Source: a phage. From it: 64,000 nucleotides of DNA. The notes beneath the pieces are model-generated. The model searched no databases. It was given only the letters and a program-made list of their open reading frames with translations, and was not told where the DNA came from. The position numbers and the translations under genes were made by a program. The stretch lies in assembly GCA_036253495.1 (NCBI GenBank), contig GCA_036253495.1_4125.1; one strand, 5' to 3'. Positions 1 through 64,000 of the stretch are shown piece after piece (positions within the stretch are counted from its first letter, which is position 1; every line of letters begins with the position of its first letter).

Positions 1-70
1 GCACTGTGAAAGATATGCGAATCCCTTATGAGTTGATGGTTTCAGTACAGAAATTTATTGAGGATTTCAG

Positions 71-538
71 ATGCGATTTGATCAAGTAGTTAATCGTGAG
101 TACTTGGGTCGTATGGTGGGTGCTGCAATTGACATGATGGTAAAAAAGATGTGCCGTTATCATCCATCACAATGGAATGCTTCATATAGCATTGAGATAT
201 ATGCATATAAACTTCATGGGGCTGCAACTTCATTTGAGAAAATTCACTCATTGAGGCTTCACATGTACAGGGGAACCGAACGTACATACACTGTAATTGT
301 GAATTCCGGTGGTGTTACATTACATTTAACACCATTTAATGCTGTTAATTTGGATTTAAGTTCAGTTATTGAGAGCACAGAAATCTGTCACATTGAAGTT
401 GGTTCTAATTATCATCCATTAACCGAAGAACAGTACTTCCAGATTCAAACACTTCATGATATCCATGACTTTACATACGAAGAAATTCGTGATTTAATAA
501 GATTAAGTGCAATGATTCCAAATAAGGGTACAGTGTGA
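71..538 (+). CDS. hypothetical protein; C-terminal L(S/T)EEQYFQ motif family
   Basis: Track ORF 155 aa; shares C-terminal motif with 1088..1552 and 21189..21767. Confidence 0.55.
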   Translation: MRFDQVVNREYLGRMVGAAIDMMVKKMCRYHPSQWNASYSIEIYAYKLHGAATSFEKIHSLRLHMYRGTERTYTVIVNSGGVTLHLTPFNAVNLDLSSVIESTEICHIEVGSNYHPLTEEQYFQIQTLHDIHDFTYEEIRDLIRLSAMIPNKGTV

Positions 539-641
539 ACAACCACATAACTGTCTGATTTAAATGGGTTGACATTTGAACAATGTAAAAGAATTGTTTC
601 TATATGTAATCGAATTACATATGAGTACACGGAGATATAAA

Positions 642-1088
642 ATGGCATTTGGTAACATTGAAGAAGTACAACTAGTATTTGAAAACTGTGAAGTTCAAAA
701 CTTCAAGTTCACTGACATTCTGTACATGTATGTTGGTGATGAATCGCAACGTGCATATCGTTATGCTAATGGTTTGTCAATTGAATCAGTACTGAAGAAG
801 TTTGCTATTGTCTTTAAGAAAGACACGGAGGCTGATTTTTACAACGGAACTTCATTGGTAGATCGCCTGTCAGAGCGTGATGTTACTCATGTTGTGTTCT
901 TCGGTGCAAATGACAAAATGGCATCATATGTCATTGACTGGGGTGAATATGATTCATGTAATATGCAGTACTCAATCAATCAGAGGTTGCAATTTACACC
1001 TGATGGACATATCATCTTCACAAGCAGTACAGAAGATATGATTAAGATTGATGCAGAAGAGATTGATTCTTTTGCGAGGTACATGTAA
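642..1088 (+). CDS. hypothetical protein
   Basis: Track ORF from 576; GGAGA RBS precedes internal ATG at 642. Confidence 0.5.
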   Translation: MAFGNIEEVQLVFENCEVQNFKFTDILYMYVGDESQRAYRYANGLSIESVLKKFAIVFKKDTEADFYNGTSLVDRLSERDVTHVVFFGANDKMASYVIDWGEYDSCNMQYSINQRLQFTPDGHIIFTSSTEDMIKIDAEEIDSFARYM

Positions 1089-1552
1089 TGCGTCCAGTAC
1101 TGAAAGATATTAAATCCAGGAAATATTTTCCTGGGTTTATGGAGTACATCATTGGGTTAGCTGAATCCAAGACTGGACAGAAAGTTGATATCCAACTCGG
1201 TGATGTACTGATTTGTGCAAGATCTTATCGTAATAATTTCATGGACATTTTTGAAAGATCCAATTCGATTCTTGCATCTCTTGATTTAGAGGGCTATTTA
1301 AATGCTAAATTCGTATTGGATATATACAGTCATGGGTTTTCAATAAGACCTTATAATTCACATTACAATGATGATCCCAAAAACTTCTTTGTGCATGTAG
1401 AAAATGTTGACCAATTCACTGACCTTAGTGATGAAAGTTACTTTCAGATGCAGGTGGCATATGACCTACAGGACTTGACACGTCAAGAAATCAATGCTAT
1501 CCTCTATGTATGTTCTAAATTGAAAGAAAATGAGGTAAGCGGTCGTGTCTAA
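1088..1552 (+). CDS. hypothetical protein; paralog of 71..538 (C-terminal motif)
   Basis: 154 aa; ATG overlaps upstream stop; C-terminal SDESYFQMQ motif. Confidence 0.55.
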   Translation: MRPVLKDIKSRKYFPGFMEYIIGLAESKTGQKVDIQLGDVLICARSYRNNFMDIFERSNSILASLDLEGYLNAKFVLDIYSHGFSIRPYNSHYNDDPKNFFVHVENVDQFTDLSDESYFQMQVAYDLQDLTRQEINAILYVCSKLKENEVSGRV

Positions 1553-1973
1553 TACAGCTAAGATTAAAGTTCATTTTCGTGACACATGGAAAGATGTAGA
1601 TACTGGTAACGTACTAAATGTAGAATACAGTACAGAAACAGTTCATGCCGATGATATGGGAACGGCTAAAGCTCAAGCACAGAAACTGAAAGAAACCGAA
1701 GGTGTTGCCATTTTTGAAGGTGTTGAGCATACTCGTGAATGTATCAATGTAGATGTGATTACTGAAAATGTCACAGTACTATCAAAGGAACAGATGTTTG
1801 ATTTCATTTTAAATCACACTGTATCTATTACACCAGACAACACACTTTGGACCAAAACTGATGGCACAAAGGTACGTAATAAGTACAAAGTTATAATTGA
1901 TGGTATTAACTATCAGGGTTATGACCTGGTAGATGCAATAAATGAACATACTAGTAAGAGTAGAGGTTATTGA
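1545..1973 (+). CDS. hypothetical protein
   Basis: 142 aa ORF, GTG start after GAGG. Confidence 0.5.
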   Translation: MSNTAKIKVHFRDTWKDVDTGNVLNVEYSTETVHADDMGTAKAQAQKLKETEGVAIFEGVEHTRECINVDVITENVTVLSKEQMFDFILNHTVSITPDNTLWTKTDGTKVRNKYKVIIDGINYQGYDLVDAINEHTSKSRGY

Positions 1974-2299
1974 AAATGTATGCTATAATTATCACTGTAA
2001 TATGTTGTGCTACTATAATCATCTGCCGTTGTATTGAAAAGAATGCACACATTCGTGGTATGGAAATTGAAAAAGAACTATATACTGAAAACATAGCAGA
2101 AAAGAAACCACAATCTCCATATAAACTTCAGAGAGATATGCATAATGAGTCAAAAACATGGGGTTATTGCATTACTCAAAATGGCAGTCGTCTAACATCA
2201 AGTTCTGGACATTATCAAATCATCCATAACATTGATGAAGCAAAAGAACTTGTTTGGGAACTAGAGGATCTTGGTGGCTATGAAAGAACGAAATTTTGA
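1970..2299 (+). CDS. hypothetical protein with N-terminal hydrophobic segment
   Basis: 109 aa ORF, start overlaps upstream stop. Confidence 0.5.
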   Translation: MKMYAIIITVICCATIIICRCIEKNAHIRGMEIEKELYTENIAEKKPQSPYKLQRDMHNESKTWGYCITQNGSRLTSSSGHYQIIHNIDEAKELVWELEDLGGYERTKF

Positions 2300-2483
2300 A
2301 ATTTACAAAACAATTCAGGAATTAAACGTAAAGCATGATATAATGCTAGATGTAGACAATAAGATTGCTTACATGAAAAAAGAAACTGTTTCAATGCTTC
2401 AGAGATTTTCACAAAAAGCATTTTTAATGAAGTTCTGTGCAGATGAGCATCTCACGGGACGAAAACTCTATAACGAGGCATAA
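2271..2483 (+). CDS. hypothetical protein
   Basis: 70 aa ORF. Confidence 0.4.
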   Translation: MVAMKERNFEIYKTIQELNVKHDIMLDVDNKIAYMKKETVSMLQRFSQKAFLMKFCADEHLTGRKLYNEA

Positions 2484-2484
2484 T

Positions 2485-2826
2485 ATGGATTTAAGCTCAA
2501 CAATTAATTTTTTGAGTGATAATTACGAAAAGGTCATATCAAGGGGTGGTATTATTATCCACCCTGTAACAAATGAAATGTTCATGGTTCGCTTTGATGC
2601 AAATTCATATGACCAAGTACTTGTAATATCACAATTTATCGATTATAATGAAGTTGTTCAATTTTGCTGTACTGAATTCGGAATCTATCTTAAAGATGCG
2701 GAAACTAATGAGATTGGTCATTACTTATATCAAACTCTGATGGTTACTCTAGATTTTGGACTTACTTTCGAAAATCTGGTACAATGTCACTATATGTTTA
2801 AAAACTTTCCCGCGTCTGGGAATTAA
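2485..2826 (+). CDS. hypothetical protein
   Basis: Internal ATG at 2485 after GAGG; track ORF from 2437. Confidence 0.5.
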   Translation: MDLSSTINFLSDNYEKVISRGGIIIHPVTNEMFMVRFDANSYDQVLVISQFIDYNEVVQFCCTEFGIYLKDAETNEIGHYLYQTLMVTLDFGLTFENLVQCHYMFKNFPASGN

Positions 2827-2836
2827 TGGAGTTCAA

Positions 2837-3679
2837 ATGTCAAACATTATCGTATTCAAAACTGTATCATTCAATAAAGATCTTTATTCTCATTCTTATG
2901 TGTCTTCCAATAATCTCATCATTGAGTTGACAAATGGGGCAACGTTGGCGGTAGAATTCGATTCTAGTCTTGAATCTAACGCTGCACTAAAAGAACTAGC
3001 AATGGTATTAAATGGTGAACCAGTAAACAAATCCAAACCAACTGATGGGTTGGATATGTTGGTCAATAAGATCCTAAATGGCAAATCTTCTGAAATTGTT
3101 GAACTTCTTAAAAATTGTACTGATAAAATCACTGAAACTGTTAGTACTGCAAAATCTAAGGCTGAAGATAAGCTTTATGAAGAAGCATTTAAAGTCGTGG
3201 GGGCCGCAGCAGAATATAAGTTAAATGGTATGATTAATAATCTTGACCAAGTGCTGTCTCATATGTTCACAAAAGAATATGAAACTGAAGAACCTGAATC
3301 CCAAGAACAACCTTCCAAAAAAGAAGATGTAAAATCTAAAGTGAAATCCGCATTTACTGGTGCTAAAAAGAAATTTGGTCTATCTGAAGATATCTTTGGA
3401 TATTCTGATACCACAGCACAAACCGACGATGATTCACAGTCAGATGATATTCTGATTGGTGATATGCTTGATCGTCAGTTGCGTGCTGAAATTTCAGCAT
3501 TCGTTGACAGTGTTGTTAGTTCTGAACGTGCACAAGATATGTTCGAAAGTATCAGTAAGAATTTTGGTGAAGAAGAATCGAAAGCTGCTATTGATGGATT
3601 TAAAAATCTAATTTATTCCGTTGCAGTGCAGCACCAAGATAAAACATTAGAATATGTGATTCGCAATTACTTTATGTAA
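2837..3679 (+). CDS. hypothetical acidic protein
   Basis: ATG at 2837 after GGAG; followed by bidirectional terminator. Confidence 0.55.
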   Translation: MSNIIVFKTVSFNKDLYSHSYVSSNNLIIELTNGATLAVEFDSSLESNAALKELAMVLNGEPVNKSKPTDGLDMLVNKILNGKSSEIVELLKNCTDKITETVSTAKSKAEDKLYEEAFKVVGAAAEYKLNGMINNLDQVLSHMFTKEYETEEPESQEQPSKKEDVKSKVKSAFTGAKKKFGLSEDIFGYSDTTAQTDDDSQSDDILIGDMLDRQLRAEISAFVDSVVSSERAQDMFESISKNFGEEESKAAIDGFKNLIYSVAVQHQDKTLEYVIRNYFM

Positions 3680-3685
3680 TGAGAA

Positions 3686-3717
3686 CGAAAAAGCCTCCAT
3701 ATGGAGGCTTTTTTTAT
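3686..3717. terminator. bidirectional Rho-independent terminator
   Basis: Hairpin AAGCCTCCATATGGAGGCTT flanked by A-run and T-run between convergent genes. Confidence 0.7.
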
Positions 3718-4871
3718 TGTTTGTCATAACCAATCACTACAATCTTAGCATCAAATGCTTCGGCAGAAGTAATTGTAACATTCTCATCATCATCAAGCTG
3801 AATTTCACATTGAACTGCATCATTGTTATTATCATATACTTGAACAAAAACAAATTCTTTTAAGTGTCCAGTACTGGATATATTAATTTCATACATTTCA
3901 CCATTGCGTGTCCATTCAGAAGAAGAGACATTTTGTACATATGGAGATGTTTGCAATGTACTACCCAATATACTTAGTTTTATAGGTGTATTATCATATA
4001 TTGTTACTGTAATATCACCAGTGGAGCTAACATTAATGCCAGCAGATACCAAATTATTATGATTATCATATACCTGAATAGCTAAGTTATTACCACGCCC
4101 ATGTACATCACCAGGGATTCTTGCACTATACACATCACCAGGCCCAGTACTGAATGTAGTTACTGATACAGTAGTGGTAAAGCCGTCATCATCACCAACA
4201 TCTAATATATTAAAATTAACGCTTTTTGTATTATAAAAATCAGACGTAAGAGTTATAGTTGCAGTTCCGGTTGACATAATTTCCGGTACTGTTATAATGA
4301 ATTCATCATTGACTATTGTACTCGTTGAATACTCGGACCCATCTGAAAATTTTACAGTAATTGTCATTCCTGTTGTGTTGATGGTTTGTCCAGCATTGAA
4401 CAGTTTACCCGATATTTCAGTATCCCCAACATGAACTGGATTAACTAAAATATTATCTATATCACGATCAATAATTGAACAAGTTGGTGTGTACATATCA
4501 AAAGTAACATCGGAGTTTCCAAATATCGTTTTGTGTAATTGGAATTTAGTTACAAACCCTGTTGGATCTGTAGGTTTCAATTGATTAGTGTATCCACGAA
4601 CAAAGAAAGTATTCTTTGCAATAACATCCAATAATTCATCATCGGATTTTTTATAGTTAAGTAAATTTCCTACCTTATCATAAGAAGTAATTTGTACGCG
4701 TCTATATATTTTGTTTGTTACAGGATCTATAATATCAAATAGTTTATAACTACGCTGTCTGTAAATTCTTATATTTTTTAATTTGGTTCCATCGATTAGT
4801 AAAGCACCATCCACGATATAACCACATTCACCGAACTTGTATTCTCCGGCATCAGCTATGGTTCTAGACAT
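3714..4871 (-). CDS. hypothetical S/T-rich protein (possible structural/adhesin-like)
   Basis: 385 aa minus-strand ORF, convergent with upstream plus genes. Confidence 0.6.
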   Translation of the reverse strand: MSRTIADAGEYKFGECGYIVDGALLIDGTKLKNIRIYRQRSYKLFDIIDPVTNKIYRRVQITSYDKVGNLLNYKKSDDELLDVIAKNTFFVRGYTNQLKPTDPTGFVTKFQLHKTIFGNSDVTFDMYTPTCSIIDRDIDNILVNPVHVGDTEISGKLFNAGQTINTTGMTITVKFSDGSEYSTSTIVNDEFIITVPEIMSTGTATITLTSDFYNTKSVNFNILDVGDDDGFTTTVSVTTFSTGPGDVYSARIPGDVHGRGNNLAIQVYDNHNNLVSAGINVSSTGDITVTIYDNTPIKLSILGSTLQTSPYVQNVSSSEWTRNGEMYEINISSTGHLKEFVFVQVYDNNNDAVQCEIQLDDDENVTITSAEAFDAKIVVIGYDKQ

Positions 4872-4992
4872 AAAACAAACCCCTCATTGTTGAAATGCTT
4901 ATAAAATATTTATGATAAGGAGGGTGAAAATCGGCCTTGACAGACCTGTATTTTTGAGTATAATGTACATTAATAGTGAAAAGGAGTATTTT

Positions 4993-5577
4993 ATGAATGT
5001 ATTAGAAAATCGTTTAATTGTTAAAAATGGCAAGATGACTGTGAAACTATACTCTGATGAAGCAGATTCTTTCATGGCGAAGGCAATCGAAAAGTCTGAG
5101 CGATATCAAGTTCTTGCACCTGAAAACAAATCACCTTATGGGTTTAATCACGCTCATAGTCATTTTGTTGGAATGGTTTGTGAACACGCATCGTTTGTAT
5201 TGTTCTCTGAAATTGAAGCCAGTACTGGTATTAAGTTAAACATTGATCCAGCATTCCAATGTGATGGACGTGATGGTGAATGTGACATTAAAGTAAATGG
5301 GTTGCGTATAGAAGTAAAAGGTATTAAGTATAAATCATGGAAAGACTTTGGTCCATGTGTCAGTACTCGACAATTGAAAAACATTCAGAAAAAAGCTGAT
5401 GTTATTCTGTGGGTCTTGTATAATGAGAAAAAACAAGAATTTACGTTTGAGGGATTCAATTACGTAAAAGACATTAGTTCGATTCCAGTAGTATTAACAG
5501 GTGTACCAGGTCGTCCATTAATTGAGAATCACCCAGTTATTAGTATTCTTAAGCCACTACAGGAGCTACCACTATGA
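4993..5577 (+). CDS. hypothetical protein; weak PD-(D/E)xK-like motif
   Basis: AAGGAG RBS before ATG 4993; motif D..GECDIKV..IEVKG. Confidence 0.5.
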   Translation: MNVLENRLIVKNGKMTVKLYSDEADSFMAKAIEKSERYQVLAPENKSPYGFNHAHSHFVGMVCEHASFVLFSEIEASTGIKLNIDPAFQCDGRDGECDIKVNGLRIEVKGIKYKSWKDFGPCVSTRQLKNIQKKADVILWVLYNEKKQEFTFEGFNYVKDISSIPVVLTGVPGRPLIENHPVISILKPLQELPL

Positions 5578-5813
5578 TTAAATGTAATATTGAAGTAAAT
5601 GAATACACTACTAATCAATATAACGGTGAGAAAGAGTTTTCATTTAGTACAGTACAACATGTATTGAATTTCCCAGTACTTCCATCTATTGGTTCAGTAC
5701 TGACAATCACAAATACGTATGATACCCAGTACGAGATCCTTGATATTGAGTACAGAGCAAATCTTAGTTCCAGTGCAGATGTTGAAATCTATATCATCGT
5801 AGAAGAGGTATAA
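5574..5813 (+). CDS. hypothetical protein
   Basis: 79 aa, ATGA overlap. Confidence 0.5.
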   Translation: MIKCNIEVNEYTTNQYNGEKEFSFSTVQHVLNFPVLPSIGSVLTITNTYDTQYEILDIEYRANLSSSADVEIYIIVEEV

Positions 5814-6139
5814 TGATGTTCAAGAACTTCATTGCTATAGTAGCAGTACTATTCTTAACTACGTGCTTCATCAATCCAGTTTATGCTGATAAAGTGCGAT
5901 GGAAGGATGTTAAATCACCATCCTATTGTGCTGGTTATGCTAAGGTAAAGGATGAACAACACAATAAGCAGTACTATAAGGATATGTTTTCATTTTACAA
6001 TTCAATGATTTCAGAAACTGACTTGATGGCAAAGAGAGTTGATCGTGAAGATTTCCTTCAAGGCTATGACATGAATGATGATGAAAAAACATTAGAATGC
6101 GTAGAAGTTTTTAATTACATACGAGGGTTTGATGAATGA
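5813..6139 (+). CDS. putative secreted protein
   Basis: 108 aa with N-terminal signal-like hydrophobic segment. Confidence 0.55.
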   Translation: MMFKNFIAIVAVLFLTTCFINPVYADKVRWKDVKSPSYCAGYAKVKDEQHNKQYYKDMFSFYNSMISETDLMAKRVDREDFLQGYDMNDDEKTLECVEVFNYIRGFDE

Positions 6140-6600
6140 CAGCACTGATATGTATTAGTCTATTTGTTATTGTATATCAATTGATTTTTTCTATCATTGA
6201 TGATGTTGAACATATTGCATATAGTAAATCTATATCTAAGTTTGAGGGCAATCTTGCTTTTTTTAAATCATTATTTTGGACATATTTGTTACCCAAAGAA
6301 TTTTTAGTTGTGTCTTCATATTATTCATCATATAATCTAAACTATAGTATTAGTGATTTAGCAAACATTGAACTGGTTTGTCGAAATGCTATCAACAATG
6401 TTAATGGATACAAAGTTGTGATGAAAAATCCAGGGGTGATCCATTTTATAGAACCAGGTAACAGCAGTTCTGAACTAAAACTTAGTGATATGTATCTTTC
6501 ATATAACTCAATGGAAAGATTCGTTTTACCACCGTACTATATTCGTTTGATCCTAAAAGCACTACAAAATAAAACTACAGATGTTCTTGACAGGCTATAG
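6136..6600 (+). CDS. hypothetical protein
   Basis: 154 aa, ATGA overlap. Confidence 0.5.
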   Translation: MTALICISLFVIVYQLIFSIIDDVEHIAYSKSISKFEGNLAFFKSLFWTYLLPKEFLVVSSYYSSYNLNYSISDLANIELVCRNAINNVNGYKVVMKNPGVIHFIEPGNSSSELKLSDMYLSYNSMERFVLPPYYIRLILKALQNKTTDVLDRL

Positions 6601-6664
6601 GTGAAGTGATAAGATAGTACCAATGAAACACAACACTAATTTATAATCTAATGAGGAACCAATC

Positions 6665-7123
6665 ATGACAGTATTAGCTACCCAATTTAAACGAAATACA
6701 GAGCAACGTGAAGGTTACTTGAGTATCAGTGAAGTGGTTGAAGGAAACTTCAAACAATACATTTTCAATGCTTCTATTAAATTAAAAGCGACAAAATCTG
6801 ATAAAGATCGTGGCTTTACTAAGTGGGTGGCTTACTGGGAAGATTCACCTGTTGCAATTGAAATGACAGTAATGACAACAGTACTGGAAACTGGATACAT
6901 TAAAGCGACCATTGTAGATAAACAAGTACGAACCATTGATGAGATTGGTCCTTACCCAGCACGAAATTCTAAAGTATTTGGTAACTTGATTGATGGTAAG
7001 TTTATGTTGGATAAAGATGCACAAGTTTATGTGATGGATAAGGTAGAAAAAGCGGCAGCTAAAAAAGAAGTTGTAAATCAAAGTCAAATTGACTTAATCA
7101 AACAAGCATGGGGTTTAAAATGA
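6665..7123 (+). CDS. hypothetical protein
   Basis: 152 aa, GAGGAA RBS. Confidence 0.6.
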   Translation: MTVLATQFKRNTEQREGYLSISEVVEGNFKQYIFNASIKLKATKSDKDRGFTKWVAYWEDSPVAIEMTVMTTVLETGYIKATIVDKQVRTIDEIGPYPARNSKVFGNLIDGKFMLDKDAQVYVMDKVEKAAAKKEVVNQSQIDLIKQAWGLK

Positions 7124-7563
7124 TTTCTATCAAATCCGTAAAATACATTTATCTTCTTGGTATTTTGTCTTGGTTTGCATTACCAGTACTGGACTTCTTT
7201 CAAGTCACAGATGGTAACAAGTACCAAACAGTAGTTTCAGTGTTTTCACTTTTATTTTTTCTTGGTGTCTTTTTTTCTAGTGCTTTTATGATCTTTAGTG
7301 ATGAAGACGATGCAAGACGTTTCTATGCAGTAGTTTTTGAATTTAAACACTATGGGTGGTATCTAACACTCCCGTTCATTCCATGTATCATTTATGCTTT
7401 CAACTATGAATACTATTCATATATGGGCATGGCAATGATTTTGTTTATTATCCTTGAACGTATGCGAACGGTTCAAAACAAGTTTGCACAGGAGTACGAA
7501 GACATGCAAACTGCGGAAGAGATACGTAGGAAGTCAATTCCAACAACAAAGGTAGATTTATAA
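7120..7563 (+). CDS. small membrane protein
   Basis: ATGA overlap at 7120; multiple hydrophobic helices. Confidence 0.55.
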   Translation: MISIKSVKYIYLLGILSWFALPVLDFFQVTDGNKYQTVVSVFSLLFFLGVFFSSAFMIFSDEDDARRFYAVVFEFKHYGWYLTLPFIPCIIYAFNYEYYSYMGMAMILFIILERMRTVQNKFAQEYEDMQTAEEIRRKSIPTTKVDL

Positions 7564-7988
7564 TGAGAACATACTATAAACTATTACTCGCTCCCTTTTC
7601 ATTTGGTATTTTATGTCTAATCGACGTATTATGCACAAAGTATTCGATTAGTACAGTACTTAATCCAGCGTGGTTTACTATTGCTATTGTTGGATACTGT
7701 CTGTGTGCGGGTATGGCTGCTCTTATTACGTTACTAACAATTGCAATGGATAATGACGAGAAAGATAAAAACAGCTTTGCGAATGACTTTGGGTGGAAAA
7801 CGATCAGTTCAGTAACTATTGTACCATTTGCATTACTGACAGTTTATTTCATTCAAATGGGTGAGATCATTCCTGGTGTTGCATCATCAATACTTTTGTT
7901 AATGACAATAGTTGTTCGTTCACGACAAAATTCAATAATCCAAGAGTTTCTTGAACGAGAGGCAAGGGAAGGAACAAAAACATCTTGA
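7563..7988 (+). CDS. small membrane protein
   Basis: 141 aa hydrophobic ORF. Confidence 0.55.
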   Translation: MRTYYKLLLAPFSFGILCLIDVLCTKYSISTVLNPAWFTIAIVGYCLCAGMAALITLLTIAMDNDEKDKNSFANDFGWKTISSVTIVPFALLTVYFIQMGEIIPGVASSILLLMTIVVRSRQNSIIQEFLEREAREGTKTS

Positions 7989-8013
7989 CATAAAATGTGT
8001 TAAGGGATATAAT
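7985..8013 (+). promoter_or_regulatory. sigma70-like promoter
   Basis: TTGACA, 17 bp spacer, TATAAT; upstream of 8043 gene with AAGGAGG RBS. Confidence 0.6.
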
Positions 8014-8042
8014 TATTTTATCAAAACAAAGGAGGGACACAT

Positions 8043-8294
8043 ATGAATCTCGATGTGGTGAAATCATTAACTGAAGCTTTACAGAAAAATGAAGTTCAAT
8101 GTCAAGAACTACGTGACACTATTAAGGTTGAATACGCTCGACTTCAAGGTATGTTACAAGAATCAGAATGGGTAGTTACTAAAAGCATCGAAGGTATCTA
8201 CAAAGATATCGAATCAATGTTCAATAAGAAAAGTAAGATTGAATCAGATTCTTTTAACAAACGTAAAGAACTAAATGCAGTTTTAGGTATCTAA
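8043..8294 (+). CDS. hypothetical protein
   Basis: 83 aa, strong RBS. Confidence 0.55.
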   Translation: MNLDVVKSLTEALQKNEVQCQELRDTIKVEYARLQGMLQESEWVVTKSIEGIYKDIESMFNKKSKIESDSFNKRKELNAVLGI

Positions 8295-8298
8295 GTAC

Positions 8299-8327
8299 TT
8301 GACAGTACTGAAATATAGGAGTACAAT
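8299..8327 (+). promoter_or_regulatory. sigma70-like promoter
   Basis: TTGACA, 17 bp spacer, TACAAT; GGAGTACAATGTACTCC palindrome overlaps -10. Confidence 0.5.
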
Positions 8328-8367
8328 GTACTCCTACTTTAATTGAAAACCAAAAAGGAAAAACACA

Positions 8368-8643
8368 ATGAACTCTATTCTAGTAGCAGTAAACCTAGTT
8401 GCTTCTCCGTCTTTTGATTTTAAAAAAGTTATTTCTAATAATCTTAAAAACATTTGCCCTGATACTGAACTTACTTTTTGTGTATTCGATTCTGAAAAAG
8501 TTACTAAAGTAGATCTTAATTATCTCATGAACGATGTTAAGAGTGTTCAAGGTAAAACTAATTTAGATGTAGTACGTTCTGTTGCTGACGACTACGATGA
8601 TGCTCTGATCATTTCTGAATCTTTTGAAGAGGGTGTACTGTGA
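8368..8643 (+). CDS. hypothetical protein
   Basis: 91 aa ORF. Confidence 0.55.
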   Translation: MNSILVAVNLVASPSFDFKKVISNNLKNICPDTELTFCVFDSEKVTKVDLNYLMNDVKSVQGKTNLDVVRSVADDYDDALIISESFEEGVL

Positions 8644-9107
8644 ATAAATTAGTTCAATGGGTAGAAAAAACTAAGGTCTATCCACCGTCTGAATTGTTTT
8701 TCCAAGCAGACTCTAAGCAAGCCAAGGCAGAAAAACGCGTTGTAGCCATTTGTGAAGACCTTTATAAACTTGAAGTACATACTCTTAGTGATATGCATAC
8801 TGCGTTCACAGTGCTTGCCAACGCAGCTAAACGCGATATTCATAACATGAAGATGAAGTACATTGAAGAACTATGCGGTGTGCTTGCATTCCATGTTGAT
8901 TATTCGGTTAATGCATTAGATGCTATGCATAAGAAAGATCCTATCCTCCAAGCTTATTACAAAGGATGGTCCGTAAAAGCTAAAGAGCTAAAGGATGAAA
9001 TCAAAGCATTACTTATTGAATCATTCCCTGATATTGATAAGGCAATGTTACTTTCGGAGATGCAGTACTATTATGATTCTGAAAAAGATAAGGTACTTTC
9101 TAAGTAA
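8640..9107 (+). CDS. hypothetical protein
   Basis: 155 aa, GTG start overlapping upstream stop. Confidence 0.55.
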   Translation: MNKLVQWVEKTKVYPPSELFFQADSKQAKAEKRVVAICEDLYKLEVHTLSDMHTAFTVLANAAKRDIHNMKMKYIEELCGVLAFHVDYSVNALDAMHKKDPILQAYYKGWSVKAKELKDEIKALLIESFPDIDKAMLLSEMQYYYDSEKDKVLSK

Positions 9108-9504
9108 ACTAATTCTAAGTAAGCCCAAAGTACAAATACAAGCTCAAGAGGCTTTTGATATATACGAGGCATTGAATAATTGTAATTATGATTTACTCAA
9201 TAAGCATTGTAGATCCAAAGTAGCTGTTGATTTGATTTGTGAACAAATGACAGTTAGTAACTTTTCAAAAAATTACAACATTCACTATTTTGGATTTGAT
9301 GGTTCACCTACAAAATTTGATTATAATTATGCTTATGCAGAATTGGTTAAGAGTAAGGAAAACATCAAAATAACTGAATTCATTGCCTTGTATTTTTTCA
9401 CAAAACTTGGTATAGTAACTGGATGTAAAGATCCCTTCCCATTTGATAAGGTATTGAAAGGAAGAGAACTTGATATATATTCCGCATTCTTAGATAAGGT
9501 GTAG
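9073..9504 (+). CDS. hypothetical protein (start uncertain)
   Basis: Long frame from 8995 overlaps upstream gene; first ATG after a weak RBS at 9073. Confidence 0.3.
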   Translation: MILKKIRYFLSKLILSKPKVQIQAQEAFDIYEALNNCNYDLLNKHCRSKVAVDLICEQMTVSNFSKNYNIHYFGFDGSPTKFDYNYAYAELVKSKENIKITEFIALYFFTKLGIVTGCKDPFPFDKVLKGRELDIYSAFLDKV

Positions 9505-9505
9505 A

Positions 9506-10003
9506 ATGACTACAGTATATGTTGACAAGCGTGTTGGATTATTGCTCACTGATTCACGAGTAACAACCACTACTGAGAGGTACTTTCTCGGATTATTCCC
9601 GTTAAAACCAAAAAAACAATATGGTGTAGTTACTCAAAAATCATTATACATTCATGATCGTCTGTTTAGTGCCGCAGGTTCAGTGAATGAAATCAATAAA
9701 GTATTGATGTATTTGATATATGGTGATATAGTACTGCCCAGTAGAAAAGAGAACTGCCATTGTGTCTTGTTGTCCAAAGATTATTGTATTCACTTAGGAA
9801 CAAAGAACGGGAAGTTTTTTAAGTACCTTGAGTTCATGCATGAGGAATATGTATTCTTCATGGGAAGTGGTGGAGAGTACATGGTTGATGCTGCTGTGCA
9901 TGAGAACCAAGACACACTACTTCAAAAAATATTCAGTACTTTCAAAGAGGTAAAAAACCACGATGAATATACTGACGACAATATTAATGTATACCAATTT
10001 TGA
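9506..10003 (+). CDS. hypothetical protein
   Basis: 165 aa ORF. Confidence 0.55.
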   Translation: MTTVYVDKRVGLLLTDSRVTTTTERYFLGLFPLKPKKQYGVVTQKSLYIHDRLFSAAGSVNEINKVLMYLIYGDIVLPSRKENCHCVLLSKDYCIHLGTKNGKFFKYLEFMHEEYVFFMGSGGEYMVDAAVHENQDTLLQKIFSTFKEVKNHDEYTDDNINVYQF

Positions 10004-10024
10004 TTTTTTCATTAGGAGAAGTAA

Positions 10025-10987
10025 GTGAAGAAACTAGACTTAAACGCAATTTCCGAAGAAGTACTGGATGAATGTTTTGCGAATGAAGAAGTCAATCCAT
10101 TGGAAGCAATTGAACCATCAGAAGTTATTGAAGATGATATTCCACATAAAGTTCGTAGTAAAAGTAACATTAGTCTCAAGCGTCCAGTAGGTGTGACTAA
10201 TGAATCCATCATCGAAGAGATTCGTGCTGGAATTAATGTAAAAAAGAACACTGACCTATTACTTCGTTATAACTATGGTATGATCGTTGATGTTGCTTCA
10301 AAGTGTACATGTTATATTCCGTTTGAAGATAAAATTGCATATGGTGTAGAAGGTTTTATGCGAGCACTTAAAACCTTTGATCTTAGTAAGAATGTCAAAT
10401 TCATTACATATGCAACAACGTCCGTTTATATGACTATGTATAATGAAAGTTCAGATGCAAATTACATGGTGTACTTACCACGTTATATGAGCGTTCATAA
10501 CATCCAAGTACGTCGATTTAATGAATCATATCAACGTGAACACGGTAAGCGACCTACACCAGAATTAATCTCTGAGAGTACTGGTATCGAGCTTCAGCAC
10601 GTTAAGAACTGTTTGTTATACCAGAATGCATATACGACTCTTGATGCACAACTGGGTTCAGATTCAGACGGAACCCTTGGGGATATTCTGAGTTCATCTG
10701 CTCGTGATTATAACCTTAATGTTGATAGCATTTGTAATCCATTACGTTATGCAATCACAGAAATCATTGACGAATTGAGTACTAAAGAACGAGAAATTAT
10801 CATGCGTGTTCATGGTCTGGGGGATTACAAAGCAGAAACCCTTCGTGAAATTTCTGATAATGGATATGTTGATGATAAAGGAAACATTGTTAAGTCCCGT
10901 TCATCTGTGCACCGAAAATATAGTGAAGCTATTCAAAAGCTTAAAAAAATAGTACTTGAAAAAGGGTACGAATACGAAGATTTCTAA
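10025..10987 (+). CDS. sigma-70 family RNA polymerase sigma factor
   Basis: Region 2 signature EGFMRALKTFD..KFITYATTSVYMTM matches the conserved sigma70 FD...G..FSTYA pattern; C-terminal region-4-like segment; GTG start after AGGAGA. Confidence 0.8.
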   Translation: MKKLDLNAISEEVLDECFANEEVNPLEAIEPSEVIEDDIPHKVRSKSNISLKRPVGVTNESIIEEIRAGINVKKNTDLLLRYNYGMIVDVASKCTCYIPFEDKIAYGVEGFMRALKTFDLSKNVKFITYATTSVYMTMYNESSDANYMVYLPRYMSVHNIQVRRFNESYQREHGKRPTPELISESTGIELQHVKNCLLYQNAYTTLDAQLGSDSDGTLGDILSSSARDYNLNVDSICNPLRYAITEIIDELSTKEREIIMRVHGLGDYKAETLREISDNGYVDDKGNIVKSRSSVHRKYSEAIQKLKKIVLEKGYEYEDF

Positions 10988-10994
10988 AGAACAA

Positions 10995-11021
10995 GGGTTG
11001 ACTTAGGTCAGCCCTTTTTTT
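10995..11021 (+). terminator. Rho-independent terminator
   Basis: GGGTTGACTTAGGTCAGCCC hairpin followed by T7 run. Confidence 0.7.
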
Positions 11022-11545
11022 ATGGGACAAAATGGATGTTCATGATACAATGATATTGTACAATTCTGTTGGCATGGATGACATGAACCTGATCCACTCG
11101 AAAATGTAGAGGGCAGTTGAGCAGTCCAGCAGTGCGAAGTGCAGAAGAAACCCGTCAGATGTGGGCATATTATGAACCCCTCACGGCAATGCGGCACTAT
11201 AAAGAACCACGTTAGGATGGCTGGTGGTTCCTCGATAGACATATAAGGATAACACCTTACAAATTATCTAAGGGAGAGTTATCAAATTTTGTACAGGAAA
11301 GTTGCGTCCAAAATTTGAGTACTCACATTAAGTATTTGATTGCATAGATACTTAATGAAGATACACTATGTTTAAAAGTGTAGACCGTCATATGAAACTG
11401 AAGTAGAGAGAAACAGGATGACCCGCTTTCGTACTCATTAAGAGTAATCTTCAATGCAATAGCTCTGATACCATCAGCGTCAAATTCCCCTCCCAGCGGG
11501 GGGAAGAAAAATCCCTTCCTCAAATCCCGTCAATATTAAAAGTCC

Positions 11546-11574
11546 TTGACAGTTATTAATCATTCGCGTAGAAT
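11546..11574 (+). promoter_or_regulatory. sigma70-like promoter
   Basis: TTGACA, 17 bp spacer, TAGAAT. Confidence 0.5.
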
Positions 11575-11638
11575 ACGTAGTATTAGAAGCGAACAGACAT
11601 CTCGAAGAGATGGATGACTAACTATTAAGGAACATTCA

Positions 11639-11848
11639 ATGAATACTACAATCTTTTTAGTAGTTGCTCTTTCAATGCAATCCGGTGTACAAATTACCCC
11701 TATGAATTCATTAAACCAATGTTTTTCTGTACGTGATAGTACATACGAACAAGTAAACAAAAATTCTTGGATGACAGTTAGTGAAGAACAAATGTGGTGT
11801 TACAAAAGTGATATTAAAGCGAAATTTATTGTAGGACAAACTCAATGA
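11639..11848 (+). CDS. hypothetical small protein
   Basis: 69 aa ORF. Confidence 0.45.
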   Translation: MNTTIFLVVALSMQSGVQITPMNSLNQCFSVRDSTYEQVNKNSWMTVSEEQMWCYKSDIKAKFIVGQTQ

Positions 11849-12039
11849 TTTATCGAGTGAGGTTTGAAGTTTGTAAAATTGTTTTCAATAGCAAAGGTGA
11901 AGCCTCACTCGATGAAACTCTGCACATATATAATCTCCAATTTAGGGCAAAAACAGAAGCTGATGCATTAGTAAACATGTTTAATTTCAACCATAGGTGC
12001 GGGTATCATTTAGTAAGAGTTATAGAGGTTAAAAAGTAA
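11845..12039 (+). CDS. hypothetical small protein
   Basis: 64 aa, ATGA overlap. Confidence 0.45.
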   Translation: MIYRVRFEVCKIVFNSKGEASLDETLHIYNLQFRAKTEADALVNMFNFNHRCGYHLVRVIEVKK

Positions 12040-12069
12040 TCACCGAATGCAGTGAAGAGGAAATCTAAA

Positions 12070-12864
12070 ATGAGTACTATCGATGAATTGATTCGACGGA
12101 ATTCAAAATATTACCAACCATCAGAAATTGTGGATAATATTACTAAATCTGAGTTTGGACCTAATACTCGCAAACTCATTCATGTAATGTCTCGTGACGG
12201 CTTTAAATGTGATTGTTGTGGTGAATCCAATGTAGTATTCACTTTACATAAGCACAGTACTAAAGAACGTTATAAATTCAGACCTTATGTACTTAAAGGG
12301 AAACGTCTTGTACGCATGACGTTAGACCATAATGTACTGGACTGTCTCCAGGGTGGTAATGATAAAGAGAACATGACTGCACTGTGTGAGGATTGTAATG
12401 CCTTACGCCAGCATAAGTTCGCAGAGTACAGCGAGTTTAAGTACTGGTATCATAATGCAGACCGTTCAATTGAGCCTAATGTAAACTACTGCTTCATTGA
12501 GTACATCAAGAATGCAAAAGATACATACATTCTTAAATCCATGTCTCCGATTACAGTGTTTCCTGAGAATCTATTCAGTACTATGGAGCGTGATTTCAAG
12601 CGTGGTATCATCAATGCATTCAAGCACTTAGACAAAGGTATCAAGCACTTTGATGTTGAATGTTTAAATTCAGGTATGAATCATTTAGTACAAATTTACA
12701 TGAAATCGTTTATAGGTATTGACAGTGCACGACTACCAGTATATAATTACTTTATTGAAAGCGTAGAAGGTGAATCACTTCGTGATTATGGTGAAAGATT
12801 TAATAAGAAAGTTTTCACTGCAATAGCAAATGAGATTCATTACTATAAACCATATGTAATTTAA
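12070..12864 (+). CDS. HNH endonuclease (putative homing endonuclease)
   Basis: CDCCG ... LDHNVLDCLQGGNDKENMTALCEDCN HNH-type motif; ATG 12070 after GAGGA. Confidence 0.65.
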   Translation: MSTIDELIRRNSKYYQPSEIVDNITKSEFGPNTRKLIHVMSRDGFKCDCCGESNVVFTLHKHSTKERYKFRPYVLKGKRLVRMTLDHNVLDCLQGGNDKENMTALCEDCNALRQHKFAEYSEFKYWYHNADRSIEPNVNYCFIEYIKNAKDTYILKSMSPITVFPENLFSTMERDFKRGIINAFKHLDKGIKHFDVECLNSGMNHLVQIYMKSFIGIDSARLPVYNYFIESVEGESLRDYGERFNKKVFTAIANEIHYYKPYVI

Positions 12865-12878
12865 TTAGAGGAACTATC

Positions 12879-13046
12879 ATGCAAATCATTATCTTAATCG
12901 TTGGTATCGGTTTGGGCATCTATGGACATTCATGGGTAACTGAGAAGTTTCCTGACACCCGTCCAGATTACTGTACAACTAAAACTGAAAGTACTGAAAG
13001 TATTGGAACTAAGATCGATAAAGTAATCGAGGTGATTAAACAATGA
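12879..13046 (+). CDS. small membrane peptide
   Basis: 55 aa, hydrophobic N-terminus, GAGGAA RBS; hand-translated. Confidence 0.4.
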   Translation: MQIIILIVGIGLGIYGHSWVTEKFPDTRPDYCTTKTESTESIGTKIDKVIEVIKQ

Positions 13047-13134
13047 TGAAACTTAATATATTTCTGGTTGTATTCACTGTCGTTGTTATCGGTATTGGTG
13101 CACTGGCATATATCCAACCTTAAAGGAAAAATAA

Positions 13135-13335
13135 ATGTTTAAATCGAATACAAATGTTGGTAAGCAGGTTCAATTACTTGAAGACGTATCCACTATGAGT
13201 GGAACCTTCACTAAAGGTCACATCATGACTATTATTGCCGAAACATCCCGTGGCTGGGACTTGGAAGATGCTGATGGTAATCGCATCCTTGAGGCTGGCT
13301 TCTATGGTCATCGTGAATATAAAATCATTGATTAA
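13135..13335 (+). CDS. hypothetical small protein
   Basis: 66 aa ORF. Confidence 0.5.
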   Translation: MFKSNTNVGKQVQLLEDVSTMSGTFTKGHIMTIIAETSRGWDLEDADGNRILEAGFYGHREYKIID

Positions 13336-13433
13336 GGATGCAAACGTGACTTTAGAGATTATCGTTGGTATTGTTAGTTTTAGTCATCTGTGTTGGTTGG
13401 TTTGGGTATATGATGATTTTTAGTGATTAATAC

Positions 13434-13461
13434 TTGACAGAAGATATCAGTACTGTATAAT
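13434..13461 (+). promoter_or_regulatory. sigma70-like promoter
   Basis: TTGACA, 16 bp spacer, TATAAT with upstream CAGTACTG. Confidence 0.55.
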
Positions 13462-13506
13462 GTTTATATCAAACGAAATCCACTTTAACAAATGATAGGA
13501 AATATT

Positions 13507-13785
13507 ATGTCTTTTACCAAAGAAGAACGTGACCTTATTAAAAAAGCAATCTGGTTTTATGCTAATGAAGGGGAGTGCGATGAAGAAAAAGCACGTGAAC
13601 TGTGTAATATCCTTGAGCAGAAACAAGAACTGAAAGTGTATCGTATCCGTGTTTTGGATGAAGGGGATCGTATTGTCCTAGCTGAAACAAAAGAAGAAGC
13701 AGAACAAATCTTCACTGATAAAAACGAAAATCCACATTGGATGGAAGAAGTCTGTGAAGTAAAAAAAGGTACTTATATCGATTGA
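13507..13785 (+). CDS. hypothetical protein
   Basis: Track ORF from 13492; ATG 13507 chosen. Confidence 0.5.
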   Translation: MSFTKEERDLIKKAIWFYANEGECDEEKARELCNILEQKQELKVYRIRVLDEGDRIVLAETKEEAEQIFTDKNENPHWMEEVCEVKKGTYID

Positions 13786-13810
13786 CTGTACTGAATAATA
13801 GCAGTATAAT
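13782..13810 (+). promoter_or_regulatory. sigma70-like promoter
   Basis: TTGACT, 17 bp spacer, TATAAT. Confidence 0.55.
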
Positions 13811-13816
13811 GTTTAT

Positions 13817-13882
13817 ATCAAAGGGAATGCAGTGAAAGGAAAGACAGCATAATCGTACTCGTCACTGCGTTCCCGCCCTTTT
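13817..13882 (+). ncRNA. candidate short leader RNA or attenuator
   Basis: GGGAATGCAGTGA ... TCACTGCGTTCCC stem followed by GCCCTTTT, between promoter and the RBS of the 13904 gene. Confidence 0.3.
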
Positions 13883-13903
13883 AAATTAAATGAGGAATTA
13901 ACT

Positions 13904-14212
13904 ATGTTTCAAACTAACACTCAAGGTTTTGTAATCATCGATTTGAATCAAAACAGCGGTTATTGGATGAAACCTACTGACGCATGTATGCAGTTTGATT
14001 TTTTAGGTTACAGGATTAGTGTAAGTACTGGTGCTTCTGTACTGCGTGGTGGTTGTATCGTTGAACATCTGGTAACTGATCCAGAAGGTCGTGAGTATGA
14101 AATCGCAGGTTCAGTACAAGATGCCATTATGTTTGTATGTCAGCGTGAAATGAATGGTTCGAATTCAAATGCACTGACTCATGCTCTTTCTCAAGAAGTG
14201 GAGGTTCGTTAA
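13904..14212 (+). CDS. hypothetical protein
   Basis: 102 aa, GAGGAA RBS. Confidence 0.55.
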   Translation: MFQTNTQGFVIIDLNQNSGYWMKPTDACMQFDFLGYRISVSTGASVLRGGCIVEHLVTDPEGREYEIAGSVQDAIMFVCQREMNGSNSNALTHALSQEVEVR

Positions 14213-14457
14213 TGAAATATATTGTAGCAGTACTAATTGCTTTCCTACTCACTGCATGTGATGCTTCAACAAAAGAACGAACTGGTGAGTTTGTTTTACC
14301 AACTGAACTCAAAGAAGCAGGGTGTAAGATTTATCGTATGCAACAGGAAGGTGCAGGTGCAACTTTGTACACTGTTTACTGTCCTAATGCAAACACTACT
14401 ACGTCTTATATGAGTGGTAAAGTTCGCGTGGATACATCTGTGGTTCATGGAGAATAA
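14212..14457 (+). CDS. putative lipoprotein
   Basis: Signal peptide with LLTAC lipobox-like site. Confidence 0.55.
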   Translation: MKYIVAVLIAFLLTACDASTKERTGEFVLPTELKEAGCKIYRMQQEGAGATLYTVYCPNANTTTSYMSGKVRVDTSVVHGE

Positions 14458-14459
14458 CA

Positions 14460-14828
14460 ATGAGTCTTGATACTACTCGTTCGGCAAATATCTTGGAACG
14501 TTTGAATGATGAAGAATATCTTGCTAATGCAAAATATCAGCTTGAAAAACTCATTCGAAATGTAAAATATGTTGATATCACTACACAGCTTCCACTAGAT
14601 GAATATCACAAGTTAAACGAAGATATTGTATATCACCCAAATGAAATTTGGATTGAGTGGGAATCATGGACTCATTCGGTTCTCCGTATCGAAGGATATT
14701 GTGTGAAATATGAAAGTTCACCAGGTGATTTTACAAAAAAACTGTCGATATTGTGCACTGACACACATGAAATAGTTGAGGTGAATTTGAATCATATGAA
14801 GGGTTGCCGTTGGGGAGATGTTAAATGA
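14460..14828 (+). CDS. hypothetical protein
   Basis: 122 aa ORF. Confidence 0.55.
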   Translation: MSLDTTRSANILERLNDEEYLANAKYQLEKLIRNVKYVDITTQLPLDEYHKLNEDIVYHPNEIWIEWESWTHSVLRIEGYCVKYESSPGDFTKKLSILCTDTHEIVEVNLNHMKGCRWGDVK

Positions 14829-15100
14829 TTAAAAAACTCTTGACGGTGTTTGTTGTATTCTGTACAATGTTTCTTACAGCATGTAATGATGACGGCAGGT
14901 TCAGTGCAAAAGACTTAGTTCGTCAGGATTGTACATTCACAGGTAAGTCTTTTATTAACGAATATGAAATATGTACACAAGCAGGACGTATTTGTGGGGG
15001 TTGGGAAAAACGTCAGGAGCGTCTGTATGTATATGATTGTCCAGGACACCTCAACAAAGTACTAAGCACACACAAACTTGTTTATGATAAGGTTGAATAA
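14825..15100 (+). CDS. putative lipoprotein
   Basis: Signal peptide with FLTAC lipobox-like site. Confidence 0.55.
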   Translation: MIKKLLTVFVVFCTMFLTACNDDGRFSAKDLVRQDCTFTGKSFINEYEICTQAGRICGGWEKRQERLYVYDCPGHLNKVLSTHKLVYDKVE

Positions 15101-15309
15101 TGACTACCAATGAAATGATGCAGGTTATTTGGAATAAAGGTTGTGATATTAAAATCACTAGTACTGATGTTCGTGTATTCAAAACTGAATACATGGAATA
15201 CTTGGACCTTGATACTTATAATAATATTGTATCAATTGAACACAAAGGTGCAGTACTGGAAACAATTGACGTTGTTCTCAAGAAAGCAACGGATTTATTG
15301 GGAGCATAA
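15100..15309 (+). CDS. hypothetical small protein
   Basis: 69 aa ORF. Confidence 0.5.
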   Translation: MTTNEMMQVIWNKGCDIKITSTDVRVFKTEYMEYLDLDTYNNIVSIEHKGAVLETIDVVLKKATDLLGA

Positions 15310-15310
15310 G

Positions 15311-15457
15311 GTGAACAATAAAGAATGGGAAGAGTACCGCAAGAAGTGCCGAGAGTTTGATAAAGAACTCACTGGTACTGTGAACGCAGTAATGTGGGTA
15401 TCTGCAATAATTGCAGTACTGGGACTGTTTGCAGTTATCATTAATAAGTTTTTTTGA
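15311..15457 (+). CDS. small membrane peptide
   Basis: GTG after GGAG; C-terminal TM helix. Confidence 0.4.
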   Translation: MNNKEWEEYRKKCREFDKELTGTVNAVMWVSAIIAVLGLFAVIINKFF

Positions 15458-15466
15458 GGAATACAC

Positions 15467-15667
15467 ATGTTTACTTTATATCTAGCCGTAGTACTAACAA
15501 ATGGTGAAATCACACGTACATTCGGTGACGGTGTATATAAAACACCTGAGCAGTGTTATTCTGCGACACACTGGCCTCGTGATGCTGGTGAAGAAACTCG
15601 TACCGAATACAAATGTATGAAGGTCAAAGGTGACTTTGTTAACCTTAAGGTCATTGAGGTGAAGTAG
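15467..15667 (+). CDS. hypothetical small protein
   Basis: 66 aa ORF. Confidence 0.5.
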   Translation: MFTLYLAVVLTNGEITRTFGDGVYKTPEQCYSATHWPRDAGEETRTEYKCMKVKGDFVNLKVIEVK

Positions 15668-16173
15668 TGAATCTTAGTACTGATAAGTTTGTAAAGTTCA
15701 TAGAGTTTATCAACTTCAATGAGAGCTACAATGGTACGTACAATACTATGAATATTGTATCTGATAAAGTATTTGATAGTACAATGTTCTATTTGTATGA
15801 TACAAACGGTGATAAGCTGTGTGATGTTACATTCGGTATTGGTGATCTTTTTGAATCTGCGGTTTATCTATCTAAACCAACGGTGCGTGATACATATGAA
15901 ATTCACTTTCATAATAGACCGAATCACAAAAACATTGTAGAATATGATATACCATCATCACACGAACTGTTCATTGTAGATTACAGTACTGAAGAGGGTG
16001 TATTTCAAAGTTCATTGCTATACAACTTTGAACTACACGATCCTGATATTCCTAAAGTACTGGCAATTTCCAATAAGGTATGTGAATTGCCATATAACAT
16101 ATACATGTCAGTTCCTGGTAAAAGAGTAGGTAATTTCTGTAAAGCCTTTGACATACAAGCGGATGATAAATGA
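15667..16173 (+). CDS. hypothetical protein
   Basis: 168 aa ORF. Confidence 0.55.
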   Translation: MNLSTDKFVKFIEFINFNESYNGTYNTMNIVSDKVFDSTMFYLYDTNGDKLCDVTFGIGDLFESAVYLSKPTVRDTYEIHFHNRPNHKNIVEYDIPSSHELFIVDYSTEEGVFQSSLLYNFELHDPDIPKVLAISNKVCELPYNIYMSVPGKRVGNFCKAFDIQADDK

Positions 16174-16394
16174 ACAGATACGTGATTGAATACGTGGGTA
16201 TATCTGAATTTGATAACATTCGTGGCTATGAAAAGGTCATGAGTGAACGCACGATATATGTTAGGGGTCGCGATGAAGCCCATGTTCTCTCTTTACTGTT
16301 AAATGACCTGACAAAGTTCAATACAACAAAGACACAACGTTATATTGAAACAATTAAATCTATTAAACTTTTAGACGAGGATGATGAAGAATGA
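16170..16394 (+). CDS. hypothetical small protein
   Basis: 74 aa, ATGA overlap. Confidence 0.5.
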   Translation: MNRYVIEYVGISEFDNIRGYEKVMSERTIYVRGRDEAHVLSLLLNDLTKFNTTKTQRYIETIKSIKLLDEDDEE

Positions 16395-16603
16395 ATTTAT
16401 ATCTAGTAGAAGGTACAGTGCAGGTTTTCCGTTTTGATGGTGATCGTGGTATGCGTTTCTCACATGTTGAAGAATTTAAATTTGTCGTACATGCAGAAGG
16501 TGAGTACGAAGCAGAGATTAAAGTATCTGAATCCTTTGATAAGAAAGAAACAGTAGATGTACAGTATCAGCAACTACAATTTAAAGTGTGGCCTACGCTT
16601 TAA
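16391..16603 (+). CDS. hypothetical small protein
   Basis: 70 aa, ATGA overlap. Confidence 0.5.
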   Translation: MNLYLVEGTVQVFRFDGDRGMRFSHVEEFKFVVHAEGEYEAEIKVSESFDKKETVDVQYQQLQFKVWPTL

Positions 16604-16607
16604 AAAC

Positions 16608-16636
16608 TTGACACGCATGTAAAAAGCGAGTATTAT
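16608..16636 (+). promoter_or_regulatory. sigma70-like promoter
   Basis: TTGACA, 17 bp spacer, TATTAT. Confidence 0.5.
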
Positions 16637-16667
16637 ATCTGTATTATGAATTAACTGAGGAATACGT

Positions 16668-17333
16668 ATGCTCGCCAATTTAAGTTACATTATTAGTGAT
16701 GATATGGTACAAAGTCGTGGTATGTATCTTGAGAAAGTTCCATACGATAGCGATGGTATCAAAGGAACTTTATACGAAAGTCGTTTTGACAGAAAGCATC
16801 CATTCTGGGAAAAGGCTAATCTAACGGAAGAAGATAGTAATCGTTTATTTTGTGCTGTGCAGACGCCTACACCTGGTATATTAGCGGGTTATGGTATAGA
16901 TAAAGTCATTAACTTTATGACAGACTATGAAGTTATTAAAAGTCTGCAATATATTAATACGAACAATGGTGAGTTCTATAATTCTGATGATTTTCTTGCT
17001 ATGTGTAGTGCTTCATATGAGAGTGAATTATTGCCAAGTGGTAGACCATTCCCATTGTCAACACATTGTAATTCCCCTTACGGTGTAGCTGACAACTTAC
17101 AGCAGATCCTTAAGAAACATAAGAATGTTCTTACATCTGAAATGGAAGTTGTTATTGGATTTCATCCAGTGTACAAGGAAGATCAACCTGAACATGGTGG
17201 GTGGCGTTGGCATAAGCACGGCACATACATTGGTACTCATAAGAAAAAGCATGAGTACTTGTATGATGAAGAAGGTATTGATGTTGTTTATTGTTACGAA
17301 CTAATCCCAGTAAAGAAAAAGGAAACACTATAA
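16668..17333 (+). CDS. hypothetical protein
   Basis: 221 aa, GAGGAA RBS. Confidence 0.6.
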   Translation: MLANLSYIISDDMVQSRGMYLEKVPYDSDGIKGTLYESRFDRKHPFWEKANLTEEDSNRLFCAVQTPTPGILAGYGIDKVINFMTDYEVIKSLQYINTNNGEFYNSDDFLAMCSASYESELLPSGRPFPLSTHCNSPYGVADNLQQILKKHKNVLTSEMEVVIGFHPVYKEDQPEHGGWRWHKHGTYIGTHKKKHEYLYDEEGIDVVYCYELIPVKKKETL

Positions 17334-17575
17334 TGTTAATTTTATACGTTGTACTGATTTTATTAGTTAACTTTTCTCCAACTATTTTAACTTTAGTATG
17401 GGGTAAATTTTATGATGCTGTAAAAGTATTTCTCTTGAATACTGCATGGGTATTGGTAAGTCTGACTCTTTATTGGTCTACTGATTGGATGATGATTGTG
17501 AGTCATATACTACTATATATTTCATTCCTAATGTTGTTCCAAGAAAAAGAAGTACTTGACAAACTTGAAGGTTAG
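17333..17575 (+). CDS. small membrane protein
   Basis: TAATG overlap; two hydrophobic helices. Confidence 0.5.
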   Translation: MLILYVVLILLVNFSPTILTLVWGKFYDAVKVFLLNTAWVLVSLTLYWSTDWMMIVSHILLYISFLMLFQEKEVLDKLEG

Positions 17576-17584
17576 ACCTATAAT
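17556..17584 (+). promoter_or_regulatory. sigma70-like promoter
   Basis: TTGACA, 17 bp spacer, TATAAT. Confidence 0.55.
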
Positions 17585-17607
17585 ATCCTTCTACTAAGGG
17601 GGATATT

Positions 17608-17868
17608 ATGGCAGTAGGGTTTGGTTCACCAGATAACCACCAAGAAACGATACAAGCAACTATTGATAATGCTATTGACTTTGCTCGCTCAAATCTGTAT
17701 AGTGGTGAGTCTGAAGAGTACTGCATCGACTGTGACTGTGAGATACCAGAGAAGCGGAGGTTAGTACTGAAGGGTGTAAAACGATGTGTTCAGTGTCAAT
17801 CAAAGGTTGACAAGGTATATCAAGAGCGTTATAATAGACGTGGAAGTAAAGACAGCCAACTCCGTTAA
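17608..17868 (+). CDS. TraR/DksA-like C4 zinc-finger protein
   Basis: CIDCDCEIP ... RCVQC four-cysteine arrangement in an 86-aa protein. Confidence 0.5.
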   Translation: MAVGFGSPDNHQETIQATIDNAIDFARSNLYSGESEEYCIDCDCEIPEKRRLVLKGVKRCVQCQSKVDKVYQERYNRRGSKDSQLR

Positions 17869-17888
17869 ATTAATATGAGGAACTACTA

Positions 17889-18221
17889 ATGTTATCATTT
17901 ATTCTTTCTATCCCTTGTTTTGTTCTTCTTTTTGTATTACTTTTTGAAGCATTCCAGAAAGATGAAGAAGTTAAAAATGACCTACGTAAACTATTCAATC
18001 TGGATAGTCCAGTAGTTGGGATCTTTTATGTTTTAGTATGTGTGTATGCTGTTGTGTGGCTATTGGGCTTTTTATTACCACTATCTACTGTACTTGCATG
18101 GATTTCCGTTGTTGAAAATTTAGTAGCTATTGTATGGTTTATTCAATGTTTGTTTAGTGGTTTGGTTTCTGATTGGATTTTCTTACTTAAAGTGAAGTTT
18201 AAATCAAAATCTGATAAGTAA
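17889..18221 (+). CDS. small membrane protein
   Basis: 110 aa hydrophobic ORF. Confidence 0.55.
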   Translation: MLSFILSIPCFVLLFVLLFEAFQKDEEVKNDLRKLFNLDSPVVGIFYVLVCVYAVVWLLGFLLPLSTVLAWISVVENLVAIVWFIQCLFSGLVSDWIFLLKVKFKSKSDK

Positions 18222-18312
18222 TAACCAAGTACTCATATAAAATACAGAATAGTATTAAATACTTGTGTACTAGTTAAGTACGCAAGTATTTTTTTATTAT
18301 TTTGAGGTTAAT

Positions 18313-18678
18313 ATGGGAAAGCTTACAATTATAATAGCCATGATAATGGCACTTAATGTTATGCCAGTTGAAGCTAACGAGGACGTTGCGTGGTTCGATT
18401 GCATAGGAAATGATGGACAGTGGCATACGTTTTCCAGTGATCCATATAATGGTACTGATATACTAATAGATGGTGAAAATTATCGTTTTGTTAGTGAAAG
18501 TAAAATTGGCAACAAAAAGGTATCGACATTTAGAACTGATTCTGGTATAATTGCTAATGTCATACTGATAGTTGATCCTGAAAATAATACAGGGGATATA
18601 TATGTAGTGGTTTACCGTGATCATTCCAATAAAAGAAGTCTGGATCTTGATAAACTTCATTTACATTGTCAAATATAA
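18313..18678 (+). CDS. putative secreted protein
   Basis: Signal peptide-like N-terminus; paralog of 19064..19417. Confidence 0.55.
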   Translation: MGKLTIIIAMIMALNVMPVEANEDVAWFDCIGNDGQWHTFSSDPYNGTDILIDGENYRFVSESKIGNKKVSTFRTDSGIIANVILIVDPENNTGDIYVVVYRDHSNKRSLDLDKLHLHCQI

Positions 18679-18692
18679 TTTAAGGTAAATCT

Positions 18693-19067
18693 ATGTTCAA
18701 TAGTATCATTGGGTTCTCATTAGTACTTCCACAAATCATTTTTGGTATTTGTTTTGTAACTTTTATGATGGGGTCAATCTATGGTATATGGTATTACATT
18801 TTAAAACAATCAGATGGAATCATTTTAAAAATAACAATGCATTTTGATGTGGATTCACCAGCATGGAATTCATCTATTATTACCAATACATTGTATTTTA
18901 TGATGATCATTTTGGAACAATTGGGATTTGTATCTAATAGTAATGTTTCTATGACCGCAGGTATGGCAAGTATTTGTTGTTTGTGGTATATTGTTTATAA
19001 GATTGATGTGTTGTATAATATGTATCGTGAAATGGTATTGAACAGAGATATGCAGAGGAAAAAATGA
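18693..19067 (+). CDS. small membrane protein
   Basis: 124 aa hydrophobic ORF. Confidence 0.55.
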   Translation: MFNSIIGFSLVLPQIIFGICFVTFMMGSIYGIWYYILKQSDGIILKITMHFDVDSPAWNSSIITNTLYFMMIILEQLGFVSNSNVSMTAGMASICCLWYIVYKIDVLYNMYREMVLNRDMQRKK

Positions 19068-19417
19068 TGAAAGTTATATTATTTTTTATGTGTATTATTA
19101 TGTGTGGTGTCTCTTATGCTGCACCCTTAGCCGGATTGCTTTGTAAAGAGAATTCTGAACAACACATATTCCAAGGGGATTCAGATGACCTTGATATCAT
19201 TTACATCGATGGTACTGAATATACATACGTTAAAGACCATACTGTTGGTGATATCAGTTTCACTGAATATGCAAAAACAGGTGACACTGATTATAGAGCC
19301 TACCTTCAAGTGAATATGATAGAGGGTGAAGACGGAACACAAGAAGTCAAACTCGTACTTAAACGTATTGGAGATAAGGAGGCTGATTTTGGAGGTGAGT
19401 GTACATATGATGATTGA
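19064..19417 (+). CDS. putative secreted protein
   Basis: Signal peptide; C-terminal KLVLKRIGDKEADFGGECTYDD. Confidence 0.55.
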   Translation: MMKVILFFMCIIMCGVSYAAPLAGLLCKENSEQHIFQGDSDDLDIIYIDGTEYTYVKDHTVGDISFTEYAKTGDTDYRAYLQVNMIEGEDGTQEVKLVLKRIGDKEADFGGECTYDD

Positions 19418-19425
19418 TTAAAAAA

Positions 19426-19458
19426 GGTTGACTAACGTCAGCCTTTTTTGTTATACTG
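19426..19458 (+). terminator. terminator hairpin overlapping promoter -35
   Basis: GGTTGACTAACGTCAGCC hairpin, T-run, then TATACT. Confidence 0.6.
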
Positions 19459-19466
19459 ATCCCAAT

Positions 19467-19592
19467 ATGCTTGCATTTCTTCAAGTTGATGTATATGAAG
19501 AAAGTAATGGCGAACAGTATGTTAAACTTGTGATGATGCGTAAGGCAGCAAAACAGGCAACATTCGGTGGCTTGTGTAAATATGAGGACTAA
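19467..19592 (+). pseudogene. truncated paralog remnant of the 19064 secreted-protein family
   Basis: 41-aa ORF ending KLVMMRKAAKQATFGGLCKYED, resembling the C-terminus of 19064..19417. Confidence 0.35.
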
Positions 19593-19596
19593 ACAT

Positions 19597-19788
19597 ATGT
19601 TGATTTATCAATGTGATAACATTCGTGTTATACAGCATCCCTACTTACAAATCTTTGATGTGCAGCAGTATATGGAAGGTGATGACCCAAGAACCTATGG
19701 TCGTAAGTATGATTACTTCACTGTAAAGCAGTGTCGTAACATCAAAGAAGTACGACAATTAGTTCAAGAACTTCAAAATAAAGGTTGA
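19597..19788 (+). CDS. hypothetical small protein
   Basis: ATG 19597 after GAGGA; track ORF from 19567. Confidence 0.5.
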   Translation: MLIYQCDNIRVIQHPYLQIFDVQQYMEGDDPRTYGRKYDYFTVKQCRNIKEVRQLVQELQNKG

Positions 19789-19814
19789 CTTCGGTCAGCC
19801 TTTTTTGTTATAAT
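19783..19814 (+). terminator. terminator hairpin overlapping promoter -35
   Basis: GGTTGAC-TTCG-GTCAGCC, T-run, TATAAT. Confidence 0.7.
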
Positions 19815-19843
19815 CATTTCATCTACTACTGGGGATTTTAATT

Positions 19844-20284
19844 ATGTATGTATATCGTTTTGAACTTAAATTCAGTTATATTGAACCTAACTTAGATCCT
19901 GCAAAAACAGTAGGACCGTTCGCACGGTACTCTTCGCGATACAGTACTAAAAATGGATTTGAACGTTTGTGTATGACTACACCTTCGCAATTCCAACCTG
20001 AGCCAACTGAAGATGGGATCTATTCAATCAAACGTGGCTGGGCATTTGGATGCCAAAGTTTAAACGACCTGTTCAGATTCTTTACAATGGACTTAGGTAA
20101 ACTTCATCGTTCAGGATTTTCTGTTTTTGTGTATGAAGTTCCTGATAACCATGTAGACATTGGACATAACCAAGTGCAGTACTATTGTGGTAGTGCAAAA
20201 CTACTTCGTATTATGTCAGTAAAGGAAGCTAAAGAAGAATTTCGTGCTACAAGATTTAATAAGGAAGAGATGGCATATGGATAA
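19844..20284 (+). CDS. hypothetical protein
   Basis: 146 aa ORF. Confidence 0.55.
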   Translation: MYVYRFELKFSYIEPNLDPAKTVGPFARYSSRYSTKNGFERLCMTTPSQFQPEPTEDGIYSIKRGWAFGCQSLNDLFRFFTMDLGKLHRSGFSVFVYEVPDNHVDIGHNQVQYYCGSAKLLRIMSVKEAKEEFRATRFNKEEMAYG

Positions 20285-20633
20285 AACATCAACACGATTT
20301 GCAAAGTTCTTGAGTTATGAGATACCACAAGATCCGTATTTCGACCAACGTGACGATGAAGATTACATAAAGTTAACTCGTGAACTACGAAATAAGTTCC
20401 AACAGATTTTAAGTTCATACACTAATACACATCCACATTTAAAGTACTTCATTAAGGCAGATATAGATTCAGATGATTCTGAACTATCATTCCTTGAATA
20501 CACAGTTGAGTGTGTTGGGTATGTACCTGATAATAGTGTAATTAATCACAACAAAATAAAGTTCGACTTGTACGTTATTTGTGTTATAATGAACTTAATT
20601 GCACAAATGAACAACTATTCAATAGGGGATTAA
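20277..20633 (+). CDS. hypothetical protein
   Basis: ATG 20277 overlapping upstream stop; track ORF from 20244. Confidence 0.5.
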   Translation: MDKTSTRFAKFLSYEIPQDPYFDQRDDEDYIKLTRELRNKFQQILSSYTNTHPHLKYFIKADIDSDDSELSFLEYTVECVGYVPDNSVINHNKIKFDLYVICVIMNLIAQMNNYSIGD

Positions 20634-20897
20634 ATGAAACTGAAATTGAACTATCATGGTTTTCGTCTGCGTGATGATGTGGAGTTCCTTCGTCGCACAC
20701 CAGGTGCTGAGTTGTTTTTAACTGAAATGGGTGTCCCATTTAAAGTCGAGCACATTGGTGACAATGACTGCCTGGTATATGATAATCAACCGGATATCAA
20801 CGTTCCGTGGTATTCTGAACATATGTACATTGATATGGCGGCTCGCTACAACTGTACGTTTGAAATTACATCTAAAGGTATTGCTATTCAATTCTAA
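20634..20897 (+). CDS. hypothetical protein
   Basis: 87 aa ORF. Confidence 0.5.
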   Translation: MKLKLNYHGFRLRDDVEFLRRTPGAELFLTEMGVPFKVEHIGDNDCLVYDNQPDINVPWYSEHMYIDMAARYNCTFEITSKGIAIQF

Positions 20898-20918
20898 TAG
20901 TCTGATGGACACGAGTAA

Positions 20919-21143
20919 ATGAAATACATGCTGGTGGCATTAATGTTTGTGAGCACAATAGTACAAGCCAGAATCAAGTACTTTGTGAAGTGTACAAACG
21001 TTAGCGGTGGCTACACAGAGACATATCAGGGTAAGTCGGTTAAGATGGCAATACACAATGATAGAGGAACAGTGATTTTCCTTGTGAATGATATAATCAT
21101 TTTGTACAAACCAGATGTACCATGTGAAGTAAAAAGATATTAA
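20919..21143 (+). CDS. putative secreted small protein
   Basis: Signal-like N-terminus. Confidence 0.5.
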   Translation: MKYMLVALMFVSTIVQARIKYFVKCTNVSGGYTETYQGKSVKMAIHNDRGTVIFLVNDIIILYKPDVPCEVKRY

Positions 21144-21148
21144 ACTAC

Positions 21149-21180
21149 GGGGTTGGCATAAGTCAGCCCTTTTGTATAAT
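21149..21180 (+). terminator. terminator hairpin overlapping promoter
   Basis: GGTTGGCATAAGTCAGCC hairpin, T-run, TATAAT. Confidence 0.5.
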
Positions 21181-21188
21181 GGTGACTT

Positions 21189-21767
21189 ATGAACCGTAAA
21201 GGTAAGTTTAAAGTATCAAAGAAGAATAAAAGTGGAAGGTTCAATGATATATGCTTAGGTTTTATCAAAGCACACAATAAACTTTCTGCCCTGAGTAGAA
21301 AGATAGTATCTAACAAGATTGATATTAGATATATAAGTACTAACAATAGTACAGGGAAAGATGCACATCCAACTGAAAATATTATTTCAGTATCCTTCGT
21401 ATACGATGGTCTGGACATTACGATAGATGATTACAGACGATACGGTACTGGGTTTATACGTATCTATTGCAGAGATGCATCTGATAAGCCGGAACGTATT
21501 CGTATTATCGGTACATTGAGTGCTGGTATATTTGAGTGGGAGATTGTTCAACTTAAAACTATCGATGAGTACACCACAAGTTCTAATATTATTGAGTTGA
21601 ATTGCAATGTGAAAGACCTCCCAAACTTGAGCGAAGAAGAATATTTTCAAGAAAGCTTGCTAACGCCAAATTTGGATGATATAATTAAACAATATAAGAC
21701 GATGGTGTACTTCTTCAAATGTATCAAACCTAAGACTTGTTTGATGAATATTGTCCGTGATCTATAA
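21189..21767 (+). CDS. hypothetical protein; LSEEEYFQ motif family
   Basis: 192 aa; motif shared with 71..538 and 1088..1552. Confidence 0.55.
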   Translation: MNRKGKFKVSKKNKSGRFNDICLGFIKAHNKLSALSRKIVSNKIDIRYISTNNSTGKDAHPTENIISVSFVYDGLDITIDDYRRYGTGFIRIYCRDASDKPERIRIIGTLSAGIFEWEIVQLKTIDEYTTSSNIIELNCNVKDLPNLSEEEYFQESLLTPNLDDIIKQYKTMVYFFKCIKPKTCLMNIVRDL

Positions 21768-21778
21768 CAGGAAAAAAT

Positions 21779-22210
21779 ATGTGGGTTAACGTTAATAGTA
21801 CTGAACTTAATGAAATTGATATCTTTGCATTTGTTAATCTGGAAACTGATACCTTTGTTCGTGGACGTTTGTTCATGAGTTCTTCCTGTGTTCGCAGTAT
21901 TGCAGTTATGGATGAACTCGGTCAGGTAATTGAGTGTCTACCATTACCTGCATGGGCATATAGCAGTACTGAAGAAGATGTAATGCATAAGATCTTTGAA
22001 GGTATCAATAAGCTACCTGGTGCAGATGTGAAGAATAAGATATTCAACATTGAGAATAAGAACTACAGTGCAGATGTACTGCGTCCTTTAGTTGATTCAG
22101 TACTGCAAGCTGCATTAGCTAAACCTAAGTGCATTATTTTAAAGTACATTCCAGAACTTTCCCTAACTAAAGAGGATATGAAAGGATTTATATTCTCATC
22201 GGAGTTGTGA
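21779..22210 (+). CDS. hypothetical protein
   Basis: 143 aa ORF. Confidence 0.55.
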   Translation: MWVNVNSTELNEIDIFAFVNLETDTFVRGRLFMSSSCVRSIAVMDELGQVIECLPLPAWAYSSTEEDVMHKIFEGINKLPGADVKNKIFNIENKNYSADVLRPLVDSVLQAALAKPKCIILKYIPELSLTKEDMKGFIFSSEL

Positions 22211-22434
22211 TGAAAAGGTATAAAATTGAATACCTACTTAAAGTAAGAGAGAAAAGTATTAGTAGTGAGAAATACACCAGTGAGATATTCGTCAGAGATG
22301 AGTATTACATTGGTGAAAATGAAGTTGAAGTACTGTTACAATGCATAGAAAATGAATTTCGAGATATGACACGTTATATGTCATTTGAGATATCGTGTGC
22401 AAAAGTTACATTCTTGAACAATACTTCATATTAA
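22207..22434 (+). CDS. hypothetical small protein
   Basis: 75 aa, ATGA overlap. Confidence 0.5.
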   Translation: MMKRYKIEYLLKVREKSISSEKYTSEIFVRDEYYIGENEVEVLLQCIENEFRDMTRYMSFEISCAKVTFLNNTSY

Positions 22435-22437
22435 AAA

Positions 22438-22480
22438 AGGGTTGACTTTTGTTGACCCTTTTTGCTATTCTATAAATATA
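22438..22480 (+). terminator. terminator hairpin overlapping promoter
   Basis: GGGTTGACTTTTGTTGACCC imperfect hairpin, T-run, AT-rich -10. Confidence 0.5.
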
Positions 22481-22524
22481 GACATAGAGAATATATAACA
22501 TGAAATCTATGGAGAGAAATCAAA

Positions 22525-24063
22525 ATGCCAGGTAAATTCACTGACAAAAACGGCGGCAATATGGCTGGACACTCTGATAAATGGAGTGATGAGAATCGTC
22601 GCAAAAATAGTTTCCAAGCGGGGCAAGGTTCCCGTGGCTCTCGCAACCAAGGAACGGGAGAAGCTGGGAAAGCAAACACAGTTGCATCACAGGGTCTTGA
22701 TACTTCAAACATGTCCCAGCATGAAAAATTGAAGTACTTCAATAGTCTTGGTCTTTTAAATCCGCAGCAGAAGCAACAACTTGCTGCTCTGGATAAAGCA
22801 CAAGAACAACCTAAAGCAGCACCTGAAGCACCTGCACAGCCTAAAGCGGCTAATCCGGTAAAAGAACTAAGTGATAAACTTGGGAAGATCTTTGCTAACA
22901 AACCACAACTAATTCAAGGTATCGTAAAAGCACTTCAAGCGGTTCCTAAAGAACAACTCAAGGATAAAGCACAAGCTGTTCTTGATAGTATGAAAGGGAA
23001 TACCAGTACTGAACCAACTGAAGTATTCAGTACTATCATGCGTGCACTTGAAGGTAAGCCACAGGCCGATGATGATATTGAGTTTGATGAACCTGCACAA
23101 GAAGTAGCAAATCTTGACTCAATCGTTTCTACATTTGGAAAAATTGGTGCAGAAGATAAGACTAATGCACAACAAGTTAAGAATGTACAAGCTAAGTTAC
23201 AAAATCGTCTTGAAGGTAAAGATGAAAAGATTAAACTTGCAGCAGATGCGTTGAAGAAAGCATTAGAATCATATAAACCTGGTGAGAAATCTCGCTTCAT
23301 TACTGCAATGAATGCAGTATTCGGTGCAATGAAAAAGTATGAAGCTGAACACGGTGAGAAAGTAACTCCTGATGGATATCTCCTTCGAAAAGATGAAGAA
23401 GGTGCTGTTGACCAGAAGGACGCTGAACCAGACTATGGTGATTTACCGGATACAGTTGATATGGATGGTTACATTCATCGTCCTGATATGCAAGAATTTG
23501 GTTCAGACAAAGAAGGTTTTGAACATGCTATGGCTGTGTACAAAGCATTAGTCGATAATCCACAATATGCAAATAGTTTTGTAGATGAGTTTGATAGTGC
23601 ATGGAACAACTACCAAGACAAAGGATATGATTTCCCAGCAGAAGCAGCATTCTTTGAACTAGGTAAACTTCTTGCTAAAAATGGTATTAATGTTGGTTCT
23701 AATGGTGAAGCAAACACTTCAGAAATGGACGCTGAATTGGCTAAAGATCGTGAAATGACTGATAAGTCAATTCATGAACTACAAAAGCTAATGATGTGGA
23801 TTGCTGAAATTGGTAAGAAAGCTGGTGCAGATCCTAAGAGCATTAACAGCAATATTAGTTGGATTAAACATAAGGTTGATAACAATGCCCGTAAATTACA
23901 AAAGGCATGGACCGACCTAGTGAATGGTGCAGACGATGTTGATATCGATTCACCGGAAGCATACGAGTACGCATTGAACACACTTGATAACTCTTTCCAG
24001 GATTACGAAAATGGTAACGTAACTGATTGGGAAAAGGATATCATGCATAAGTACGGTAAATGA
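22525..24063 (+). CDS. hypothetical K/A/E/Q-rich low-complexity protein
   Basis: 512 aa, GGAGAG RBS; largest plus-strand ORF in the left module. Confidence 0.65.
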   Translation: MPGKFTDKNGGNMAGHSDKWSDENRRKNSFQAGQGSRGSRNQGTGEAGKANTVASQGLDTSNMSQHEKLKYFNSLGLLNPQQKQQLAALDKAQEQPKAAPEAPAQPKAANPVKELSDKLGKIFANKPQLIQGIVKALQAVPKEQLKDKAQAVLDSMKGNTSTEPTEVFSTIMRALEGKPQADDDIEFDEPAQEVANLDSIVSTFGKIGAEDKTNAQQVKNVQAKLQNRLEGKDEKIKLAADALKKALESYKPGEKSRFITAMNAVFGAMKKYEAEHGEKVTPDGYLLRKDEEGAVDQKDAEPDYGDLPDTVDMDGYIHRPDMQEFGSDKEGFEHAMAVYKALVDNPQYANSFVDEFDSAWNNYQDKGYDFPAEAAFFELGKLLAKNGINVGSNGEANTSEMDAELAKDREMTDKSIHELQKLMMWIAEIGKKAGADPKSINSNISWIKHKVDNNARKLQKAWTDLVNGADDVDIDSPEAYEYALNTLDNSFQDYENGNVTDWEKDIMHKYGK

Positions 24064-24072
24064 TAAAAAAGA

Positions 24073-24104
24073 GGTTGACTTCGGTCAGCCTTTTTTGCTA
24101 TAAT
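24073..24104 (+). terminator. terminator hairpin overlapping promoter -35
   Basis: GGTTGAC-TTCG-GTCAGCC, T-run, TATAAT. Confidence 0.7.
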
Positions 24105-24131
24105 ACTCACATAACCTAAAGGAGAAACTCT

Positions 24132-24407
24132 ATGAACACATACGAACGTTTAGTTGGCTCAATGCGTTATGAAGAAATTTTAAGTGATATCGAAGAACTG
24201 AAAGACTCGAAAAGTTACATCCACTTAGATGAACTTATCGTGAAGTATGGGGAGGTTGGTGCAAAAGAATTAATTTGCTTTATGGTTCATGTTCGAAATT
24301 TAAATTACTTTGATCTTTCATCGAAGAACGGTGAACCGAATCTTTATTATCTATATTATTTGAAACATAAAGATGCATGTAATAAATTATTCTTAGAACT
24401 TTTATAA
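24132..24407 (+). CDS. hypothetical protein
   Basis: 91 aa, AAGGAG RBS. Confidence 0.55.
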   Translation: MNTYERLVGSMRYEEILSDIEELKDSKSYIHLDELIVKYGEVGAKELICFMVHVRNLNYFDLSSKNGEPNLYYLYYLKHKDACNKLFLELL

Positions 24408-24420
24408 CTGGAGATATCTA

Positions 24421-24681
24421 ATGCAAAACCCTGAATTGAAAATGTTTACACAAATCCGTCTTGCTCGTGTTGAACATGACACTAACTATGTACTGAACGA
24501 TGGTCCTCCACAACGCGTTGAAGTTGGTTATATTGACGTTGATAATTCACAATCTCTTCTGATTACCATTGGTTCTAACTCTTACAGTGTTGCTACACTG
24601 GAGAGTGTATTGTCCTTGGCACAATCCGCAAGGATTGCCCGTAACGCTCTTATGAACTGTGATGAACCTGATAATGAATGA
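24421..24681 (+). CDS. hypothetical protein
   Basis: 86 aa ORF. Confidence 0.5.
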   Translation: MQNPELKMFTQIRLARVEHDTNYVLNDGPPQRVEVGYIDVDNSQSLLITIGSNSYSVATLESVLSLAQSARIARNALMNCDEPDNE

Positions 24682-25012
24682 TTATATGTATGAATTAAAC
24701 ATGATATCGTTTGTTTTATCGGGTATCGGATGGATGTACTATATGCTTGGGTATATTTTATTATTCTTCCGATACAATACATTCTACAAACGCTATTGGG
24801 ATGATGCACCAATTCACTTCTTCGCATTTGTATTCTTAACTATGGCAGTGGGTGAAGTACTGCTAACTGGTATCCAAAATACTGGTGGAATGATGTGCAC
24901 ACTAACAACATTCTTTGTTGTTTTTGGGACTGTAGTTTGGTTTTTCGCGTGGGGACTCTTCTCTTTGATTATGAAACTTGAGAAACTCCGAGACAAATTA
25001 CCAGAGCGTTGA
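24659..25012 (+). CDS. small membrane protein (start uncertain)
   Basis: 117 aa hydrophobic ORF overlapping upstream gene. Confidence 0.45.
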   Translation: MMNLIMNDYMYELNMISFVLSGIGWMYYMLGYILLFFRYNTFYKRYWDDAPIHFFAFVFLTMAVGEVLLTGIQNTGGMMCTLTTFFVVFGTVVWFFAWGLFSLIMKLEKLRDKLPER

Positions 25013-25022
25013 TGAAAAGTAT

Positions 25023-25078
25023 TTGACAAACTCAACTAGTACTGTATAATGTTTATCAAGGGGATGAACTTCTCATCC
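25023..25078 (+). promoter_or_regulatory. sigma70-like promoter plus 5' hairpin
   Basis: TTGACA, 16 bp spacer, TATAAT, then GGGATGA-ACTTC-TCATCCC hairpin before the RBS. Confidence 0.55.
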
Positions 25079-25097
25079 CTACAATCGAGGAACTACC

Positions 25098-25652
25098 ATG
25101 ATTACTTTTAAGAAAACTGCCAACCACATCCATGAAATCTACATTAACGGTCACAAAGCTGGCCTTCTTCGTTTACTCGCCCATCATCCTGATGCTACCG
25201 TATCTGATAATGAACCTAAAGATTGGCGTGTCTTTTTCTTTGGGAAGTACAGTGATTTTCAAGTATCAAACCTGAAGAACATTCGTTCAGTATGCACGTT
25301 AACTGAAATTAAAGAAAAGTTAGCCAAAGCATTGAAAACTAATCCAGATGGTGTTCTTCCACCTGATAACTTTGTAGAGAAAGGATATGCCTTAGCTCAT
25401 TTCAAAGATGGTACTATTCAATCTATCAGTACTGAATATGAATACCAATGGACTGAGTACTTCACTTATGGCTCCCGTGATACTTTGATGGCTTCACGTA
25501 GTAAATTGGAAGAAGTACTGACTCGTATGAATGAACGCGAGCGTCAGTACTATGACAAACCAGAAATGTGGAGTTCAACTTACATTGACCGTATTGACTA
25601 TGTTATGATGACTCCAATCTTTGACACTGCTTACTATGATTCTTTGAAATAA
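25098..25652 (+). CDS. hypothetical protein
   Basis: 184 aa, GAGGAA RBS. Confidence 0.6.
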   Translation: MITFKKTANHIHEIYINGHKAGLLRLLAHHPDATVSDNEPKDWRVFFFGKYSDFQVSNLKNIRSVCTLTEIKEKLAKALKTNPDGVLPPDNFVEKGYALAHFKDGTIQSISTEYEYQWTEYFTYGSRDTLMASRSKLEEVLTRMNERERQYYDKPEMWSSTYIDRIDYVMMTPIFDTAYYDSLK

Positions 25653-25663
25653 GGATAACTTAT

Positions 25664-25840
25664 ATGAAACTACGTACTCGTAATCGACTGATGGATGCCC
25701 TATATCATGAACAGTGTTCATTAAATGAAGTAAAGCGTCAGTTAATGTACACATATCAGTTACCCGCTCGTGTTGCAAAACAACGTGCTAACGAATTGCT
25801 GAAAGAAGCAATCGAGTACTGGGAATCTGATTCGTACTAA
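25664..25840 (+). CDS. hypothetical small protein
   Basis: 58 aa hand-translated; AAGGAT RBS. Confidence 0.4.
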   Translation: MKLRTRNRLMDALYHEQCSLNEVKRQLMYTYQLPARVAKQRANELLKEAIEYWESDSY

Positions 25841-25879
25841 TATTACGTGATATGTCACGTTAATTAAGTGAGGCGATAA

Positions 25880-26131
25880 ATGAAAATTTTATTAGTTCTA
25901 ATACTACTAATTGTTTTACCATTTACTTTAGTATCCCCTGAACTTGCATGGAATGTGTTTGTGTACTTAGTATGTACTATTGTAGTAAATGGTATCTTGT
26001 TCTTAGTTCTATTCATAAATGGAATAGGACACGGTGGAGGATGGACCAGTACTGCTGATATTGTACATAAAACCACTATGTCTTTATTTGTAGTGTGGAA
26101 TTTATTCTGGACTTGGTTTGTGTTCTTCTAA
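25880..26131 (+). CDS. small membrane protein
   Basis: 83 aa hydrophobic. Confidence 0.5.
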   Translation: MKILLVLILLIVLPFTLVSPELAWNVFVYLVCTIVVNGILFLVLFINGIGHGGGWTSTADIVHKTTMSLFVVWNLFWTWFVFF

Positions 26132-26140
26132 TTAAAAAAT

Positions 26141-26512
26141 ATGAATATAGATTTGAAAGGTGCAACACGAACTGTCATACTCATTGGGGAATATGCTATC
26201 AAGATTCCAACCTTCAAAAGCTGGAAGTTATTCCTAATTGGAATGATAGCTAACCTCAATGAACGCTCATGGATGCAGTACTCCAAGCGTAGTGATAGTG
26301 GGATATGTCCTACTCTGTGGTCATCGCGAACTGGCTTAATAACAGTACAGAAACGTTGTAAGCCAGTACAACATAGGGGTTTGTTTTGGGTGGAGTTGAG
26401 TGCATTAGCATTGAATTCAGAGTTGAGTACTGACTTCTTCTATTCAGATGCGAAGCCAGAAAACTTTGGATATTTGAATGGTAAGTTAGTTAAGCTTGAT
26501 TATGGAGATTGA
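26141..26512 (+). CDS. hypothetical protein
   Basis: 123 aa ORF, weak RBS. Confidence 0.4.
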   Translation: MNIDLKGATRTVILIGEYAIKIPTFKSWKLFLIGMIANLNERSWMQYSKRSDSGICPTLWSSRTGLITVQKRCKPVQHRGLFWVELSALALNSELSTDFFYSDAKPENFGYLNGKLVKLDYGD

Positions 26513-26597
26513 TAAGTTTATGGAAATTGTTTTAATCGTTGCATTTGTTACATTAGTATGTACTACCATTTAATATATTTTACGAGGATAATGTGAA

Positions 26598-26927
26598 ATG
26601 AAAAAACTACTAACTATTTTAGTACTATCTGCTATTACGTTGACGGCTGGATGTACCGTTAAAAAAGATTTATTCCCTGTTGGTGGAAGTAAAGCTGATG
26701 GTGTTATTAGGCTTGGATACACATTCGACCAGCGATCTGAAATTCCATTAATTGATTTGGAACAGGGATTGTATGTAGCTACTAAACGATGCCAAAAGTG
26801 GGGATATTCAGGTGCTGAAATTTTTGGTGGCTCCACAACAATGTGTTCTGACCAACGTCCACTGGGGTGTGTTGCAACAAATGTCACATATGAATATCAA
26901 TGTACTGGTGACTTAAAAGAAAAATAA
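26598..26927 (+). CDS. putative lipoprotein
   Basis: Signal peptide with LTAGC lipobox-like site. Confidence 0.55.
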   Translation: MKKLLTILVLSAITLTAGCTVKKDLFPVGGSKADGVIRLGYTFDQRSEIPLIDLEQGLYVATKRCQKWGYSGAEIFGGSTTMCSDQRPLGCVATNVTYEYQCTGDLKEK

Positions 26928-26935
26928 TCTTTTAC

Positions 26936-26968
26936 ATGGGTTGACTTCGTTCAGCCCTTTTTGCTATA
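26936..26968 (+). terminator. terminator hairpin overlapping promoter -35
   Basis: GGGTTGACTTCGTTCAGCCC, T-run, TATAAT. Confidence 0.65.
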
Positions 26969-26998
26969 ATTATTTCATCAAGACGAGAGGATGAATAC

Positions 26999-27436
26999 AT
27001 GACCCGCATTAACTTAGTACACGTTAAAGAACTTGCTGACCAACATCTGATGGCTGAATATCGTGAACTTCCACGTGTATTTGGTGCTGTACAAAAACAT
27101 GTTCAAGCACGTAAGCGTGTACGTGATTTCAAAATTAACAGTACTTATCTGTTAGGTTCAGGTCATGTAACATTCTTCTACGACAAGTTACTATACTTAC
27201 AGAAGCGTCATATTGATATTGTTAACGAATGTTTGCGTCGTGGTATGAAGATTCAAAACACTGAAGTAAACGACATTAGCGGCTTCCCTGCTGAGTTTTG
27301 TAATGACTACGTACCATCGGAGTCCGAGATTAAAACATCACGCGAGCGTTTGATTGAGAAGCTTCAGATGAAGCCTAAGTGGTATAAGTTTACTGATGTT
27401 GAGCTACCTATATATTATGTTGATATGATACAATGA
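26999..27436 (+). CDS. denV: pyrimidine dimer DNA glycosylase (T4 endonuclease V homolog)
   Basis: N-terminus [30 protein letters not shown]...KRVRDFKI and HVTFFYDKL closely match T4 EndoV as recalled from memory. Confidence 0.88.
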
Positions 27437-27660
27437 ATGATGAAGAATTCAAAAAATATGCGATTGCGAAGCTTGATTCATACAAGTCACGCGAAACGTA
27501 TAAATTTAATCCTGATAAAACAAAAGCATCTATAAGATGGATGATTAATTCACCCAAATATACATTTGACGAAAAATATTCATGGATAGTGCAATGTAGT
27601 GATTATGAGGATTTGGTATATAATATTAAACTGTGTTGGTATGAATACAACAATAAATGA
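27433..27660 (+). CDS. hypothetical small protein
   Basis: 75 aa, ATGA overlap. Confidence 0.5.
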
Positions 27661-27666
27661 TATAAG

Positions 27667-27699
27667 GGGTTGACTTCGGTCAGCCCTTTTTGCTATAAT
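27667..27699 (+). terminator. terminator hairpin overlapping promoter -35
   Basis: GGTTGAC-TTCG-GTCAGCC, T-run, TATAAT. Confidence 0.7.
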
Positions 27700-27725
27700 C
27701 ATTTCATCAACTCAAGAGGTAATAC

Positions 27726-27965
27726 ATGAAACTATCTTTTATACGTTTAGCAGAATTCTTCGGTACTGATATAATTACTTTACAACAAATTGCAGACAAT
27801 ACTTCATTAAGCACACAAGAAGTACTTGACTTAGATGTGATAGAGTGTGATAATACTTCTATCGATTATAAAGAAGGTCTTGTCGAAAAAGATAAGATTC
27901 AGGCTAAGATTAATGGTGCTGGACGGGTTCAGTACTGGAAAGGGGTTTTAAGTAATGCGTGTTGA
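27726..27965 (+). CDS. hypothetical small protein
   Basis: 79 aa ORF. Confidence 0.5.
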   Translation: MKLSFIRLAEFFGTDIITLQQIADNTSLSTQEVLDLDVIECDNTSIDYKEGLVEKDKIQAKINGAGRVQYWKGVLSNAC

Positions 27966-29289
27966 TATTAAAGTACCTTTTAAATGTGAACCACTGAAAT
28001 TTGTCCAAGATTATGAAATATCTAAAACTATCGAATTTAGTGAAACCGCTTCAAAACTTGATATTAGTAGGAAAATTTTAGGTGAAAAGTATCCAGATGT
28101 AATATGGGATGATTTCAATCCATATAATATGGAAAAAGATGAAATGTGTAAAGACGAAATTATTGGCTTTGTTCGTATGGGAGTTCAAAATCTAAAATAT
28201 TATGCATATATATGTCAAAAATGCTCGACAAATTCAAAACAAAATGGTTTAGGTATATTTTTTACATTAAAAAGATATATTAAAAATAAAATTACATGTA
28301 TGTGCTCAAAAACACCACTATATACAAATTATCAACGAACTATACAACTTCATAATAAATCTATAAGTTTAGGTTATGTGTTTATTGGATATAATAAAGA
28401 AAAACAAATAACTTCGGATGCTAAAATAAAACTAGGATGTTATAATCATGGTATGTGGGATACTATAACAATAAATTCGTATAACACCAACTCACGCGGC
28501 TGTTCAAAATGTGCTGGTGTTCATTCACCATCACAGGAAGAAGCAAATGAAAAAATAAAACAAATTTGTAATGAAAATAAATTAGTATTTCAACCTTTCC
28601 TATATAAAAATAATAAAACTAAAATTTTTGTAAGATGTTTGGTATGTAATGAATCATGGGAGTCAAACTATTTTAAACTTTATACCATGAAATATGGTTG
28701 CCAACGTTGTGTAGGAACAAAAAAGTTAACTACTGAGATTTCTACAGGAATTGTATCAGATTATTGTACAAAATATAAGTTGACTTTCATTCCATTTGTG
28801 TATGATAATAATAAGATGAAAATATCTCTACGTTGTGATATTTGTTCACATGAATGGATAACACCATTCAATGGTATTACTAATAGAATGGGGTGTCCAA
28901 GATGTAATCCAACTGAAGCAATACGTATTTCTAAAGATTTAGATCCATTAATAGATGATTTTCAGCCGGAAAAGAAATTCCTTGAACTTGGAAAGATGCG
29001 ATTTGATAGATTCAGTCAACGATTAAACATTCTGTTTGAATATGATGGGGAACAACACTTTATTTCCAATAGGGTTTGGCATTCTACTACATCTAAGTTT
29101 GAATCTTCTCGTGAACGTGACAGTATAAAAACAGAATACGCAATAAAAAATGGATATAACTTCATTCGTATTGCGTATTATGAAGACCATATTGGAGCAT
29201 TGAAATCTTTCCTTAAACTCATTGAAGAGAATCCAGGAAAGCAAATCGTACAGATCTATGGTGATGTTCAAATCTTAGACAAGAAATAA
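27955..29289 (+). CDS. zinc-ribbon-repeat protein with C-terminal nuclease-like domain
   Basis: Repeated C..C pairs (CQKCS, CSKCAG, CLVCNE..GCQRC, CDICSH..GCPRC); C-terminal FEYDGEQHF..R..D..K..G..IRI motif. Confidence 0.5.
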   Translation: MRVDIKVPFKCEPLKFVQDYEISKTIEFSETASKLDISRKILGEKYPDVIWDDFNPYNMEKDEMCKDEIIGFVRMGVQNLKYYAYICQKCSTNSKQNGLGIFFTLKRYIKNKITCMCSKTPLYTNYQRTIQLHNKSISLGYVFIGYNKEKQITSDAKIKLGCYNHGMWDTITINSYNTNSRGCSKCAGVHSPSQEEANEKIKQICNENKLVFQPFLYKNNKTKIFVRCLVCNESWESNYFKLYTMKYGCQRCVGTKKLTTEISTGIVSDYCTKYKLTFIPFVYDNNKMKISLRCDICSHEWITPFNGITNRMGCPRCNPTEAIRISKDLDPLIDDFQPEKKFLELGKMRFDRFSQRLNILFEYDGEQHFISNRVWHSTTSKFESSRERDSIKTEYAIKNGYNFIRIAYYEDHIGALKSFLKLIEENPGKQIVQIYGDVQILDKK

Positions 29290-29299
29290 CAATACAAAA

Positions 29300-29332
29300 G
29301 GGTTGACTTCGGTCAGCCCTTTTTGCTATAAT
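29300..29332 (+). terminator. terminator hairpin overlapping promoter -35
   Basis: GGTTGAC-TTCG-GTCAGCC, T-run, TATAAT. Confidence 0.7.
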
Positions 29333-29360
29333 TATTTCATCAACTGATGAGGACAACGAA

Positions 29361-30131
29361 ATGACCAGAGAAGCACGCAGCATTCAAATTCAGAAAAACT
29401 TCAACTCCATGATGGTTGCTCTTGAGTGTTTGCTCGATGATAGCAGTACTGTAAAAAGTATGGTTGTCAGCGGTGCTCCTGGTGTTGGTAAGACTTACAC
29501 CCTCTCTAAACGCCTCCAGAAAGCACATGACGCGGCAGAATGGAACGTAGCTACCATCAGTGGTAAAATGACCACTCTGGCTCTGTACGAAGTTCTGTAC
29601 AAGAATCGTCATAGCACCAACGTGTTAGTACTGGATGATATGGACAGCATCTTTGATTCAGAAGACGGTATGAACCTGCTCAAAGCAGTACTGGATAGTG
29701 GCAAGCGTACTGTTTCTTATATGACTAGCTCGAAGTATCTGAGCAGCAACGGTATCCCTAACAGCTTTGATTTTAATGGTCGCATCGTATTCATTACTAA
29801 CAAAGATTTAGCACTGAATGCTAAAGCTAAAACTAAAATGTCTGCTCACTATGCTGCTCTTATGTCTCGCTCTGTATACGTTGACTTACAGATCCAGACC
29901 AAAAGCGATATCATGATTCACATTGAGAACGTGATGAACCAGACCAACATTCTGGAATCTAAGGGTATTAACAGTAATGGTAGTAAAGCAATCCTGAACT
30001 GGATGTTGAAGCACGAAGATTCACTTCGTTCACCTTCACTGCGTATGCCACTGTTGATTTCGGCAGTATATAACAACAACCCATACGATTGGGAAGAGCA
30101 ATGTGAAAACTTGTTCCTGGAGAAAAATTAA
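29361..30131 (+). CDS. P-loop NTPase (AAA-like ATPase)
   Basis: Walker A GAPGVGKT and Walker B-like VLVLDDMD; codon composition looks GC-richer than its neighbours. Confidence 0.75.
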   Translation: MTREARSIQIQKNFNSMMVALECLLDDSSTVKSMVVSGAPGVGKTYTLSKRLQKAHDAAEWNVATISGKMTTLALYEVLYKNRHSTNVLVLDDMDSIFDSEDGMNLLKAVLDSGKRTVSYMTSSKYLSSNGIPNSFDFNGRIVFITNKDLALNAKAKTKMSAHYAALMSRSVYVDLQIQTKSDIMIHIENVMNQTNILESKGINSNGSKAILNWMLKHEDSLRSPSLRMPLLISAVYNNNPYDWEEQCENLFLEKN

Positions 30132-30350
30132 TTGATAACATATAACATCGATAAGGTCATGTTATTATATGCATGTATTAACATGATTGTCGTTTTAGTT
30201 AAAGTTTATAGATGGTTTCATACACTTGATATTGATACTGAAAAGGAGTATAATCCTCAAGAAGCACCACTGGGTTTAAAAGTTATTGTTTTAATTACTG
30301 TAGTGTCTGTATACATGGTATTACTATCAACTATGATTAAGTTCACTTAA
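30132..30350 (+). CDS. small membrane protein (tandem array 1/8)
   Basis: 72 aa hydrophobic. Confidence 0.5.
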   Translation: MITYNIDKVMLLYACINMIVVLVKVYRWFHTLDIDTEKEYNPQEAPLGLKVIVLITVVSVYMVLLSTMIKFT

Positions 30351-30360
30351 CGAGGAACAT

Positions 30361-30693
30361 ATGATTAATTTATTTTCAACTGAGGTTATGATTAAAATTA
30401 CATTAGTATACATGTGTCTATTCGTATACTACCACGCTCTCATCGGAATCTTGTGGTTCTTTAAGAAAGGTCGTCTTCTTGAGAAATTGTACCCAGACTA
30501 TATGATATTGTATACAATTGTCCAGGGTGTAGGAATAGTACTGGGAATTCTAGTGCACTTGATATATTTGTTTGAACCACACCTTCCGTGTATTACACAA
30601 TACATTGTATTCGGAACTACTATTATGTGGCTTGTAATGATGGGTGTGTATGGTCTGTATTTGTACAGGAAACGTATAGTGGGAGATTTCTAA
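30361..30693 (+). CDS. small membrane protein (tandem array 2/8)
   Basis: 110 aa; LWFFKKGRL motif. Confidence 0.55.
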   Translation: MINLFSTEVMIKITLVYMCLFVYYHALIGILWFFKKGRLLEKLYPDYMILYTIVQGVGIVLGILVHLIYLFEPHLPCITQYIVFGTTIMWLVMMGVYGLYLYRKRIVGDF

Positions 30694-31046
30694 TGCAAGA
30701 GATTATAAAATGGTTGACAACCAGTGATATTGCTAGTACACTGAACTATGTACTCATTATCTTATATCCGTTTTTGATGGTTCTAAACTTCATTGGATGG
30801 TATTTCAAACGTCCAATTTACTACAAGATTAATAATTCAGAGTACTATGAAAGTGTTGTAATTGCAACCTCAATCACGTATACTATGGGTGCAGTTCTTA
30901 CAGTCATAGGATTAGGTCAAGGTGATAATCTTAACTTTATGCTATGTACCTTTGTTATGATATGTATTCCAACACTAATTGTAATTCTATCGAATATTGT
31001 GTGGAAAAAAATGTTATTTGCACGCAACAAAATACCGGAGGCATAA
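30693..31046 (+). CDS. small membrane protein (tandem array 3/8)
   Basis: TAATG overlap at 30693; GWYFKRPIYY motif. Confidence 0.55.
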   Translation: MQEIIKWLTTSDIASTLNYVLIILYPFLMVLNFIGWYFKRPIYYKINNSEYYESVVIATSITYTMGAVLTVIGLGQGDNLNFMLCTFVMICIPTLIVILSNIVWKKMLFARNKIPEA

Positions 31047-31381
31047 TGGAGTACTTTATCAGTTTACTACCGTGGTACTTGAAAGTAAGTACAATTTACT
31101 ACATCATTTCCGCTGGGTTTTATTTCTTGATGTGGTTCTTTAAACGTCCAATCAGTGAATTCATCGATAATAATCTGTTGGATGTTAAACTTCACTGCTG
31201 GTTTTGGACATCGACTGTGATGCCATTCATCCATTACGGAATTATCAGTACTGGTAACCGTTCTAATGGTGAAATCATTTCCTTTGGTTTTTACTGGATA
31301 TCGACTATTGTTTACATTGGTGTGCTTTTGTATCCATTTGTAGTTAAACTACGAAACTCTATCCCAGATCACAGGAAATAA
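31046..31381 (+). CDS. small membrane protein (tandem array 4/8)
   Basis: TAATG overlap at 31046; MWFFKRPISE motif. Confidence 0.55.
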   Translation: MEYFISLLPWYLKVSTIYYIISAGFYFLMWFFKRPISEFIDNNLLDVKLHCWFWTSTVMPFIHYGIISTGNRSNGEIISFGFYWISTIVYIGVLLYPFVVKLRNSIPDHRK

Positions 31382-31382
31382 T

Positions 31383-31703
31383 ATGAAGATTGAATTGATT
31401 CTTTTCACAGTAAGTGCATTCTACTTTTGGGTTTGCTGGATTGGTTTTCTCTTTGCACTAAAACCATTTGACTTCTATGCAAAGCAGTGTAAAAATGCTG
31501 CTGTTGGTAATGTAGCTTTTACATTGCTTAGTACATTATGGGTAGTACTGCTTATATTCAATCCACCTGATAATGATTTGGAAATGTCATTGTGTACATT
31601 ATTTGCAGTCCTGTGTGTATTCGCAGCATTCTGTAGTTATATTGGAAAGTTATGTTCTTTGGTATCAAATTTCCATCGTAAACAAAAAGATAAGAGGGTA
31701 TAA
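31383..31703 (+). CDS. small membrane protein (tandem array 5/8)
   Basis: 106 aa hydrophobic. Confidence 0.55.
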   Translation: MKIELILFTVSAFYFWVCWIGFLFALKPFDFYAKQCKNAAVGNVAFTLLSTLWVVLLIFNPPDNDLEMSLCTLFAVLCVFAAFCSYIGKLCSLVSNFHRKQKDKRV

Positions 31704-32086
31704 TGTACACAACAATATATGTTATTCTTAATATCCTAATTGCATTTCTAACAATAGGTGCATTACTATACATTGGAAAGTTCTTTTGTGTAAAGTTCGT
31801 CGAAGATGTGTATGATGATATTGAATCCGACTACGAATCTAAGTGCTTCTTCCATGTTGGATATATCATTTGCTTAGTAACCACTATCCTCACATGGATT
31901 GTATACGTATTCGGGATTGGAATCACTTCAATTGGTGAACCAGTACTGTGCATTATTGGATTAGTGTTTTCTTCAATGTTCGGGTTATTGTTCATGATTA
32001 TTCTTATGTATAATTTAATCTGTACTGCTATTGTTCCTTTCTTTTATGAAATTCACAATAACATTAAACGTAAAAAACGAGGTTAA
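31703..32086 (+). CDS. small membrane protein (tandem array 6/8)
   Basis: 127 aa hydrophobic. Confidence 0.55.
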   Translation: MYTTIYVILNILIAFLTIGALLYIGKFFCVKFVEDVYDDIESDYESKCFFHVGYIICLVTTILTWIVYVFGIGITSIGEPVLCIIGLVFSSMFGLLFMIILMYNLICTAIVPFFYEIHNNIKRKKRG

Positions 32087-32088
32087 TT

Positions 32089-32442
32089 ATGTTTTCTCCT
32101 GCTGGGCAAGTTATATTCATGTTATGTACACTGGTATTCTTTATGTTCTCTGTACTACTTGTGATGAAATTCTTTCACATGAAACCATTCAGTACTTGGT
32201 ATGATAATATTGTGTACTATATTGGTAATGCTATAACACTCTTTTCAGTTGCATACTATTTCGGTTATTTTGCAATGCTATTTGGGTTATTACTTGAGGC
32301 TCGTGCATTGCTTGTAGCTGGTATGATGGCAGATTTAATGTGTATAACACTAGCCTGTATTGGATTTACTGTATGTATGTCGTTAACCATTTTTGACAAA
32401 TTATGTAAACTACACAAACGTTTAGGTGAGAGGATGAAATAA
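32089..32442 (+). CDS. small membrane protein (tandem array 7/8)
   Basis: 117 aa hydrophobic. Confidence 0.55.
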   Translation: MFSPAGQVIFMLCTLVFFMFSVLLVMKFFHMKPFSTWYDNIVYYIGNAITLFSVAYYFGYFAMLFGLLLEARALLVAGMMADLMCITLACIGFTVCMSLTIFDKLCKLHKRLGERMK

Positions 32443-32825
32443 TGACTTACCGTGATTACTTTTGTATTTTTGAAATTGCAGTATTCGCTTTAGGTTCAGT
32501 CTGGTTACTTCTATACTACTTCTGTATTAATCCAGTATTCAATTGGGTTCGTCGTGCTGAACAAAGTAGTGCTGGACAAATAGCAGTTGTTATGGGTATG
32601 ACATATTATATGTTCGCCGTAGCTTCTGTTGTTATTGAAGTAATATTTGGTGGCATGAATGGTGATGATGGGGCAACGTTCTATGGATTCGTTACATTCT
32701 TTAGTGTGCTGATTCCGTGTGGTGCTCTTATTATTACTGCGTTCTATTGGCTATATCGTGGTGTTAAGAAGCTGGAATCAATTCACGTAGATATGCGTTC
32801 AAAACGAATGGGGATTGACAAATAA
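32442..32825 (+). CDS. small membrane protein (tandem array 8/8)
   Basis: 127 aa hydrophobic, ATGA overlap. Confidence 0.55.
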   Translation: MTYRDYFCIFEIAVFALGSVWLLLYYFCINPVFNWVRRAEQSSAGQIAVVMGMTYYMFAVASVVIEVIFGGMNGDDGATFYGFVTFFSVLIPCGALIITAFYWLYRGVKKLESIHVDMRSKRMGIDK

Positions 32826-33376
32826 TGAAACGAAGTTCTAATGTCATTCGTGAACGATTTCGTAAAGTAAAAACTATTAAGTACGGAGCGATTGCCTTGG
32901 CACTTAGTAGTACTTTTATTATGACTGGATGTGAACGCTCTGAAGATATTTCTGTATATCAGAATGTGGACCAATGTAAAAGAAGTGGTAGCAATCCGGT
33001 ACAATGTGAAGATGATTATAAAAAAGCACTAACTGAATCGGAAAAGGTAGCACCAAAATATAGTTCACAAAGTGATTGCTCTAGTGATTTTGGTAATCAG
33101 TGTCAACAGCATAGCTCTGGATTCTTTTGGATGCCAATTATGAGTGGATTCCATAGTAGTGGTAATGGGTTTGCTAGTCAACCATTATACAACTCTAAAG
33201 GGAACTTCTATGATGCTGGTGGTAACTCCTACGGTAGCAGTACTGCAAAAGGTACAACACGTACTGTATCAAGTTCCGCATTAGCTCCAAAACCTCCTAC
33301 AACGACCACAATCACCCGCAATGGGTTTGGGTCTTCAGTAGCCAGAAGTGCCGCTCACACGAGTTCTGGTGGATAA
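32825..33376 (+). CDS. putative lipoprotein, S/G-rich
   Basis: Signal peptide with IMTGC lipobox-like site. Confidence 0.6.
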   Translation: MKRSSNVIRERFRKVKTIKYGAIALALSSTFIMTGCERSEDISVYQNVDQCKRSGSNPVQCEDDYKKALTESEKVAPKYSSQSDCSSDFGNQCQQHSSGFFWMPIMSGFHSSGNGFASQPLYNSKGNFYDAGGNSYGSSTAKGTTRTVSSSALAPKPPTTTTITRNGFGSSVARSAAHTSSGG

Positions 33377-33407
33377 TAAAAAAAGCCCACTTAATGTGGG
33401 CTTTTTG
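33377..33407. terminator. bidirectional Rho-independent terminator
   Basis: AGCCCACTTAATGTGGGCT hairpin flanked by A-run and T-run between convergent genes. Confidence 0.7.
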
Positions 33408-36400
33408 TTATTTGTGTTTTATGTGTAAAGTGTCTAATATTGTATTGAACAATGATTTAGCAGAAATCATGATTACTTGATCAAAATCTTTAGTATAAGA
33501 AATATTAGCAGTACTGGAAGAATCTTTCACCTCATCCGGTAATGCATCAAACTCTTCTTTTTCCATAATCTTTTCAAGTTCTTCACGAGAAATGGCTTTT
33601 ACGTTTTCAATAGTCCTTAGTTGTATATTATAATCTTTATAATACGAAACTAAGTTCGTTGCGTATGAACCATCTTTAGATGCTGTGCCAGTAAAATCAT
33701 AACATCCTGTATCAGTACTAACCCAATCGATTTTCCCTGAACTACCACTATATACACCTTTGTTAAATTTAATATTAACAACATCGCCAATAGTTTTCAA
33801 TATACCACCTTTACATTCATTAAATGCGTTTAATTGATAACTTGTAGTCATATAGAATTTCGGTTCTAATGTAACAGTATCACCTACAGTTGCTTTCATA
33901 TCAGAAACACTTAAGAACAATTCATTAAATCCTTTTGAATAAGTCTTGGTAATTGTTGTCCCATCCCTGTTAGTTACTGTGTATTCTAAGTCCAATTCAC
34001 AAATACTATTCAATGATAAGTAAGGGATATCAAATTTATCAGTACTAGCATCATAAGGACATCTTGAGGATGGTAGTATACCAGTAGGGTTTGGTACGTA
34101 TTGAACTTTTGTTAACTCATACCCGCTTGCATTCGCTGGTGTAACTGTAATAGACGGTGTAGATATTCCTTTCATTCCACAGAAGTATATGTTATCTGGA
34201 AAATCATTTATTACGAAGTCAGTGACAGGAATATCATAAGTATCTTTATCAGTCCAATTAAGAACAACATTAGAACTGGTTGGATCAACAATATGTTCAC
34301 TAGAACCACAGAAATATACTGATTTGGTATTAGTAATCATTAGTAATGTTTTGGATGATGAGTTCAATTCAAGAACATCTTTCACTTCAAGACCAGATGG
34401 TAATGTCAATGGTAACTTCGTGAATGATGTTAAATCTTGTTCATCTTTAACACCACTAGTCCCCGCCGGAAACTTACCTGAACCATAGAAAACACCTTTA
34501 TTCGTCATGAAATACATGAACGGGGTTGATGTTCCTTTGTCAAATAGTTTAATGTCATCACATGTTAAACCATCAGGTAAACTTACTTTAGATGGAGTTC
34601 TATAAACACCAGGCTTAATACCACCTTCACCATTACTTACATCACCTAGTACATATAAATCTTTACCTAGTTTTAAGAACATTGATTTATTTTTAGCACA
34701 CAAGAATGTATCATATGATTTATCATCAATTGGTAGCTTGGTATACTCGGTGTATGTATGTATTGAATCATCAATCCACGAACTATCACCACTAATGTAA
34801 ATGTGATTGTTTCTGTCAATATAATATGAATACACATCAGTACTGTTCATATATAAAGCATTTAGTGCATTTGTTTTCACTAAGTGATTGAACTTAAGAA
34901 CTTGTTTTCCATCGTACTTATGGGAGTTGACACCAATATCACCATTCAGGCTACTACCAAATGAATATATGTGACCACGTGGTAATAGAACTTGAACACC
35001 ACTTTTGGTTAAATTATATTTGGAGTGCAAGAGATCGTTATATACAACTCTAACTTTCTTAAAGATATCAGTACATTCAATCCACGATTTAGATGGTGTA
35101 CCATCCATTCCTATTATTGCTGGATCACCATAATAATAAGCTTTATTTTCATATGATATTTTAAAAGATGATTTACCATCTTTTGTATTAGCACTGAAAT
35201 ACACATCTTTACTATCTTTAATTGGATAAGTACTATTCTCTACAAAAGTATTATATGAGATATCGTTGTTAGCACTATTAAGAACAAAAGAAGTAGATGT
35301 ACTATTGGACTTATAGACTGCTACGGAAGATGTATCACTGAAATCAATTTTAGTGAACGTATCTTTGTATGTTTCGTTTAATAATCCTACATAAAAAACA
35401 TCAGTGCCATCAGTAACGAATATAGCATTTCTATTATTACATAAAGAAGTAATATTTTTTACTACTTTATTTGAATTATAGTTCGGTAACTTCTTTAATC
35501 CACGAACAAAATTATCACAAATAATACCAGTACCATAGAAGTTATAATCTTTATCACAGTATATAAATGCTGTATCATATGGTGAAGTACTTAAATTCTT
35601 ATAGAATGGGAATGGAGTGAATGTGAATTGTAGAACATTACGCAATTCCCCTACTGTCTCTGTTGGGAATTGTCTGTTTTTATTATTTCCAAGAAAAACA
35701 ACTCTATCTGTTAGGTATGTGTACATAATTCCATATGGTTTTACGTACAAGTCATTATATCCTAATGATAATTTAGTTGGTGATGTTAGTGGACCGGAAT
35801 TTATTTTATTTTGGTTAAAAGAAAATTCATTTGAATTATAACCAGCCCCATATGTATTACCATCAGTACTTAAATAATATACAGTAGCTTCCCCTGCTCC
35901 AAGAAAAGTCTTTACATCAGTTGCTAACGTTTTTTTGAAAGTTGGATAAAATTTATTATATGTTCCCGTTCCCATCATCAGTTCACCATTGCGGTTATGA
36001 CCACGAGCATATAGAATACCTTTGTCTGTATCTAAGAAGAACATTCCATTATATGTTTTGTAAATCTTACCTTTTGTAATATCGAAATTGGAAAAATCAT
36101 CACTAATATCAATGAATATTGTCTCAAGGTTATCTTCAAGGGAGTTTAGAGATTTACCACAATACCATACTGAGTTATCTTTTTTAACAGCAACACAACC
36201 ACACGGACTGGCATCAAAATATGTTACATCGGAAAGAACCAGTGATAAGTTCTTTGTACTGCAATAGTTATCCATTGCATATAAATCGGAATCTTTAAGT
36301 ATATATACGGAATTCCCAACCGCTTTAATCGAATTTATCATGTTTATATCCTCATAAATTGATACCAATTCTAATGTATTTACCCACTTAAAGTACAAAA

Positions 36401-36431
36401 AATGATCAATTAAATGGGGAATCTTTAACAA
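33408..36431 (-). CDS. large RCC1-like repeat protein (putative adhesin; N-terminus uncertain)
   Basis: 1007 aa; GHNRNGELMMGTG and GSSLNGDIGVNS repeat signatures; last gene of the minus-strand cassette. Confidence 0.65.
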   Translation of the reverse strand: MLKIPHLIDHFLYFKWVNTLELVSIYEDINMINSIKAVGNSVYILKDSDLYAMDNYCSTKNLSLVLSDVTYFDASPCGCVAVKKDNSVWYCGKSLNSLEDNLETIFIDISDDFSNFDITKGKIYKTYNGMFFLDTDKGILYARGHNRNGELMMGTGTYNKFYPTFKKTLATDVKTFLGAGEATVYYLSTDGNTYGAGYNSNEFSFNQNKINSGPLTSPTKLSLGYNDLYVKPYGIMYTYLTDRVVFLGNNKNRQFPTETVGELRNVLQFTFTPFPFYKNLSTSPYDTAFIYCDKDYNFYGTGIICDNFVRGLKKLPNYNSNKVVKNITSLCNNRNAIFVTDGTDVFYVGLLNETYKDTFTKIDFSDTSSVAVYKSNSTSTSFVLNSANNDISYNTFVENSTYPIKDSKDVYFSANTKDGKSSFKISYENKAYYYGDPAIIGMDGTPSKSWIECTDIFKKVRVVYNDLLHSKYNLTKSGVQVLLPRGHIYSFGSSLNGDIGVNSHKYDGKQVLKFNHLVKTNALNALYMNSTDVYSYYIDRNNHIYISGDSSWIDDSIHTYTEYTKLPIDDKSYDTFLCAKNKSMFLKLGKDLYVLGDVSNGEGGIKPGVYRTPSKVSLPDGLTCDDIKLFDKGTSTPFMYFMTNKGVFYGSGKFPAGTSGVKDEQDLTSFTKLPLTLPSGLEVKDVLELNSSSKTLLMITNTKSVYFCGSSEHIVDPTSSNVVLNWTDKDTYDIPVTDFVINDFPDNIYFCGMKGISTPSITVTPANASGYELTKVQYVPNPTGILPSSRCPYDASTDKFDIPYLSLNSICELDLEYTVTNRDGTTITKTYSKGFNELFLSVSDMKATVGDTVTLEPKFYMTTSYQLNAFNECKGGILKTIGDVVNIKFNKGVYSGSSGKIDWVSTDTGCYDFTGTASKDGSYATNLVSYYKDYNIQLRTIENVKAISREELEKIMEKEEFDALPDEVKDSSSTANISYTKDFDQVIMISAKSLFNTILDTLHIKHK

Positions 36432-36561
36432 ATGAATTCATGATGTACTTGATGAATTGCCCATACCAACGGATTCCCCAGTCCCAGCATACCACATGGT
36501 ATTATCGAACTTTTTTATAATTGTAGTATCATAACCACACCAAACATCATCAACATTAGTA

Positions 36562-37914
36562 TTACAACAATTGTATTTCTGTGAGTGTTTGATATGTTGT
36601 ACCGTTGTACACACCTCTCCAATATACCCTACCTTCAGTACTAACCACTAATAGTCCATATGTTGTAAACCCAAGAGTACCACCAACATACATAGCATCT
36701 TTAATTCGAATACCAATGTCTTCATATGTAAATGAAGCGACTGCTCCCGCTTGCCACGAAGGACTAGCGTAGTAATCACTATAAACACCATGTGCTTTAT
36801 ATATTGATGTTGTTCCTGGTTCAAAAATTACAGTTCCACAGTAGTTCATTCGTATTTTAGTACTGGATGAAGTCGGTACATTTATACCTATGCCATCTTT
36901 TATCCCTGTCGTTAGGACGTTAAAACCACCCGCCACACGGTTGACGTCATTCGCACCGATTAAAAACATACCAACGTTGTATCCCATATAATATACACTA
37001 CTACTTCCATTCCAGAAAGAAAAACCACCACCATTACCACAGCGATATAGTTGTGAATTTGAGCAGTACATCATACCTTCGTTTGTCGCATCAAATTCAT
37101 CTGCTGTTCCTATTGTAGCTACAGTAGTCCACGTTTTAATCACTTGGTTTGTACTAGCTGGTGTTTGTATACCATATCGTATATTATATCCCTTACCAAC
37201 GATTGTACCATCTTCTAATTTAGCATAAAGTACAGGTCTATTACCAACAAAATACATATTATTGTGTGACATGTCTATTGTGCATCTTAATGAAACTACT
37301 TTTTGTGTCAATTGATTATCTTTAGTAAAAGAAGTAAAGTAGTAATCCGATGTTGAGTTGTTTATTAAACCTTGTATTGACAATCCCATATACCAGATTT
37401 CACCATTGCTGTTTAATGCTGCCAAAATACAACTATATTTTGAAGTGTATGCTGGTGATGTTGTTGAAGTTGCTGGTCCTTTATCATATCCACCACAGAA
37501 TACCATCTCCACAACTTCACCTACGTTCGAAAAATAAGAAGATACATTGATAAAACCATTTGTTATAAAAGGTGCTGTATTCATACTTGAATGTGTGAAT
37601 ATCCCATTTGCATATACACCACAAAAATGATATGAACCATCATTATCTTGGACTATTATTCCATTTGATAGTAACCAAAAATTGTTTACATTTTTTCTTA
37701 CTAATTCAACTCCTGCACCATTGGTTGGTGTTATACCAAAAGAAACATATTTTGTTTGACCAATACCATATAAATTTCCATTAGTTGCTAGTATTGCACC
37801 AAACCAGTTCCCACCACCATTCCTATCATGACCCATACCAATGGAGTCGAATTTCTTTACAGTAGGAACTTCAACTTTATTCCCATAATCCAACATTCTT
37901 ACAAAAGGTAACAT
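36562..37914 (-). CDS. RCC1-like propeller paralog 1 (putative receptor-binding protein)
   Basis: Start reassigned to MLPFVRMLDYGN after AAAGGAGG RBS; G-N-G-x-L-G repeats. Confidence 0.7.
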   Translation of the reverse strand: MLPFVRMLDYGNKVEVPTVKKFDSIGMGHDRNGGGNWFGAILATNGNLYGIGQTKYVSFGITPTNGAGVELVRKNVNNFWLLSNGIIVQDNDGSYHFCGVYANGIFTHSSMNTAPFITNGFINVSSYFSNVGEVVEMVFCGGYDKGPATSTTSPAYTSKYSCILAALNSNGEIWYMGLSIQGLINNSTSDYYFTSFTKDNQLTQKVVSLRCTIDMSHNNMYFVGNRPVLYAKLEDGTIVGKGYNIRYGIQTPASTNQVIKTWTTVATIGTADEFDATNEGMMYCSNSQLYRCGNGGGFSFWNGSSSVYYMGYNVGMFLIGANDVNRVAGGFNVLTTGIKDGIGINVPTSSSTKIRMNYCGTVIFEPGTTSIYKAHGVYSDYYASPSWQAGAVASFTYEDIGIRIKDAMYVGGTLGFTTYGLLVVSTEGRVYWRGVYNGTTYQTLTEIQLL

Positions 37915-37985
37915 ATATCCTCCTTTATTCATTATATTATATTTAATCAAAAAAGAAAAGCCAGTACAGAGTACTGGCATTTAAA
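37915..37985 (-). promoter_or_regulatory. conserved inter-paralog module
   Basis: Hairpin GCCAGTACTCTGTACTGGC + T-run, then GATTAAATATAATATAATGAATAAAGGAGG. Confidence 0.6.
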
Positions 37986-37989
37986 ATAA

Positions 37990-39165
37990 TCAAAATGTAG
38001 GAAGTTTGAATTCTCTCATAACAGATGAACTGCTTGCAGATACATTATCTGGTGATTTCCCTGCGTAGTATAATTTATTATCAATGAACATATACAATGT
38101 TGCATCATTTCCTGCTACAAGTGATTCACTTTTCTTAAATTTAACACCACTAGGTAAAATTGCTTCAACAAATGAACCTGATTCTCTTGTAGTATTATTT
38201 GCCAATTGACCATTGTTATTATAACCAGTACTATAAATTTTACCTGAACTATAATATACGAGTCCACGAGTACTAGTGTTTTCTATTCGAATGAATTCAC
38301 TATCATCTGGAACTGTCGTTGATAGTACTGGGTTTAACTTATAAGCAGATGATACATTATTATTACCCAATTGACCATAACCTTGAAAGCCTAGTGTATA
38401 CATAGGACATGATTCTGGTGTACCTTTTGTTATAATACCAATATAATTCACACTACAAAAAATGTCTATTACTTCTGTAATAGGTGTACCCTTATATTGA
38501 ACCCAAGGGAATACATACGATTGTTGCTTACCATTTCCCAAAGTACCGGAAGTTGTTGTCCCAGTACGCCACATTGTATCATCAAGTTTAATAATCCAGT
38601 TAGCTGTCGTTATCGATGAACAGAATTTTTTAACATTATCCACTAAAAATGTAAATTGATTATAATATGATGCAGTGTTTATACCAAACTTAGCACCAGT
38701 ATTATCACCTAACAAATATAAACTATTATCTGTACCTAAAATCAAAGCATAATCATAACCCACGTATATATCTTTAATTCTTGAAATTCCAAATTGTGTA
38801 AAATAGCTTGTACATTCTGTGAATGTTGTTATATTATTGGTTGTATTATTACCTAGCCATTTATCTAAACCACTATAAAAGAATCTATCATCATTTGTGC
38901 GTATTAGACAAAAAGCGTTCATTGTACTGCACCAAAAATCTTTAACATTGCTATATATTTTTGTCCATTCAGTTACTGCATTAGTATGACCTAAACCAAA
39001 AATTCCACCATTCTGAAGACCAATAGCCCATATTGAACCATTTTTATCAAGCATCATTGTACATGTATGTGAATAACCACCCGATGGTGTAACTAATTTA
39101 ACAAAATTGGGAATATATGGTAAAACTTTATTTCCATAATCCAACATTCTAACAAAAGGTAACAT
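37990..39165 (-). CDS. RCC1-like propeller paralog 2
   Basis: N-terminus MLPFVRMLDYGN; GYGQLGNN and GYNNNGQLANN repeats. Confidence 0.7.
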   Translation of the reverse strand: MLPFVRMLDYGNKVLPYIPNFVKLVTPSGGYSHTCTMMLDKNGSIWAIGLQNGGIFGLGHTNAVTEWTKIYSNVKDFWCSTMNAFCLIRTNDDRFFYSGLDKWLGNNTTNNITTFTECTSYFTQFGISRIKDIYVGYDYALILGTDNSLYLLGDNTGAKFGINTASYYNQFTFLVDNVKKFCSSITTANWIIKLDDTMWRTGTTTSGTLGNGKQQSYVFPWVQYKGTPITEVIDIFCSVNYIGIITKGTPESCPMYTLGFQGYGQLGNNNVSSAYKLNPVLSTTVPDDSEFIRIENTSTRGLVYYSSGKIYSTGYNNNGQLANNTTRESGSFVEAILPSGVKFKKSESLVAGNDATLYMFIDNKLYYAGKSPDNVSASSSSVMREFKLPTF

Positions 39166-39236
39166 AATTCCTCCTTTATTCATTATACTATATTTAATCA
39201 AAAAAGAAATGCCAGCATCGAGTACTGGCATTATTG
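39166..39236 (-). promoter_or_regulatory. conserved inter-paralog module
   Basis: Same hairpin/T-run/TATAAT/RBS block. Confidence 0.6.
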
Positions 39237-40424
39237 TTATAGTTGTCTTGGTGTATCAAGTACATATCTATTTGTACTAGGACCACCATCATCATACGTT
39301 CCGGTTGAATAGATATTTTTCATATCAGTTAGAAATGTACGATACGAACCTCTATATATTTTTATTTTATCATACATAGAATATGTTATTTGTGCTGGCA
39401 GTGGACATGCAGTAAATTTACCAATAGTAACATTAGAACCAACACCCAACGAACCAGCATAACTACTCGCATTTAAACCAGTTGCATATACACCAGTACT
39501 CGTAACTAGTATACTAGATTGTGTTGGGTATCCAGTATGGATTGAATACAAAGTTCCAGTTGGTAGAGTAGTACTATTATTTCCTAATACTGCTAGTGCT
39601 GTACTAGTCGTAGTGTTATTACCCCATGCACCATTACTAGCTAAACCACCCACAAGGAACTGTCGTGCTCCTGTACTTGGATTTTCAACTAAAGCACTGA
39701 CCGCACCACTTGAACAACCAGTATATTGTAATGTTTTTGTATATGTTGTACTTGGCTGATATAAAGTATATTCATTATAGGGAGTCCATGTAGTACTGGA
39801 ACTTATACCGGATGTACCACCACCAATATATAAATTATTTTGTGTATCAAAAAACATTACACAGTTATTTGTTGACTGTATTTGTGCAATATCAACATTA
39901 GGTGTGACAGCTTTTACAAATGATCCATCTGTTATTTGTTGAGTTTGTCCAGTACCATCAGCGAATTGTCTACCCCCACTCCAACCAGTACTCCATATTG
40001 TATTATTATCCATTAAGAAAGTAAACCACGTAGTACCTGCATACATCTGTTTAATTGAAGTACTTGAACTTTGTGTGTACAAATTTTCAATATATTGGTT
40101 ATAACTTAAAAATGATGTAGTACTAGTTTCTAAACCAATATGACTACCATATCCACAATAAAAATAATTTAAGTCATTATCTTGTACTAACAAAGTTCCT
40201 TGTGTCACCCAGCAATCTTTGACATTTTCTCTAATTAATGTCCATGATCTTAGTGCATTATTATTTCCTCTCCCAAATTTTCCAAAACTATTACTTCCTC
40301 GTGCGTATAGTTGACCATCAGTATAAAGTACAACAACATCAGTATCAGTTGGTATTATTTTCTTAATTTGAAGTGGAATAGGTACAATATTTCCATAATC
40401 AAACATTCTAACAAAAGGTAACAT
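39237..40424 (-). CDS. RCC1-like propeller paralog 3
   Basis: N-terminus MLPFVRMFDYGN; GSNSFGKFGRGNNN repeat. Confidence 0.7.
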   Translation of the reverse strand: MLPFVRMFDYGNIVPIPLQIKKIIPTDTDVVVLYTDGQLYARGSNSFGKFGRGNNNALRSWTLIRENVKDCWVTQGTLLVQDNDLNYFYCGYGSHIGLETSTTSFLSYNQYIENLYTQSSSTSIKQMYAGTTWFTFLMDNNTIWSTGWSGGRQFADGTGQTQQITDGSFVKAVTPNVDIAQIQSTNNCVMFFDTQNNLYIGGGTSGISSSTTWTPYNEYTLYQPSTTYTKTLQYTGCSSGAVSALVENPSTGARQFLVGGLASNGAWGNNTTTSTALAVLGNNSTTLPTGTLYSIHTGYPTQSSILVTSTGVYATGLNASSYAGSLGVGSNVTIGKFTACPLPAQITYSMYDKIKIYRGSYRTFLTDMKNIYSTGTYDDGGPSTNRYVLDTPRQL

Positions 40425-40494
40425 AATTCCTCCTTTATTCATTATATTATATTTAATCCAAATAAGAAAGCCAGTATCAAGTACTGGCCTATAT
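40425..40494 (-). promoter_or_regulatory. conserved inter-paralog module
   Basis: Same block, hairpin GCCAGTACTTGATACTGGC. Confidence 0.6.
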
Positions 40495-41664
40495 TTAAAC
40501 TGGTGAATCTAATACAAATTCTAAACTACTAATGCCACCATATGTGACATTTGTCCCTGTGCTATATACAAAATTACCATCAGTTATATAAGTTCGGTTA
40601 TACCCACCTGCCATCTGCGACTTACTATAATCAAACCCATCAGGAACGATTGCTTTGGTATATACTAATGCATTATTAGATGTACCAATACCTAACATAC
40701 CAGCTCCTGAAGATTTATTGTAGCCGCAACAATATATACCATCTGTTGTAGCAATAACTTGGTTATAATATGAAGTAATGTTAGCAATGCTTACTACATC
40801 ACCGGGTGGCATTAGTGAAGCAGTTTGAACCTCAAATGCTCTATAATCACTGAGAGAACCATTTATCCCATCTGCTTGTGCACCAAATATTCTCGAACCG
40901 CCATTTGCGATGATGGTTTTACCAGTGGGATCAGTACCAATTGCCATTGCCATTGAAGTACTATTCTCCATATAGTACTTGATATTAATTGTATTTCTTA
41001 AGCTGGTAGGAGCACCATAATATATAGTATATAACTTACCTCCTGAACTTGTAACTGCATTTACTCTTCCTGTATAAAATAGCCATCCTTGGTTTGTAAC
41101 ATAACCGTGCATTAAATTACTTGCAAACAATTTAACAGGTAATTGATCTGCTGCGGTCGGAACAGTACTTTTGACGAATTTTCTAGCAACATTGTTAGTT
41201 GTTGTCCCATCACCCAACTGACCATCACCCCCTGCTCCAGTACTCCATATTGTTTGGTCTGTTAGTAATACACTTGTAGTCTGATAACTAACTGCTATAT
41301 CTAATATTGGTAATGTTAACGTATCGAATGTTGGCATAGCAGAAGTCCATATTGATACTGCTGCCCCTGGCATACCAACAGTTGTTGAACTTCCACTGTA
41401 CCATATTTCATCATTGCTTTTCTTAATAACTATCGACGTGGCTCCCATCCAAAAATCTTGAACATCAGAAGTGCTAAAAGTCCATGTAGTAACAATATTT
41501 TTGTGACCTAAACCCAAAAGACCATTTGTATTCTCACCACGCACATATAAATCACCACTGTTTGTTAAAACAGCAACATTATAGTTGTTAGCTAGTATTT
41601 TTTTAATATTTGGTTTAGCAGGTGCAATATTCCCATACTCTAACATTCTTACAAAAGGTAACAT
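40495..41664 (-). CDS. RCC1-like propeller paralog 4
   Basis: N-terminus MLPFVRMLEYGN; GDGQLGDGTT and GAGMLGIGTS repeats. Confidence 0.7.
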   Translation of the reverse strand: MLPFVRMLEYGNIAPAKPNIKKILANNYNVAVLTNSGDLYVRGENTNGLLGLGHKNIVTTWTFSTSDVQDFWMGATSIVIKKSNDEIWYSGSSTTVGMPGAAVSIWTSAMPTFDTLTLPILDIAVSYQTTSVLLTDQTIWSTGAGGDGQLGDGTTTNNVARKFVKSTVPTAADQLPVKLFASNLMHGYVTNQGWLFYTGRVNAVTSSGGKLYTIYYGAPTSLRNTINIKYYMENSTSMAMAIGTDPTGKTIIANGGSRIFGAQADGINGSLSDYRAFEVQTASLMPPGDVVSIANITSYYNQVIATTDGIYCCGYNKSSGAGMLGIGTSNNALVYTKAIVPDGFDYSKSQMAGGYNRTYITDGNFVYSTGTNVTYGGISSLEFVLDSPV

Positions 41665-41734
41665 AATTCCTCCTTTATTCATTATATTATATTTAATCCA
41701 AATAAGAAAGCCAGTATCAAGTACTGGCTTTAAT
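41665..41734 (-). promoter_or_regulatory. conserved inter-paralog module
   Basis: Same block. Confidence 0.6.
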
Positions 41735-42883
41735 TCATTGTATAAATGACATATCAACTTCGGTATATCTTGTAGTGTACTGCCCAGAACTTCCACCCAT
41801 TACTAGATTGGAAAAACCAGTATAAAATAACTTACCTTCATCTGTGAGAATCAAACTACCGATGTTATTCAGTACTAAACTGTAAGAACTATTAAAATTA
41901 GCATAGGACTGGGTATAATAGAACTGATTTGTAAGATTACCAACACCCAATTGTCCACCAGTGTTAACCCCAGTTGCAAATATCGTAGTACCAAATCTGC
42001 GAATATGTGAGGCCATATTGCCGACGCAACAATGTACATTCTGAACATCCGAATTCAATAAAGTTGGTGTTGTGTATTGCTTAAGTGTTGTGCCTGTACC
42101 GAATTCATTACCATATGATACCCCATACTGTGTACCACAAGCGTACAATTTATTATCATCTTTAATAAAAAATGTACTCTGATAACTTACATCGACATCT
42201 ATAACATTAGTCTGTATTCTAACAACTCCAGTACTAGCAGTTTGATTGCCTGTCCCTAACTGATAGTAAGTGTTAATACCACAACCCCATAATGTATTAT
42301 CTTCTTTTAGGTATATGTTACCAACAGCTTTTTTTACCGATGATATGGCTTCAATCTTAACAAAGGCGTTAAATGAATTTGTATTTGTGCCATTACCAAA
42401 AGATGATCTGGTTGATGTGCTGTTTGTTCCGCAGCAATATAAAGTACCATCAGTTGTTATCAAATTCACTTTAAGATCACTGTAACTACTCATGTATTTT
42501 ATATCAGAAACATTAATACCACTGGATGTTATCCATGAAGTACAATCTGTCCACGTGTTATAATATGCACCTGAACCAGAAAACGCACTCGGACTTCCAG
42601 TTATAAACACTTTTCCAGTACCGTCTTCTTCATATAATTGACAACCACTACTGTTATTTTCCAAAAGGACTCTTTTAACATTAGTCGCACTAAGAATAAA
42701 TTTACTCGACGCTACACCAGTTCCAGTACCCTGACTGACTGCCGCTGATGCATACAAATTTTTCGTGTATGTATCATGAAAATACATAGCACTACCGCCG
42801 GAATATATTTTAAAACGTGTACTAGGATCAGGCGGGTTAGGTGCAATATTCCCATAATCTAACATTCTTACAAAAGGTAACAT
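41735..42883 (-). CDS. RCC1-like propeller paralog 5
   Basis: N-terminus MLPFVRMLDYGN; YYQLGTGNQ and GGQLGVGN repeats; closest paralog of 45279..46427. Confidence 0.7.
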   Translation of the reverse strand: MLPFVRMLDYGNIAPNPPDPSTRFKIYSGGSAMYFHDTYTKNLYASAAVSQGTGTGVASSKFILSATNVKRVLLENNSSGCQLYEEDGTGKVFITGSPSAFSGSGAYYNTWTDCTSWITSSGINVSDIKYMSSYSDLKVNLITTDGTLYCCGTNSTSTRSSFGNGTNTNSFNAFVKIEAISSVKKAVGNIYLKEDNTLWGCGINTYYQLGTGNQTASTGVVRIQTNVIDVDVSYQSTFFIKDDNKLYACGTQYGVSYGNEFGTGTTLKQYTTPTLLNSDVQNVHCCVGNMASHIRRFGTTIFATGVNTGGQLGVGNLTNQFYYTQSYANFNSSYSLVLNNIGSLILTDEGKLFYTGFSNLVMGGSSGQYTTRYTEVDMSFIQ

Positions 42884-42954
42884 AATTCCTCCTTTATTCA
42901 TTATACTATATTTAATACAAAAAAGAAAAGCCAGTATCAAGTACTGGCATTATG
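42884..42954 (-). promoter_or_regulatory. conserved inter-paralog module
   Basis: Same block. Confidence 0.6.
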
Positions 42955-44064
42955 TTATTTTGGTAAATCAATTTTAGTAAAGACTGCAACATCCTCGCTT
43001 GCACCGGGAATGGCGTAATACGTTCCAGTACTATATACATCTCCATTTTTGGTTAATATTGAAGTCAAACCATCACTAAAAAGAACATCCCTAATCTCAC
43101 TAACTTCAACGGGTAATTGTAAATTTGTAGCACTATATATAGCACCAGTTTGAGAATTGTTTAATCCCAAACCACGGTTCGCCCCAACACCCTTCTGATA
43201 TGTACTGGTAATTACCATTTGTGTAGCAGTATTTAATGCAGGTGAATTCGTCATAAACAACGGAGAACTATTAGGAAAAGTACTTGCAGGAACTGCACGG
43301 AATGTAGTCGTGCCTGAACTAAGAAAGTTTGGAGTTTGACCACATACGAAATATGATGTACCATTATAGTAATTAAATGCATTACCACCAATGGCTGCAT
43401 CGATTACACCAGAACTACGTAATCCCCAAGTGTTAATTTGTGTTTGGTCCCCTGTACCATGCTGCCCACTGCTATTCCATCCAGAACTATATAGCTTATT
43501 ATCTAATGTAATATACATACTATCATTTGCATTAGTCATTACTTTACGCACGTTAGTAGCACATTGAGTTAATGTGTAAATCGATGATGAGCCAATACCT
43601 AAAGAACCACGATATCCATTATCTCCTGCACCATAGAGTACTGAACTAGTGCTAAGTACAAATATTAAACCATTTGTACATACAATATTAGCAATTTCAC
43701 TCACTGGTATAGCATTGGTAAACCAATTAGTCCTTTCAACTAATATAGTACTGTAAGAAGTAGTTGTAGAAGATGAGAACCAGTACGTTTCACCCGATGT
43801 CCATATCGTATTATCATTTTTAATAATAACAAGTGTACGACCACCCACGAAAAAATTAGAAACATCTGAACTTACTAATATCCATGAAGATACCGTGTTG
43901 TTATTACCATTTCCAGATTCACCACCTTGATTTCTACCTATGTAATATAAATCATGTGAATCAGTCAATAAGAATTGACCCTGTGTAGAAGCACCAACTT
44001 TAATTATATTTTTAGGACCGGGTGTAATATTTCCATAATCAAACATTCTAACAAAAGGTAACAT
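42955..44064 (-). CDS. RCC1-like propeller paralog 6
   Basis: N-terminus MLPFVRMFDYGN; GWNSSGQHGTGDQ repeat; coupled to upstream gene with only an RBS between. Confidence 0.7.
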   Translation of the reverse strand: MLPFVRMFDYGNITPGPKNIIKVGASTQGQFLLTDSHDLYYIGRNQGGESGNGNNNTVSSWILVSSDVSNFFVGGRTLVIIKNDNTIWTSGETYWFSSSTTTSYSTILVERTNWFTNAIPVSEIANIVCTNGLIFVLSTSSVLYGAGDNGYRGSLGIGSSSIYTLTQCATNVRKVMTNANDSMYITLDNKLYSSGWNSSGQHGTGDQTQINTWGLRSSGVIDAAIGGNAFNYYNGTSYFVCGQTPNFLSSGTTTFRAVPASTFPNSSPLFMTNSPALNTATQMVITSTYQKGVGANRGLGLNNSQTGAIYSATNLQLPVEVSEIRDVLFSDGLTSILTKNGDVYSTGTYYAIPGASEDVAVFTKIDLPK

Positions 44065-44074
44065 ATTTCCCTCC

Positions 44075-45205
44075 TTAATTTAATAATGCCCCTGGCAAAT
44101 CCACTTTGACGAATTGTGCATATGCTGAGGAATTTTGATCAAAGTTTGGTCCCAATCCATAAAATGAGCTAATGCCGTCTTCATTTGTGTATATGATATA
44201 AACGTTCTTTACATCATTTCCGCATATAAATCGAATGTCTTTCGTTTGTGTTCCCGCTGGAACATTACGAAGGTTAACAACGCCATTACTTGCATTGTTA
44301 TCAGCCGACGCAATTGGTAATTGATTTTGATCATATTGACCACGCATATTTTTTGCATCTAAACCAAACACAGTATTTGATACCGCACCAACTTTCAAAA
44401 ATGAACCAAAACTATTATTGAATGACTTTGGAAATTTACCACTATAAACACTTCTCCCATCTGATAATACCGCTGAACTGAATGCCCCGCTATTCGATAT
44501 GGCAAATTCATTGTAAGGAAGTGTACCCATTTTGGTATATACAGAATATGAATTAGTGGAAGTATTATCAATAATCTTATTACCATTATATCCAATACCA
44601 TACTGGTATCCGTCTGCATCTTGAACTATACACAAAGGACCACTTGGGGTTTGTGTCAACGAAACAACACGTTCAACTTGTATATCACCAAATGTATTTC
44701 TTCGCCATGTTCTATCTATTATAGTACTAGTATTACCCAAAGATAATGCCACACTATATAATAGATTGTTTTCAGTAAAAATGGCAACATAATATGGGTG
44801 GTTAATAACTTGCTTCATCCCAGCATCAATAACTTCCTGTGGAATATGATCAGTAACATCCAACCAATCAAGGTTAGATGATGCAATATCTGGAGTACTG
44901 AATTTGTCAAATCTAGTTGAGCCACAAACTAGCACTCTATCATCATTTGTCAAAGCCACTGTGCTAGTCTGCATATTAGAACTGAATGATTTAACATTAC
45001 TAATGTTAGACTTGTACCAACCCTTATCAGCAGCACCCACCGTGAATCCGGTTCCCATTGATCCACTTGTACTTGTACCATAAGCCCACATCTCACCACT
45101 ATATGTTAGTGCCATACAGTGGCTTCCATTTGCTTGGAAATCCTTTATACCAGTGGGAGCAACCACTGTATTCCCATAATTAAACATTCTAACAAAAGGT
45201 AACAT
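44075..45205 (-). CDS. RCC1-like propeller paralog 7 (more divergent)
   Basis: N-terminus MLPFVRMFNYGN; RBS GGAGGG. Confidence 0.65.
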   Translation of the reverse strand: MLPFVRMFNYGNTVVAPTGIKDFQANGSHCMALTYSGEMWAYGTSTSGSMGTGFTVGAADKGWYKSNISNVKSFSSNMQTSTVALTNDDRVLVCGSTRFDKFSTPDIASSNLDWLDVTDHIPQEVIDAGMKQVINHPYYVAIFTENNLLYSVALSLGNTSTIIDRTWRRNTFGDIQVERVVSLTQTPSGPLCIVQDADGYQYGIGYNGNKIIDNTSTNSYSVYTKMGTLPYNEFAISNSGAFSSAVLSDGRSVYSGKFPKSFNNSFGSFLKVGAVSNTVFGLDAKNMRGQYDQNQLPIASADNNASNGVVNLRNVPAGTQTKDIRFICGNDVKNVYIIYTNEDGISSFYGLGPNFDQNSSAYAQFVKVDLPGALLN

Positions 45206-45278
45206 ATTTCCCTCCTTTATTCATTATACTATATTTAATCAAAAATAAAAGCCAGTACTTGAGTACTGGCATATTAAT
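45206..45278 (-). promoter_or_regulatory. conserved inter-paralog module
   Basis: Same block, hairpin GCCAGTACTCAAGTACTGGC. Confidence 0.6.
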
Positions 45279-46427
45279 TCATTGTATAAATGACATATCT
45301 ACTTCTGTATAATTAAGAACGTTCTGTCCAGAAATACCACCCATTACTACTATTGCAATGCCACAATAATATAATTTTCCAGTATCCGTAAGTATAAGTG
45401 ATCCAGATGGACTGCGTACCAAATTACAAGAGGTATTAAACGAAGTATATGAAGGAGTATAGGAGTACTGATTAATATTATTACCAACACCTAATTGACC
45501 AGACGAGTTGCTTCCAGATGCATAAAGTACTTCATCACCTTTAACTATATGTGATGCCATGTTACCAACACAAGTATATAAACTATAAACACCTGCACTC
45601 AATAATGTGGGAGTTTTATATTGTATATCAGTAGAAGAGGAAGTACCACCTGTACCAAATTCGTTCCCATATTGTGCACCGAACTGTTTACCACAAGCGT
45701 ACAAATTATTATCCGATTTGATAAAAAATGTACTCTGATAACTTACATTAAAATCTATAACATCCGAAGAAATCATCGTCACCCCAGTAATAGAAGTTTG
45801 ATTACCCGTGCCCAACTGGTAGTAATAGTTAAAACCACAACCCCATAAAGTATTATCTTCTCGCAAATAAATGTTACCAACTGCCTTTTTAACCGAAGTT
45901 ATAGTATCTACTCTTTTGAATGTGTTAAAAGAATTAATGTTTGTACCATCACCAAATGATGATATGTTCGATATATTGTTAGCTCCACAACAATACAATG
46001 TACCATCGTTTGTTATCAAATTCACCTTCATATCATAAAAACTACTCATGTATTTTATATCAGAAACATTAATACCACTTGATGTTATCCACGTAGTACA
46101 GTCCGTCCACAAAGTTTTTCTATCAGTTACACCAGTGAATGCCTTCGTGTTACCAGTGATAAAAACTTTTCCAGTACCTTTCTCTTCATACAATTGACAA
46201 TCACTACTGTTATCTTCCAATAGAACTCGTTTAACATTCTCCGCACAAAGAATAAATTTACTCGATGCTACACCTGTACCAGTACCCCAATTCGTCGCAG
46301 AAGATGCATACAACTTATCAGTATAAGTATCATGAAGATACATGGAATCACTGGAATATATTTTAAAACGTCCATCATCACCAGGGGCAATATTCCCATA
46401 ATCAAACAATCTAACAAAAGGTAACAT
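45279..46427 (-). CDS. RCC1-like propeller paralog 8
   Basis: N-terminus MLPFVRLFDYGN; strong similarity to 41735..42883 along its length. Confidence 0.7.
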   Translation of the reverse strand: MLPFVRLFDYGNIAPGDDGRFKIYSSDSMYLHDTYTDKLYASSATNWGTGTGVASSKFILCAENVKRVLLEDNSSDCQLYEEKGTGKVFITGNTKAFTGVTDRKTLWTDCTTWITSSGINVSDIKYMSSFYDMKVNLITNDGTLYCCGANNISNISSFGDGTNINSFNTFKRVDTITSVKKAVGNIYLREDNTLWGCGFNYYYQLGTGNQTSITGVTMISSDVIDFNVSYQSTFFIKSDNNLYACGKQFGAQYGNEFGTGGTSSSTDIQYKTPTLLSAGVYSLYTCVGNMASHIVKGDEVLYASGSNSSGQLGVGNNINQYSYTPSYTSFNTSCNLVRSPSGSLILTDTGKLYYCGIAIVVMGGISGQNVLNYTEVDMSFIQ

Positions 46428-46529
46428 AATTCCTCCTTTATTCATTATAATATATTTAATCAAAAAAGAAAACCCTTGACACCCTTTCAGTACTGATGTA
46501 CTATATGAGAAATCTAAGGAGAATCGTAC
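46428..46529. promoter_or_regulatory. divergent promoter region between the two cassettes
   Basis: Minus side carries the TATAAT-rich motif and RBS for paralog 8; plus side has TTGACA (46475) and AAGGAG before ATG 46530. Confidence 0.5.
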
Positions 46530-46757
46530 ATGCCATATGCTCTAAAGTACTACATCAATGAACTAAATGAACTAGAGTACGCAAAGGTTCTCTCTGACCA
46601 ATCGTGGCTAATTGAACTAAAAAATCAGAAGAGCACTGGGTGTAACCTTATGCTTGGTAGTGCACTGAATACCCTTACTGTGAGCATTGTACACAATACA
46701 CTATTAGGGGATACCCGTAAACAATTTTTAAACATCTTAGTACTAGTGGCTATATGA
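46530..46757 (+). CDS. small tandem-family protein 1
   Basis: 75 aa; YY..L N-terminus and hydrophobic L/I/V C-terminal tail. Confidence 0.5.
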   Translation: MPYALKYYINELNELEYAKVLSDQSWLIELKNQKSTGCNLMLGSALNTLTVSIVHNTLLGDTRKQFLNILVLVAI

Positions 46758-46954
46758 ACATTAACCCGTACTACATCAATGCATTGCACCCTGGGCTACA
46801 AGATGCAATGAAGAACCAAAAAACAGTACTGAAAAATGCTAAACGCATACCAGGACTCCTGAACTCAAACAGGAATAACCTCATCTGGAATGCAATAGAA
46901 GGTAACGAAAGTATGCAGTACTATTTCATCTTAACACTACTATTGGAGTACTAA
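46754..46954 (+). CDS. small tandem-family protein 2
   Basis: 66 aa, ATGA overlap, ends YYFILTLLLEY. Confidence 0.55.
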   Translation: MNINPYYINALHPGLQDAMKNQKTVLKNAKRIPGLLNSNRNNLIWNAIEGNESMQYYFILTLLLEY

Positions 46955-46955
46955 T

Positions 46956-47165
46956 ATGAATACTGAACATAAAGAATTCTACACCAAATACCTCAGCAAC
47001 GAAGAACAAATGTTTCTAAGGAGTGTACCACCTGTAAGTATAGACACACCCAACACAAGGAATTGCTTTAATAATTGTATACGTAGTACTCTAGAAGCTA
47101 TTGAATGCAATAACAAAAATATGCAGTACTCAAGTTTAATCGGACTAATATACTTCTATGAATAA
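46956..47165 (+). CDS. small tandem-family protein 3
   Basis: 69 aa; HKEFYTKYL ... LIGLIYFYE. Confidence 0.55.
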   Translation: MNTEHKEFYTKYLSNEEQMFLRSVPPVSIDTPNTRNCFNNCIRSTLEAIECNNKNMQYSSLIGLIYFYE

Positions 47166-47352
47166 TCATAAAGATTTCTACTGTAGTAAACTACACAAGC
47201 AAGACCAGCTATCATTCTCTTTAGCACCACCTATGAGAAAGGATAATCTATATTACAATTACGATTTCAGGATGGCGACACGTTATGCAATAGAACATCA
47301 GTTCCCTGAAACTAAGTACCGCTCTATCCTGAACCTCATCTTTAAGTTCTAA
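47158..47352 (+). CDS. small tandem-family protein 4
   Basis: 64 aa; HKDFYCSKL ... LNLIFKF. Confidence 0.55.
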   Translation: MNNHKDFYCSKLHKQDQLSFSLAPPMRKDNLYYNYDFRMATRYAIEHQFPETKYRSILNLIFKF

Positions 47353-47363
47353 AAAGGTACTAT

Positions 47364-47576
47364 ATGAAAACTACAAACATTCATCAGTACTACATAGATA
47401 TTCTACCTAAAGATGTACAGTTCATACTTAAACAAGAATTCAGTACTTTTAAAAAACTTAAAAGAACCGCACCTTCAGCAATCATCCTGCACCACAAACA
47501 TGTCGTGCGTAATATTCTACAAGGTGCAACAGGGACCGAGTACTTTAATATAGTAAGGCTAATTACATTACAATGA
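47364..47576 (+). CDS. small tandem-family protein 5
   Basis: 70 aa; HQYYIDIL ... VRLITLQ. Confidence 0.5.
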   Translation: MKTTNIHQYYIDILPKDVQFILKQEFSTFKKLKRTAPSAIILHHKHVVRNILQGATGTEYFNIVRLITLQ

Positions 47577-47758
47577 ATCATATAAGCTACTATTACCAAA
47601 AACTATCCGACAGAGACAAGTACAGCCACAACTCCCATGTGTGGTACTACAAACGCGGCAGTATAAGAGACAAACAACATTACTTCTGTACTGCTATAAA
47701 AGAAGTACTAACAACTAAGTACACGTACAGAGCAGTACTTAAACTTATTGAAATGTAG
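47573..47758 (+). CDS. small tandem-family protein 6
   Basis: 61 aa; YYYQKL ... VLKLIEM. Confidence 0.5.
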   Translation: MNHISYYYQKLSDRDKYSHNSHVWYYKRGSIRDKQHYFCTAIKEVLTTKYTYRAVLKLIEM

Positions 47759-47766
47759 AGAATACA

Positions 47767-47946
47767 ATGCTAGAATACTACCTAAGCGTAATTTACCCAG
47801 AAGATAGATACGGCTTCAATTACTTCTCAATGAGCTATCATTGTAGTTCGCAAAGAAAACAAAGAAAATTACTCCTGAATTGTACTAAATTGGCACAGGA
47901 CGAAATGTTCACATATAATGAAGTACTGAAACTAATTTCTATCTAA
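47767..47946 (+). CDS. small tandem-family protein 7
   Basis: 59 aa hand-translated (below track cutoff); MLEYYLSVIY ... EVLKLISI. Confidence 0.5.
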   Translation: MLEYYLSVIYPEDRYGFNYFSMSYHCSSQRKQRKLLLNCTKLAQDEMFTYNEVLKLISI

Positions 47947-47954
47947 GGTACACT

Positions 47955-48134
47955 ATGCAAGAATTCTATATCTATAAACTCCAGAACAAAGATAGATACA
48001 TCTATAATCAATTCCAAAGGTACTACACAGTCGGGAACAAAAGAGATAAAAAACGATACCTGCTATCATGTACAGTAGAAGCACAAAACGAAAAGTACAC
48101 GTACAGAGAAGTACTGAAACTAATCTCTATATAA
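47955..48134 (+). CDS. small tandem-family protein 8
   Basis: 59 aa hand-translated; MQEFYIYKL ... EVLKLISI. Confidence 0.5.
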   Translation: MQEFYIYKLQNKDRYIYNQFQRYYTVGNKRDKKRYLLSCTVEAQNEKYTYREVLKLISI

Positions 48135-48144
48135 GGAATAAACT

Positions 48145-48324
48145 ATGCTAGAGTACTACACCGATAATCTCAGTACTAAGGATCGTTTCATGTACGACAC
48201 CTTCGTGAAGTACTACAACCTGGGAACAAAAAGTACTAAAACTATTAATCTCAATAGCTGCATTCATCACGTCCTGACAAAAAATAACCCATACAGAGAA
48301 ATAATCTCGCTTGTAACAGTATAA
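48145..48324 (+). CDS. small tandem-family protein 9
   Basis: 59 aa hand-translated; MLEYYTDNL ... EIISLVTV. Confidence 0.5.
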   Translation: MLEYYTDNLSTKDRFMYDTFVKYYNLGTKSTKTINLNSCIHHVLTKNNPYREIISLVTV

Positions 48325-48352
48325 GCAGTATAAGCAATTTAAGGAGACTAAA

Positions 48353-49024
48353 ATGAAACTCAATCCACAAAGCAAACGATACCTACAGCACTTCAAGTAC
48401 CTGCAATCAATCCAGGCTGAATCTACCACTAATGCATATACTTATCACCCTAATGTACTAAAGAACCTAAAGAAAAGTAAAAAAACCAGTACAAATGGAG
48501 TTAACGTATCAAAGAACCTTGAATTGTACATGAAGAAAAATAATATAGCTGTTCATTATATGAATATCTATAATACTGATTTAAAAGTATTGAGTACTAA
48601 TACGAGCATGAAGGTACTAAAGAACGCATCCTTCATCATCCATATGCAGTTGGATAATACCCCGTGCACTTTAATGCTATACTTCGGGAATACATACTTC
48701 TTCGGGAATTGTAACACCTCCCACGATGTCAATACAGCACAATTCCAAATGGGTGGCATATACAGTATGGGTTCAGAAGAAATACACGATAACATGCATT
48801 TCTTCCAACAGCAACGTACAGAAGAAACTAAATCAATTGTAGAATTCCTCAAAGAACTAGAACACAAAGAATTATCAGAAGAAGAACTATTCATGTACAG
48901 TACTGTAATCGATAATCCTGTACTGTACAAAAACGCGTACAATCTTACAAAACATGTACAGGAACTTATCAGTACTAATAAGAAAATTCATCACCTCATT
49001 ACATATATTACAAACTATGCATAA
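48353..49024 (+). CDS. larger protein embedded in the small-protein array
   Basis: 223 aa; N-terminus RYLQHFKYLQ resembles the family start. Confidence 0.55.
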   Translation: MKLNPQSKRYLQHFKYLQSIQAESTTNAYTYHPNVLKNLKKSKKTSTNGVNVSKNLELYMKKNNIAVHYMNIYNTDLKVLSTNTSMKVLKNASFIIHMQLDNTPCTLMLYFGNTYFFGNCNTSHDVNTAQFQMGGIYSMGSEEIHDNMHFFQQQRTEETKSIVEFLKELEHKELSEEELFMYSTVIDNPVLYKNAYNLTKHVQELISTNKKIHHLITYITNYA

Positions 49025-49199
49025 AGAATACTACGTAAGTAAACTTACAATAGATCTCCAAAAACTTATTCCCCAAAAACCTGTAGATTTCAAAGATAAA
49101 AGCCAAACTATATTCTACCGATATCAAACAGAATCTGCAATAAATGAAGATGATATCTATAACTTGTACAATGTACTAACACTTATATACAGGTACTAA
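49017..49199 (+). CDS. small tandem-family protein 10
   Basis: Start at MHKEYYVSKL (track ORF from 48954); ends LTLIYRY. Confidence 0.55.
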   Translation: MHKEYYVSKLTIDLQKLIPQKPVDFKDKSQTIFYRYQTESAINEDDIYNLYNVLTLIYRY

Positions 49200-49200
49200 T

Positions 49201-49389
49201 ATGCACAAAGAATACTACACAAAATATTTCCCAATGTACCTCATAACTAATCTATTAGATAAACCTCGCGGTATCAATGCACAAAACGATAAAAAGTACT
49301 TTACTATGTGCACTAAAGCATGTATACAAGATTATGATAGCTATCATCGAGCACTGTACCACACCCTGTACCTCGCATTCGTGTACTAA
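49201..49389 (+). CDS. small tandem-family protein 11
   Basis: MHKEYYTKYF ... CTKAC ... LYLAFVY. Confidence 0.6.
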   Translation: MHKEYYTKYFPMYLITNLLDKPRGINAQNDKKYFTMCTKACIQDYDSYHRALYHTLYLAFVY

Positions 49390-49398
49390 GGAAATAAT

Positions 49399-49584
49399 AT
49401 GCATAAAGAATACTACATAAATAAACTCCCAATGCATCTACAATACCTTGTACCAACAAAACCATTGGGTATAGAAAAAGACTACGAAAAAGACTACTTC
49501 GTTAAGTGCACTAAATCCTCGATAGATATTGACGACTATAATCGAGTACTGTATCACATCCTTTTACTAATATATAAGTACTAA
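49399..49584 (+). CDS. small tandem-family protein 12
   Basis: MHKEYYINKL ... CTKSS ... LLLIYKY. Confidence 0.6.
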   Translation: MHKEYYINKLPMHLQYLVPTKPLGIEKDYEKDYFVKCTKSSIDIDDYNRVLYHILLLIYKY

Positions 49585-49585
49585 T

Positions 49586-49774
49586 ATGAACGACTATAAA
49601 GAATACTACCAAGATAAACTCCCAATGCATCTCCAACACCTTGTGCCAACAAAACCATTGGGCATAAAAGATCATGCAAAAATAATGTTCCAACAATGTA
49701 CTAAGTACACCCTAATATACGATGACAATCCATATATGCTGTACTACATAACAATGCTAATATTCAGGTACTAA
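49586..49774 (+). CDS. small tandem-family protein 13
   Basis: MNDYKEYYQDKL ... CTKYT ... TMLIFRY. Confidence 0.6.
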   Translation: MNDYKEYYQDKLPMHLQHLVPTKPLGIKDHAKIMFQQCTKYTLIYDDNPYMLYYITMLIFRY

Positions 49775-49776
49775 TC

Positions 49777-49977
49777 ATGTATAAAGAATACTATATGAGT
49801 AAACTATCAAGCACCGAAAGAATCTGGTGCGAAGCCGCCGCCCCCGTTAATCCAAAAAGTGCATACGCAAAAATGGGCTTTAGGAAAGCTACAACGAACT
49901 CAATTGAAGCTCTAGAACAAGATGACACTAAAGCACTATACTCTAACCTAATGTTGCTAGTATATATCTATGGATAA
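49777..49977 (+). CDS. small tandem-family protein 14
   Basis: MYKEYYMSKL ... LMLLVYIYG. Confidence 0.55.
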   Translation: MYKEYYMSKLSSTERIWCEAAAPVNPKSAYAKMGFRKATTNSIEALEQDDTKALYSNLMLLVYIYG

Positions 49978-50161
49978 TTATAAAGAATACTATAAACAAT
50001 TTGTTAAAGAGAACTACAAAGATGCCGTCCCCGTAATCCCTTTAAATTCCCATGACCCAAGTTCTATATTCTTGTTTAAGGACGCAATACGTACAGTACT
50101 CAATACTAAAGATGAACAGGTGCAGTACGTATTCTTACTATTACTTATATACAGACACTAA
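49970..50161 (+). CDS. small tandem-family protein 15
   Basis: MDNYKEYYKQF ... LLLLIYRH. Confidence 0.55.
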   Translation: MDNYKEYYKQFVKENYKDAVPVIPLNSHDPSSIFLFKDAIRTVLNTKDEQVQYVFLLLLIYRH

Positions 50162-50162
50162 T

Positions 50163-50360
50163 ATGAATGACCATAAAGAATTCTATATAAGTAAACTCAA
50201 AGAGAATGAACAAGTATGGATTAACGCTCTAATCCCTCTACCAATGACTCGATATGAATTTAATAAATGTACTAATATAGCAATAGACCCTTCTCCTGTT
50301 CTAGAGAATGTACAGTACAATCAGTACTACTATATCTTAATGCTTATATATAGGAAGTAA
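50163..50360 (+). CDS. small tandem-family protein 16
   Basis: Start at MNDHKEFYISKL (track ORF from 50052); ends LMLIYRK. Confidence 0.55.
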   Translation: MNDHKEFYISKLKENEQVWINALIPLPMTRYEFNKCTNIAIDPSPVLENVQYNQYYYILMLIYRK

Positions 50361-50990
50361 TTAAACACATATAGCTAGGGGAAGCTCCGTAGTGCAAGCA
50401 TTATACAGGCTTTAACATATGTTGCATATGTTAAAATTCAGCCTGGACAAATGCGATCACTAGGATTCTCCCCAGGCTAAACCCCGTAATCATAAGTAAT
50501 CATATATAAACATTTAAGTAATCATTTATAATCATTGTAGTGAACAGTATTGAGTACTAGAGTGCAGGAATGATTCAGAATGATTCAGTACTGATATCCC
50601 ACTAAGTAGGCAAATGAAGTCGCCCAAAATTTACATAATTTTACAGTACTGAACAATTGCAAAACAAATCATTTCCAATCAAAAGTAATCACGGAATGAC
50701 CAGTACTGAAAACTCCCAATCACCTATTCAAAAAAGTTCAATTTACCCTTTGTCAAAAATCCCGAATACCCATTGGGGAAAATTCCGAATACCCCTTGAG
50801 GCTCCAGCAAAAAGTTGGTTAGTACTCCATCGTAAATCTGGATCGTAAAAATTTTGGAGTACCTATGAAATAAAAGTTGGATCTTCGAAAGTTGAAATTT
50901 ACATTGGGACATATAGGATTAGTGGGATATAATGAGTTTTGAAGAGATACAGAGTATACGATTTCAGTACTGAATAATGGAAGAAATCTA

Positions 50991-51018
50991 TTGACATTAT
51001 GATTCAGTACTGTATAAT
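50991..51018 (+). promoter_or_regulatory. orphan sigma70-like promoter in the ORF-free region
   Basis: TTGACA, 16 bp spacer, extended -10 TGTATAAT; no ORF follows; T-run near 51131-51141. Confidence 0.45.
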
Positions 51019-51150
51019 GTTCTACATAGAGTGATGAATTGCCGCAAACAATTCAGAGCCTTAGCCCTCCTGTCGTGAGACAGTACAGAAGAGATTGAAT
51101 CCTCCTATGCAGTGGTTCATCTTTGACAACCTCTTTTTTCGTAATATAAA

Positions 51151-51218
51151 CAGTACTGTTATTAACAGAATGGTAGCAGTACTGTTATTAACAGAATGGT
51201 AGCAGTACTGATATTAAT
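51151..51218. repeat. 26-bp tandem direct repeat, about 2.5 copies
   Basis: CAGTACTGTTATTAACAGAATGGTAG twice, then a partial third copy. Confidence 0.8.
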
Positions 51219-51454
51219 CTAATATAATGTTACCATGCAATGTGGTGAATTTCCCTTAACAGTATTCAGTACTACATGATAGTCTTCATCCTCCTAGGGT
51301 AACATAGTGAGGGCTATGATGGCAGTACTGAATACTCCCTTCTTAAAGATAGATCTATGGTATAGTACTGACGGATTTTGGGCGTAGTAACCCTGGGTGG
51401 ATTTTGGACGTAGAGATGCCTAGCCCTCCAGAAGTCTGGAAGTAAAGATGGCTA

Positions 51455-51570
51455 TCCCTCTAGACGGCTGGATGGCTGGATGGCTAGATTTCTAGATGGC
51501 TGTACTGCTAGACGTTTGGACGGCTAAACGGCTAGATGGTTAAACGTCTGGATGTATAGACGGTTAAATC
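51455..51570. repeat. iteron-like array of short degenerate direct repeats
   Basis: GGCTGGAT / GGCTAGAT / GACGGCTAAAC / AGACGGTTAAA units repeated about ten times, followed by an AT-rich T-run. Confidence 0.7.
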
Positions 51571-51731
51571 AAAATTTTTATTTTGTTTTTTCCAATAGTT
51601 CCCCTACCGCGTGGGGATGGTTTCCCCGCAGTATCTGGAGTTAGATTTTTCTGAATCTGGAAACATTATCCCAGTTTTAGCGGGGTATGTCAACCGCCTG
51701 GATGAATATTTTTAAAAAATAATCTAGTACT

Positions 51732-51806
51732 GAATTTTGGGCGTAACTATGCACCCGGTGGGCTAGAGTCTTTCTCGACTTGATGAAATAATTATAGCAG
51801 TACTGA
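51732..51806 (+). repeat. conserved noncoding element family A, copy 1
   Basis: ATTTTGGGCGTA..GCACCCGGTGGGCTAGAG..TGATG.AATAATTATAGCAGTACTG. Confidence 0.6.
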
Positions 51807-51906
51807 ATTATAAAAGCAATAGCCTAAGTGTAAAAAGTTTTAATTAATTTGCTTGCCATCCTGGGGCGTACTATGGTACTATGATTCAGTACTGAGAAAG
51901 TACTTT

Positions 51907-51933
51907 GACCCGCTAGGGTGCGGGAGTGTATCC
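51907..51933 (+). repeat. conserved noncoding element family B, copy 1
   Basis: CCCGCTAGGGTGCGGGAGTGTATCC. Confidence 0.5.
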
Positions 51934-51946
51934 TTTTTAAATTTAC

Positions 51947-52015
51947 TGAATTTTGGGCGTAGTTCCGCACCCCCTGGGGTATCCGCTTTCTCGCGTCTAT
52001 GTAGTAATTATACGC
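51947..52015 (+). repeat. conserved noncoding element family A, copy 2
   Basis: ATTTTGGGCGTAGTTCCGCACCCCCTGGGGTATCC..TCTATGTAGTAATTATACGC. Confidence 0.6.
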
Positions 52016-52264
52016 TTTTTTAGTACTGAGTCAATAGCTAAAAACAAAATAATTGAAAATAATTTAACGCGTTTAAACGGCCCGTAAAGCCCTGGATTGT
52101 TGGGAGTGGTGCAAATGTATAGCTTAGGTGTATTAATGCGTTAGAATGCGTCTGAGGCCGTTTTAAGGGTATAGTACTGAATAATTGTACTCACTGGATT
52201 GATTCAGTACTGAATGATAGTACTCCTATATAGAAAGAAAACTATTTTAAAAGTATTTGCAGAA

Positions 52265-52327
52265 AGTACTTGCATACTATGTTTAAGGGCGTATAATGTT
52301 TTACATCGAGACGGGGGAAACGCTCCT
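52265..52327 (+). promoter_or_regulatory. promoter with 5' hairpin
   Basis: AGTACTTGCAT -35, TATAAT, then GACGGGGGAAACGCTCC. Confidence 0.6.
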
Positions 52328-52353
52328 AACTCACTTTAATAGGAATTAAAACG

Positions 52354-52716
52354 ATGGCGACTCAAATCACTAAAATCATTGCTAACCTGGTTAACTTTCG
52401 CGAAGAGATGAAAGATCTTCCGGCTGAGACTGTAAAGATTCATATTTCAGCTTATCGGGAATTGATTGCAATGTTGCCGCTTAAGCGTGAACAATACGCC
52501 GCTACTGTGATGCTTGATGCGATGATCCACAAGATGATTGCCAGTGATTTAACGATGGCTTATCAGTACATGGGCGAACTATTTGCGGTGTATAGTAAAC
52601 CAGTGCCTGGGATGGAAAGTACAGAAGTATTGCACGGCTTAAACTTAAAACAAGATGCATGGGATAATATGCCTCGTTTCCTGGTATGGGCTGACAGTGG
52701 CAAGATTTACGAATAA
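52354..52716 (+). CDS. hypothetical protein
   Basis: 120 aa ORF. Confidence 0.6.
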   Translation: MATQITKIIANLVNFREEMKDLPAETVKIHISAYRELIAMLPLKREQYAATVMLDAMIHKMIASDLTMAYQYMGELFAVYSKPVPGMESTEVLHGLNLKQDAWDNMPRFLVWADSGKIYE

Positions 52717-52726
52717 GTTTTAAAAA

Positions 52727-52788
52727 GTACTTGCAAAGTAAGTTTAAAAGCGTATAATGTTTTACATCAGGTGGGGAATAGTTCCCCA
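52727..52788 (+). promoter_or_regulatory. promoter with 5' palindromic hairpin
   Basis: AGTACTTGCAA, TATAAT, GTGGGGAATAGTTCCCCAC. Confidence 0.65.
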
Positions 52789-52810
52789 CTATATAAGAGG
52801 ATTTTTAATT

Positions 52811-53050
52811 ATGGCTACTACTAAAACTTTCAACGGTCACAAAAACAAAACTCATTGGAATGTAAGCCTTTGGATTAATAACGATGAGTCATTGTATCGT
52901 CTGGCGAAAGAATTTATCGACGCTAATACTAATCGTAATGATGCGGCCCGTCATATGATGCTATTTTTAGAACAAATTGGACAAGATAAAACTCCAGACG
53001 GTTTCAAGTATAGCACTACGGCGATCCGTGCTGCAATGGTTGGAATGTAA
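52811..53050 (+). CDS. hypothetical small protein
   Basis: ATG 52811 after AGAGGA; track ORF from 52757. Confidence 0.6.
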   Translation: MATTKTFNGHKNKTHWNVSLWINNDESLYRLAKEFIDANTNRNDAARHMMLFLEQIGQDKTPDGFKYSTTAIRAAMVGM

Positions 53051-53132
53051 GAGAATAGATTTAAAGTACTATTGCACGGTGATAGTACTTTATAATAGAT
53101 TTCTTTTATACAACAACGATAGGGGTAACAGC

Positions 53133-53399
53133 ATGAATATTATATACTTTGCAACGCGTGAACAAGCTCGGCAAGCGGCAAAGGTTGACGGTGCAACGTT
53201 TAAAGATATGGGCGTACAATCTGAACGTGGTAAACGTTGGGCCGTAGTAAAGCAAAGTACAGCCCGATCAATTCAGTACTGGCTATCGGCTTTAAAGAGT
53301 CCTGATAGTGTATCGCGTCGAGTGGTAGAAATAAAGCACGACCGCAAGGGCAACCGTGTTACTGTGTACAGTACTAAAAAGATTGCAGTACTTGAATAA
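53133..53399 (+). CDS. hypothetical small protein
   Basis: ATG 53133; track ORF from 52977. Confidence 0.55.
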   Translation: MNIIYFATREQARQAAKVDGATFKDMGVQSERGKRWAVVKQSTARSIQYWLSALKSPDSVSRRVVEIKHDRKGNRVTVYSTKKIAVLE

Positions 53400-53401
53400 A
53401 A

Positions 53402-53463
53402 GTACTTGCAAAGTAATTAGATTAACGTATAATACTTTCTATCAGGTGGGGAATAGTTCCCCA
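53402..53463 (+). promoter_or_regulatory. promoter with 5' palindromic hairpin
   Basis: AGTACTTGCAA, TATAAT, GTGGGGAATAGTTCCCCAC. Confidence 0.65.
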
Positions 53464-53486
53464 CTACAAATAAGAGGATTTTTAAA

Positions 53487-53717
53487 ATGGCTATTATGTA
53501 TATGACCGAAGTTAAAACCGTAAAAGATACTACCACTAATAAAACTACTTACTTACAGCGGGTATGCGGTGTATGGCAACGTATTAGTAAAGCAAAGTAC
53601 TTTAAATTAACATCATATGCTAATCGTTCGGATTCATTCAGTACTGAAATAAAAGGTAATAAATTACACCAATACGGCACTTATTATTATTATAGCCTGG
53701 ACGCGATTGCAGTCTAA
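53487..53717 (+). CDS. hypothetical small protein
   Basis: 76 aa, AGAGGA RBS. Confidence 0.55.
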   Translation: MAIMYMTEVKTVKDTTTNKTTYLQRVCGVWQRISKAKYFKLTSYANRSDSFSTEIKGNKLHQYGTYYYYSLDAIAV

Positions 53718-53799
53718 GCAGTTTACAAATCTTTACAATTGCCGGTATTGACTTATTTTGTCAGTACTGGCATAATGTATCTATTGAAACGAACAATTT

Positions 53800-53824
53800 G
53801 GCCCACGGGGTGCGGGAGTGTATC
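53800..53824 (+). repeat. conserved noncoding element family B, copy 2
   Basis: GGCCCACGGGGTGCGGGAGTGTATC. Confidence 0.5.
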
Positions 53825-53855
53825 TATAGAAAAAGTAGTTTAGTACAGTTACAAT

Positions 53856-53905
53856 TGTGCACCCTATGGGTTAGCTGTTGTCATGGGGTATATTATACCA
53901 GTACT
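53856..53905 (+). repeat. conserved noncoding element family A-like, copy 3
   Basis: GTGCACCCTATGGGTTAGCTG..ATTATACCAGTACT. Confidence 0.45.
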
Positions 53906-53964
53906 TGATAATGCTGTCAATACTTTTTTTTTACTATTCAGTACTGAAAACTATTTTTTAAAAA

Positions 53965-54037
53965 GTACTTGCATACTATGTTTAAAGGCGTATAATGTTT
54001 TACATCAGGACGGGGAACGAAATAAGTAACTCCCCGT
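53965..54037 (+). promoter_or_regulatory. promoter with long 5' hairpin / leader element
   Basis: AGTACTTGCAT, TATAAT, then ACGGGGAACGAAATAAGTAACTCCCCGT; leader resembles 57001-57050. Confidence 0.55.
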
Positions 54038-54085
54038 TAAGTAGCCCAGGAGTAAGGCACACGAAAAACTCCCCTGATAAAATAG

Positions 54086-54113
54086 TTTGACAAATGTTTT
54101 TAAAAGCGTATAA
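54086..54113 (+). promoter_or_regulatory. sigma70-like promoter
   Basis: TTGACA, 16 bp spacer, TATAAT. Confidence 0.55.
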
Positions 54114-54146
54114 TACTTACATCAACTACTGAATGAGAGTTACAAA

Positions 54147-54821
54147 ATGAAAACTATCACTACTACTACTTTCGTTATGGATTTTTCTGAATTGAATGAG
54201 GGTGGCAAAGCGAAAACTATCACTACTACTACTTATGTTATGGCTTTTTCTGAATTGACCGCAGAACAACAAACGTCAGCTATCGAACTGGTTCGGGATC
54301 GTGAGCGTTCATGCGGGGATGATTTCTTTTCTGAGTCAGTGATCGAATACTATAAAGAAACATTATTGCCGGAATATGGCATTAATGACGCAGATTTACG
54401 ATTCAGTGGTTTTTGGTCGCAGGGTGACGGTGCATCAATCAGTACTGATCACGTTGACGGTGTGAAGTTTTTACGCAAGATTAAAGCATTAACTAAGTAT
54501 CGTTCTATCCGTCACCTGCTGAATGAAGATGATTTGGCAATGAGTGTAAAGCGTTCTCACTCCCACTACTCGCATGAAAACACTGTAAGCGGGTACATTG
54601 AATCGGCTTACACTGATTTAACCGCAAAACAAGAAACGTTAGTTAATGAGCTTGAGGAACTACTCACTGAAACTATTCGTGAATTATCTCGCAAGTTGTA
54701 CCGTGATTTAGAGAATGCATATGAGGATCAATTCACTACTGAGAACATTGTAGCACTGATTGAGGGTAACGAATATCAATTCAATGTTATTGATGGCGTA
54801 GTAGAATCAATCGAATATTAA
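54147..54821 (+). CDS. hypothetical protein with N-terminal internal duplication
   Basis: 224 aa; KTITTTTFVMDFSEL repeated as KTITTTTYVMAFSEL. Confidence 0.6.
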   Translation: MKTITTTTFVMDFSELNEGGKAKTITTTTYVMAFSELTAEQQTSAIELVRDRERSCGDDFFSESVIEYYKETLLPEYGINDADLRFSGFWSQGDGASISTDHVDGVKFLRKIKALTKYRSIRHLLNEDDLAMSVKRSHSHYSHENTVSGYIESAYTDLTAKQETLVNELEELLTETIRELSRKLYRDLENAYEDQFTTENIVALIEGNEYQFNVIDGVVESIEY

Positions 54822-54838
54822 TTCAGTACTGAATCAAT

Positions 54839-54857
54839 GGCGGGAGTGGTTCCCGCC
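54839..54857 (+). promoter_or_regulatory. 5' palindromic hairpin (no obvious own promoter)
   Basis: GGCGGGAGTGGTTCCCGCC just upstream of the RBS of 54878. Confidence 0.5.
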
Positions 54858-54877
54858 TATAACCAGGAGTAAGCATC

Positions 54878-55111
54878 ATGATCGAACAAATTCAAACGAC
54901 TACTAGCCGGAGCGGAACGAAAGTACATTCCATCGCTGATACTGATAAAGGTGTACCCTATTGTGCTGTACACGTAAACACTGACGGTGACTATTGGTTA
55001 ACTGTATACGGGCGTTACTCGTTTGCTTTTAGTGCACATAGTAAGATCCTGGAAGTAGTGAAGCCAACGGGTAAAAATATTACCGCTGAAATGTTTTATA
55101 AAAAGCACTAA
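54878..55111 (+). CDS. hypothetical small protein; paralog of 56247..56483
   Basis: Shared GVPYCAVHVNTDG.YW.TVYG ... PTGKNITAEMFYKK. Confidence 0.65.
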   Translation: MIEQIQTTTSRSGTKVHSIADTDKGVPYCAVHVNTDGDYWLTVYGRYSFAFSAHSKILEVVKPTGKNITAEMFYKKH

Positions 55112-55114
55112 AAA

Positions 55115-55176
55115 GTACTTGCAAAGTAATTAGATTAACGTATAATACTTTATATCGAGAGCGGGAATAGTTCCCG
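55115..55176 (+). promoter_or_regulatory. promoter with 5' palindromic hairpin
   Basis: AGTACTTGCAA, TATAAT, GCGGGAATAGTTCCCGC. Confidence 0.65.
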
Positions 55177-55196
55177 CCTATACTGAGGATTATCTA

Positions 55197-55478
55197 ATGA
55201 GCAAAGTAATTAACTATACAGTACTAAGCAAGTCATTGTCTATCAGTGAGTGCACCGATGGTTATTGGCTTTATGATGAAACGCGTGGCATGAATTTAGC
55301 TATGCAGGAGAAAACTACTGATGCGGCATATCTTAAAGCACTGGAATACTACCAGAAGCGTTTAAAGGAAGTAGAAAACGATTATAATAACCTGAAAGCG
55401 AAAGTAGATAATTTCGTTGGTCAATTCGTTGACGATGACGAGGGGCACTACTGCGACCGTTGCGGATCTTACAGTTAA
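55197..55478 (+). CDS. hypothetical small protein
   Basis: 93 aa; C-terminal CDRCGSYS. Confidence 0.6.
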   Translation: MSKVINYTVLSKSLSISECTDGYWLYDETRGMNLAMQEKTTDAAYLKALEYYQKRLKEVENDYNNLKAKVDNFVGQFVDDDEGHYCDRCGSYS

Positions 55479-55495
55479 GTACTAAGGATTATATA

Positions 55496-55699
55496 ATGAG
55501 TGATTTAATTGAACGTATCAAAGAGCTTGAAGAAAAAGAATTGCAGCTAATCGGCTTACAGAATAAAATCTATCATGATTTGGGGAGTTTTATCAATGCC
55601 TGGGATAGTGGCGATCCTGATGCGTTACCTGCTAACCGCCAGGCGATGATCAATGATGTGCGTCGTGTCTTTGAGTATGTTTTTAAGCAATTAAATTAA
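55496..55699 (+). CDS. hypothetical small protein
   Basis: ATG 55496 after TAAGGA; track ORF from 55460. Confidence 0.55.
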   Translation: MSDLIERIKELEEKELQLIGLQNKIYHDLGSFINAWDSGDPDALPANRQAMINDVRRVFEYVFKQLN

Positions 55700-55702
55700 A
55701 AA

Positions 55703-55765
55703 GTACTTGCAATTAGTTTTCAGTACTGTATAATAGTTTACATCAAGGGGAGAAATGGTTCTCCC
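55703..55765 (+). promoter_or_regulatory. promoter with 5' palindromic hairpin
   Basis: AGTACTTGCAA, CAGTACTGTATAAT, GGGGAGAAATGGTTCTCCC. Confidence 0.65.
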
Positions 55766-55784
55766 TGGTAATGAGGAAAATACA

Positions 55785-56006
55785 ATGGCTAACATTACTA
55801 CCCTTTCCCAACTTGAAGCACTGGTTAAATCTATGCGGGAACATGCCGACAATATCGGCGTAAAAGATCCAGCCGTTTGCTTCTGCGACGATGTAAATGA
55901 TGATACACTGGTAATAGCAGAAGTCCAGGACGTTTCTAACTATTCATCGCGTTACACTGGCGGTGTAGCAAATAAAGGTGACTTCTGTTTATACCTTACT
56001 AAGTAA
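55785..56006 (+). CDS. hypothetical small protein
   Basis: ATG 55785 after GAGGAA; track ORF from 55755. Confidence 0.55.
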   Translation: MANITTLSQLEALVKSMREHADNIGVKDPAVCFCDDVNDDTLVIAEVQDVSNYSSRYTGGVANKGDFCLYLTK

Positions 56007-56066
56007 TACAGAGGGGATCGATTGATCCCCTTTATTTTGCAGTACTGAATCATTTAATAGACGGAT

Positions 56067-56127
56067 CTATGCACCCGGTGGGTTAGAGACTGTATCGTCT
56101 TGATGTAGTAATTATGCCAGTACTGGA
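56067..56127 (+). repeat. conserved noncoding element family A, copy 4
   Basis: CTATGCACCCGGTGGGTTAGAG..TCTTGATGTAGTAATTATGCCAGTACTGG. Confidence 0.6.
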
Positions 56128-56169
56128 TGCAGTTGTCAAGAACTATTTTTCAAATACTTTTTATTAAAA

Positions 56170-56225
56170 TACTTGCTAATAGTTTTTAAACGCGTATAAT
56201 GTTTTGCATAGGGGAGCGGTTCCCC
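56170..56225 (+). promoter_or_regulatory. promoter with 5' palindromic hairpin
   Basis: TACTTGCTA, TATAAT, GGGGAGCGGTTCCCC. Confidence 0.6.
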
Positions 56226-56246
56226 TGGTAACTAAGGAATAAGAAA

Positions 56247-56483
56247 ATGCTTGAACAAATCAAAACAACGTCTGCGAATGTAACGGGAACGGTATCACAC
56301 TTTATTGGTGATGAATCGCGGGGCGTACCCTATTGTGCTGTACATGTAAACACTGATGGCAACTACTGGTTTACGGTTTACGGATCTTATTCATTTGGTC
56401 GACCTGGACATCAAAAAATCCTGGATAAAGTACAGCCAACGGGTAAAAATATCACTGCTGAAATGTTTTATAAAAAATCATAA
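56247..56483 (+). CDS. hypothetical small protein; paralog of 54878..55111
   Basis: 78 aa; same conserved core. Confidence 0.65.
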   Translation: MLEQIKTTSANVTGTVSHFIGDESRGVPYCAVHVNTDGNYWFTVYGSYSFGRPGHQKILDKVQPTGKNITAEMFYKKS

Positions 56484-56484
56484 A

Positions 56485-56546
56485 GTACTTGCAATTAGTT
56501 TTTAGTACTGTATAATATTTTACATAGCAAGGGGGAACGGTTCCCC
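56485..56546 (+). promoter_or_regulatory. promoter with 5' palindromic hairpin
   Basis: AGTACTTGCAA, TAGTACTGTATAAT, GGGGGAACGGTTCCCC. Confidence 0.65.
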
Positions 56547-56566
56547 TGGTAACTAAGGATAATCAA

Positions 56567-56866
56567 ATGAAAATTGCAATCATCGCCCTGGCTTTATCTG
56601 TTTCCTCTTTCGCTGTTAATGCGTCATTAGATGTACCTGGTGATAAATTCATTCAGTGCACAGTAGCAATGACAGATGAAAGTACTGGCGAGATTGTTTT
56701 AAAGGATCTGGAATTACAGCCAGAAGCATTTAAAAACGGGCCGTTCCATGAAGAAGACGAAAAAGGTAGCACAACAATTTATTATGATGCAATGAAAAAA
56801 CGTGGTTCTGTCACTGTTATGGATACTGAGAAAGTAACGCATACAGGCGTTATTAACTGCCTATAA
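56567..56866 (+). CDS. putative secreted small protein
   Basis: Signal peptide MKIAIIALALSVSSFAVNAS. Confidence 0.6.
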   Translation: MKIAIIALALSVSSFAVNASLDVPGDKFIQCTVAMTDESTGEIVLKDLELQPEAFKNGPFHEEDEKGSTTIYYDAMKKRGSVTVMDTEKVTHTGVINCL

Positions 56867-56886
56867 TACATCAGTACTGAATCACT

Positions 56887-56913
56887 AGCCCACTATAAGC
56901 AGTGGGCTTTTTT
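56887..56913 (+). terminator. Rho-independent terminator
   Basis: AGCCCACTATAAGCAGTGGGCT + T-run. Confidence 0.75.
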
Positions 56914-56961
56914 GTAGTATCGTAGTACTGGAATACTTTGAAAATAGTTTTAAAAAAGTAG

Positions 56962-57050
56962 TTGACATTACCGCAAAAAGGCGTAGAATGTATTACATCA
57001 AGACGGGGAACACTAAGTAGACCGCCAGTAAGTCGAACGAAAAACTGGAC
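56962..57050 (+). promoter_or_regulatory. promoter plus conserved long leader element
   Basis: TTGACA, TAGAAT; leader ACGGGGAAC..AAGTAG..AGTAAG..CGAAAAACT resembles 54010-54075; about 110 nt 5' UTR. Confidence 0.5.
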
Positions 57051-57112
57051 ACGTCGAGAAAACTTTGATACACTAACTAACGTAAACTAAACTTTAATTG
57101 AGGAATTACATA

Positions 57113-57595
57113 ATGGCTAACGTAAAATCATTCATCAAAGCACTGGTAGCAAATGAAACTAACGTAGCGGCAGAAATCCTGGCCGAACTGGATAGCGATA
57201 CCATGAAAGCAGTACGCAACAATTTTAACATTGCGTACAGCGAAGCGAAAGAACTGCAAGCTAATAAAGCGGCAGCACTTGAAGCTGAGAAGGCAGCACG
57301 CGAAGCTGAATTGCAGAAAACGATTGAAGATATTAACGCCGCCGTCGCTGGGCTTGATCTGGAAGTAGTTACCGAAATGGCACGTAAAGCCCTGGCAGCG
57401 AAATACGGGGAAGACAAGCCAGAAGTAAAAGCTAAAAAATGGATTCAAGAACGTGTGACGGTTGTACTGGATAATGGCGAGGAATACACTGTACCAGTAC
57501 GCGGTAACTGCATTGCGGTAGTACTGGATGCTATCAAAGAAAGCGGATTGACTCGCGAGGAATGGATCGAATCTCATCGCAAAGTTGAAGCATAA
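57113..57595 (+). CDS. hypothetical A/E/K-rich protein
   Basis: ATG 57113 after GAGGAA; track ORF begins at a TTG at 57098. Confidence 0.6.
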   Translation: MANVKSFIKALVANETNVAAEILAELDSDTMKAVRNNFNIAYSEAKELQANKAAALEAEKAAREAELQKTIEDINAAVAGLDLEVVTEMARKALAAKYGEDKPEVKAKKWIQERVTVVLDNGEEYTVPVRGNCIAVVLDAIKESGLTREEWIESHRKVEA

Positions 57596-57616
57596 CAATT
57601 AAAGTACTGAATCACT

Positions 57617-57644
57617 AGCCCACCTTAAACAGTGGGCTTTTTTT
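57617..57644 (+). terminator. Rho-independent terminator
   Basis: AGCCCACCTTAAACAGTGGGCT + T-run. Confidence 0.75.
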
Positions 57645-57660
57645 GTGTCTATAGTATCCC

Positions 57661-57770
57661 AGTCCACCAGCACCGCCTAGAATCGATTCTAACGCATTAA
57701 ACTGATTATCTGATGCATCGCCCTAGCTGGTGGCGTTAAGGTCGTTAGAATGCGATTGAGAGCGTTTAAA
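57661..57770. repeat. long imperfect inverted repeat containing the CGTTAGAATGCG element
   Basis: CCACCAGCACCGCCTAGAATCGATTCTAACGC ... GCCCTAGCTGGTGGCGTTAAGGTCGTTAGAATGCGATTGAGAGCGTTTAAA. Confidence 0.5.
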
Positions 57771-57794
57771 GTATTTTGCAAAAAGTAATAAAAA

Positions 57795-57826
57795 GTACTT
57801 GCACGATAAAGAGATTAGCGTATAAT
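57795..57826 (+). promoter_or_regulatory. sigma70-like promoter
   Basis: AGTACTTGCAC, TATAAT. Confidence 0.55.
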
Positions 57827-57871
57827 TAATTACATCAAGGCGAGACACCTTAACTAACTGAGGATATAAAG

Positions 57872-58024
57872 ATGAATACTTATGAACTGGATTGTTTCAC
57901 TTTACAAGTAATGTCAGTATGCAGTAAAAAAGATTGGTCATCAAAGGAATTTAAAGCAGTTATCGCGTGTGCAAAACACGGCAAGACTATCAATGAAACG
58001 GCATCAATCATTGATAAACTTTAA
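57872..58024 (+). CDS. hypothetical small protein
   Basis: 50 aa hand-translated; GAGGAT RBS. Confidence 0.4.
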   Translation: MNTYELDCFTLQVMSVCSKKDWSSKEFKAVIACAKHGKTINETASIIDKL

Positions 58025-58032
58025 AAAATAGT

Positions 58033-58061
58033 TTGACAATAGTTTTAAGTACTGCGATAAT
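58033..58061 (+). promoter_or_regulatory. sigma70-like promoter
   Basis: TTGACA, 17 bp spacer, GATAAT. Confidence 0.5.
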
Positions 58062-58094
58062 ACATACATCAACTACTGAATAGGAATCAAAACA

Positions 58095-58322
58095 ATGGCT
58101 ATCGTAATCACTCGCGTAACTGGTACTACTGGCAATTCTTCTACTGTTGCTGTAATTACTAATAAGAAAGGTGCGGAATTGCATTTTGCAATGGATACCT
58201 GGGCAGTGAATGAGTTCGGTCAGTGGGCTAGTGTAGAATACATTGAATCCTATCAAGTGCCATCGATTAGCTTAACTGATTTAGGTGTAGAACGTATCCT
58301 TTGCCTGGATGAATTAAATTAA
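58095..58322 (+). CDS. hypothetical small protein
   Basis: 75 aa ORF. Confidence 0.55.
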   Translation: MAIVITRVTGTTGNSSTVAVITNKKGAELHFAMDTWAVNEFGQWASVEYIESYQVPSISLTDLGVERILCLDELN

Positions 58323-58326
58323 AAAA

Positions 58327-58390
58327 GTACTTGCAAAGTAAATCAAATAAAGTATAATACATTACATCAAGGGGAGAAATGGTTCTCCCC
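58327..58390 (+). promoter_or_regulatory. promoter with 5' palindromic hairpin
   Basis: AGTACTTGCAA, TATAAT, GGGGAGAAATGGTTCTCCCC. Confidence 0.65.
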
Positions 58391-58408
58391 ACTAAGAGGA
58401 AACGAAAA

Positions 58409-58552
58409 ATGAAAACTTGTCAATGTGGTAAAAAATCTATTACTGGTTTAAAGCGGGGCGTTGCTCTTTGTCAGTATCACTATAATGCTCAAGTATGGGG
58501 TAAAGAGTGGGCCGACCGGGTTGAAGCATCAAAGAAAGCAAAAAGTAAGTAA
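58409..58552 (+). CDS. small cysteine-containing protein (possible zinc ribbon)
   Basis: 47 aa hand-translated; CQCG ... LCQYH. Confidence 0.45.
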   Translation: MKTCQCGKKSITGLKRGVALCQYHYNAQVWGKEWADRVEASKKAKSK

Positions 58553-58571
58553 AAATATTATCACAGTACTA

Positions 58572-58600
58572 TTGACATAGATTGATAGTACTGGCATAAT
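58572..58600 (+). promoter_or_regulatory. sigma70-like promoter within a ~95-bp duplicated intergenic block
   Basis: TTGACA, 17 bp spacer, CATAAT; block recurs at 58860-58950 and 62740-62830. Confidence 0.6.
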
Positions 58601-58643
58601 AGATTTTATCAAGACAACACATATTAATTTAAGGAATACTAAA

Positions 58644-58856
58644 ATGGCTATCATTATTAAAAACAAAGTTAACAAGACTATCGTTAAACTGGCAGAAGTG
58701 AAAGAAGGTTATAAAGTATCTTGGGAGGGTTTTTATAGGATGTTCACAGATATAGACGATGCAATCAAGTACTACACTGATACGGTTGCTGACTTTGTTC
58801 GTTCTGATGTAGTAATGGCAGTTGCACAACATAAAGCATCGAAAGAAAGTAAGTAA
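58644..58856 (+). CDS. hypothetical small protein
   Basis: 70 aa; MAII start shared with 62828 gene. Confidence 0.55.
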   Translation: MAIIIKNKVNKTIVKLAEVKEGYKVSWEGFYRMFTDIDDAIKYYTDTVADFVRSDVVMAVAQHKASKESK

Positions 58857-58875
58857 AATTATTATCACAGTACTA

Positions 58876-58904
58876 TTGACATAGTTTGATAGTACTGGCA
58901 TAAT
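58876..58904 (+). promoter_or_regulatory. sigma70-like promoter (duplicated block copy 2)
   Basis: TTGACA, CATAAT; leader identical to copy 1. Confidence 0.6.
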
Positions 58905-58947
58905 AGATTTTATCAAGACAACACATATTAATTTAAGGAATACTAAA

Positions 58948-59271
58948 ATGGCTAAAACTATCATTAACACCGTATCCCTGGCTGCAATCCGTGCAATCAA
59001 TGTTGACGGTAAACGTTGGACTGATTCATATGGCAATACTTATCATTCTTGTCATGTAAGCGTTGAACTGGATAACGGTGTGAATGATCTGGCGGTTGAA
59101 TCATTTACTTATGGCTATGAAGATGCATATCAACAAACGGCGTTATCTCTCTTAAAGGAATCAGTAGATGGGCTTGATACTGTTGAAACCTCCCTTAATC
59201 GTTTGTGCAATGATTTGTCTATCCCGTTGCATTGTACTGTACAGAATGTTAAACGCAAAAAAGATCTTTAA
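58948..59271 (+). CDS. hypothetical protein
   Basis: 107 aa ORF. Confidence 0.55.
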   Translation: MAKTIINTVSLAAIRAINVDGKRWTDSYGNTYHSCHVSVELDNGVNDLAVESFTYGYEDAYQQTALSLLKESVDGLDTVETSLNRLCNDLSIPLHCTVQNVKRKKDL

Positions 59272-59351
59272 TTAGCTTTACTTTATGCAGATACTTTGAT
59301 ATAGTGTCTGCATAGGGGAAAGAAATTAAATTAACTTAAGAGGATAGTATA

Positions 59352-59621
59352 ATGAAAAATATCAGTACTTTAATCGATGCAGGTACGCATGTTCGTCGGT
59401 CTATGGTTGCAACCAGTACTACAAAACAAGTAGCGAGCGGTTATCTTGTATTTGTGCACGATGGTAAACTCCTGGAACGTTCAATCAATTTTGATGTTAA
59501 AAACAATTGCCGTTTTATTATCTTTAAGCGTGAACAATATAAAATTGATTTACCAGCGAAGCCCATAAGCGGGGCGTACAACGTGCAATCATTGTTTGAG
59601 CGTCAACCATACACCTATTAA
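59352..59621 (+). CDS. hypothetical small protein
   Basis: 89 aa, AGAGGA RBS. Confidence 0.55.
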   Translation: MKNISTLIDAGTHVRRSMVATSTTKQVASGYLVFVHDGKLLERSINFDVKNNCRFIIFKREQYKIDLPAKPISGAYNVQSLFERQPYTY

Positions 59622-59672
59622 TCAAAACATCGTTAGCGGTTGATTTAGGCCGCTTATATTGAGGATTATACC

Positions 59673-59942
59673 ATGAACGTTAATCAAGTACTGAATGAAG
59701 TTGAAAGCATCATTAAACCAATGAAACGAATTGATGCAATTCCTACACCGGAAGAATGCCGCCTTTATGAGCGTTACAGTGTAGAACAAGCCCAGGCGAT
59801 GGCCCGTATCCGTCCGGTTGCTAGTACTGAGAACGCGGATCAGGACGTTACAGGGGATTATATCATTAATCCAGTACTAGGGAAGATGCCGCCAATCACC
59901 GAAGAACAAAAAGACTATTTGAGCCAGTACTTAAAAGGTTAA
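59673..59942 (+). CDS. hypothetical small protein
   Basis: 89 aa, GAGGAT RBS. Confidence 0.55.
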   Translation: MNVNQVLNEVESIIKPMKRIDAIPTPEECRLYERYSVEQAQAMARIRPVASTENADQDVTGDYIINPVLGKMPPITEEQKDYLSQYLKG

Positions 59943-59947
59943 TTAAT

Positions 59948-60157
59948 ATGCTTACTGTACAGGATAAGATCGACATCTTAAAGGTTAATATGTATGTGAT
60001 TGATGCAGATCCTGAAAAAGTATTTGCATACGATGATTCTAATCGTAGTCCTTTCTATTGTAGTCATGTAGTTGGATACGTGCCGTTGGCGTATGTTATC
60101 GAAAGAGTGGTTGATGCAGCATACAATCATTTTTTAGAAAATAATACTTGCAATTAG
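59948..60157 (+). CDS. hypothetical small protein
   Basis: 69 aa ORF. Confidence 0.45.
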   Translation: MLTVQDKIDILKVNMYVIDADPEKVFAYDDSNRSPFYCSHVVGYVPLAYVIERVVDAAYNHFLENNTCN

Positions 60158-60206
60158 TTTTCAGTACTGTATAATGATTTGCATCGAGAGCGGGAATGGT
60201 TCCCGC
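60144..60206 (+). promoter_or_regulatory. promoter with 5' palindromic hairpin
   Basis: TACTTGCAA, CAGTACTGTATAAT, GCGGGAATGGTTCCCGC. Confidence 0.65.
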
Positions 60207-60229
60207 CTAACTCAAAGAGAGAAAATATA

Positions 60230-60472
60230 ATGGAAACTATTTTAATCAAAGACACTGCAACTACTGTTACTTATGATAATGATTGTATTATCCCTGGCAC
60301 TGATTACGGTGAACGTGTACCCGTTCAAGTCGAGATTGATACTACATACATTGACCAGGCTGAAAAGTGTATCACTATTGTTATTGGTGAATATCGTTTT
60401 CTACCAGAAGAGATCCAAAAATGGCAGTATATGATTGACCGTGCGAAATTAGTCGCACAAAGTTTAAAATAA
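60230..60472 (+). CDS. hypothetical small protein
   Basis: ATG 60230; track ORF from 60179. Confidence 0.55.
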   Translation: METILIKDTATTVTYDNDCIIPGTDYGERVPVQVEIDTTYIDQAEKCITIVIGEYRFLPEEIQKWQYMIDRAKLVAQSLK

Positions 60473-60535
60473 TACTTGCAATTAGTTTTCAGTACTGTAT
60501 AATGTTTTACATGAAGGGGAGAAATAGTACTCCCC
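60472..60535 (+). promoter_or_regulatory. promoter with 5' palindromic hairpin
   Basis: TACTTGCAA, CAGTACTGTATAAT, GGGGAGAAATAGTACTCCCC. Confidence 0.65.
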
Positions 60536-60554
60536 ACTAATTAAGGAATATGAA

Positions 60555-60701
60555 ATGAAAGCATCAAAAAAGAGTAATACTAAGAAAGCATGTTCACCTT
60601 TCGCTGGGGTATTCCCTTTACGTTTCGTTGATGAAGTGGTTTCCTACCCGCCGGGCCTTACTCCTGAGATGGTAGAAAGTTTGCGTAAATCTAAAAAATA
60701 G
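60555..60701 (+). CDS. hypothetical small basic protein
   Basis: 48 aa hand-translated; AAGGAA RBS. Confidence 0.45.
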   Translation: MKASKKSNTKKACSPFAGVFPLRFVDEVVSYPPGLTPEMVESLRKSKK

Positions 60702-60764
60702 TACTTGCAATTAGTTTTCAGTACTGTATAATGTTTTACATAGAGGGGGGAAATGGTTCTCCCC
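60701..60764 (+). promoter_or_regulatory. promoter with 5' palindromic hairpin
   Basis: AGTACTTGCAA, CAGTACTGTATAAT, GGGGGGAAATGGTTCTCCCC. Confidence 0.65.
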
Positions 60765-60782
60765 GATACTAGGAGAATCAAA

Positions 60783-60935
60783 ATGAAACAATATAATGCT
60801 CGGTTTGATGTTACTATCGGCAACGGCAAAGGTCAATTTTCTTTCAGTACTCGTCGCAGTTATACAGAAAACTTCCTGCGTAATTGTGCATTGACCGCCG
60901 CACAAATTAAACATTACTTCCAGGCTAAAAAATGA
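60783..60935 (+). CDS. hypothetical small protein
   Basis: ATG 60783 after AGGAGA; track ORF from 60753. Confidence 0.5.
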   Translation: MKQYNARFDVTIGNGKGQFSFSTRRSYTENFLRNCALTAAQIKHYFQAKK

Positions 60936-61021
60936 AATCATTGGCTTATTACAGTTCGGCGGTGATCGGTGCATTGATCGCGGCATTGTTAGTAACCTAT
61001 CTATTCTTTGTGGTGATTTAA
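60932..61021 (+). CDS. small hydrophobic peptide
   Basis: 29 aa hand-translated, single TM-like segment, ATGA overlap. Confidence 0.3.
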   Translation: MKSLAYYSSAVIGALIAALLVTYLFFVVI

Positions 61022-61159
61022 ATGAATCCTAACGGTTTAATTTATAGTACTCCTAAAACGAAAGCAGATAAAGCGAAAGCACGTAAAGCGAAAGTAAAGG
61101 AGTACATCAAGCAAGGCATGACGCGAAAAGCAGCAGTACTAAAAGCTAAAAATAAATGA
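61022..61159 (+). CDS. small K/A-rich basic peptide
   Basis: 45 aa hand-translated, TAAATG coupling. Confidence 0.4.
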   Translation: MNPNGLIYSTPKTKADKAKARKAKVKEYIKQGMTRKAAVLKAKNK

Positions 61160-61166
61160 AAAAAGT

Positions 61167-61198
61167 GGTTGACTTCGGTCAGCCATTTTGCTATTATA
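61167..61198 (+). terminator. terminator hairpin overlapping promoter -35
   Basis: GGTTGAC-TTCG-GTCAGCC, short T-run, TATTAT. Confidence 0.6.
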
Positions 61199-61221
61199 TA
61201 TTCATTGAGAGATAGCTCACT

Positions 61222-61246
61222 AGCCCACCGGGTGCGGAAGTGTAAA
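61222..61246 (+). repeat. conserved noncoding element family B, copy 3
   Basis: AGCCCACCGGGTGCGGAAGTGTAAA. Confidence 0.45.
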
Positions 61247-61278
61247 TAAAATATATCAATCTAATAAGGAGTACTACA

Positions 61279-61461
61279 ATGTTTAAACCAATCGAACTAG
61301 CGGCATCACATATCATCGGTAAACCTGCCGTTATCATACGCCAGGAAGACGTAAACCTATGGATCATCTATGTAGACATGAAAGAGATTGAGCGTCACGA
61401 TGATTTCAAATCAGCGTCAATTGCGTATGATATGGCGTTATGTGAGTATCAAAGAGATTAA
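61279..61461 (+). CDS. hypothetical small protein
   Basis: 60 aa, AAGGAG RBS. Confidence 0.55.
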   Translation: MFKPIELAASHIIGKPAVIIRQEDVNLWIIYVDMKEIERHDDFKSASIAYDMALCEYQRD

Positions 61462-61477
61462 AAGTATTTTGCAAAAA

Positions 61478-61540
61478 GTACTTGCATTGTACTTAGAATC
61501 AAGTATAATGTTTTACATAGCAAGGGGAAACGGTTTCCCC
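61478..61540 (+). promoter_or_regulatory. promoter with 5' palindromic hairpin
   Basis: AGTACTTGCAT, TATAAT, GGGGAAACGGTTTCCCC. Confidence 0.65.
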
Positions 61541-61561
61541 TGGTAACTAAGGAAATGAATT

Positions 61562-62029
61562 ATGAATAGCATCGAATTCGTCGCAGCAGTACAAGAAAAC
61601 TTCCTGAAAGTATTCCCTAACGGTTTCTTTATCGCCCGACCTTTACCGCTGGGTGGCGACGTGGGGATCACTATGTCACTGACTCGCGAGCTTGCCGACT
61701 GCCCCCACAATATCCGCGATAACGACCGCATGATGATGACCTTTGCGATCCACGGTATGAAGTTCGGGGATAGCGACGAATACACAGACAAGCTGATCAT
61801 GGAACCGTACCGCAGCGTTATCAGTACTATTCCACGTAAACAGTACTACGCGATGGGACATGACAAAATCCCTACCCGTAAGACTACAAACACGCCTGAG
61901 AAGCTGTTAGCGACTCTTAACAAGTATATTCGGGCCGCAGGTAAACAGGTGTTAGATCTTAAAGCATTAAACGAGATTTACCAACAGGAAAACATCAAAG
62001 AGCAGTACTTAGAAATTAACGTAAAATAG
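61562..62029 (+). CDS. hypothetical protein
   Basis: 155 aa ORF. Confidence 0.6.
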   Translation: MNSIEFVAAVQENFLKVFPNGFFIARPLPLGGDVGITMSLTRELADCPHNIRDNDRMMMTFAIHGMKFGDSDEYTDKLIMEPYRSVISTIPRKQYYAMGHDKIPTRKTTNTPEKLLATLNKYIRAAGKQVLDLKALNEIYQQENIKEQYLEINVK

Positions 62030-62093
62030 TACTAGACAACACAACGGGGCTATTATATAATAGTCCCATCTTAAGCAAACAAGGAACTACAAA

Positions 62094-62432
62094 ATGATCT
62101 CAATCGCTCAATCTAACTTTGAAAACGAAATCATCGCCCAGGCACTGCGTTTAAATGATGGTCGGGCCGAAATTAATTACGGTTTCAATTCAGGCGGTTG
62201 TGAAAACTATCAGTACTTTGTAACGGCTGATGGCGGTGTCCTGGGAATCAATACAGTTATTGTAAACATTCAGAAAATTAATTTCAATGATCCAGAAGAT
62301 AGCCAGTTTTACATCACGGGCGTAGACGTGAACTATGAGGATGACTCACTAACTGATGATTGCACTGGTGAGAAGTTAGAAAGTGCATACGGTGAAGATG
62401 ATTATCAGTCCGGTCCAGAAGATTTCGAATAA
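62094..62432 (+). CDS. hypothetical acidic protein
   Basis: 112 aa ORF. Confidence 0.6.
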   Translation: MISIAQSNFENEIIAQALRLNDGRAEINYGFNSGGCENYQYFVTADGGVLGINTVIVNIQKINFNDPEDSQFYITGVDVNYEDDSLTDDCTGEKLESAYGEDDYQSGPEDFE

Positions 62433-62448
62433 TATAAAAAATAGTTTG

Positions 62449-62511
62449 ACAATAGATTATAGTACTGTATAATAAGTTACATCAAGGGGAGAATAGTTCT
62501 CCCCACAAACA
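62449..62511 (+). promoter_or_regulatory. promoter with 5' palindromic hairpin
   Basis: TTGACA, TAGTACTGTATAAT, GGGGAGAATAGTTCTCCCC. Confidence 0.65.
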
Positions 62512-62524
62512 GAGAGAAAACAAA

Positions 62525-62737
62525 ATGGCTAATATCCGCACTGTACTGAAAAATGCAAAACAAGTTTTATTTTCTGATCATGAAAATTTCAACAAGGATA
62601 TCACAGGCGTTCGGAATATCAAAGATGTAAAAAATGTTATGGGTATCTATTGCAATATGAAACGTGTTGGCACGTTCGGCGATAAAGTACTATACCAGGC
62701 AGGGGATTACAATTTTACACTGACTATCATTAACTAA
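62525..62737 (+). CDS. hypothetical small protein
   Basis: 70 aa ORF. Confidence 0.55.
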   Translation: MANIRTVLKNAKQVLFSDHENFNKDITGVRNIKDVKNVMGIYCNMKRVGTFGDKVLYQAGDYNFTLTIIN

Positions 62738-62756
62738 AAATATTATCACAGTACTA

Positions 62757-62785
62757 TTGACAACGTTTGATAGTACTGACATAAT
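62757..62785 (+). promoter_or_regulatory. sigma70-like promoter (duplicated block copy 3)
   Basis: TTGACA, 17 bp spacer, CATAAT. Confidence 0.6.
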
Positions 62786-62827
62786 AACTTTTATCAAGAC
62801 AACGCATATTAACTTAAGGAATTAAAA

Positions 62828-63007
62828 ATGGCTATTATCGCAAAAACTGAAATCGTTGGTCTGGATTCTATCATCATGACGTTTGAAGATCAAAAAGGGA
62901 TGTATGTAGTTTCCTATGGTGATTATGTTCGGGAGTATGAAACGGTAGACGAAGCCTTTGAAAGTTACATTCGCCAGGTGAATAAAGCATACGACGACTA
63001 CCGCTAA
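62828..63007 (+). CDS. hypothetical small protein
   Basis: 59 aa hand-translated; MAIIAKTEIV. Confidence 0.5.
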   Translation: MAIIAKTEIVGLDSIIMTFEDQKGMYVVSYGDYVREYETVDEAFESYIRQVNKAYDDYR

Positions 63008-63034
63008 AATATATTACCAGTACTATTAAAGATA

Positions 63035-63062
63035 TTGACATAGTTTGATAGTACTGTATAAT
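63035..63062 (+). promoter_or_regulatory. sigma70-like promoter
   Basis: TTGACA, 16 bp spacer, extended -10 TGTATAAT. Confidence 0.6.
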
Positions 63063-63106
63063 AAGTTTTATCAACAGTAGTTAACTTAACCTAAGAGAGA
63101 AAGAAA

Positions 63107-63250
63107 ATGATCGCACTGGATTCATTCATCGAAGCAGTACTGGCAAAAACTGGCGAAGATCTGACCGCAGAACAATACGCAATGATCGAACAATGCCAGC
63201 AAGACGGTAAATCGGTGAAAGATACTGTTAAGATTATCCGCAAGATGTAA
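63107..63250 (+). CDS. hypothetical small protein
   Basis: 47 aa hand-translated; AGAGAGAAAG RBS. Confidence 0.5.
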   Translation: MIALDSFIEAVLAKTGEDLTAEQYAMIEQCQQDGKSVKDTVKIIRKM

Positions 63251-63256
63251 GATTAT

Positions 63257-63287
63257 AGCCCACTGGTTAACGCTGGTGGGCTTTTTA
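63257..63287 (+). terminator. Rho-independent terminator
   Basis: AGCCCACTGGTTAACGCTGGTGGGCT + T-run. Confidence 0.7.
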
Positions 63288-63369
63288 GTATATACCTATC
63301 CGATAGTACTACAAAATAGATTAGCTCGTTAGAATGCGTTTGAGAGCGTTTAAATAAGTACTAAAAAGT

Positions 63370-63427
63370 ATTGACAGTACTGATAGATAGTGTATAATGT
63401 TTTACATGAAGGGGAAACATCTTCCCC
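63370..63427 (+). promoter_or_regulatory. promoter with 5' palindromic hairpin
   Basis: TTGACA, TATAAT, GGGGAAACATCTTCCCC; preceded by a CGTTAGAATGCG element. Confidence 0.65.
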
Positions 63428-63445
63428 TACTAAGAGGAAAACAAA

Positions 63446-63634
63446 ATGGAACAATTATCAAGTATTTTAGTACAAGATGAATACGGCAATCCAGGAAGTG
63501 CTATCATTGTTCGGGGTAATAAGGCAACGTTTGTTATTGCTGGTGGACCTGTACAGCGTAGCATTAAAAACAATGCCGTTACTATTAATAATGTACGCTA
63601 TCGTTTAGATAAAGAATTAATTCATAAACTTTAA
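63446..63634 (+). CDS. hypothetical small protein
   Basis: 62 aa ORF. Confidence 0.55.
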   Translation: MEQLSSILVQDEYGNPGSAIIVRGNKATFVIAGGPVQRSIKNNAVTINNVRYRLDKELIHKL

Positions 63635-63638
63635 AAAA

Positions 63639-63702
63639 GTACTGGACAATAGATTATAGTACTGTATAATAAGTTACATGAAGGGGAGAAATGATTCTCC
63701 CC
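63639..63702 (+). promoter_or_regulatory. promoter with 5' palindromic hairpin
   Basis: TGGACA, TAGTACTGTATAAT, GGGGAGAAATGATTCTCCCC. Confidence 0.65.
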
Positions 63703-63720
63703 AGTACTGAGGAAAGAAAA

Positions 63721-63933
63721 ATGCAAGGTCAACTAATCGTTCGTAAATGGTCTGATACTAACGCTAAACCGTGGGATGTACAATACATCGCCCCCAATGG
63801 TGAATCCAGATATCAACCAGGTGTAACGCATAGTACTGAGCAATATGCCGCCGCACACCGTGAACGCCTGTTACAATCCATGCAGCAAGGCTTCGGTGAA
63901 AAATTCATCCAAGATCATTGGCTGAAAGATTAA
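63721..63933 (+). CDS. hypothetical small protein
   Basis: ATG 63721 after GAGGAAAG; track ORF from 63691. Confidence 0.55.
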   Translation: MQGQLIVRKWSDTNAKPWDVQYIAPNGESRYQPGVTHSTEQYAAAHRERLLQSMQQGFGEKFIQDHWLKD

Positions 63934-63937
63934 AAAA

Positions 63938-64000
63938 GTATTTGACAAAGTATCACAGTACTGTATAATTAATTACATCAAGGGGAGAAGTTTTCTCCCC
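63938..64000 (+). promoter_or_regulatory. promoter with 5' palindromic hairpin (window edge)
   Basis: TTGACA, CAGTACTGTATAAT, GGGGAGAAGTTTTCTCCCC. Confidence 0.6.

Follow-up and report, generated by a model that had tools for sequence, protein, structure and literature searches.

Why would the early region of a large phage genome carry so many small genes whose products appear to leave the cytoplasm, and do these products mask the receptors used by other phages? The window analysed here, a whole stretch of 64,000 nucleotides, matches Escherichia phage A4 with 99.3% identity over 8 kb, and its source is an Asteriusvirus-type jumbo coliphage of E. coli. Genes are named below by their first position.

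Nine predicted exported proteins behind early-type promoters

The first-pass annotation had reported small ORFs with signal peptides, four of them with a lipobox, and this was confirmed: all nine were found, on the + strand and at the coordinates given below, each preceded at 5-12 nt by a Shine-Dalgarno-like motif. A rule-based screen (PROSITE-like lipobox; n, h and c regions with the -3/-1 rule; no further transmembrane segment) applied to the 109 likely genes of the window returned exactly these nine ORFs, four of lipobox and five of signal-peptidase-I type, whereas 300 shuffles of the same proteins gave on average 0.36 lipobox and 0.27 signal-peptidase-I calls (about 0.6 in total), with a maximum of two of each. 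The cleavage sites of all nine are heuristic, being those of the screen.

The mature parts contain 2, 4, 4, 4, 2, 2, 2, 2 and 2 cysteines. An even and non-zero count, found in 9/9 candidates and in 25/79 other small genes (Fisher P = 9e-5), is a signature of disulfide-bonded exported proteins. Orthologues in phages vB_Ec-M-J, TH47 and G17 retain the signal peptide despite entirely different sequence, those of gene 18313 in this comparison being MGKLTIIIAMIMALNVMPVEA, MKKYIRMIMVFVVFMLYSRFSTA and MKSYIKLIALVCALFSCFSYGA, and the cysteine pairs are also conserved. From these sequence features export is well supported, and the nine proteins, which belong to eight unrelated families, are almost certainly directed to the envelope of the bacterium at an early stage of infection.

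The putative early timing of the nine genes is read from promoter consensus only. Consensus or near-consensus sigma-70 promoters are placed at 13782, 25023 and 29303, and the operons are bracketed by terminator-promoter cassettes. The near-consensus promoter TTGACT-17-TATAAT (13782..13810, +) stands ahead of the operon 13904-14212-14460-14825, in which stop and start codons overlap at 13904/14212 and 14460/14825.

This arrangement bears on the proposal that o-spanins or antiholin-like lysis regulators are present among the lipoproteins, or virion or ejected proteins among the secreted ones. Spanins are indeed small outer-membrane lipoproteins and some lysis regulators are periplasmic, but the genes stand behind early-type promoters, no adjacent or embedded i-spanin-type gene was found, and the C-terminal transmembrane segment of a u-spanin is missing. 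Moreover 14212 and 14825 have neighbours without transmembrane segments, the neighbour of 32825 has three, and none of the homologues of the nine in phage 121Q is marked as structural. We consider such functions highly improbable.

Two relatives of host lipoproteins

Among the four lipoproteins are two whose sequences mark them as diverged copies of proteins of the host, the lipoproteins YecR and YgiB. Gene 26598 (26598..26927, +) encodes a YecR-family lipoprotein of 109 aa, of predicted outer-membrane location, with the lipobox LTAG↓C19, lipid-bearing Cys19, Thr at +2 and four conserved cysteines. It matches Pfam PF13992 with 77.6 bits (cut-off 27; 9e-22) and the YecR of PDB 7BGL with E = 4e-7. 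Membership of the family is clear, since length, lipobox position and the four conserved cysteines agree with YecR of Salmonella and E. coli, but the identity is only 33% to K-12 YecR and 52-53% to the closest relatives. The latter include a YecR-family gene that one E. coli strain carries beside a recombinase/integrase gene (52%) and the best match among 1.84 billion representatives (53%). In clustering the protein forms a singleton. Only six matches, all distant, were obtained in the phage records searched; genome and IMG/VR pattern scans gave none, and none of the collections searched, of phages or otherwise, contained a relative above about 53% identity.

The YecR gene forms a clean insertion of 425 nt (26513..26937, +) that neither A4 nor any other phage record searched contains. 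It is placed between the stop codon of 26141-26512 and a shared terminator/promoter cassette, where A4 has about 27 nt. Host YecR binds the outside of the flagellar L-ring in Salmonella (PMC11756786; PDB 7BGL); the phage gene differs in being a strain-specific insertion in a virulent jumbo phage.

Gene 32825 (32825..33376, +) encodes a DUF1190/YgiB-like lipoprotein of 183 aa with the lipobox IMTG↓C36, lipid-bearing Cys36, Glu at +2 and four further cysteines. It matches Pfam PF06693 (111.9 bits, 5e-32) and phrog_3739, and shares 42% identity with YgiB of E. coli along its full length, including the lipobox, the cysteines and the long basic n-region that precedes the lipobox exactly as in YgiB. 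Compared with YgiB/YjfM, a putative outer-membrane lipoprotein, it is shorter, without the Gln/Ala-rich insert, and its 156 bits against the NCBIfam equivalog are under the cut-off of 223. DUF1190 genes occur in 144 records of large Enterobacterales phages; the gene is present in A4 and RaK2, is absent at the corresponding position in fEgEco12, and has no match in the loci compared from five non-A4 relatives, not all of which reach that position. Directly upstream lies an array of eight small membrane proteins with 2-4 transmembrane segments (30132..32825, +), probably co-transcribed with the DUF1190 gene, and the order NrdC.10-like gene, array, DUF1190 is the same in Klebsiella phage RaK2. 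In E. coli, ygiB shares an operon with tolC, the function of YgiB being unknown (PMC11762307), and it is Cpx-regulated, fitness during envelope stress being dependent on it (bioRxiv 10.1101/2022.08.05.503015). Unlike the tolC-ygiBC operon, the phage gene has no YgiC-type ATP-grasp partner, ygiC being missing beside the phage DUF1190 copies, and follows the membrane-protein array instead.

These two homologies could indicate envelope housekeeping without exclusion, by which the infected cell would be kept intact and productive and other phages would be unaffected; examples would be a stress function similar to that of YgiB, YecR-like protection of the outer membrane near the L-ring, and barrels of chaperone or binder type. 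The phenotypes and proposals published for the host proteins (bioRxiv 10.1101/2022.08.05.503015; PMC11756786) agree with this, as do the many phages with DUF1190 and its synteny with the membrane-protein array, kept from RaK2 to the present phage. However, the YecR-like gene was found in one phage only among the records searched, DUF1190 is unmatched in the other Asteriusvirus loci compared, and neither gene is required for the basic cycle. The phage DUF1190 copies are also without ygiC, and accessory, swappable genes serve conflict more often. Housekeeping of this kind is in our opinion unlikely as the role of the set.

Phage lipoproteins and the question of receptor masking

Gene 14212 (14212..14457, +; phrog_902) encodes a lipoprotein of 81 aa with the lipobox LLTA↓C16, lipid-bearing Cys16, Asp at +2 and one predicted disulfide pair, C38/C57. 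It belongs to a widespread family of lytic-phage lipoproteins, found in 579 phage records and spanning Felixounavirus, Vequintavirinae, T5-like Vibrio phages and Acinetobacter phages; in other phage groups the homologues are located among replication genes. Across 55 homologues Cys16 and C38 never vary, and conservation of C57-P58 and of K70 is 90% or higher. The AF2 model is unreliable (pLDDT 62), and neither fold nor sequence gave a match in the PDB. In Enterobacterales a mature Cys-Asp start is an inner-membrane retention (Lol-avoidance) signal, and retention of 14212 in the inner membrane is predicted from it. The +2 sorting residue is not conserved across the phages of the 55 homologues, and any membrane-specific target is therefore uncertain.

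The second lipoprotein of this operon, 14825 (14825..15100, +; 91 aa; phrog_31263), has the lipobox FLTA↓C20, lipid-bearing Cys20, Asn at +2 and four further cysteines. It is unrelated to the 14212 family (hhalign 4.6%) and among the loci compared occurs in Asteriusvirus relatives only, where it is 95-96% conserved.

It had been suggested in the first-pass annotation that such lipoproteins mask several envelope receptors, perhaps matching the propeller proteins of the phage. In its full form this means that each lipoprotein or secreted protein would be a factor of the Llp/Cor/Rtp45 type, each binding a different outer-membrane receptor on its periplasmic face and thereby preventing the adsorption of progeny and competitors. 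The general format is the same, as T5 Llp, T1/phi80 Cor and Rtp45 are small phage lipoproteins of early type that combine a lipobox with an intramolecular disulfide (PMC9586334, PMC12685063), and mature 14212 and 14825 are about as long (65-72 aa). Presence or absence of the genes differs between strains, and the depositors of vB_Ec-M-J and fEgEco12 entered 'Cor superinfection exclusion protein' and 'lytic conversion lipoprotein' as annotations.

Beyond the signal peptide, however, no sequence relation was found. None of the four lipoproteins matched phrog_1119, the Llp/Cor family (the T5 Llp control gave E = 1e-19), nor PADLOC, nor the PDB sequences of Llp or Rtp45. The 14212 family aligned with T5 Llp at an hhalign probability of 87%, which fell to 3.5% after removal of the signal peptide and lipobox, and was rejected as Llp-like. 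Since the similarity is confined to that segment, the Cor and lytic conversion labels are probably annotation artefacts.

Location does not favour masking either. Known exclusion lipoproteins adjoin a receptor-binding gene, as T5 llp does oad (PMC11990801). We saw the same in T5, but the candidates lie instead in early operons adjoining unrelated small genes, none is adjacent to a receptor-binding gene, and nothing connects the set to the RCC1/propeller genes. Llp, Cor and Rtp45 are located in the outer membrane, whereas 14212 carries an inner-membrane signal; five of the nine are predicted soluble periplasmic proteins and no lipoproteins, and the two host-lipoprotein homologues have no known tie to phage receptors. 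The nine proteins are not a family of Llp-type receptor plugs, and masking of several receptors seems quite unlikely. Relatives carry further genes labelled by their depositors as 'immunity to superinfection', and an exclusion or protective function is plausible for some of the nine.

Secreted proteins and the proposed role of the set

Three of the secreted proteins stand alone. Gene 5813 (5813..6139, +; 108 aa; cleavage near VYA↓DK; two mature cysteines) belongs to the Asteriusvirus-restricted phrog_36332; its orthologues have a 45-aa insert and a lipobox-like FSTSC with the AXA site unchanged, and its match to the NCBIfam 'lipoprotein' PRK11443 (E = 3e-4 only) is far under the cut-off. Genes 20919 (20919..21143, +; 74 aa; VQA↓RI; phrog_31284) and 56567 (56567..56866, +; 99 aa; VNA↓SL; phrog_31669) both encode cysteines near both ends. 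The product of 56567 is 90-95% conserved within Asteriusvirus and has distant homologues in other large phages, one of them annotated as 'putative secreted protein'.

The other two, 18313 (18313..18678, +; 121 aa; VEA↓NE; cysteines near the N- and C-termini) and 19064 (19064..19417, +; 117 aa; SYA↓AP), belong to a family of 8-stranded beta-barrels restricted to roughly 350-kb Asteriusvirus-like contigs. Their reported paralogy is real but remote: identity is 22% (pairwise E = 5e-5), the mature parts alone align with 72% hhalign probability (E = 3e-5, 72 columns), and both cysteines coincide. Between them lies the gene of a 124-aa membrane protein (18693..19067, +), whose stop overlaps the 19064 start, and this order is kept in relatives.

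A truncated third copy had also been described at 19467-19592. The fragment is real, matching phrog_27330 positions 62-107 (E = 4e-19), but it is not a third paralogue. The ORF from ATG 19467 has 41 aa and no signal peptide, over 45 aa the fragment matches the C-terminus of the vB_Ec-M-J/fEgEco12 orthologue at 100% identity, and position 19453 is the exact point at which DNA identity rises from no more than 71% to 92.7%. The segment 19453..19592 (+) is the 3' relic of a resident 19064-type allele and marks a mosaic recombination junction inside the locus, gene 19064 itself being a diverged allele with 57% identity to the orthologue of other Asteriusviruses. The relic is a dead remnant of allele replacement.

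The barrels, with the membrane protein encoded between them, may bind or inhibit a periplasmic target, our leading guess being a cell-wall hydrolase. Against the periplasmic peptidoglycan hydrolase inhibitors PliC/MliC/PhiA there is no sequence similarity and no Pfam MliC match, and Foldseek ranked a lipocalin-fold protein first; to our knowledge nothing in the barrels is similar to the PliC/MliC loop motifs. T4 Spackle serves as a functional comparison only, being helical and unrelated.

The nine-protein set is heterogeneous and partly strain-specific, and other secreted or membrane genes present in relatives are missing from the window. In the loci compared, divergence is no greater for the secreted genes than for the non-secreted genes beside them, and a specific arms-race signal is accordingly not seen.

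On balance we favour envelope conversion and protection during the long jumbo-phage infection as the overall role of these early exported proteins. The genes would be transcribed by host RNA polymerase from the sigma-70 promoters and their products translocated by Sec, five being cleaved by signal peptidase I and four lipidated by Lgt/LspA/Lnt, with DsbA-type disulfide formation after export. At the flagellar L-ring and in envelope-stress physiology, the YecR and YgiB copies may take the place of their host counterparts or disturb them, and the site of action of the 14212-family lipoprotein would be the periplasm, irrespective of the membrane in which it is anchored. For some members, a plausible outcome would be that secondary infection or lysis from without is excluded.

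Export signals and genomic setting

The nine plus-strand open reading frames (ORFs) in which the first-pass annotation had proposed signal peptides, four of them with a lipobox, were all found at the starts it gave (5813, 14212, 14825, 18313, 19064, 20919, 26598, 32825 and 56567), and a Shine-Dalgarno-like motif lies upstream of each. A lipobox according to a rule modelled on PROSITE PS51257 is present in 14212 (LLTA before Cys16), 14825 (FLTA before Cys20), 26598 (LTAG before Cys19) and 32825 (IMTG before Cys36). By rule, 5813, 18313, 19064, 20919 and 56567 carry a signal peptide of the signal-peptidase-I type, with small residues at positions -3 and -1 and no further transmembrane (TM) segment. 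The screen combines the lipobox pattern, the n-, h- and c-regions with the -3/-1 rule and the absence of a later TM segment, and its calls rest on rules written by ourselves rather than on a dedicated predictor such as SignalP. Among the 109 likely genes of the window it called precisely these nine, four by lipobox and five as signal-peptidase-I type, and no others. In 300 shuffles of the same proteins the mean was 0.36 lipobox and 0.27 signal-peptidase-I calls, with at most two of either kind.

The mature parts contain 2, 4, 4, 4, 2, 2, 2, 2 and 2 cysteines. An even count is the expectation for disulfide-bonded periplasmic proteins, and an even, non-zero count is found in all nine candidates compared with 25 of the 79 other small proteins of the window (Fisher P = 9e-5). 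Orthologues in vB_Ec-M-J, TH47 and G17 retain a signal peptide though its sequence has been wholly replaced, and the cysteine pairs are conserved; the lipobox cysteines of 32825 and 26598 align with those of YgiB and YecR, respectively. The screen against shuffles, the cysteine parity and the signal peptides kept in orthologues thus confirm the exported set at the level of rule-based calls. Judged from their sequences, these are nine real, exported and mostly disulfide-bonded proteins of the early region, which belong to eight families and include two diverged copies of host envelope lipoproteins; their membrane destinations, early timing and roles are what we infer. A further ORF of 69 residues (11639-11848, plus strand) has two cysteines and begins with a short hydrophobic stretch that lacks charged residues; it fails the signal-peptide rules and could be a tenth exported protein.

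Bases 14000-22000 of the window share 99.3% identity with Escherichia phage A4 (ON286972, 355 kb, Asteriusvirus), in whose counterpart region nearly all genes are labelled 'hypothetical protein', and about one third of this stretch has 86-91% identity to other Asteriusvirus members, e.g. 121Q, G17 and vB_Ec-M-J. The window is AT-rich (G+C of about 35%) and consists of a long plus-strand block up to about 33.4 kb, a minus-strand block of RCC1-like paralogues and again a plus-strand part. The minus-strand block holds eight RCC1/propeller-like paralogues in a row (33408-46463), several with near-identical N-terminal segments. It is followed on the plus strand by tandem arrays of paralogous proteins of 60-70 residues belonging to at least two families (46754-50360), and by two paralogues of 77-78 residues with 67% identity (54878-55111 and 56247-56483), upstream of the secreted-protein gene 56567.

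Per-gene identity to five relatives shows a mosaic throughout the left region. We considered diversifying selection on the secreted genes and rejected it, since their non-secreted neighbours are equally diverged in this comparison and no specific signal was seen. Gene content is variable: among the loci compared, the YecR-like gene is present here only and the DUF1190 gene only in the A4 lineage and in Klebsiella phage RaK2, and vB_Ec-M-J and fEgEco12 carry extra membrane or secreted genes missing from the window (22291-22527 and 24194-24872 in locus L003, 26539-26790 in locus L004). These extras include two proteins labelled by the depositor 'immunity to superinfection' and two small secreted proteins, one of which has N- and C-terminal cysteines. 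An HNH-like ORF of 270 residues (12052-12864) is 35% covered in A4 and 95% identical in vB_Ec-M-J, and a cysteine-rich ORF of 444 residues (27955-29289) has no tblastn match within the A4 locus.

Near-consensus sigma-70 promoters were found at 13782, 25023, 29303 and other sites, and repeated hairpin-plus-promoter cassettes flank the operons that hold the candidates. These intergenic cassettes (19780-19814, 21149-21180, 24075-24104, 26938-26970, 27670-27699 and 29303-29332) are laid out as a G+C-rich terminator hairpin with TTGACT (-35) in its stem, a T-run and, 18 nt on, an extended -10 element TGnTATAAT, so that each is predicted to be a combined terminator and promoter. The unit, of about 50 nt, recurs at many intergenic sites of related phages. 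This layout would fit early transcription by the host RNA polymerase, and none of the homologues of the candidates in 121Q is marked as structural.

The four lipoproteins

The gene at 14212 belongs to phrog_902 and was found by tblastn in 579 phage records, among them Felixounavirus, Vequintavirinae, T5-like Vibrio phages and Acinetobacter phages, so that the family is widespread, and it is unstudied. Across 55 homologues neither the lipobox cysteine nor C38 varies, and conservation is 90% or higher at C57-P58 and K70; in other phages the gene lies amid early or replication genes and not amid tail genes. The mature protein begins with Cys-Asp, which in Enterobacterales is a Lol-avoidance signal for retention in the inner membrane. 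After the lipidated cysteine, the homologues of Asteriusvirus and Vequintavirinae have Asp, those of Felixounavirus have Asn and those of the T5-like Vibrio phages have Glu; because this residue varies between phage groups, the membrane-sorting signal of the family is not conserved. Among the loci compared, the second lipoprotein (14825-15100, phrog_31263) was seen in Asteriusvirus relatives alone, with 95-96% conservation.

In related genomes the homologue of 14212 is called 'Cor superinfection exclusion protein' or 'lytic conversion lipoprotein'. T5 Llp is a member of phrog_1119 (E = 1e-19), and no candidate matched this family. An hhalign probability of 87% for the 14212 family against Llp came from columns that are in essence the signal peptide and lipobox, and fell to 3.5% once signal peptides were trimmed; in this test no PDB chain was matched by single sequences or by family profiles. 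The AlphaFold2 model of 14212 built on the 55-sequence alignment was poor (pLDDT 62) and uninformative, and Foldseek found no fold match for it in the PDB. Every homologue carries the precomputed Pfam label PF16225, which hmmscan did not reproduce even with E relaxed to 10 and which was disregarded. Known exclusion lipoproteins are encoded next to a receptor-binding gene (PMC11990801), as T5 llp adjoins oad, whereas the candidates lie amid small early genes. Membership of the Llp/Cor family is therefore rejected. The Llp/Cor labels in two related genomes do not hold up; the mode of action could be similar. Features of an o-spanin or u-spanin were not seen, as the genes next to 14212 and 14825 encode proteins that lack a TM segment and none of the four lipoproteins has one at its C-terminus. 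PADLOC gave no meaningful matches.

The protein encoded at 26598-26927 belongs to the YecR family (Pfam PF13992, 77.6 bits against a cut-off of 27). In PDB 7BGL, the structure of the flagellar LP-ring of Salmonella, the YecR chains match it (E = 4e-7), and it shows 33% identity to K-12 YecR with all four cysteines aligned. In Salmonella, YecR associates with the flagellar L-ring (FlgH) (PMC11756786). The gene lies within 425 nt that are cleanly inserted after the stop codon of the upstream gene and ahead of a terminator-promoter cassette; A4 lacks this insertion. A search of 50,697 phage records gave only six hits, all distant, from phages of Synechococcus and Bordetella; scanning the genome collection and IMG/VR for a sequence pattern gave no close relative, and an exhaustive HMMER search of 1.84 billion representatives gave nothing above 53% identity, which was the best value. 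The nearest named relative is a 52%-identical YecR-family gene that adjoins a recombinase/integrase gene in one E. coli strain, and a search of E. coli DNA returned a single match (74% over 119 nt). No donor was identified by these searches or by looking up contigs that encode the exact protein. There is a single deposited entry for that protein, MED6699244.1 ('YecR family lipoprotein [Escherichia coli O157]'), on a contig of 352,052 bp, which suggests that the phage genome was submitted within a bacterial assembly. In the phage collections searched, this phage version of YecR, a lipoprotein of the flagellar L-ring, has no close counterpart.

The gene at 32825-33376 encodes a DUF1190 protein (Pfam PF06693, 111.9 bits against a threshold of 22) that is 42% identical to E. 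coli K-12 YgiB over the full length, which takes in the lipobox and a basic n-region of unusual length. Against NCBIfam PRK11653 it scores 156 bits, under the equivalog cut-off of 223. YgiB has been linked with Cpx-related envelope stress and with the tolC operon (bioRxiv 10.1101/2022.08.05.503015; PMC11762307). An ATP-grasp gene of the YgiC/YjfC type was not found beside 32825, which is flanked by genes for small TM proteins and by an RCC1-like gene; in RaK2 the gene after the DUF1190 homologue encodes a protease. Homologues occur in 144 large enterobacterial phage records, including RaK2, GAP32, Erwinia jumbo phages, T4-like Moonvirus and Vequintavirinae. The DUF1190 gene is missing at this position in fEgEco12 and had no match in the loci of the other non-A4 relatives, some of which end short of this position. 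The order NrdC.10-like gene, TM-protein array and DUF1190 gene is common to the window and RaK2 (ORF307-317). In the window this array (30132-32825, plus strand) consists of eight small membrane proteins with 2-4 TM segments and weak cross-family PHROG hits, between an NrdC.10-like AAA gene and the DUF1190 gene.

Secreted paralogues and a recombination junction

The paralogy proposed for the secreted proteins 18313 and 19064 was borne out, though it is remote: they share 22% identity (pairwise E = 5e-5), 18313 also matches the phrog of 19064, and hhalign joins their mature parts (72%, E = 3e-5, 72 columns) with both cysteines aligned. All members of the family that were found (21 clusters) are on Asteriusvirus-like contigs of about 350 kb, and in all relatives a membrane protein of 124 residues is encoded between the two genes. 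The AlphaFold2 model of 19064 is reasonably confident (pLDDT 77.9, pTM 0.68) and has eight beta strands; we take it to represent a small periplasmic barrel of the binder or inhibitor type and no more. For a relation to the lysozyme inhibitors MliC/PliC (Pfam PF09864) there was no Pfam match at E <= 0.1 and no PDB sequence match with the family profile, and on inspection no blocks resembling the PliC/MliC inhibitory loop motifs were seen in the sequences of the predicted barrels. A single superfamily for the secreted proteins with N- and C-terminal cysteines was also considered and rejected, as hhalign of the mature parts joins only 18313 and 19064 and finds no relatedness among the families of 20919, 56567, 5813, 14825 and 14212. 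The families of 5813, 20919 and 56567 were found in large phages of Enterobacterales only.

The fragment at 19467-19592 that had been described as a truncated third copy of these paralogues is present, and its origin is different. In vB_Ec-M-J and fEgEco12 the 19064 orthologue has a C-terminus 100% identical to the 45 C-terminal residues that 19455-19592 encodes, and the full 19064 gene has only 57% identity to this orthologue. DNA identity to these phages is at most 71% over 15677-19452 and then 92.7% from 19453, inside the orthologous gene. A diverged segment with its own complete allele has therefore recombined in, and 19455-19592 is the 3' end of the resident allele, left behind as a relic without a signal peptide.

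Possible roles in the infected cell

The first-pass annotation had suggested many receptor-masking lipoproteins that are directed at several receptors, perhaps in a match with the multiple propeller proteins. Apart from their general format we found no support for this, and no link was found between the RCC1/propeller-like run at 33408-46463 and the exported proteins. The best-supported reading is that of a heterogeneous and partly strain-specific tool-kit that serves to convert or protect the infected cell's envelope, with exclusion as a possible outcome for some members.

It is also conceivable, and in our opinion unlikely, that the barrels and the YecR and YgiB homologues jointly take over the envelope as mimics and inhibitors, and not as receptor plugs. 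The barrels would then be new phage periplasmic inhibitors of cell-wall hydrolases with a PliC/MliC-like fold, providing a Spackle-like block of the tail lysozymes of superinfecting phages or of lysis from without; their inhibitory action would be like that of T4 Spackle, whereas their fold would instead be PliC/MliC-like. The diverged YecR and YgiB homologues would be decoys or dominant negatives, acting at the L-ring of the flagellum and in a pathway that is linked to TolC or to envelope stress. If this were true, the entry routes of flagellotropic or TolC-dependent competitors would possibly be shut.

As members of an envelope tool-kit, the nine proteins are of an already familiar kind, the accessory exported proteins of a large phage, and should none of them show a phenotype they would be the ordinary accessory complement of such a phage. 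Our literature search found no survey of phage lipoproteins and no study of these Asteriusvirus genes. Exported proteins encoded by phages rewire the surface of the infected cell, and a new mechanism came to light with each of the few examples studied (Llp, Cor, Rtp45 and Spackle). The outcome here is a short and well-supported list of nine exported proteins in a jumbo coliphage, which is cheap to test and offers useful leads in the YecR copy, in the widespread families of 14212 and DUF1190 and in the possibly PliC-like barrels; the recurrence of YgiB homologues in many large enterobacterial phages, moreover, offers a handle on the function of YgiB in the host.

Follow-up and report, generated by a model that had tools for sequence, protein, structure and literature searches.

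Repeated stem-loop modules with the anatomy of combined terminators and early promoters in an Asteriusvirus jumbo coliphage

A short element repeated in the early region of a jumbo coliphage very probably acts as a composite intrinsic terminator or attenuator and extended -10 early promoter that insulates short early operons, the repeat doubling as a recombination patch. Such a dual role had been proposed in a sequence-only reading of the window (the whole 64-kb stretch of DNA that was analysed), and all sequence-level tests agree with it: RNA folding, strand asymmetry, compensatory changes, loop enrichment and coupling of the hairpin to a -10 box. The anatomy of the modules, the conservation of their RNA structure, the coupling of -10 box and hairpin and the anatomy of the junctions were observed directly. 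The modules match the promoter-early stem-loop (PeSL) type, in the subclass whose stem overlaps the -35 box.

Positions 19000-30000 of the window were 98.9% identical to Escherichia phage A4 (ON286972, Asteriusvirus, 355 kb), with 84% covered. About 35 other 121Q/PBECO4-like jumbo coliphages were 85-90% identical over the same positions, with only 30-46% covered in fragmented alignments. Judged from these comparisons, the stretch is Asteriusvirus DNA of a 121Q/RaK2-like jumbo coliphage, 99% identical to phage A4, and collinearity with A4 extended across the whole first 42 kb save for three indels or replacements. The module region is a + strand series of small genes, mostly unannotated, and RCC1-like genes form a - strand block 3' of this run. 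Copies of the module were found at 11-29 kb and at 61 kb, among small hypothetical ORFs, and none occurred in the - strand block at 33-46 kb. The modules, the parts of the index copy and the sigma gene are as follows.

10025-10987, + strand: sigma-70-family gene, with Pfam sigma regions 2, 3 and 4
10995..11021, + strand: terminator-only variant, GGGTTGACTTAGGTCAGCCC followed by T7, without a -10 box; -16.0 kcal/mol, 48.1 bits
19426..19457, + strand: module with UAAC loop and -10 box TATACT; -15.7 kcal/mol
19783..19814, + strand: index module; -13.3 kcal/mol, 64.5 bits
19783-19789, + strand: 5' arm GGTTGAC of the index module
19785-19790, + strand: its -35 box TTGACT
19790-19793, + strand: its UUCG loop
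19794-19800, + strand: its 3' arm GTCAGCC
19801-19806, + strand: its T6 run
19806-19808, + strand: its TGT
19809-19814, + strand: its -10 box TATAAT
19821, + strand: its predicted start, an A
19831-19835, + strand: Shine-Dalgarno (SD) sequence GGGGA downstream
19844, + strand: ATG downstream
about 21149..21180, + strand: variant GGGTTGGC-AUAA-GTCAGCCC with -35 box TTGGCA and -10 box TATAAT; -13.9 kcal/mol, 39.9 bits
about 22438..22471, + strand: variant GGGTTGAC-UUUU-GTTGACCC with -10 region TGC-TATTCT; -16.1 kcal/mol
24073..24104, + strand: canonical module after a 512-aa ORF; -16.3 kcal/mol
about 26936..26970, + strand: module upstream of denV (endonuclease V); -10.2 kcal/mol
about 27667..27699, + strand: canonical module GGGTTGACTTCGGTCAGCCC, T5, GC, TATAAT; -16.3 kcal/mol
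about 29300..29332, + strand: canonical module with the top covariance score, 67.6 bits; -17.6 kcal/mol
61167..61197, + strand: module with an outer U-A pair, 17-bp spacer, -10 box TATTAT and 81-nt leader; -15.9 kcal/mol

The index copy at 19783-19814 (+) has the sequence GGTTGACTTCGGTCAGCCTTTTTTGTTATAAT, and the TGA stop of the ORF upstream (19786-19788) is the TGA within the TTGAC of its -35 box. The terminator-only hairpin at 10995 starts 7 nt past the stop codon of the sigma-70-family gene. Nine nucleotides after module 19426 lies the ATG of a 41-codon remnant of a displaced gene. The module at about 21149 has a 16-bp spacer without TGn, and a G-U wobble preserves the pairing of its stem. 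The module at about 22438 has a GTTGACC 3' arm with three changes, all of which keep the pairing, and a 5' UTR of 53 nt. A broken closing pair gives the denV module (about 26936) a 6-nt loop. The -10 box of 22438 (TATTCT) and the stem of 26936 are weak elements. A role of module 61167 in driving a tRNA or known RNA was considered and rejected, as the window contained no tRNAs and no Rfam families.

To count the copies, we searched the window with sequence patterns and with a covariance model. The 18-mer GGTTGACTTCGGTCAGCC occurred eight times with at most 3 mismatches, always on the + strand, against 0.01 expected from shuffles, and a strict pattern of hairpin, T-run and TATAAT occurred four times against 0 expected. 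The covariance model was based on an alignment (A2) of the ten reported copies and eight from relatives, and the window was searched with filters off. It returned exactly the ten listed + strand sites at 39.9-67.6 bits; their antisense images scored at most 30 bits, and no further + strand copy in the window scored above 20 bits. The sequence-only reading had listed nine composite sites and the terminator-only copy at 10995. The model recovered all ten and no others, and the list is therefore complete and correct. The next + strand match, at 33377 with 19.8 bits, was rejected as an unrelated AAAAAAAGCCCAC...GTGGGCTTTTT terminator at a convergent gene junction.

The copies were less uniform than first described. 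The shared GGTTGAC-TTCG-GTCAGCC is present as the exact 18-mer in only five copies (19783, 24073, 27668, 29301 and 61167), and loops, arms and -10 boxes vary in the rest. The described placement of TTGACT 17-18 bp from TATAAT holds for eight copies, but 21149 has TTGGCA at 16 bp and some -10 boxes deviate; of the nine spacers between -35 and -10, seven measured 18 bp and the other two 17 and 16 bp. As claimed, the copies are intergenic, with the exception of 19783, which overlaps the stop codon of the upstream ORF.

The canonical stem is GG(G)TTGAC/GTCAGCC(C), with a U-G wobble as the fourth pair and a UUCG loop. Its core of 7-8 bp is GC-clamped and can be extended by A-U pairs to 13 bp, and the loop is 4 nt long (6 nt in one copy). 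A U-tract of 4-7 lies directly 3' of the stem in every copy. The distance from stop codon to stem start was 4-10 nt among the ten window copies, with one overlap. RNA folding gave -10.2 to -17.6 kcal/mol, with z-scores of -2.9 to -7.9 against shuffles, and the antisense RNA of four copies was 4.7-9.2 kcal/mol weaker than the + sense. A GC-rich stem of at least 5 bp, a loop of 3-8 nt and a U-rich tract, all on the sense strand, are thus present as in intrinsic terminators. The records of phages G17 and GAP32 list the orthologous hairpins as ARNold terminators (-13.5 to -17.0 kcal/mol).

In the canonical copy, the -35 box TTGACT consists of the last five stem bases of the 5' arm and the first loop base. 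The 18-bp spacer is made up of the 3' arm, T5-6, G and one more base, and the TG makes an extended -10, TGnTATAAT. A -10 box (TATAAT, TATACT, TATTAT or TATTCT) was located at 16-18 bp in nine of the ten copies, and TGC or TGT was found 5' of it in eight of the nine promoter copies. The seventh base past the -10 box is the A of CAT in the canonical copy, and CAT occurred 5-7 nt past the box in most copies across lineages; TGn and a purine start about 7 nt downstream are both found, as in extended -10 sigma-70 promoters. Seven copies have an ATG 26-29 nt past the -10 box with an SD before it. Directly 5' of the stem, 61 copies gave the A-rich consensus AAAAAAA. This A-tract can pair with the U-tract, and we take its position to coincide with the proximal subsite of the UP element, such subsites having reportedly been described by Estrem and colleagues in 1999. 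An independent consensus scan placed the sites among the best promoters (scored 11/12, with TG), and several also among terminators.

In the mechanism that we propose, incoming upstream transcripts, read on the + strand, would fold the GG(G)UUGAC-UUCG-GUCAGCC(C) hairpin, which together with the U5-6 tract would form an intrinsic terminator or attenuator. Transcript 3' ends would then fall within the next promoter, in its spacer or its -10 region. At the DNA level, the 5' arm would provide the -35 box TTGACT, the 3' arm and T-run the 16-18 bp spacer, and TGn-TATAAT the extended -10; the upstream A-tract would extend the stem and resemble a proximal UP element. This layout of -35 box, spacer and extended -10 leads us to expect that host sigma-70 RNA polymerase starts about 7 nt past the -10 box, at the A of the conserved CAT, and that a short leader with an SD precedes the next early gene. 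With a terminator and a promoter at each module, the early region would thus be split into insulated units of 1-10 small genes. Because a sequence of roughly 45 nt is repeated, the module could also serve as a homology patch for the insertion, loss or swap of cargo.

From these sequences we infer that transcripts do end and begin at the modules, and likewise which sigma factor is used and how recombination proceeds; no transcript 5' or 3' ends for RaK2-like phages were found in the searchable literature. Termination is probably incomplete, given short U-tracts of 5-6 and hairpins so near the stop codons that they fall inside the ribosome footprint. An 18-bp spacer is suboptimal for sigma-70. 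At 19426 and 21149 the ATG lies 8-9 nt past the -10 box, which implies a leaderless mRNA or an unreal ORF; the mRNA from 21149, with its ATG at 8 nt, may be leaderless.

In phages RB49 and phi1, PeSLs were described as cassettes that recur between genes, each combining a stem-loop with a sigma-70 promoter close to consensus and an AT-rich tract upstream (Arbiol et al. 2010, PMC2839356). When assayed with lacZ, cloned RB49/phi1 stem-loops came close to rrnB T1 in termination, and lacZ fusions showed the PeSL promoters to be very strong, to the point of toxicity (PMC2839356). Five subclasses were distinguished by stem position, one of them overlapping the -35 box, and the commonest positions in RB49 were between -35 and -10 or over -10 (PMC2839356). 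Recombination between PeSL copies in RB49 was mapped to the hairpin loop and yielded mini-circles (PMC2839356).

In the window, a sigma-70-like early promoter with boxes about 17 bp apart was found in nine of the ten copies. A stable stem-loop adjoins or overlaps it, an AT-rich tract lies upstream of the -35 box (61 copies), the module is placed between a stop codon and an SD or start with one stop overlap, and the copies are concentrated in a hyperplastic small-gene region. All features by which PeSLs are defined in sequence appear to be present here; the sequence-only reading was unaware that the architecture had already been published. As in RB49/phi1, an early sigma-70-like promoter, an AT-rich tract and a stem-loop lie between stop and SD/ATG, copies are repeated among small ORFans, a subclass has the stem over -35, and the RB49 loop crossover matches a junction in phage JP4 (see below); the association with indels known from RB49/phi1 may also hold here. 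The RB49/phi1 carriers are, however, T4-like Straboviridae, whereas the present one is an Asteriusvirus jumbo phage. Their stems are polyG/polyC in varied positions, whereas one nearly fixed stem, GGGTTGAC/GTCAGCCC with UUCG, is used here, and their activity and mini-circles were tested, whereas the modules here are known from sequence alone.

Comeau et al. 2014 (PMC4122927) extended PeSLs to T4/PST and KVP40/nt-1 and gave for KVP40/nt-1 a stem consensus A3-4 G3-loop-C3 T3-4 and a promoter TTGYVH-N17-TAWWAT. In the same paper, the PST figure legend, followed by the nt-1 legend, sets the stem-loops just upstream of the promoter (PMC4122927). The stem consensus fits the module here, and the KVP40 copy AAAAGGGTTGACTGCGGTCAGCCCTTTCGCGTATTAT has identical arms and the same 18-bp spacing; unlike in the legend, the stem here overlaps the -35 box. 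RpoD-like promoters and terminators appear in separate lists in the CBB paper, which leaves stem-loops unmentioned, and no PeSL description for RaK2-like phages was found in the literature. The ARNold terminators of G17 and GAP32 are the same hairpins at orthologous positions, but their records carry no promoter overlapping the hairpin. Lambdoid morons resemble the present case as accessory genes with their own transcription signals (compare the YecR-like gene beside a module, below), but their signals are separate and unrepeated, whereas here one repeated 32-bp element would do both. Moron signals are not thought to mediate mobility (PMC2839356).

That the module spreads as a unit and marks points of gene exchange is also supported, though less firmly than the dual function. 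Gene content between modules does vary among relatives, as seen in a YecR-like insertion, a 444/565-aa replacement, a gene in JP4 and a cassette at 19426. The corresponding features in the window are as follows.

19064..19592, + strand: cassette signature, consisting of a full divergent allele, module 19426 and then a 41-aa C-terminal remnant
26515..26937, + strand: cargo insertion of 423 nt relative to A4, abutting the 5' edge of the denV module (about 26938)
26598-26927, + strand: YecR-like lipoprotein gene in the cargo insertion (Pfam YecR, 8.9e-22)
27958..29288, + strand: replaced gene, 444 aa against an unrelated 565 aa in A4, ending 10-11 nt before module 29300

The third indel relative to A4 lies within a gene. 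Homology blocks shared with G17, slurp01 and JP4 begin or end at 22433, 24106, 26938, 27656 and 29284, and at module 24073 the G17/slurp01 homology stops between the T-run and the -10 box. The allele in the cassette was 57% identical to G17_00123 and the remnant 72.5% identical to the same gene; the stretch 19064..19592 reads as the footprint of a gene-plus-module cassette that replaced a resident gene. The JP4 gene insertion (24102-24713) has a full module at its right junction and only AAGGATTCACTTC, a decayed 5' arm and loop, at its left. G17 carries a half-module at 23512, GGGTTGACTTCGG / TTACAC. The JP4 left junction and the G17 half-module point to breakpoints at the hairpin loop. The YecR-like cargo had no nucleotide homologue in 50,697 phage records, and its recent capture from E. 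coli was rejected, with only 74% identity over 119 nt in 1 of 5,426 genomes.

Five junctions are convincing, and recent indels favour the modules. Five of seven recent intergenic indels end at most 32 nt from a module centre (binomial p = 0.002, in a test framed post hoc), and the junctions affected by indels were 3/9 module against 2/46 other junctions (Fisher p = 0.027, also framed post hoc). At the protein level, synteny breaks showed a trend that was not significant (5/9 against 14/46, p = 0.14; 2/9 against 3/46, p = 0.18), and many breaks fell at module-free junctions. Three of the indel events fall in a single slot 5' of the denV module; this slot holds an HNH gene in JP4 and an 84-nt remnant of it, left by deletion, in slurp01. 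JP4 annotation names the variable gene that precedes module 29300 a homing endonuclease, and the gene here encodes a treble-clef zinc finger. From the shared slot and the synteny result, homing-endonuclease traffic therefore explains part of the pattern. It is possible, though we doubt it, that the mosaicism arose altogether from homing-endonuclease invasion and decay with illegitimate recombination at gene boundaries, the modules being merely conserved islands at which BLAST blocks end. Against this stand the duplication of 5' arm and loop by the JP4 insertion, the G17 half-module, the homology stop within module 24073 and the clustering of recent indels around module centres.

The spread of the module was examined with a 71-nt query. 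BLAST detected it in 178 phage records, at 6-9 places per Asteriusvirus genome. The carriers include Klebsiella RaK2-like phages, GAP32, CBB, Serratia BF, Yersinia fHe-Yen9-04 and Erwinia jumbo phages, as well as KVP40-like Vibrio phages, T4-like Aeromonas phages (including Aeromonas phage 65), 150-kb contigs together with Cronobacter and Pectobacterium phages of that size, and Brochothrix phage A9, from a Gram-positive host, whose copy is GGGTTGACTTCGGTCAGCCCTTTTGTTATTAT. The sequence past the -10 box is lineage-specific, (T/C)ATTTCATCAA in Asteriusvirus and ATATACATCCAAAC in RaK2, which would fit spread or homogenisation within genomes. That the resemblance between unrelated phage families reflects horizontal mobility of a 26-45 nt cassette with its cargo genes, recombining at the hairpin loop, rather than convergence seems improbable; transfer could in that case occur, for example, as PeSL mini-circles.

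The same carriers bear on the polymerase that would read the promoter. The phage encodes a protein (10025-10987) with sigma regions 2, 3 and 4, and the window holds at least two distinct conserved promoter families, so recognition by this factor instead of host sigma-70, with the modules middle-class rather than immediate-early, is possible but unnecessary. We give it only a small chance, as the hexamers come close to the consensus of host sigma-70, with TG, and the same module is carried by KVP40, Aeromonas phage 65 and Brochothrix A9. To our knowledge, these three phages have no sigma factor of this type.

The exact 18-mer occurred 56 times in IMG/VR and 50 times in 596 Gb of bacterial genomes, where about 17 occurrences were expected by chance by our own calculation. 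In both collections alike, an occurrence was scored as composite if T filled at least 4 of the 6 nt that follow it and a TAnnnT lay at a spacing of 16-19 bp.

Viral, 56 occurrences of the 18-mer: composite 43, -10 only 4, T-run only 4
Bacterial, 50 occurrences of the 18-mer: composite 2, -10 only 1, T-run only 18

Composites were strongly over-represented in viruses relative to bacteria (Fisher p = 1.7e-15 overall and p = 1.3e-10 among terminator-like sites). From this contrast, the -10 box is therefore no side effect of the T-run in AT-rich DNA, and the promoter half appears to be under selection. It is very unlikely that the element is a terminator only, with TTGAC and TATAAT arising as by-products of a GC-rich stem and AT-rich DNA and with no initiation. 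The variants at 10995 and G17 17349, which have kept the hairpin and lost the -10 box, the 18 plain-terminator occurrences in bacteria and the annotation of the terminator alone in database records would suit that explanation. They are outweighed by a -10 box fixed at 16-18 bp in nine of ten window copies and 43 of 56 viral copies against 2 of 50 bacterial ones, and by the conservation of TGn, the CAT start and the SD/ATG at 26-29 nt. The 5' arm is, moreover, held to TTGAC, and TTGGC takes its place mainly in terminator-only or weak copies.

The combined terminator and promoter also requires that the repeat act as RNA, and its pairing was compared across phages. Searching 37 loci of phages both related and unrelated with the model yielded 133 matches. 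In alignment A2, 98.6% of cells pair and the outer pair covaries among G-C, A-U and U-A; among the 133 matches, 98.4% of cells pair and three pairs are altered on both sides, and none of 500 shuffles matched the observed pairing score, figures that are supportive and not independent proof since the sequences are related. Since the 5' arm must also remain a -35 box, the stem has limited freedom to covary. Two 121Q copies are GGAUUGAC...GUCAGUCC, a GGA..UCC compensatory change, and the terminator after the sigma gene in G17, slurp01 and JP4 is UUGGC...GCCAA. Single changes in an arm mostly yield wobble pairs (GTCGGCC, GTTAGCC and GTTGACC). Pairing conserved through compensatory change, as in intrinsic terminators, was thus found. 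Among loops other than UUCG, 13 of 44 were UNCG or GNRA against 4.3% expected (p = 3e-8); such loops stabilise RNA, not duplex DNA. The behaviour of the hairpin as a sense-strand RNA structure is supported by these comparisons.

We had considered that the conserved G of the U-G wobble might be universal, perhaps avoiding an antisense TTGAC. This was rejected, as the perfect palindrome GGTTGACNNNNGTCAACC is also common in viral contigs, where about a third of its sites were composite. In loop-free searches, both the wobble and the perfect-palindrome forms were common in viral contigs and often composite.

Repressors often bind at -35, and the repeat overlaps that box with breakpoints clustered at its loop, but a promoter with an inverted repeat serving as DNA operator, cruciform or recombinase site and no RNA terminator can hardly be credited, given that the imperfection is strand-specific (the U-G wobble at pair 4 is a C-A mismatch on the other strand), that variants keep RNA pairing and not DNA symmetry, that RNA-stabilising UNCG/GNRA loops are enriched, that the T-run always comes next and the hairpin always lies just past a stop codon, and that unrelated phages, including a Gram-positive one, share the motif, which makes a common regulator unlikely. 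The coupling to the -10 box and the strand-specific RNA signatures contradict both this explanation and the terminator-only one.

The composite terminator/promoter would extend PeSL-type elements from T4-like phages to the RaK2/121Q jumbo-phage clade. It would represent a known mechanism in a new phage clade and leave the general view of transcription unchanged. One solution, with the -35 box in the 5' arm of a UUCG hairpin and the T-run as spacer, appears to be reused across very different phages and almost never in bacteria. Hairpins that these genomes record as terminators alone should be annotated as early promoters too, and the operon map of the host-takeover region would be redrawn. The loop crossovers and the gene remnant behind a module make module-mediated cargo shuffling testable in a new phage group, and engineers may find in the module a compact insulator of 32 bp.

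Right after the terminator-only copy lies an ORF-free conserved element of about 450 nt (11060-11545). It was 92.6% identical across Asteriusviruses, where the flanking genes were about 78% identical, and 70-76% identical to Serratia BF, Yersinia fHe-Yen9-04 and CBB. No Rfam family matched it, even at E <=1. Its consensus fold from six sequences has 99 pairs, 19 with double compensatory changes, and many + strand G-U pairs, and an invariant block within it was found only in jumbo-phage contigs of about 350-380 kb. By these comparisons it is a conserved structured non-coding element. The window also contains a second, AT-rich hairpin-promoter family, built on AGTACT repeats.

Between the gene for the phage sigma-70-family factor and the next ORF lies a conserved stretch of about 450 nt that contains no ORF, and homologues of it were found at five other loci:

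Window 11060-11545, + strand: ORF-free conserved element
L002 3923-4423: homologue of the element
L017 6091-6524: homologue of the element
L005 2291-2729: homologue of the element
L016 3148-3502: homologue of the element
L032 7526-7781, - strand: homologue of the element

Identity within Asteriusvirus was 92.6% for this element against about 78% for the flanking genes, and Serratia BF, Yersinia fHe-Yen9-04 and CBB showed 70-76% identity to it. For six sequences, RNAalifold predicted a fold with 99 pairs. Compensatory double changes occurred in 19 of these, and G-U pairs on the + strand were numerous. Comparison with Rfam 15 returned zero matches, even with E <= 1. The invariant block CGGCAATGCGGCNNTATAAAGAA was present in 11 stretches in IMG/VR, only on contigs of about 350-380 kb, which included RaK2-like 121Q, CBB, GAP32, fHe-Yen9-04 and Serratia BF. 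We consider the element a candidate uncatalogued structured RNA.

Several genes and gene remnants were mapped, some of them beside the proposed terminator/promoter modules, which are named here by their start in the window:

Window 12090-12610, + strand: region of a 264-aa gene, full-length in the window, whose homologue is called HNH endonuclease in JP4
L043 (JP4) 22373-22786: HNH endonuclease gene occupying the position immediately 5' of the denV module
L042 (slurp01) 22921-23006: HNH gene remnant of 84 nt, the gene's two ends joined
Window 26598-26927, + strand: YecR-like lipoprotein gene (Pfam, 8.9e-22)
Window 19467-19592, + strand: 41-codon ORF, a C-terminal gene remnant (72.5% identical)

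The G17 homologue of the 264-aa gene is annotated as similar to 121Q HNH endonuclease, and the A4 copy carried a 520-nt internal deletion with a flanking 11-nt overlap. The HNH gene of JP4 and the 84-nt remnant of slurp01 together show that a homing-endonuclease gene was gained and has decayed next to the denV module. A4 lacks the YecR-like gene, and a nucleotide comparison found it in none of 50,697 phage records. It shared only 74% identity over 119 nt with one E. coli yecR and is probably an accessory gene acquired from the host. A divergent full-length allele of the gene from which the 41-codon remnant derives lies just upstream, at 19064-19417.

The ATG of the 41-codon remnant was 9 nt past the -10 of module 19426. 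Behind module 21149, the mRNA of a 192-aa ORF may be leaderless, because the ORF's ATG is 8 nt past TATAAT and an SD is absent (window 21175-21191, + strand). Module 61167 was followed by an 81-nt leader (window 61198-61278, + strand) containing GCCCACCGGGTG, and similar small hairpins of the CCCAUAGGG type occurred in module-driven leaders of other phage contigs (L012, L019, L026, L003 and L025).

Two further kinds of promoter were observed in the window, the first being a hairpin-promoter family distinct from the UUCG-type module, with consensus CAGTACTATTGACATAG(A/T)TTGATAGTACTG-GCATAAT:

58572, 58876, 62757, 53748 and 63035, + strand: second hairpin-promoter family
13434, 25023, 50991, 62446, 63643 and 63942, + strand: AGTACTG-type promoters
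56139 and 53920, - strand: AGTACTG-type promoters
8299, 17556 and 27826: AGTACTG-type promoters

Members of the hairpin-promoter family had an AT-rich stem of 12 bp (dG -14 to -23 kcal/mol), with the -35 within the 5' arm, the stem terminating in the TG that makes the -10 an extended one, and no T-run. In many near-consensus promoters AGTACTG abutted the 5' side of the -10 (CAGTACTGTATAAT) and GTACT that of the -35. Hairpins covered the -10 in some of these; examples are GGAGTACAATGTACTCC (8299) and GGGGCTATTATATAATAGTCCC (62033). AGTACT, a palindrome, may act as a regulator site or supply the arms of hairpins.

Convergent + and - strand gene blocks meet at a stem with an A-tract on one side and a T-tract on the other, and the - strand block contains tandem RCC1-like paralogues:

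Window 33377-33406: AAAAAAAGCCCACTTAATGTGGGCTTTTT, at the convergent junction
About 37878-37980, 39129-39231, 40380-40490, 41621-41730, 42840-42955, 45169-45273 and 46384-46474, - strand: segments of about 100 nt at boundaries in the RCC1-like block

AAAAAAAGCCCACTTAATGTGGGCTTTTT looks like a bidirectional terminator. The boundary segments recurred with 80-92% identity. The paralogues are annotated as 'DNA condensation protein'; their copy number varied among relatives, and the JP4 indels there were 1.2-3.6 kb in size.

Follow-up and report, generated by a model that had tools for sequence, protein, structure and literature searches.

The locus considered here lies on the + strand of a 64,000-nucleotide stretch of phage DNA (the window) and comprises denV, a short ORF that overlaps its stop codon, a hairpin-and-promoter module on either side of this pair, and neighbouring genes that differ between related phages. 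The features are as follows.

26598-26927, + strand: YecR-family lipoprotein gene, 109 aa (Pfam PF13992, 77.6 bits)
26938..26970, + strand: module upstream of denV, with a hairpin (GGGTTGA-CTTCGT-TCAGCCC, 26938-26957), a T5 run and a predicted promoter
26985..26991, + strand: Shine-Dalgarno sequence GAGAGGA, read from the sequence, 7 nt 5' of the denV ATG
26999..27436, + strand: denV, 145 aa, predicted pyrimidine-dimer DNA glycosylase / AP lyase of the T4 endonuclease V family
27403..27655, + strand: replaceable segment, holding the last ~11 denV codons and the 75-aa ORF, delimited from blastn breakpoints, gene tables and the C-terminal alignment
27433..27660, + strand: 75-aa ORF, its ATG overlapping the denV stop (ATGA, 27433-27436)
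27664..27699, + strand: next module, with a UUCG-tetraloop hairpin, a T5 run and TTGACT-18-TATAAT (-16.3 kcal/mol, z = -4.2)
27955-29289, + strand: 444-aa homing-endonuclease-like gene; its repeats are of the treble-clef zinc-finger and CapR-homology types, and its PHROG matches are to endonuclease, HNH and homing-endonuclease families

The denV product: homology, active site and fold

The similarity between the window DenV and T4 endonuclease V (also called DenV or T4-pdg, and represented by structures 2END, 1VAS and 2FCC) is far beyond chance. A phmmer search of PDB chains returns T4 endonuclease V with E = 9.8e-54, the alignment spanning residues 1-132 in each protein and the entries for that enzyme (2END, 1ENI, 1ENJ, 1ENK, 2FCC and 1VAS) being the sole sequence matches, and the protein also matches Pfam PF03013 (Pyr_excise; 55.3 bits, where the gathering cut-off is 23) and PHROG 1183 ('endonuclease V N-glycosylase UV repair enzyme') with E = 4e-59. 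An earlier, sequence-only reading of the locus had proposed that the ORF closely resembles the N-terminal catalytic region of T4 DenV and is close to it in length. Both proposals hold, with PF03013 and PHROG 1183 in agreement with the match to residues 1-132 (rounded, E = 1e-53), and with the difference in length (145 as opposed to 138 aa) accounted for by another, longer C-terminal tail.

In T4 endonuclease V the initiator Met is removed, exposing Thr2, whose alpha-amine is the nucleophile; Glu23 is the catalytic acid, and a cluster of Arg and Lys residues binds DNA. We aligned the window protein with T4 DenV and 120 database homologues, giving 122 sequences, one of which is gapped at positions 1-16. 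T2, R3, H16, E20, R22, E23, R26, R117 and Y129 are all present in the query and are invariant wherever the column is covered; M1, T2 and R3 form the N-terminus in 121 of the 122 sequences, the remaining one having its gap there, and E23, which aligns with E23 of T4, is carried by every sequence (122/122). All five members of the DNA-binding set (Arg3, Arg22, Arg26, Arg117 and Lys121) are kept in the window protein, K121 being shared with 119/122 aligned DenVs, and the window protein has W128, as do 94/122 of the alignment, the others having F there. The alignment to T4 DenV that had been suggested as a check thus finds both Thr2 and Glu23 within a significant similarity, and the identification as a UV-repair DenV homologue gains from the other key residues that are kept and from the predicted fold, which agrees with it.

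Because the nucleophile is the N-terminal amine, DenV must begin at MTR. On inspection of the ORF, an in-frame stop precedes the denV ATG in the window with no other start codon between the two, which makes an earlier in-frame start impossible. Two public annotations of other phages place the start elsewhere: 16 codons 5' of the conserved MTRIN in Salmonella phage KFSST3 (253-756 of its own locus), and 6 codons 3' of MTRIN in Vibrio phage phi-Grn1 (319-723 of its own locus). With the amine of an N-terminal Thr2 as nucleophile, MTRIN is almost certainly where both proteins begin. DenV offers a clean example of enzyme chemistry fixing the true start codon, with two public phage records mis-started.

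An AlphaFold2 model of the window DenV, built from a 40-sequence alignment, has a mean pLDDT of 93.8. When this model was compared with the PDB by Foldseek, the T4 endonuclease V structures were the only significant matches (TM 0.88/0.93, rmsd 0.8-2.0 Å), with TM 0.88/0.93 and rmsd 1.3 Å against 2END, and the predicted core superposes on the T4 structures at 0.8-1.3 Å. The model accordingly shows one compact domain, entirely alpha-helical and folded like T4 endonuclease V, and a short extra helix is predicted at 138-144 in the tail.

It is at the C-terminus that the proteins differ. The aromatic segment WYKYY of T4 (128-132) reads WYKFT in the window DenV, with W128, Y129 and K130 kept and the changes Y131F and Y132T; WYK[FY]T is found throughout the jumbo-phage DenV clade, and position 131 is Y, F, H or W even in T4-like phages. 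The jumbo-phage DenVs have in common the C-terminal signature WYK[FY]T..(P).YY and a length of 144-147 aa. Among close Asteriusvirus relatives the C-terminal part varies in length (145, 158 and 171 aa, the longer forms being acidic-tailed), and Salmonella phage SD-2_S15 carries a 242-aa fusion; all four forms part company just past WYKFTDVE. Substrate affinity could, given these C-terminal differences, depart from that of the T4 enzyme.

One might go further and regard the protein as a relic that retains the DenV fold but has lost its dimer-glycosylase activity or been put to another use, such as DNA binding or AP-lyase action of a general kind, and the altered aromatic motif, the lineage-specific tail and the unstable tail length of close relatives would all be in favour of this. 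We consider it highly improbable, because the catalytic and phosphate-binding residues are all kept, and are invariant or nearly so across the homologues, because the predicted core superposes so closely on that of T4, and because an identity of about 65% across genera implies purifying selection. The window DenV is almost certainly an active endonuclease V of the T4 type, as predicted from its conserved residues. By analogy with the T4 enzyme, the initiator Met would be taken off and the free alpha-amino group of Thr2 would attack C1' of the 5' pyrimidine in a cyclobutane dimer; with the help of Glu23 a Schiff base would form, and beta-elimination would nick the strand, leaving the repair to be completed by the AP endonuclease, Pol I and ligase of the host; the expected outcome is a raised UV survival of the phage DNA.

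Phage identity and the history of denV

The window DenV is 100% identical to A4_222, annotated 'endonuclease V', of Escherichia phage A4 (ON286972, Asteriusvirus, 355 kb), and positions 15000-39000 of the window have 98.9% identity to A4 across 93% of their length. The window therefore comes from a jumbo coliphage of the 121Q/PBECO4 type and, as far as its sequence identifies it, the source phage is an Asteriusvirus (121Q/PBECO4-like) nearly identical to A4. A second A4 gene labelled 'endonuclease V', A4_227 (= window 30132..30350), was rejected as another denV (BLASTP against DenV, E = 1.0; no PHROG match), the public record having probably mislabelled it; the equivalent in the window (30132-30350, + strand) encodes a 72-aa hydrophobic protein.

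In all four Asteriusvirus loci that we compared (the window, A4, 121Q and G17) denV occupies the same position, being gp217 in 121Q (PBI_121Q_217) and G17_00096 in G17, in both cases downstream of gp212-215 homologues. DenV homologues that share the C-terminal signature occur in CBB, GAP32, the Erwinia phages pEa_SNUABM_49 and Kaldavass, RaK2, K64-1, Muenster, KP13-7 and Xanthomonas XbC2, and every other Rak2-like genus sampled has a DenV homologue. The window protein is 90-96% identical to the other Asteriusvirus copies and 66-70% identical to the CBB copy and to the DenVs on two 361-371 kb contigs, and identities between Rak2-like genera are about 65-70%. In CBB the gene is CBB_519, described as UV repair endonuclease V, and it lies in the presumed early region CBB_390-546, which is rich in RpoD-like promoters (PMC5259590). 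The patchy distribution in phages that the first reading had ascribed to the gene does not apply within the Rak2-like lineage, where denV is syntenic in the four Asteriusvirus loci and has homologues in all other genera sampled. Judged from these comparisons, denV is a long-standing resident of the Rak2-like jumbo-phage lineage and not a recent gain. Its identification as such adds little: this is an ordinary repair gene, the identical protein is already annotated in GenBank in phage A4, and DenV family members have appeared in the gene lists of Rak2-like jumbo phages from RaK2, GAP32 and CBB onwards.

The relationship to the T4 protein is less ordinary. The window DenV and T4 DenV are 61% identical globally, and 66% in their BLASTP alignment, which spans 90% of the query, as compared with 34-37% between the window DenV and those of RB43, one Aeromonas T4-like phage, one KVP40-like Vibrio phage and one Kuttervirus, and with 38.5% between T4 and RB43. 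A neighbour-joining tree of 21 sequences (a 140-aa protein, 200 bootstraps) recovers a T-even-like enterobacterial clade (195/200) and a jumbo-phage clade (153/200), and places the two together against RB43, Aeromonas, Vibrio and Kuttervirus in 197/200 bootstraps. The jumbo-phage proteins form a clade of their own, and none is nested in the T-even clade. For the core proteins gp43, gp44 and gp41, CBB and T4 share only 25-30% identity (PMC5259590). With 61% identity in DenV set against 25-30% in the core proteins, the DenV tree therefore disagrees with the relationships of the core genes. This incongruence is most simply read as a lateral exchange of denV, of early date, between ancestral phages of the Rak2-like and of the enterobacterial T-even groups, which may have run in either direction. 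The alternative is that strong purifying selection acted in these two lineages while the gene was replaced in the RB43, Aeromonas and Vibrio phages. If the exchange is accepted, then a similarity between jumbo and T-even DenVs that is about twice that of the published core proteins makes a tidy case for exchange between unrelated lytic phages that share hosts.

A recent event is another matter. Transfer from T4 in recent times is rejected on the distribution of denV and on the clade structure, and we give very little credence to the broader proposal that denV is a recently acquired, self-contained mobile cassette from a T4-like coliphage: its place in a hyperplastic early region between repeated modules, and an identity to T4 DenV (61-66%) well above that of the CBB core proteins, speak for it, but the gene holds the same position in the four loci and has homologues throughout the other sampled Rak2-like genera, the jumbo proteins constitute a separate clade with a shared C-terminal signature, and denV matches its surroundings in composition. 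Its GC content (~39%) is the same as that of the neighbouring genes, and a comparison of GC with the surroundings found no compositional anomaly at denV.

Modules, expression and mosaicism around denV

The modules on either side of the denV unit are copies of one design, in which a GGGTTGAC-TTCG-GTCAGCCC hairpin is followed by a T5 run and is combined with a sigma-70-type promoter, the -35 element TTGACT lying within the 5' arm of the stem and an 18-nt spacer leading to the extended -10 element TGcTATAAT. The motif TTGACTTCGNTCAGCCCTTTTTGCTATAAT has five copies in the window at ≤3 mismatches (0 in 100 shuffles), all on the + strand, at 19785, 24075, 26941, 27670 and 29303, and a shorter version of the motif finds eight. 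All module copies are intergenic. TTGACT-18-TATAAT with the TG (11/12 match) is present at 26941-26970, 27670-27699 and 29303-29332, and the hairpins range from -10.2 to -17.6 kcal/mol (z -3.1 to -5.5), with 0/200 shuffles folding as well. In the module upstream of denV the -35 element is at 26941-26946, in the 5' arm, and the -10 element, 18 nt further on, at 26965-26970; the putative promoter matches at 11/12 positions with the TG present, and the site was also scored as terminator-like. Its hairpin is the weakest copy (-10.2 kcal/mol, z = -3.1), having lost through a G>T change the base pair that closes the loop in its sisters, and for this weakness some read-through from the upstream operon into denV is possible. 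A terminator-like site inside denV (27276-27294) was set aside as a chance match, the scan having given 4 sites where 2.9 were expected.

The 75-aa ORF found no match in Pfam and PHROG searches; it is identical in A4 and has 43-49% identity to its counterparts in four other Asteriusvirus genomes. Given the overlapping ATGA, it is probably translationally coupled to denV and co-transcribed with it, and we infer that the module at 27664..27699 closes the denV-orf75 unit and opens the following one. The early reading had denV flanked by terminator/promoter modules as a self-contained cassette. Both modules are real, as judged by the five copies where none were expected and by their stable hairpins, and they do bound a unit; the downstream one, however, sits past a second ORF, and what is bounded is not denV alone but a pair of overlapping genes.

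Sites of the form TTGAC-N-TAnAAT number 25 on the + strand of the window and 2 on the - strand, an excess that fits an early region read by the host RNA polymerase, as proposed for CBB. In such a region denV would probably be read early by host sigma-70 RNA polymerase from the promoter set in the hairpin/T-run terminator module, and denV and the 75-aa ORF would form one transcript that stops at the next module. A second and commoner class of near-consensus promoters has no hairpin and consists of TTGACA preceded by an A-rich tract, a stretch of 16-17 nt that frequently has GTACTG at its end, and TATAAT; examples on the + strand are at 13434, 25023, 50991, 62446, 63035, 63371 and 63942. The same early region also holds an RpoD-like sigma-factor fragment or homologue (10025-10987, + strand; PHROG 351, 2e-50) and an HNH endonuclease (12052-12864, + strand; PHROG 35175, 2e-148). 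Opposite in direction to the early block, nine consecutive ORFs of 369-1007 aa occupy 33408-46463 on the - strand, and a scan of five of them gave, each time, a match to PHROG 4219 ('regulator of chromosome condensation', RCC1-like repeats). Structured RNAs and tRNAs were searched for, with none within the window.

Taking these lines together, we read the locus as an Asteriusvirus denV that encodes a predicted dimer glycosylase/AP lyase, is probably driven, along with the 75-aa ORF, from a hairpin-promoter module, and is an old resident of its lineage that may bear the mark of an ancient lateral exchange; to this explanation as a whole we assign a probability of roughly 0.9.

The resident gene has neighbours that are much less settled. 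In blastn comparisons of the window with A4, G17 and 121Q, homology to all three breaks at 26517, the stop codon of a 123-aa ORF, and is back at 26938, precisely where the module upstream of denV starts. The 420 nt in between (26518-26937) are found only in the window and carry the YecR-like gene; the slot is empty in A4 and holds an unrelated 89-aa gene (gp216) in 121Q and G17. The best phage matches of the YecR-like protein have 41% (Synechococcus phages) and 30% (Bordetella BPP-1 Bbp28) identity, with no other phage in the collection above 41% at the amino-acid level. Direct capture from E. coli is not supported, the sole E. coli DNA match being 119 nt at 74% to one yecR. The gene looks like cargo unique to the window phage, possibly with a surface or exclusion function.

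A second slot begins within denV. Homology to 121Q and G17 ends at 27402 (denV codon ~135) and is back at 27656, 8 nt 5' of the next hairpin and 11 nt 5' of its GGG core, and in those two phages the counterpart of the segment 27403..27655 consists of the end of a 171-aa DenV, whose tail is longer and acidic, followed by gp218 and gp219. The third variable slot runs from 27958 to about 29290, where the window has 444 aa, A4 565, 121Q 487 and G17 372, and ends at the module at 29296 (breakpoints 29286-29296). The 444-aa gene, with a GC content of 25-29% as against ~36% nearby, is likely a free-standing selfish gene of the homing-endonuclease type. The breakpoints at 26938, 27656 and 29286-29296 are thus at or within ~11 nt of modules, and those at 26517, 27402 and 27958 are away from modules, at or inside coding sequences; the modules mark most sites at which neighbouring genes are swapped between related phages. 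To have called this an accessory gene block was fair, in that the neighbouring slots are mosaic and, among the matches listed, the Asteriusvirus genomes other than A4 match only 20-24% of the surrounding 24 kb by megablast.

Comparison with known systems

The window DenV and T4 endonuclease V have an identical N-terminus (MTRINL), 61% global identity, Thr2, Arg3, Arg22, Glu23, Arg26, Arg117, Lys121, Trp128 and Tyr129 in both, and an all-alpha fold, which for the window protein is that of the model. They differ in their endings, T4 closing with WYKYYGKAIYA and the window protein with another sequence that makes it 7 aa longer. The DenVs of Rak2-like phages, among them A4_222, PBI_121Q_217, G17_00096, CBB_519, the RaK2 denV product and the 'DenV-like UV repair enzyme' of K64-1, belong to the same annotated family, and those of Asteriusvirus agree with the window copy in locus and in the lineage-specific C-terminal signature. 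Within this genus the difference lies downstream, in that 121Q and G17 have the 171-aa acidic-tailed DenV and then gp218 and gp219, whereas the window and A4 have the 145-aa DenV and then the 75-aa ORF. The denV of RB51, a T-even phage, is flanked by e (lysozyme) and by a gene for an internal protein, and is preceded by an early promoter of the T4 type without a hairpin; in contrast, the window denV lies in a jumbo-phage early block behind a consensus sigma-70 promoter that is embedded in a hairpin.

The closest parallel to the modules is the promoter-early stem-loop (PeSL) of T4-type phages, for which we draw on Arbiol 2010 (PMC2839356) and Comeau 2014 (PMC4122927). PeSLs combine a sigma-70 promoter with a stem-loop and lie in hyperplastic regions, at the junctions of indels and replacements (PMC2839356); experiments on RB49 and phi1 showed that they start and terminate transcription and that recombination between them yields mini-circles (PMC2839356). 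In nt-1/KVP40-type PeSLs the stem has the consensus A3-4G3-loop-C3T3-4 (PMC4122927), which the window stem AAAAGGG...CCCTTTTT fits. Like PeSLs, the window modules unite a near-consensus sigma-70 promoter and a stem-loop in one intergenic element ahead of a Shine-Dalgarno sequence and start codon, are present in several copies (5-8 in the window), and lie in a hyperplastic region at the boundaries of replacements between close relatives. Unlike PeSLs, they belong to a Rak2-like jumbo phage, outside Straboviridae, and their activity here is a prediction. A literature search for PeSLs in Rak2-like phages found no paper describing them and a single mention, in a reference list.

When one module was used as a blastn query, it was found in 5-8 places per Asteriusvirus genome and in eight copies in CBB, as well as in Erwinia, Serratia and Yersinia jumbo phages, and 48-nt matches of 92% identity were found in Vibrio Schizotequatrovirus genomes. 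The denV of Klebsiella phage KP13-7 (Alcyoneusvirus), too, has a module directly 5' of it, identical to the Asteriusvirus one, even though DenVs of different Rak2-like genera are no more than about 65-70% identical. It is conceivable, at somewhat less than even odds in our estimation, that Rak2-like phages shuffle their early genes with cassettes of the T4-type PeSL, and that modules shared in this way provided the route by which denV passed between the T-even and jumbo phages. The PeSL-type modules, the YecR-like insertion and the incongruence of DenV remain mildly interesting variations on published themes, the first of them in that modules resembling the PeSLs of T4-type phages appear, from their build and placement, to work outside Straboviridae as well.
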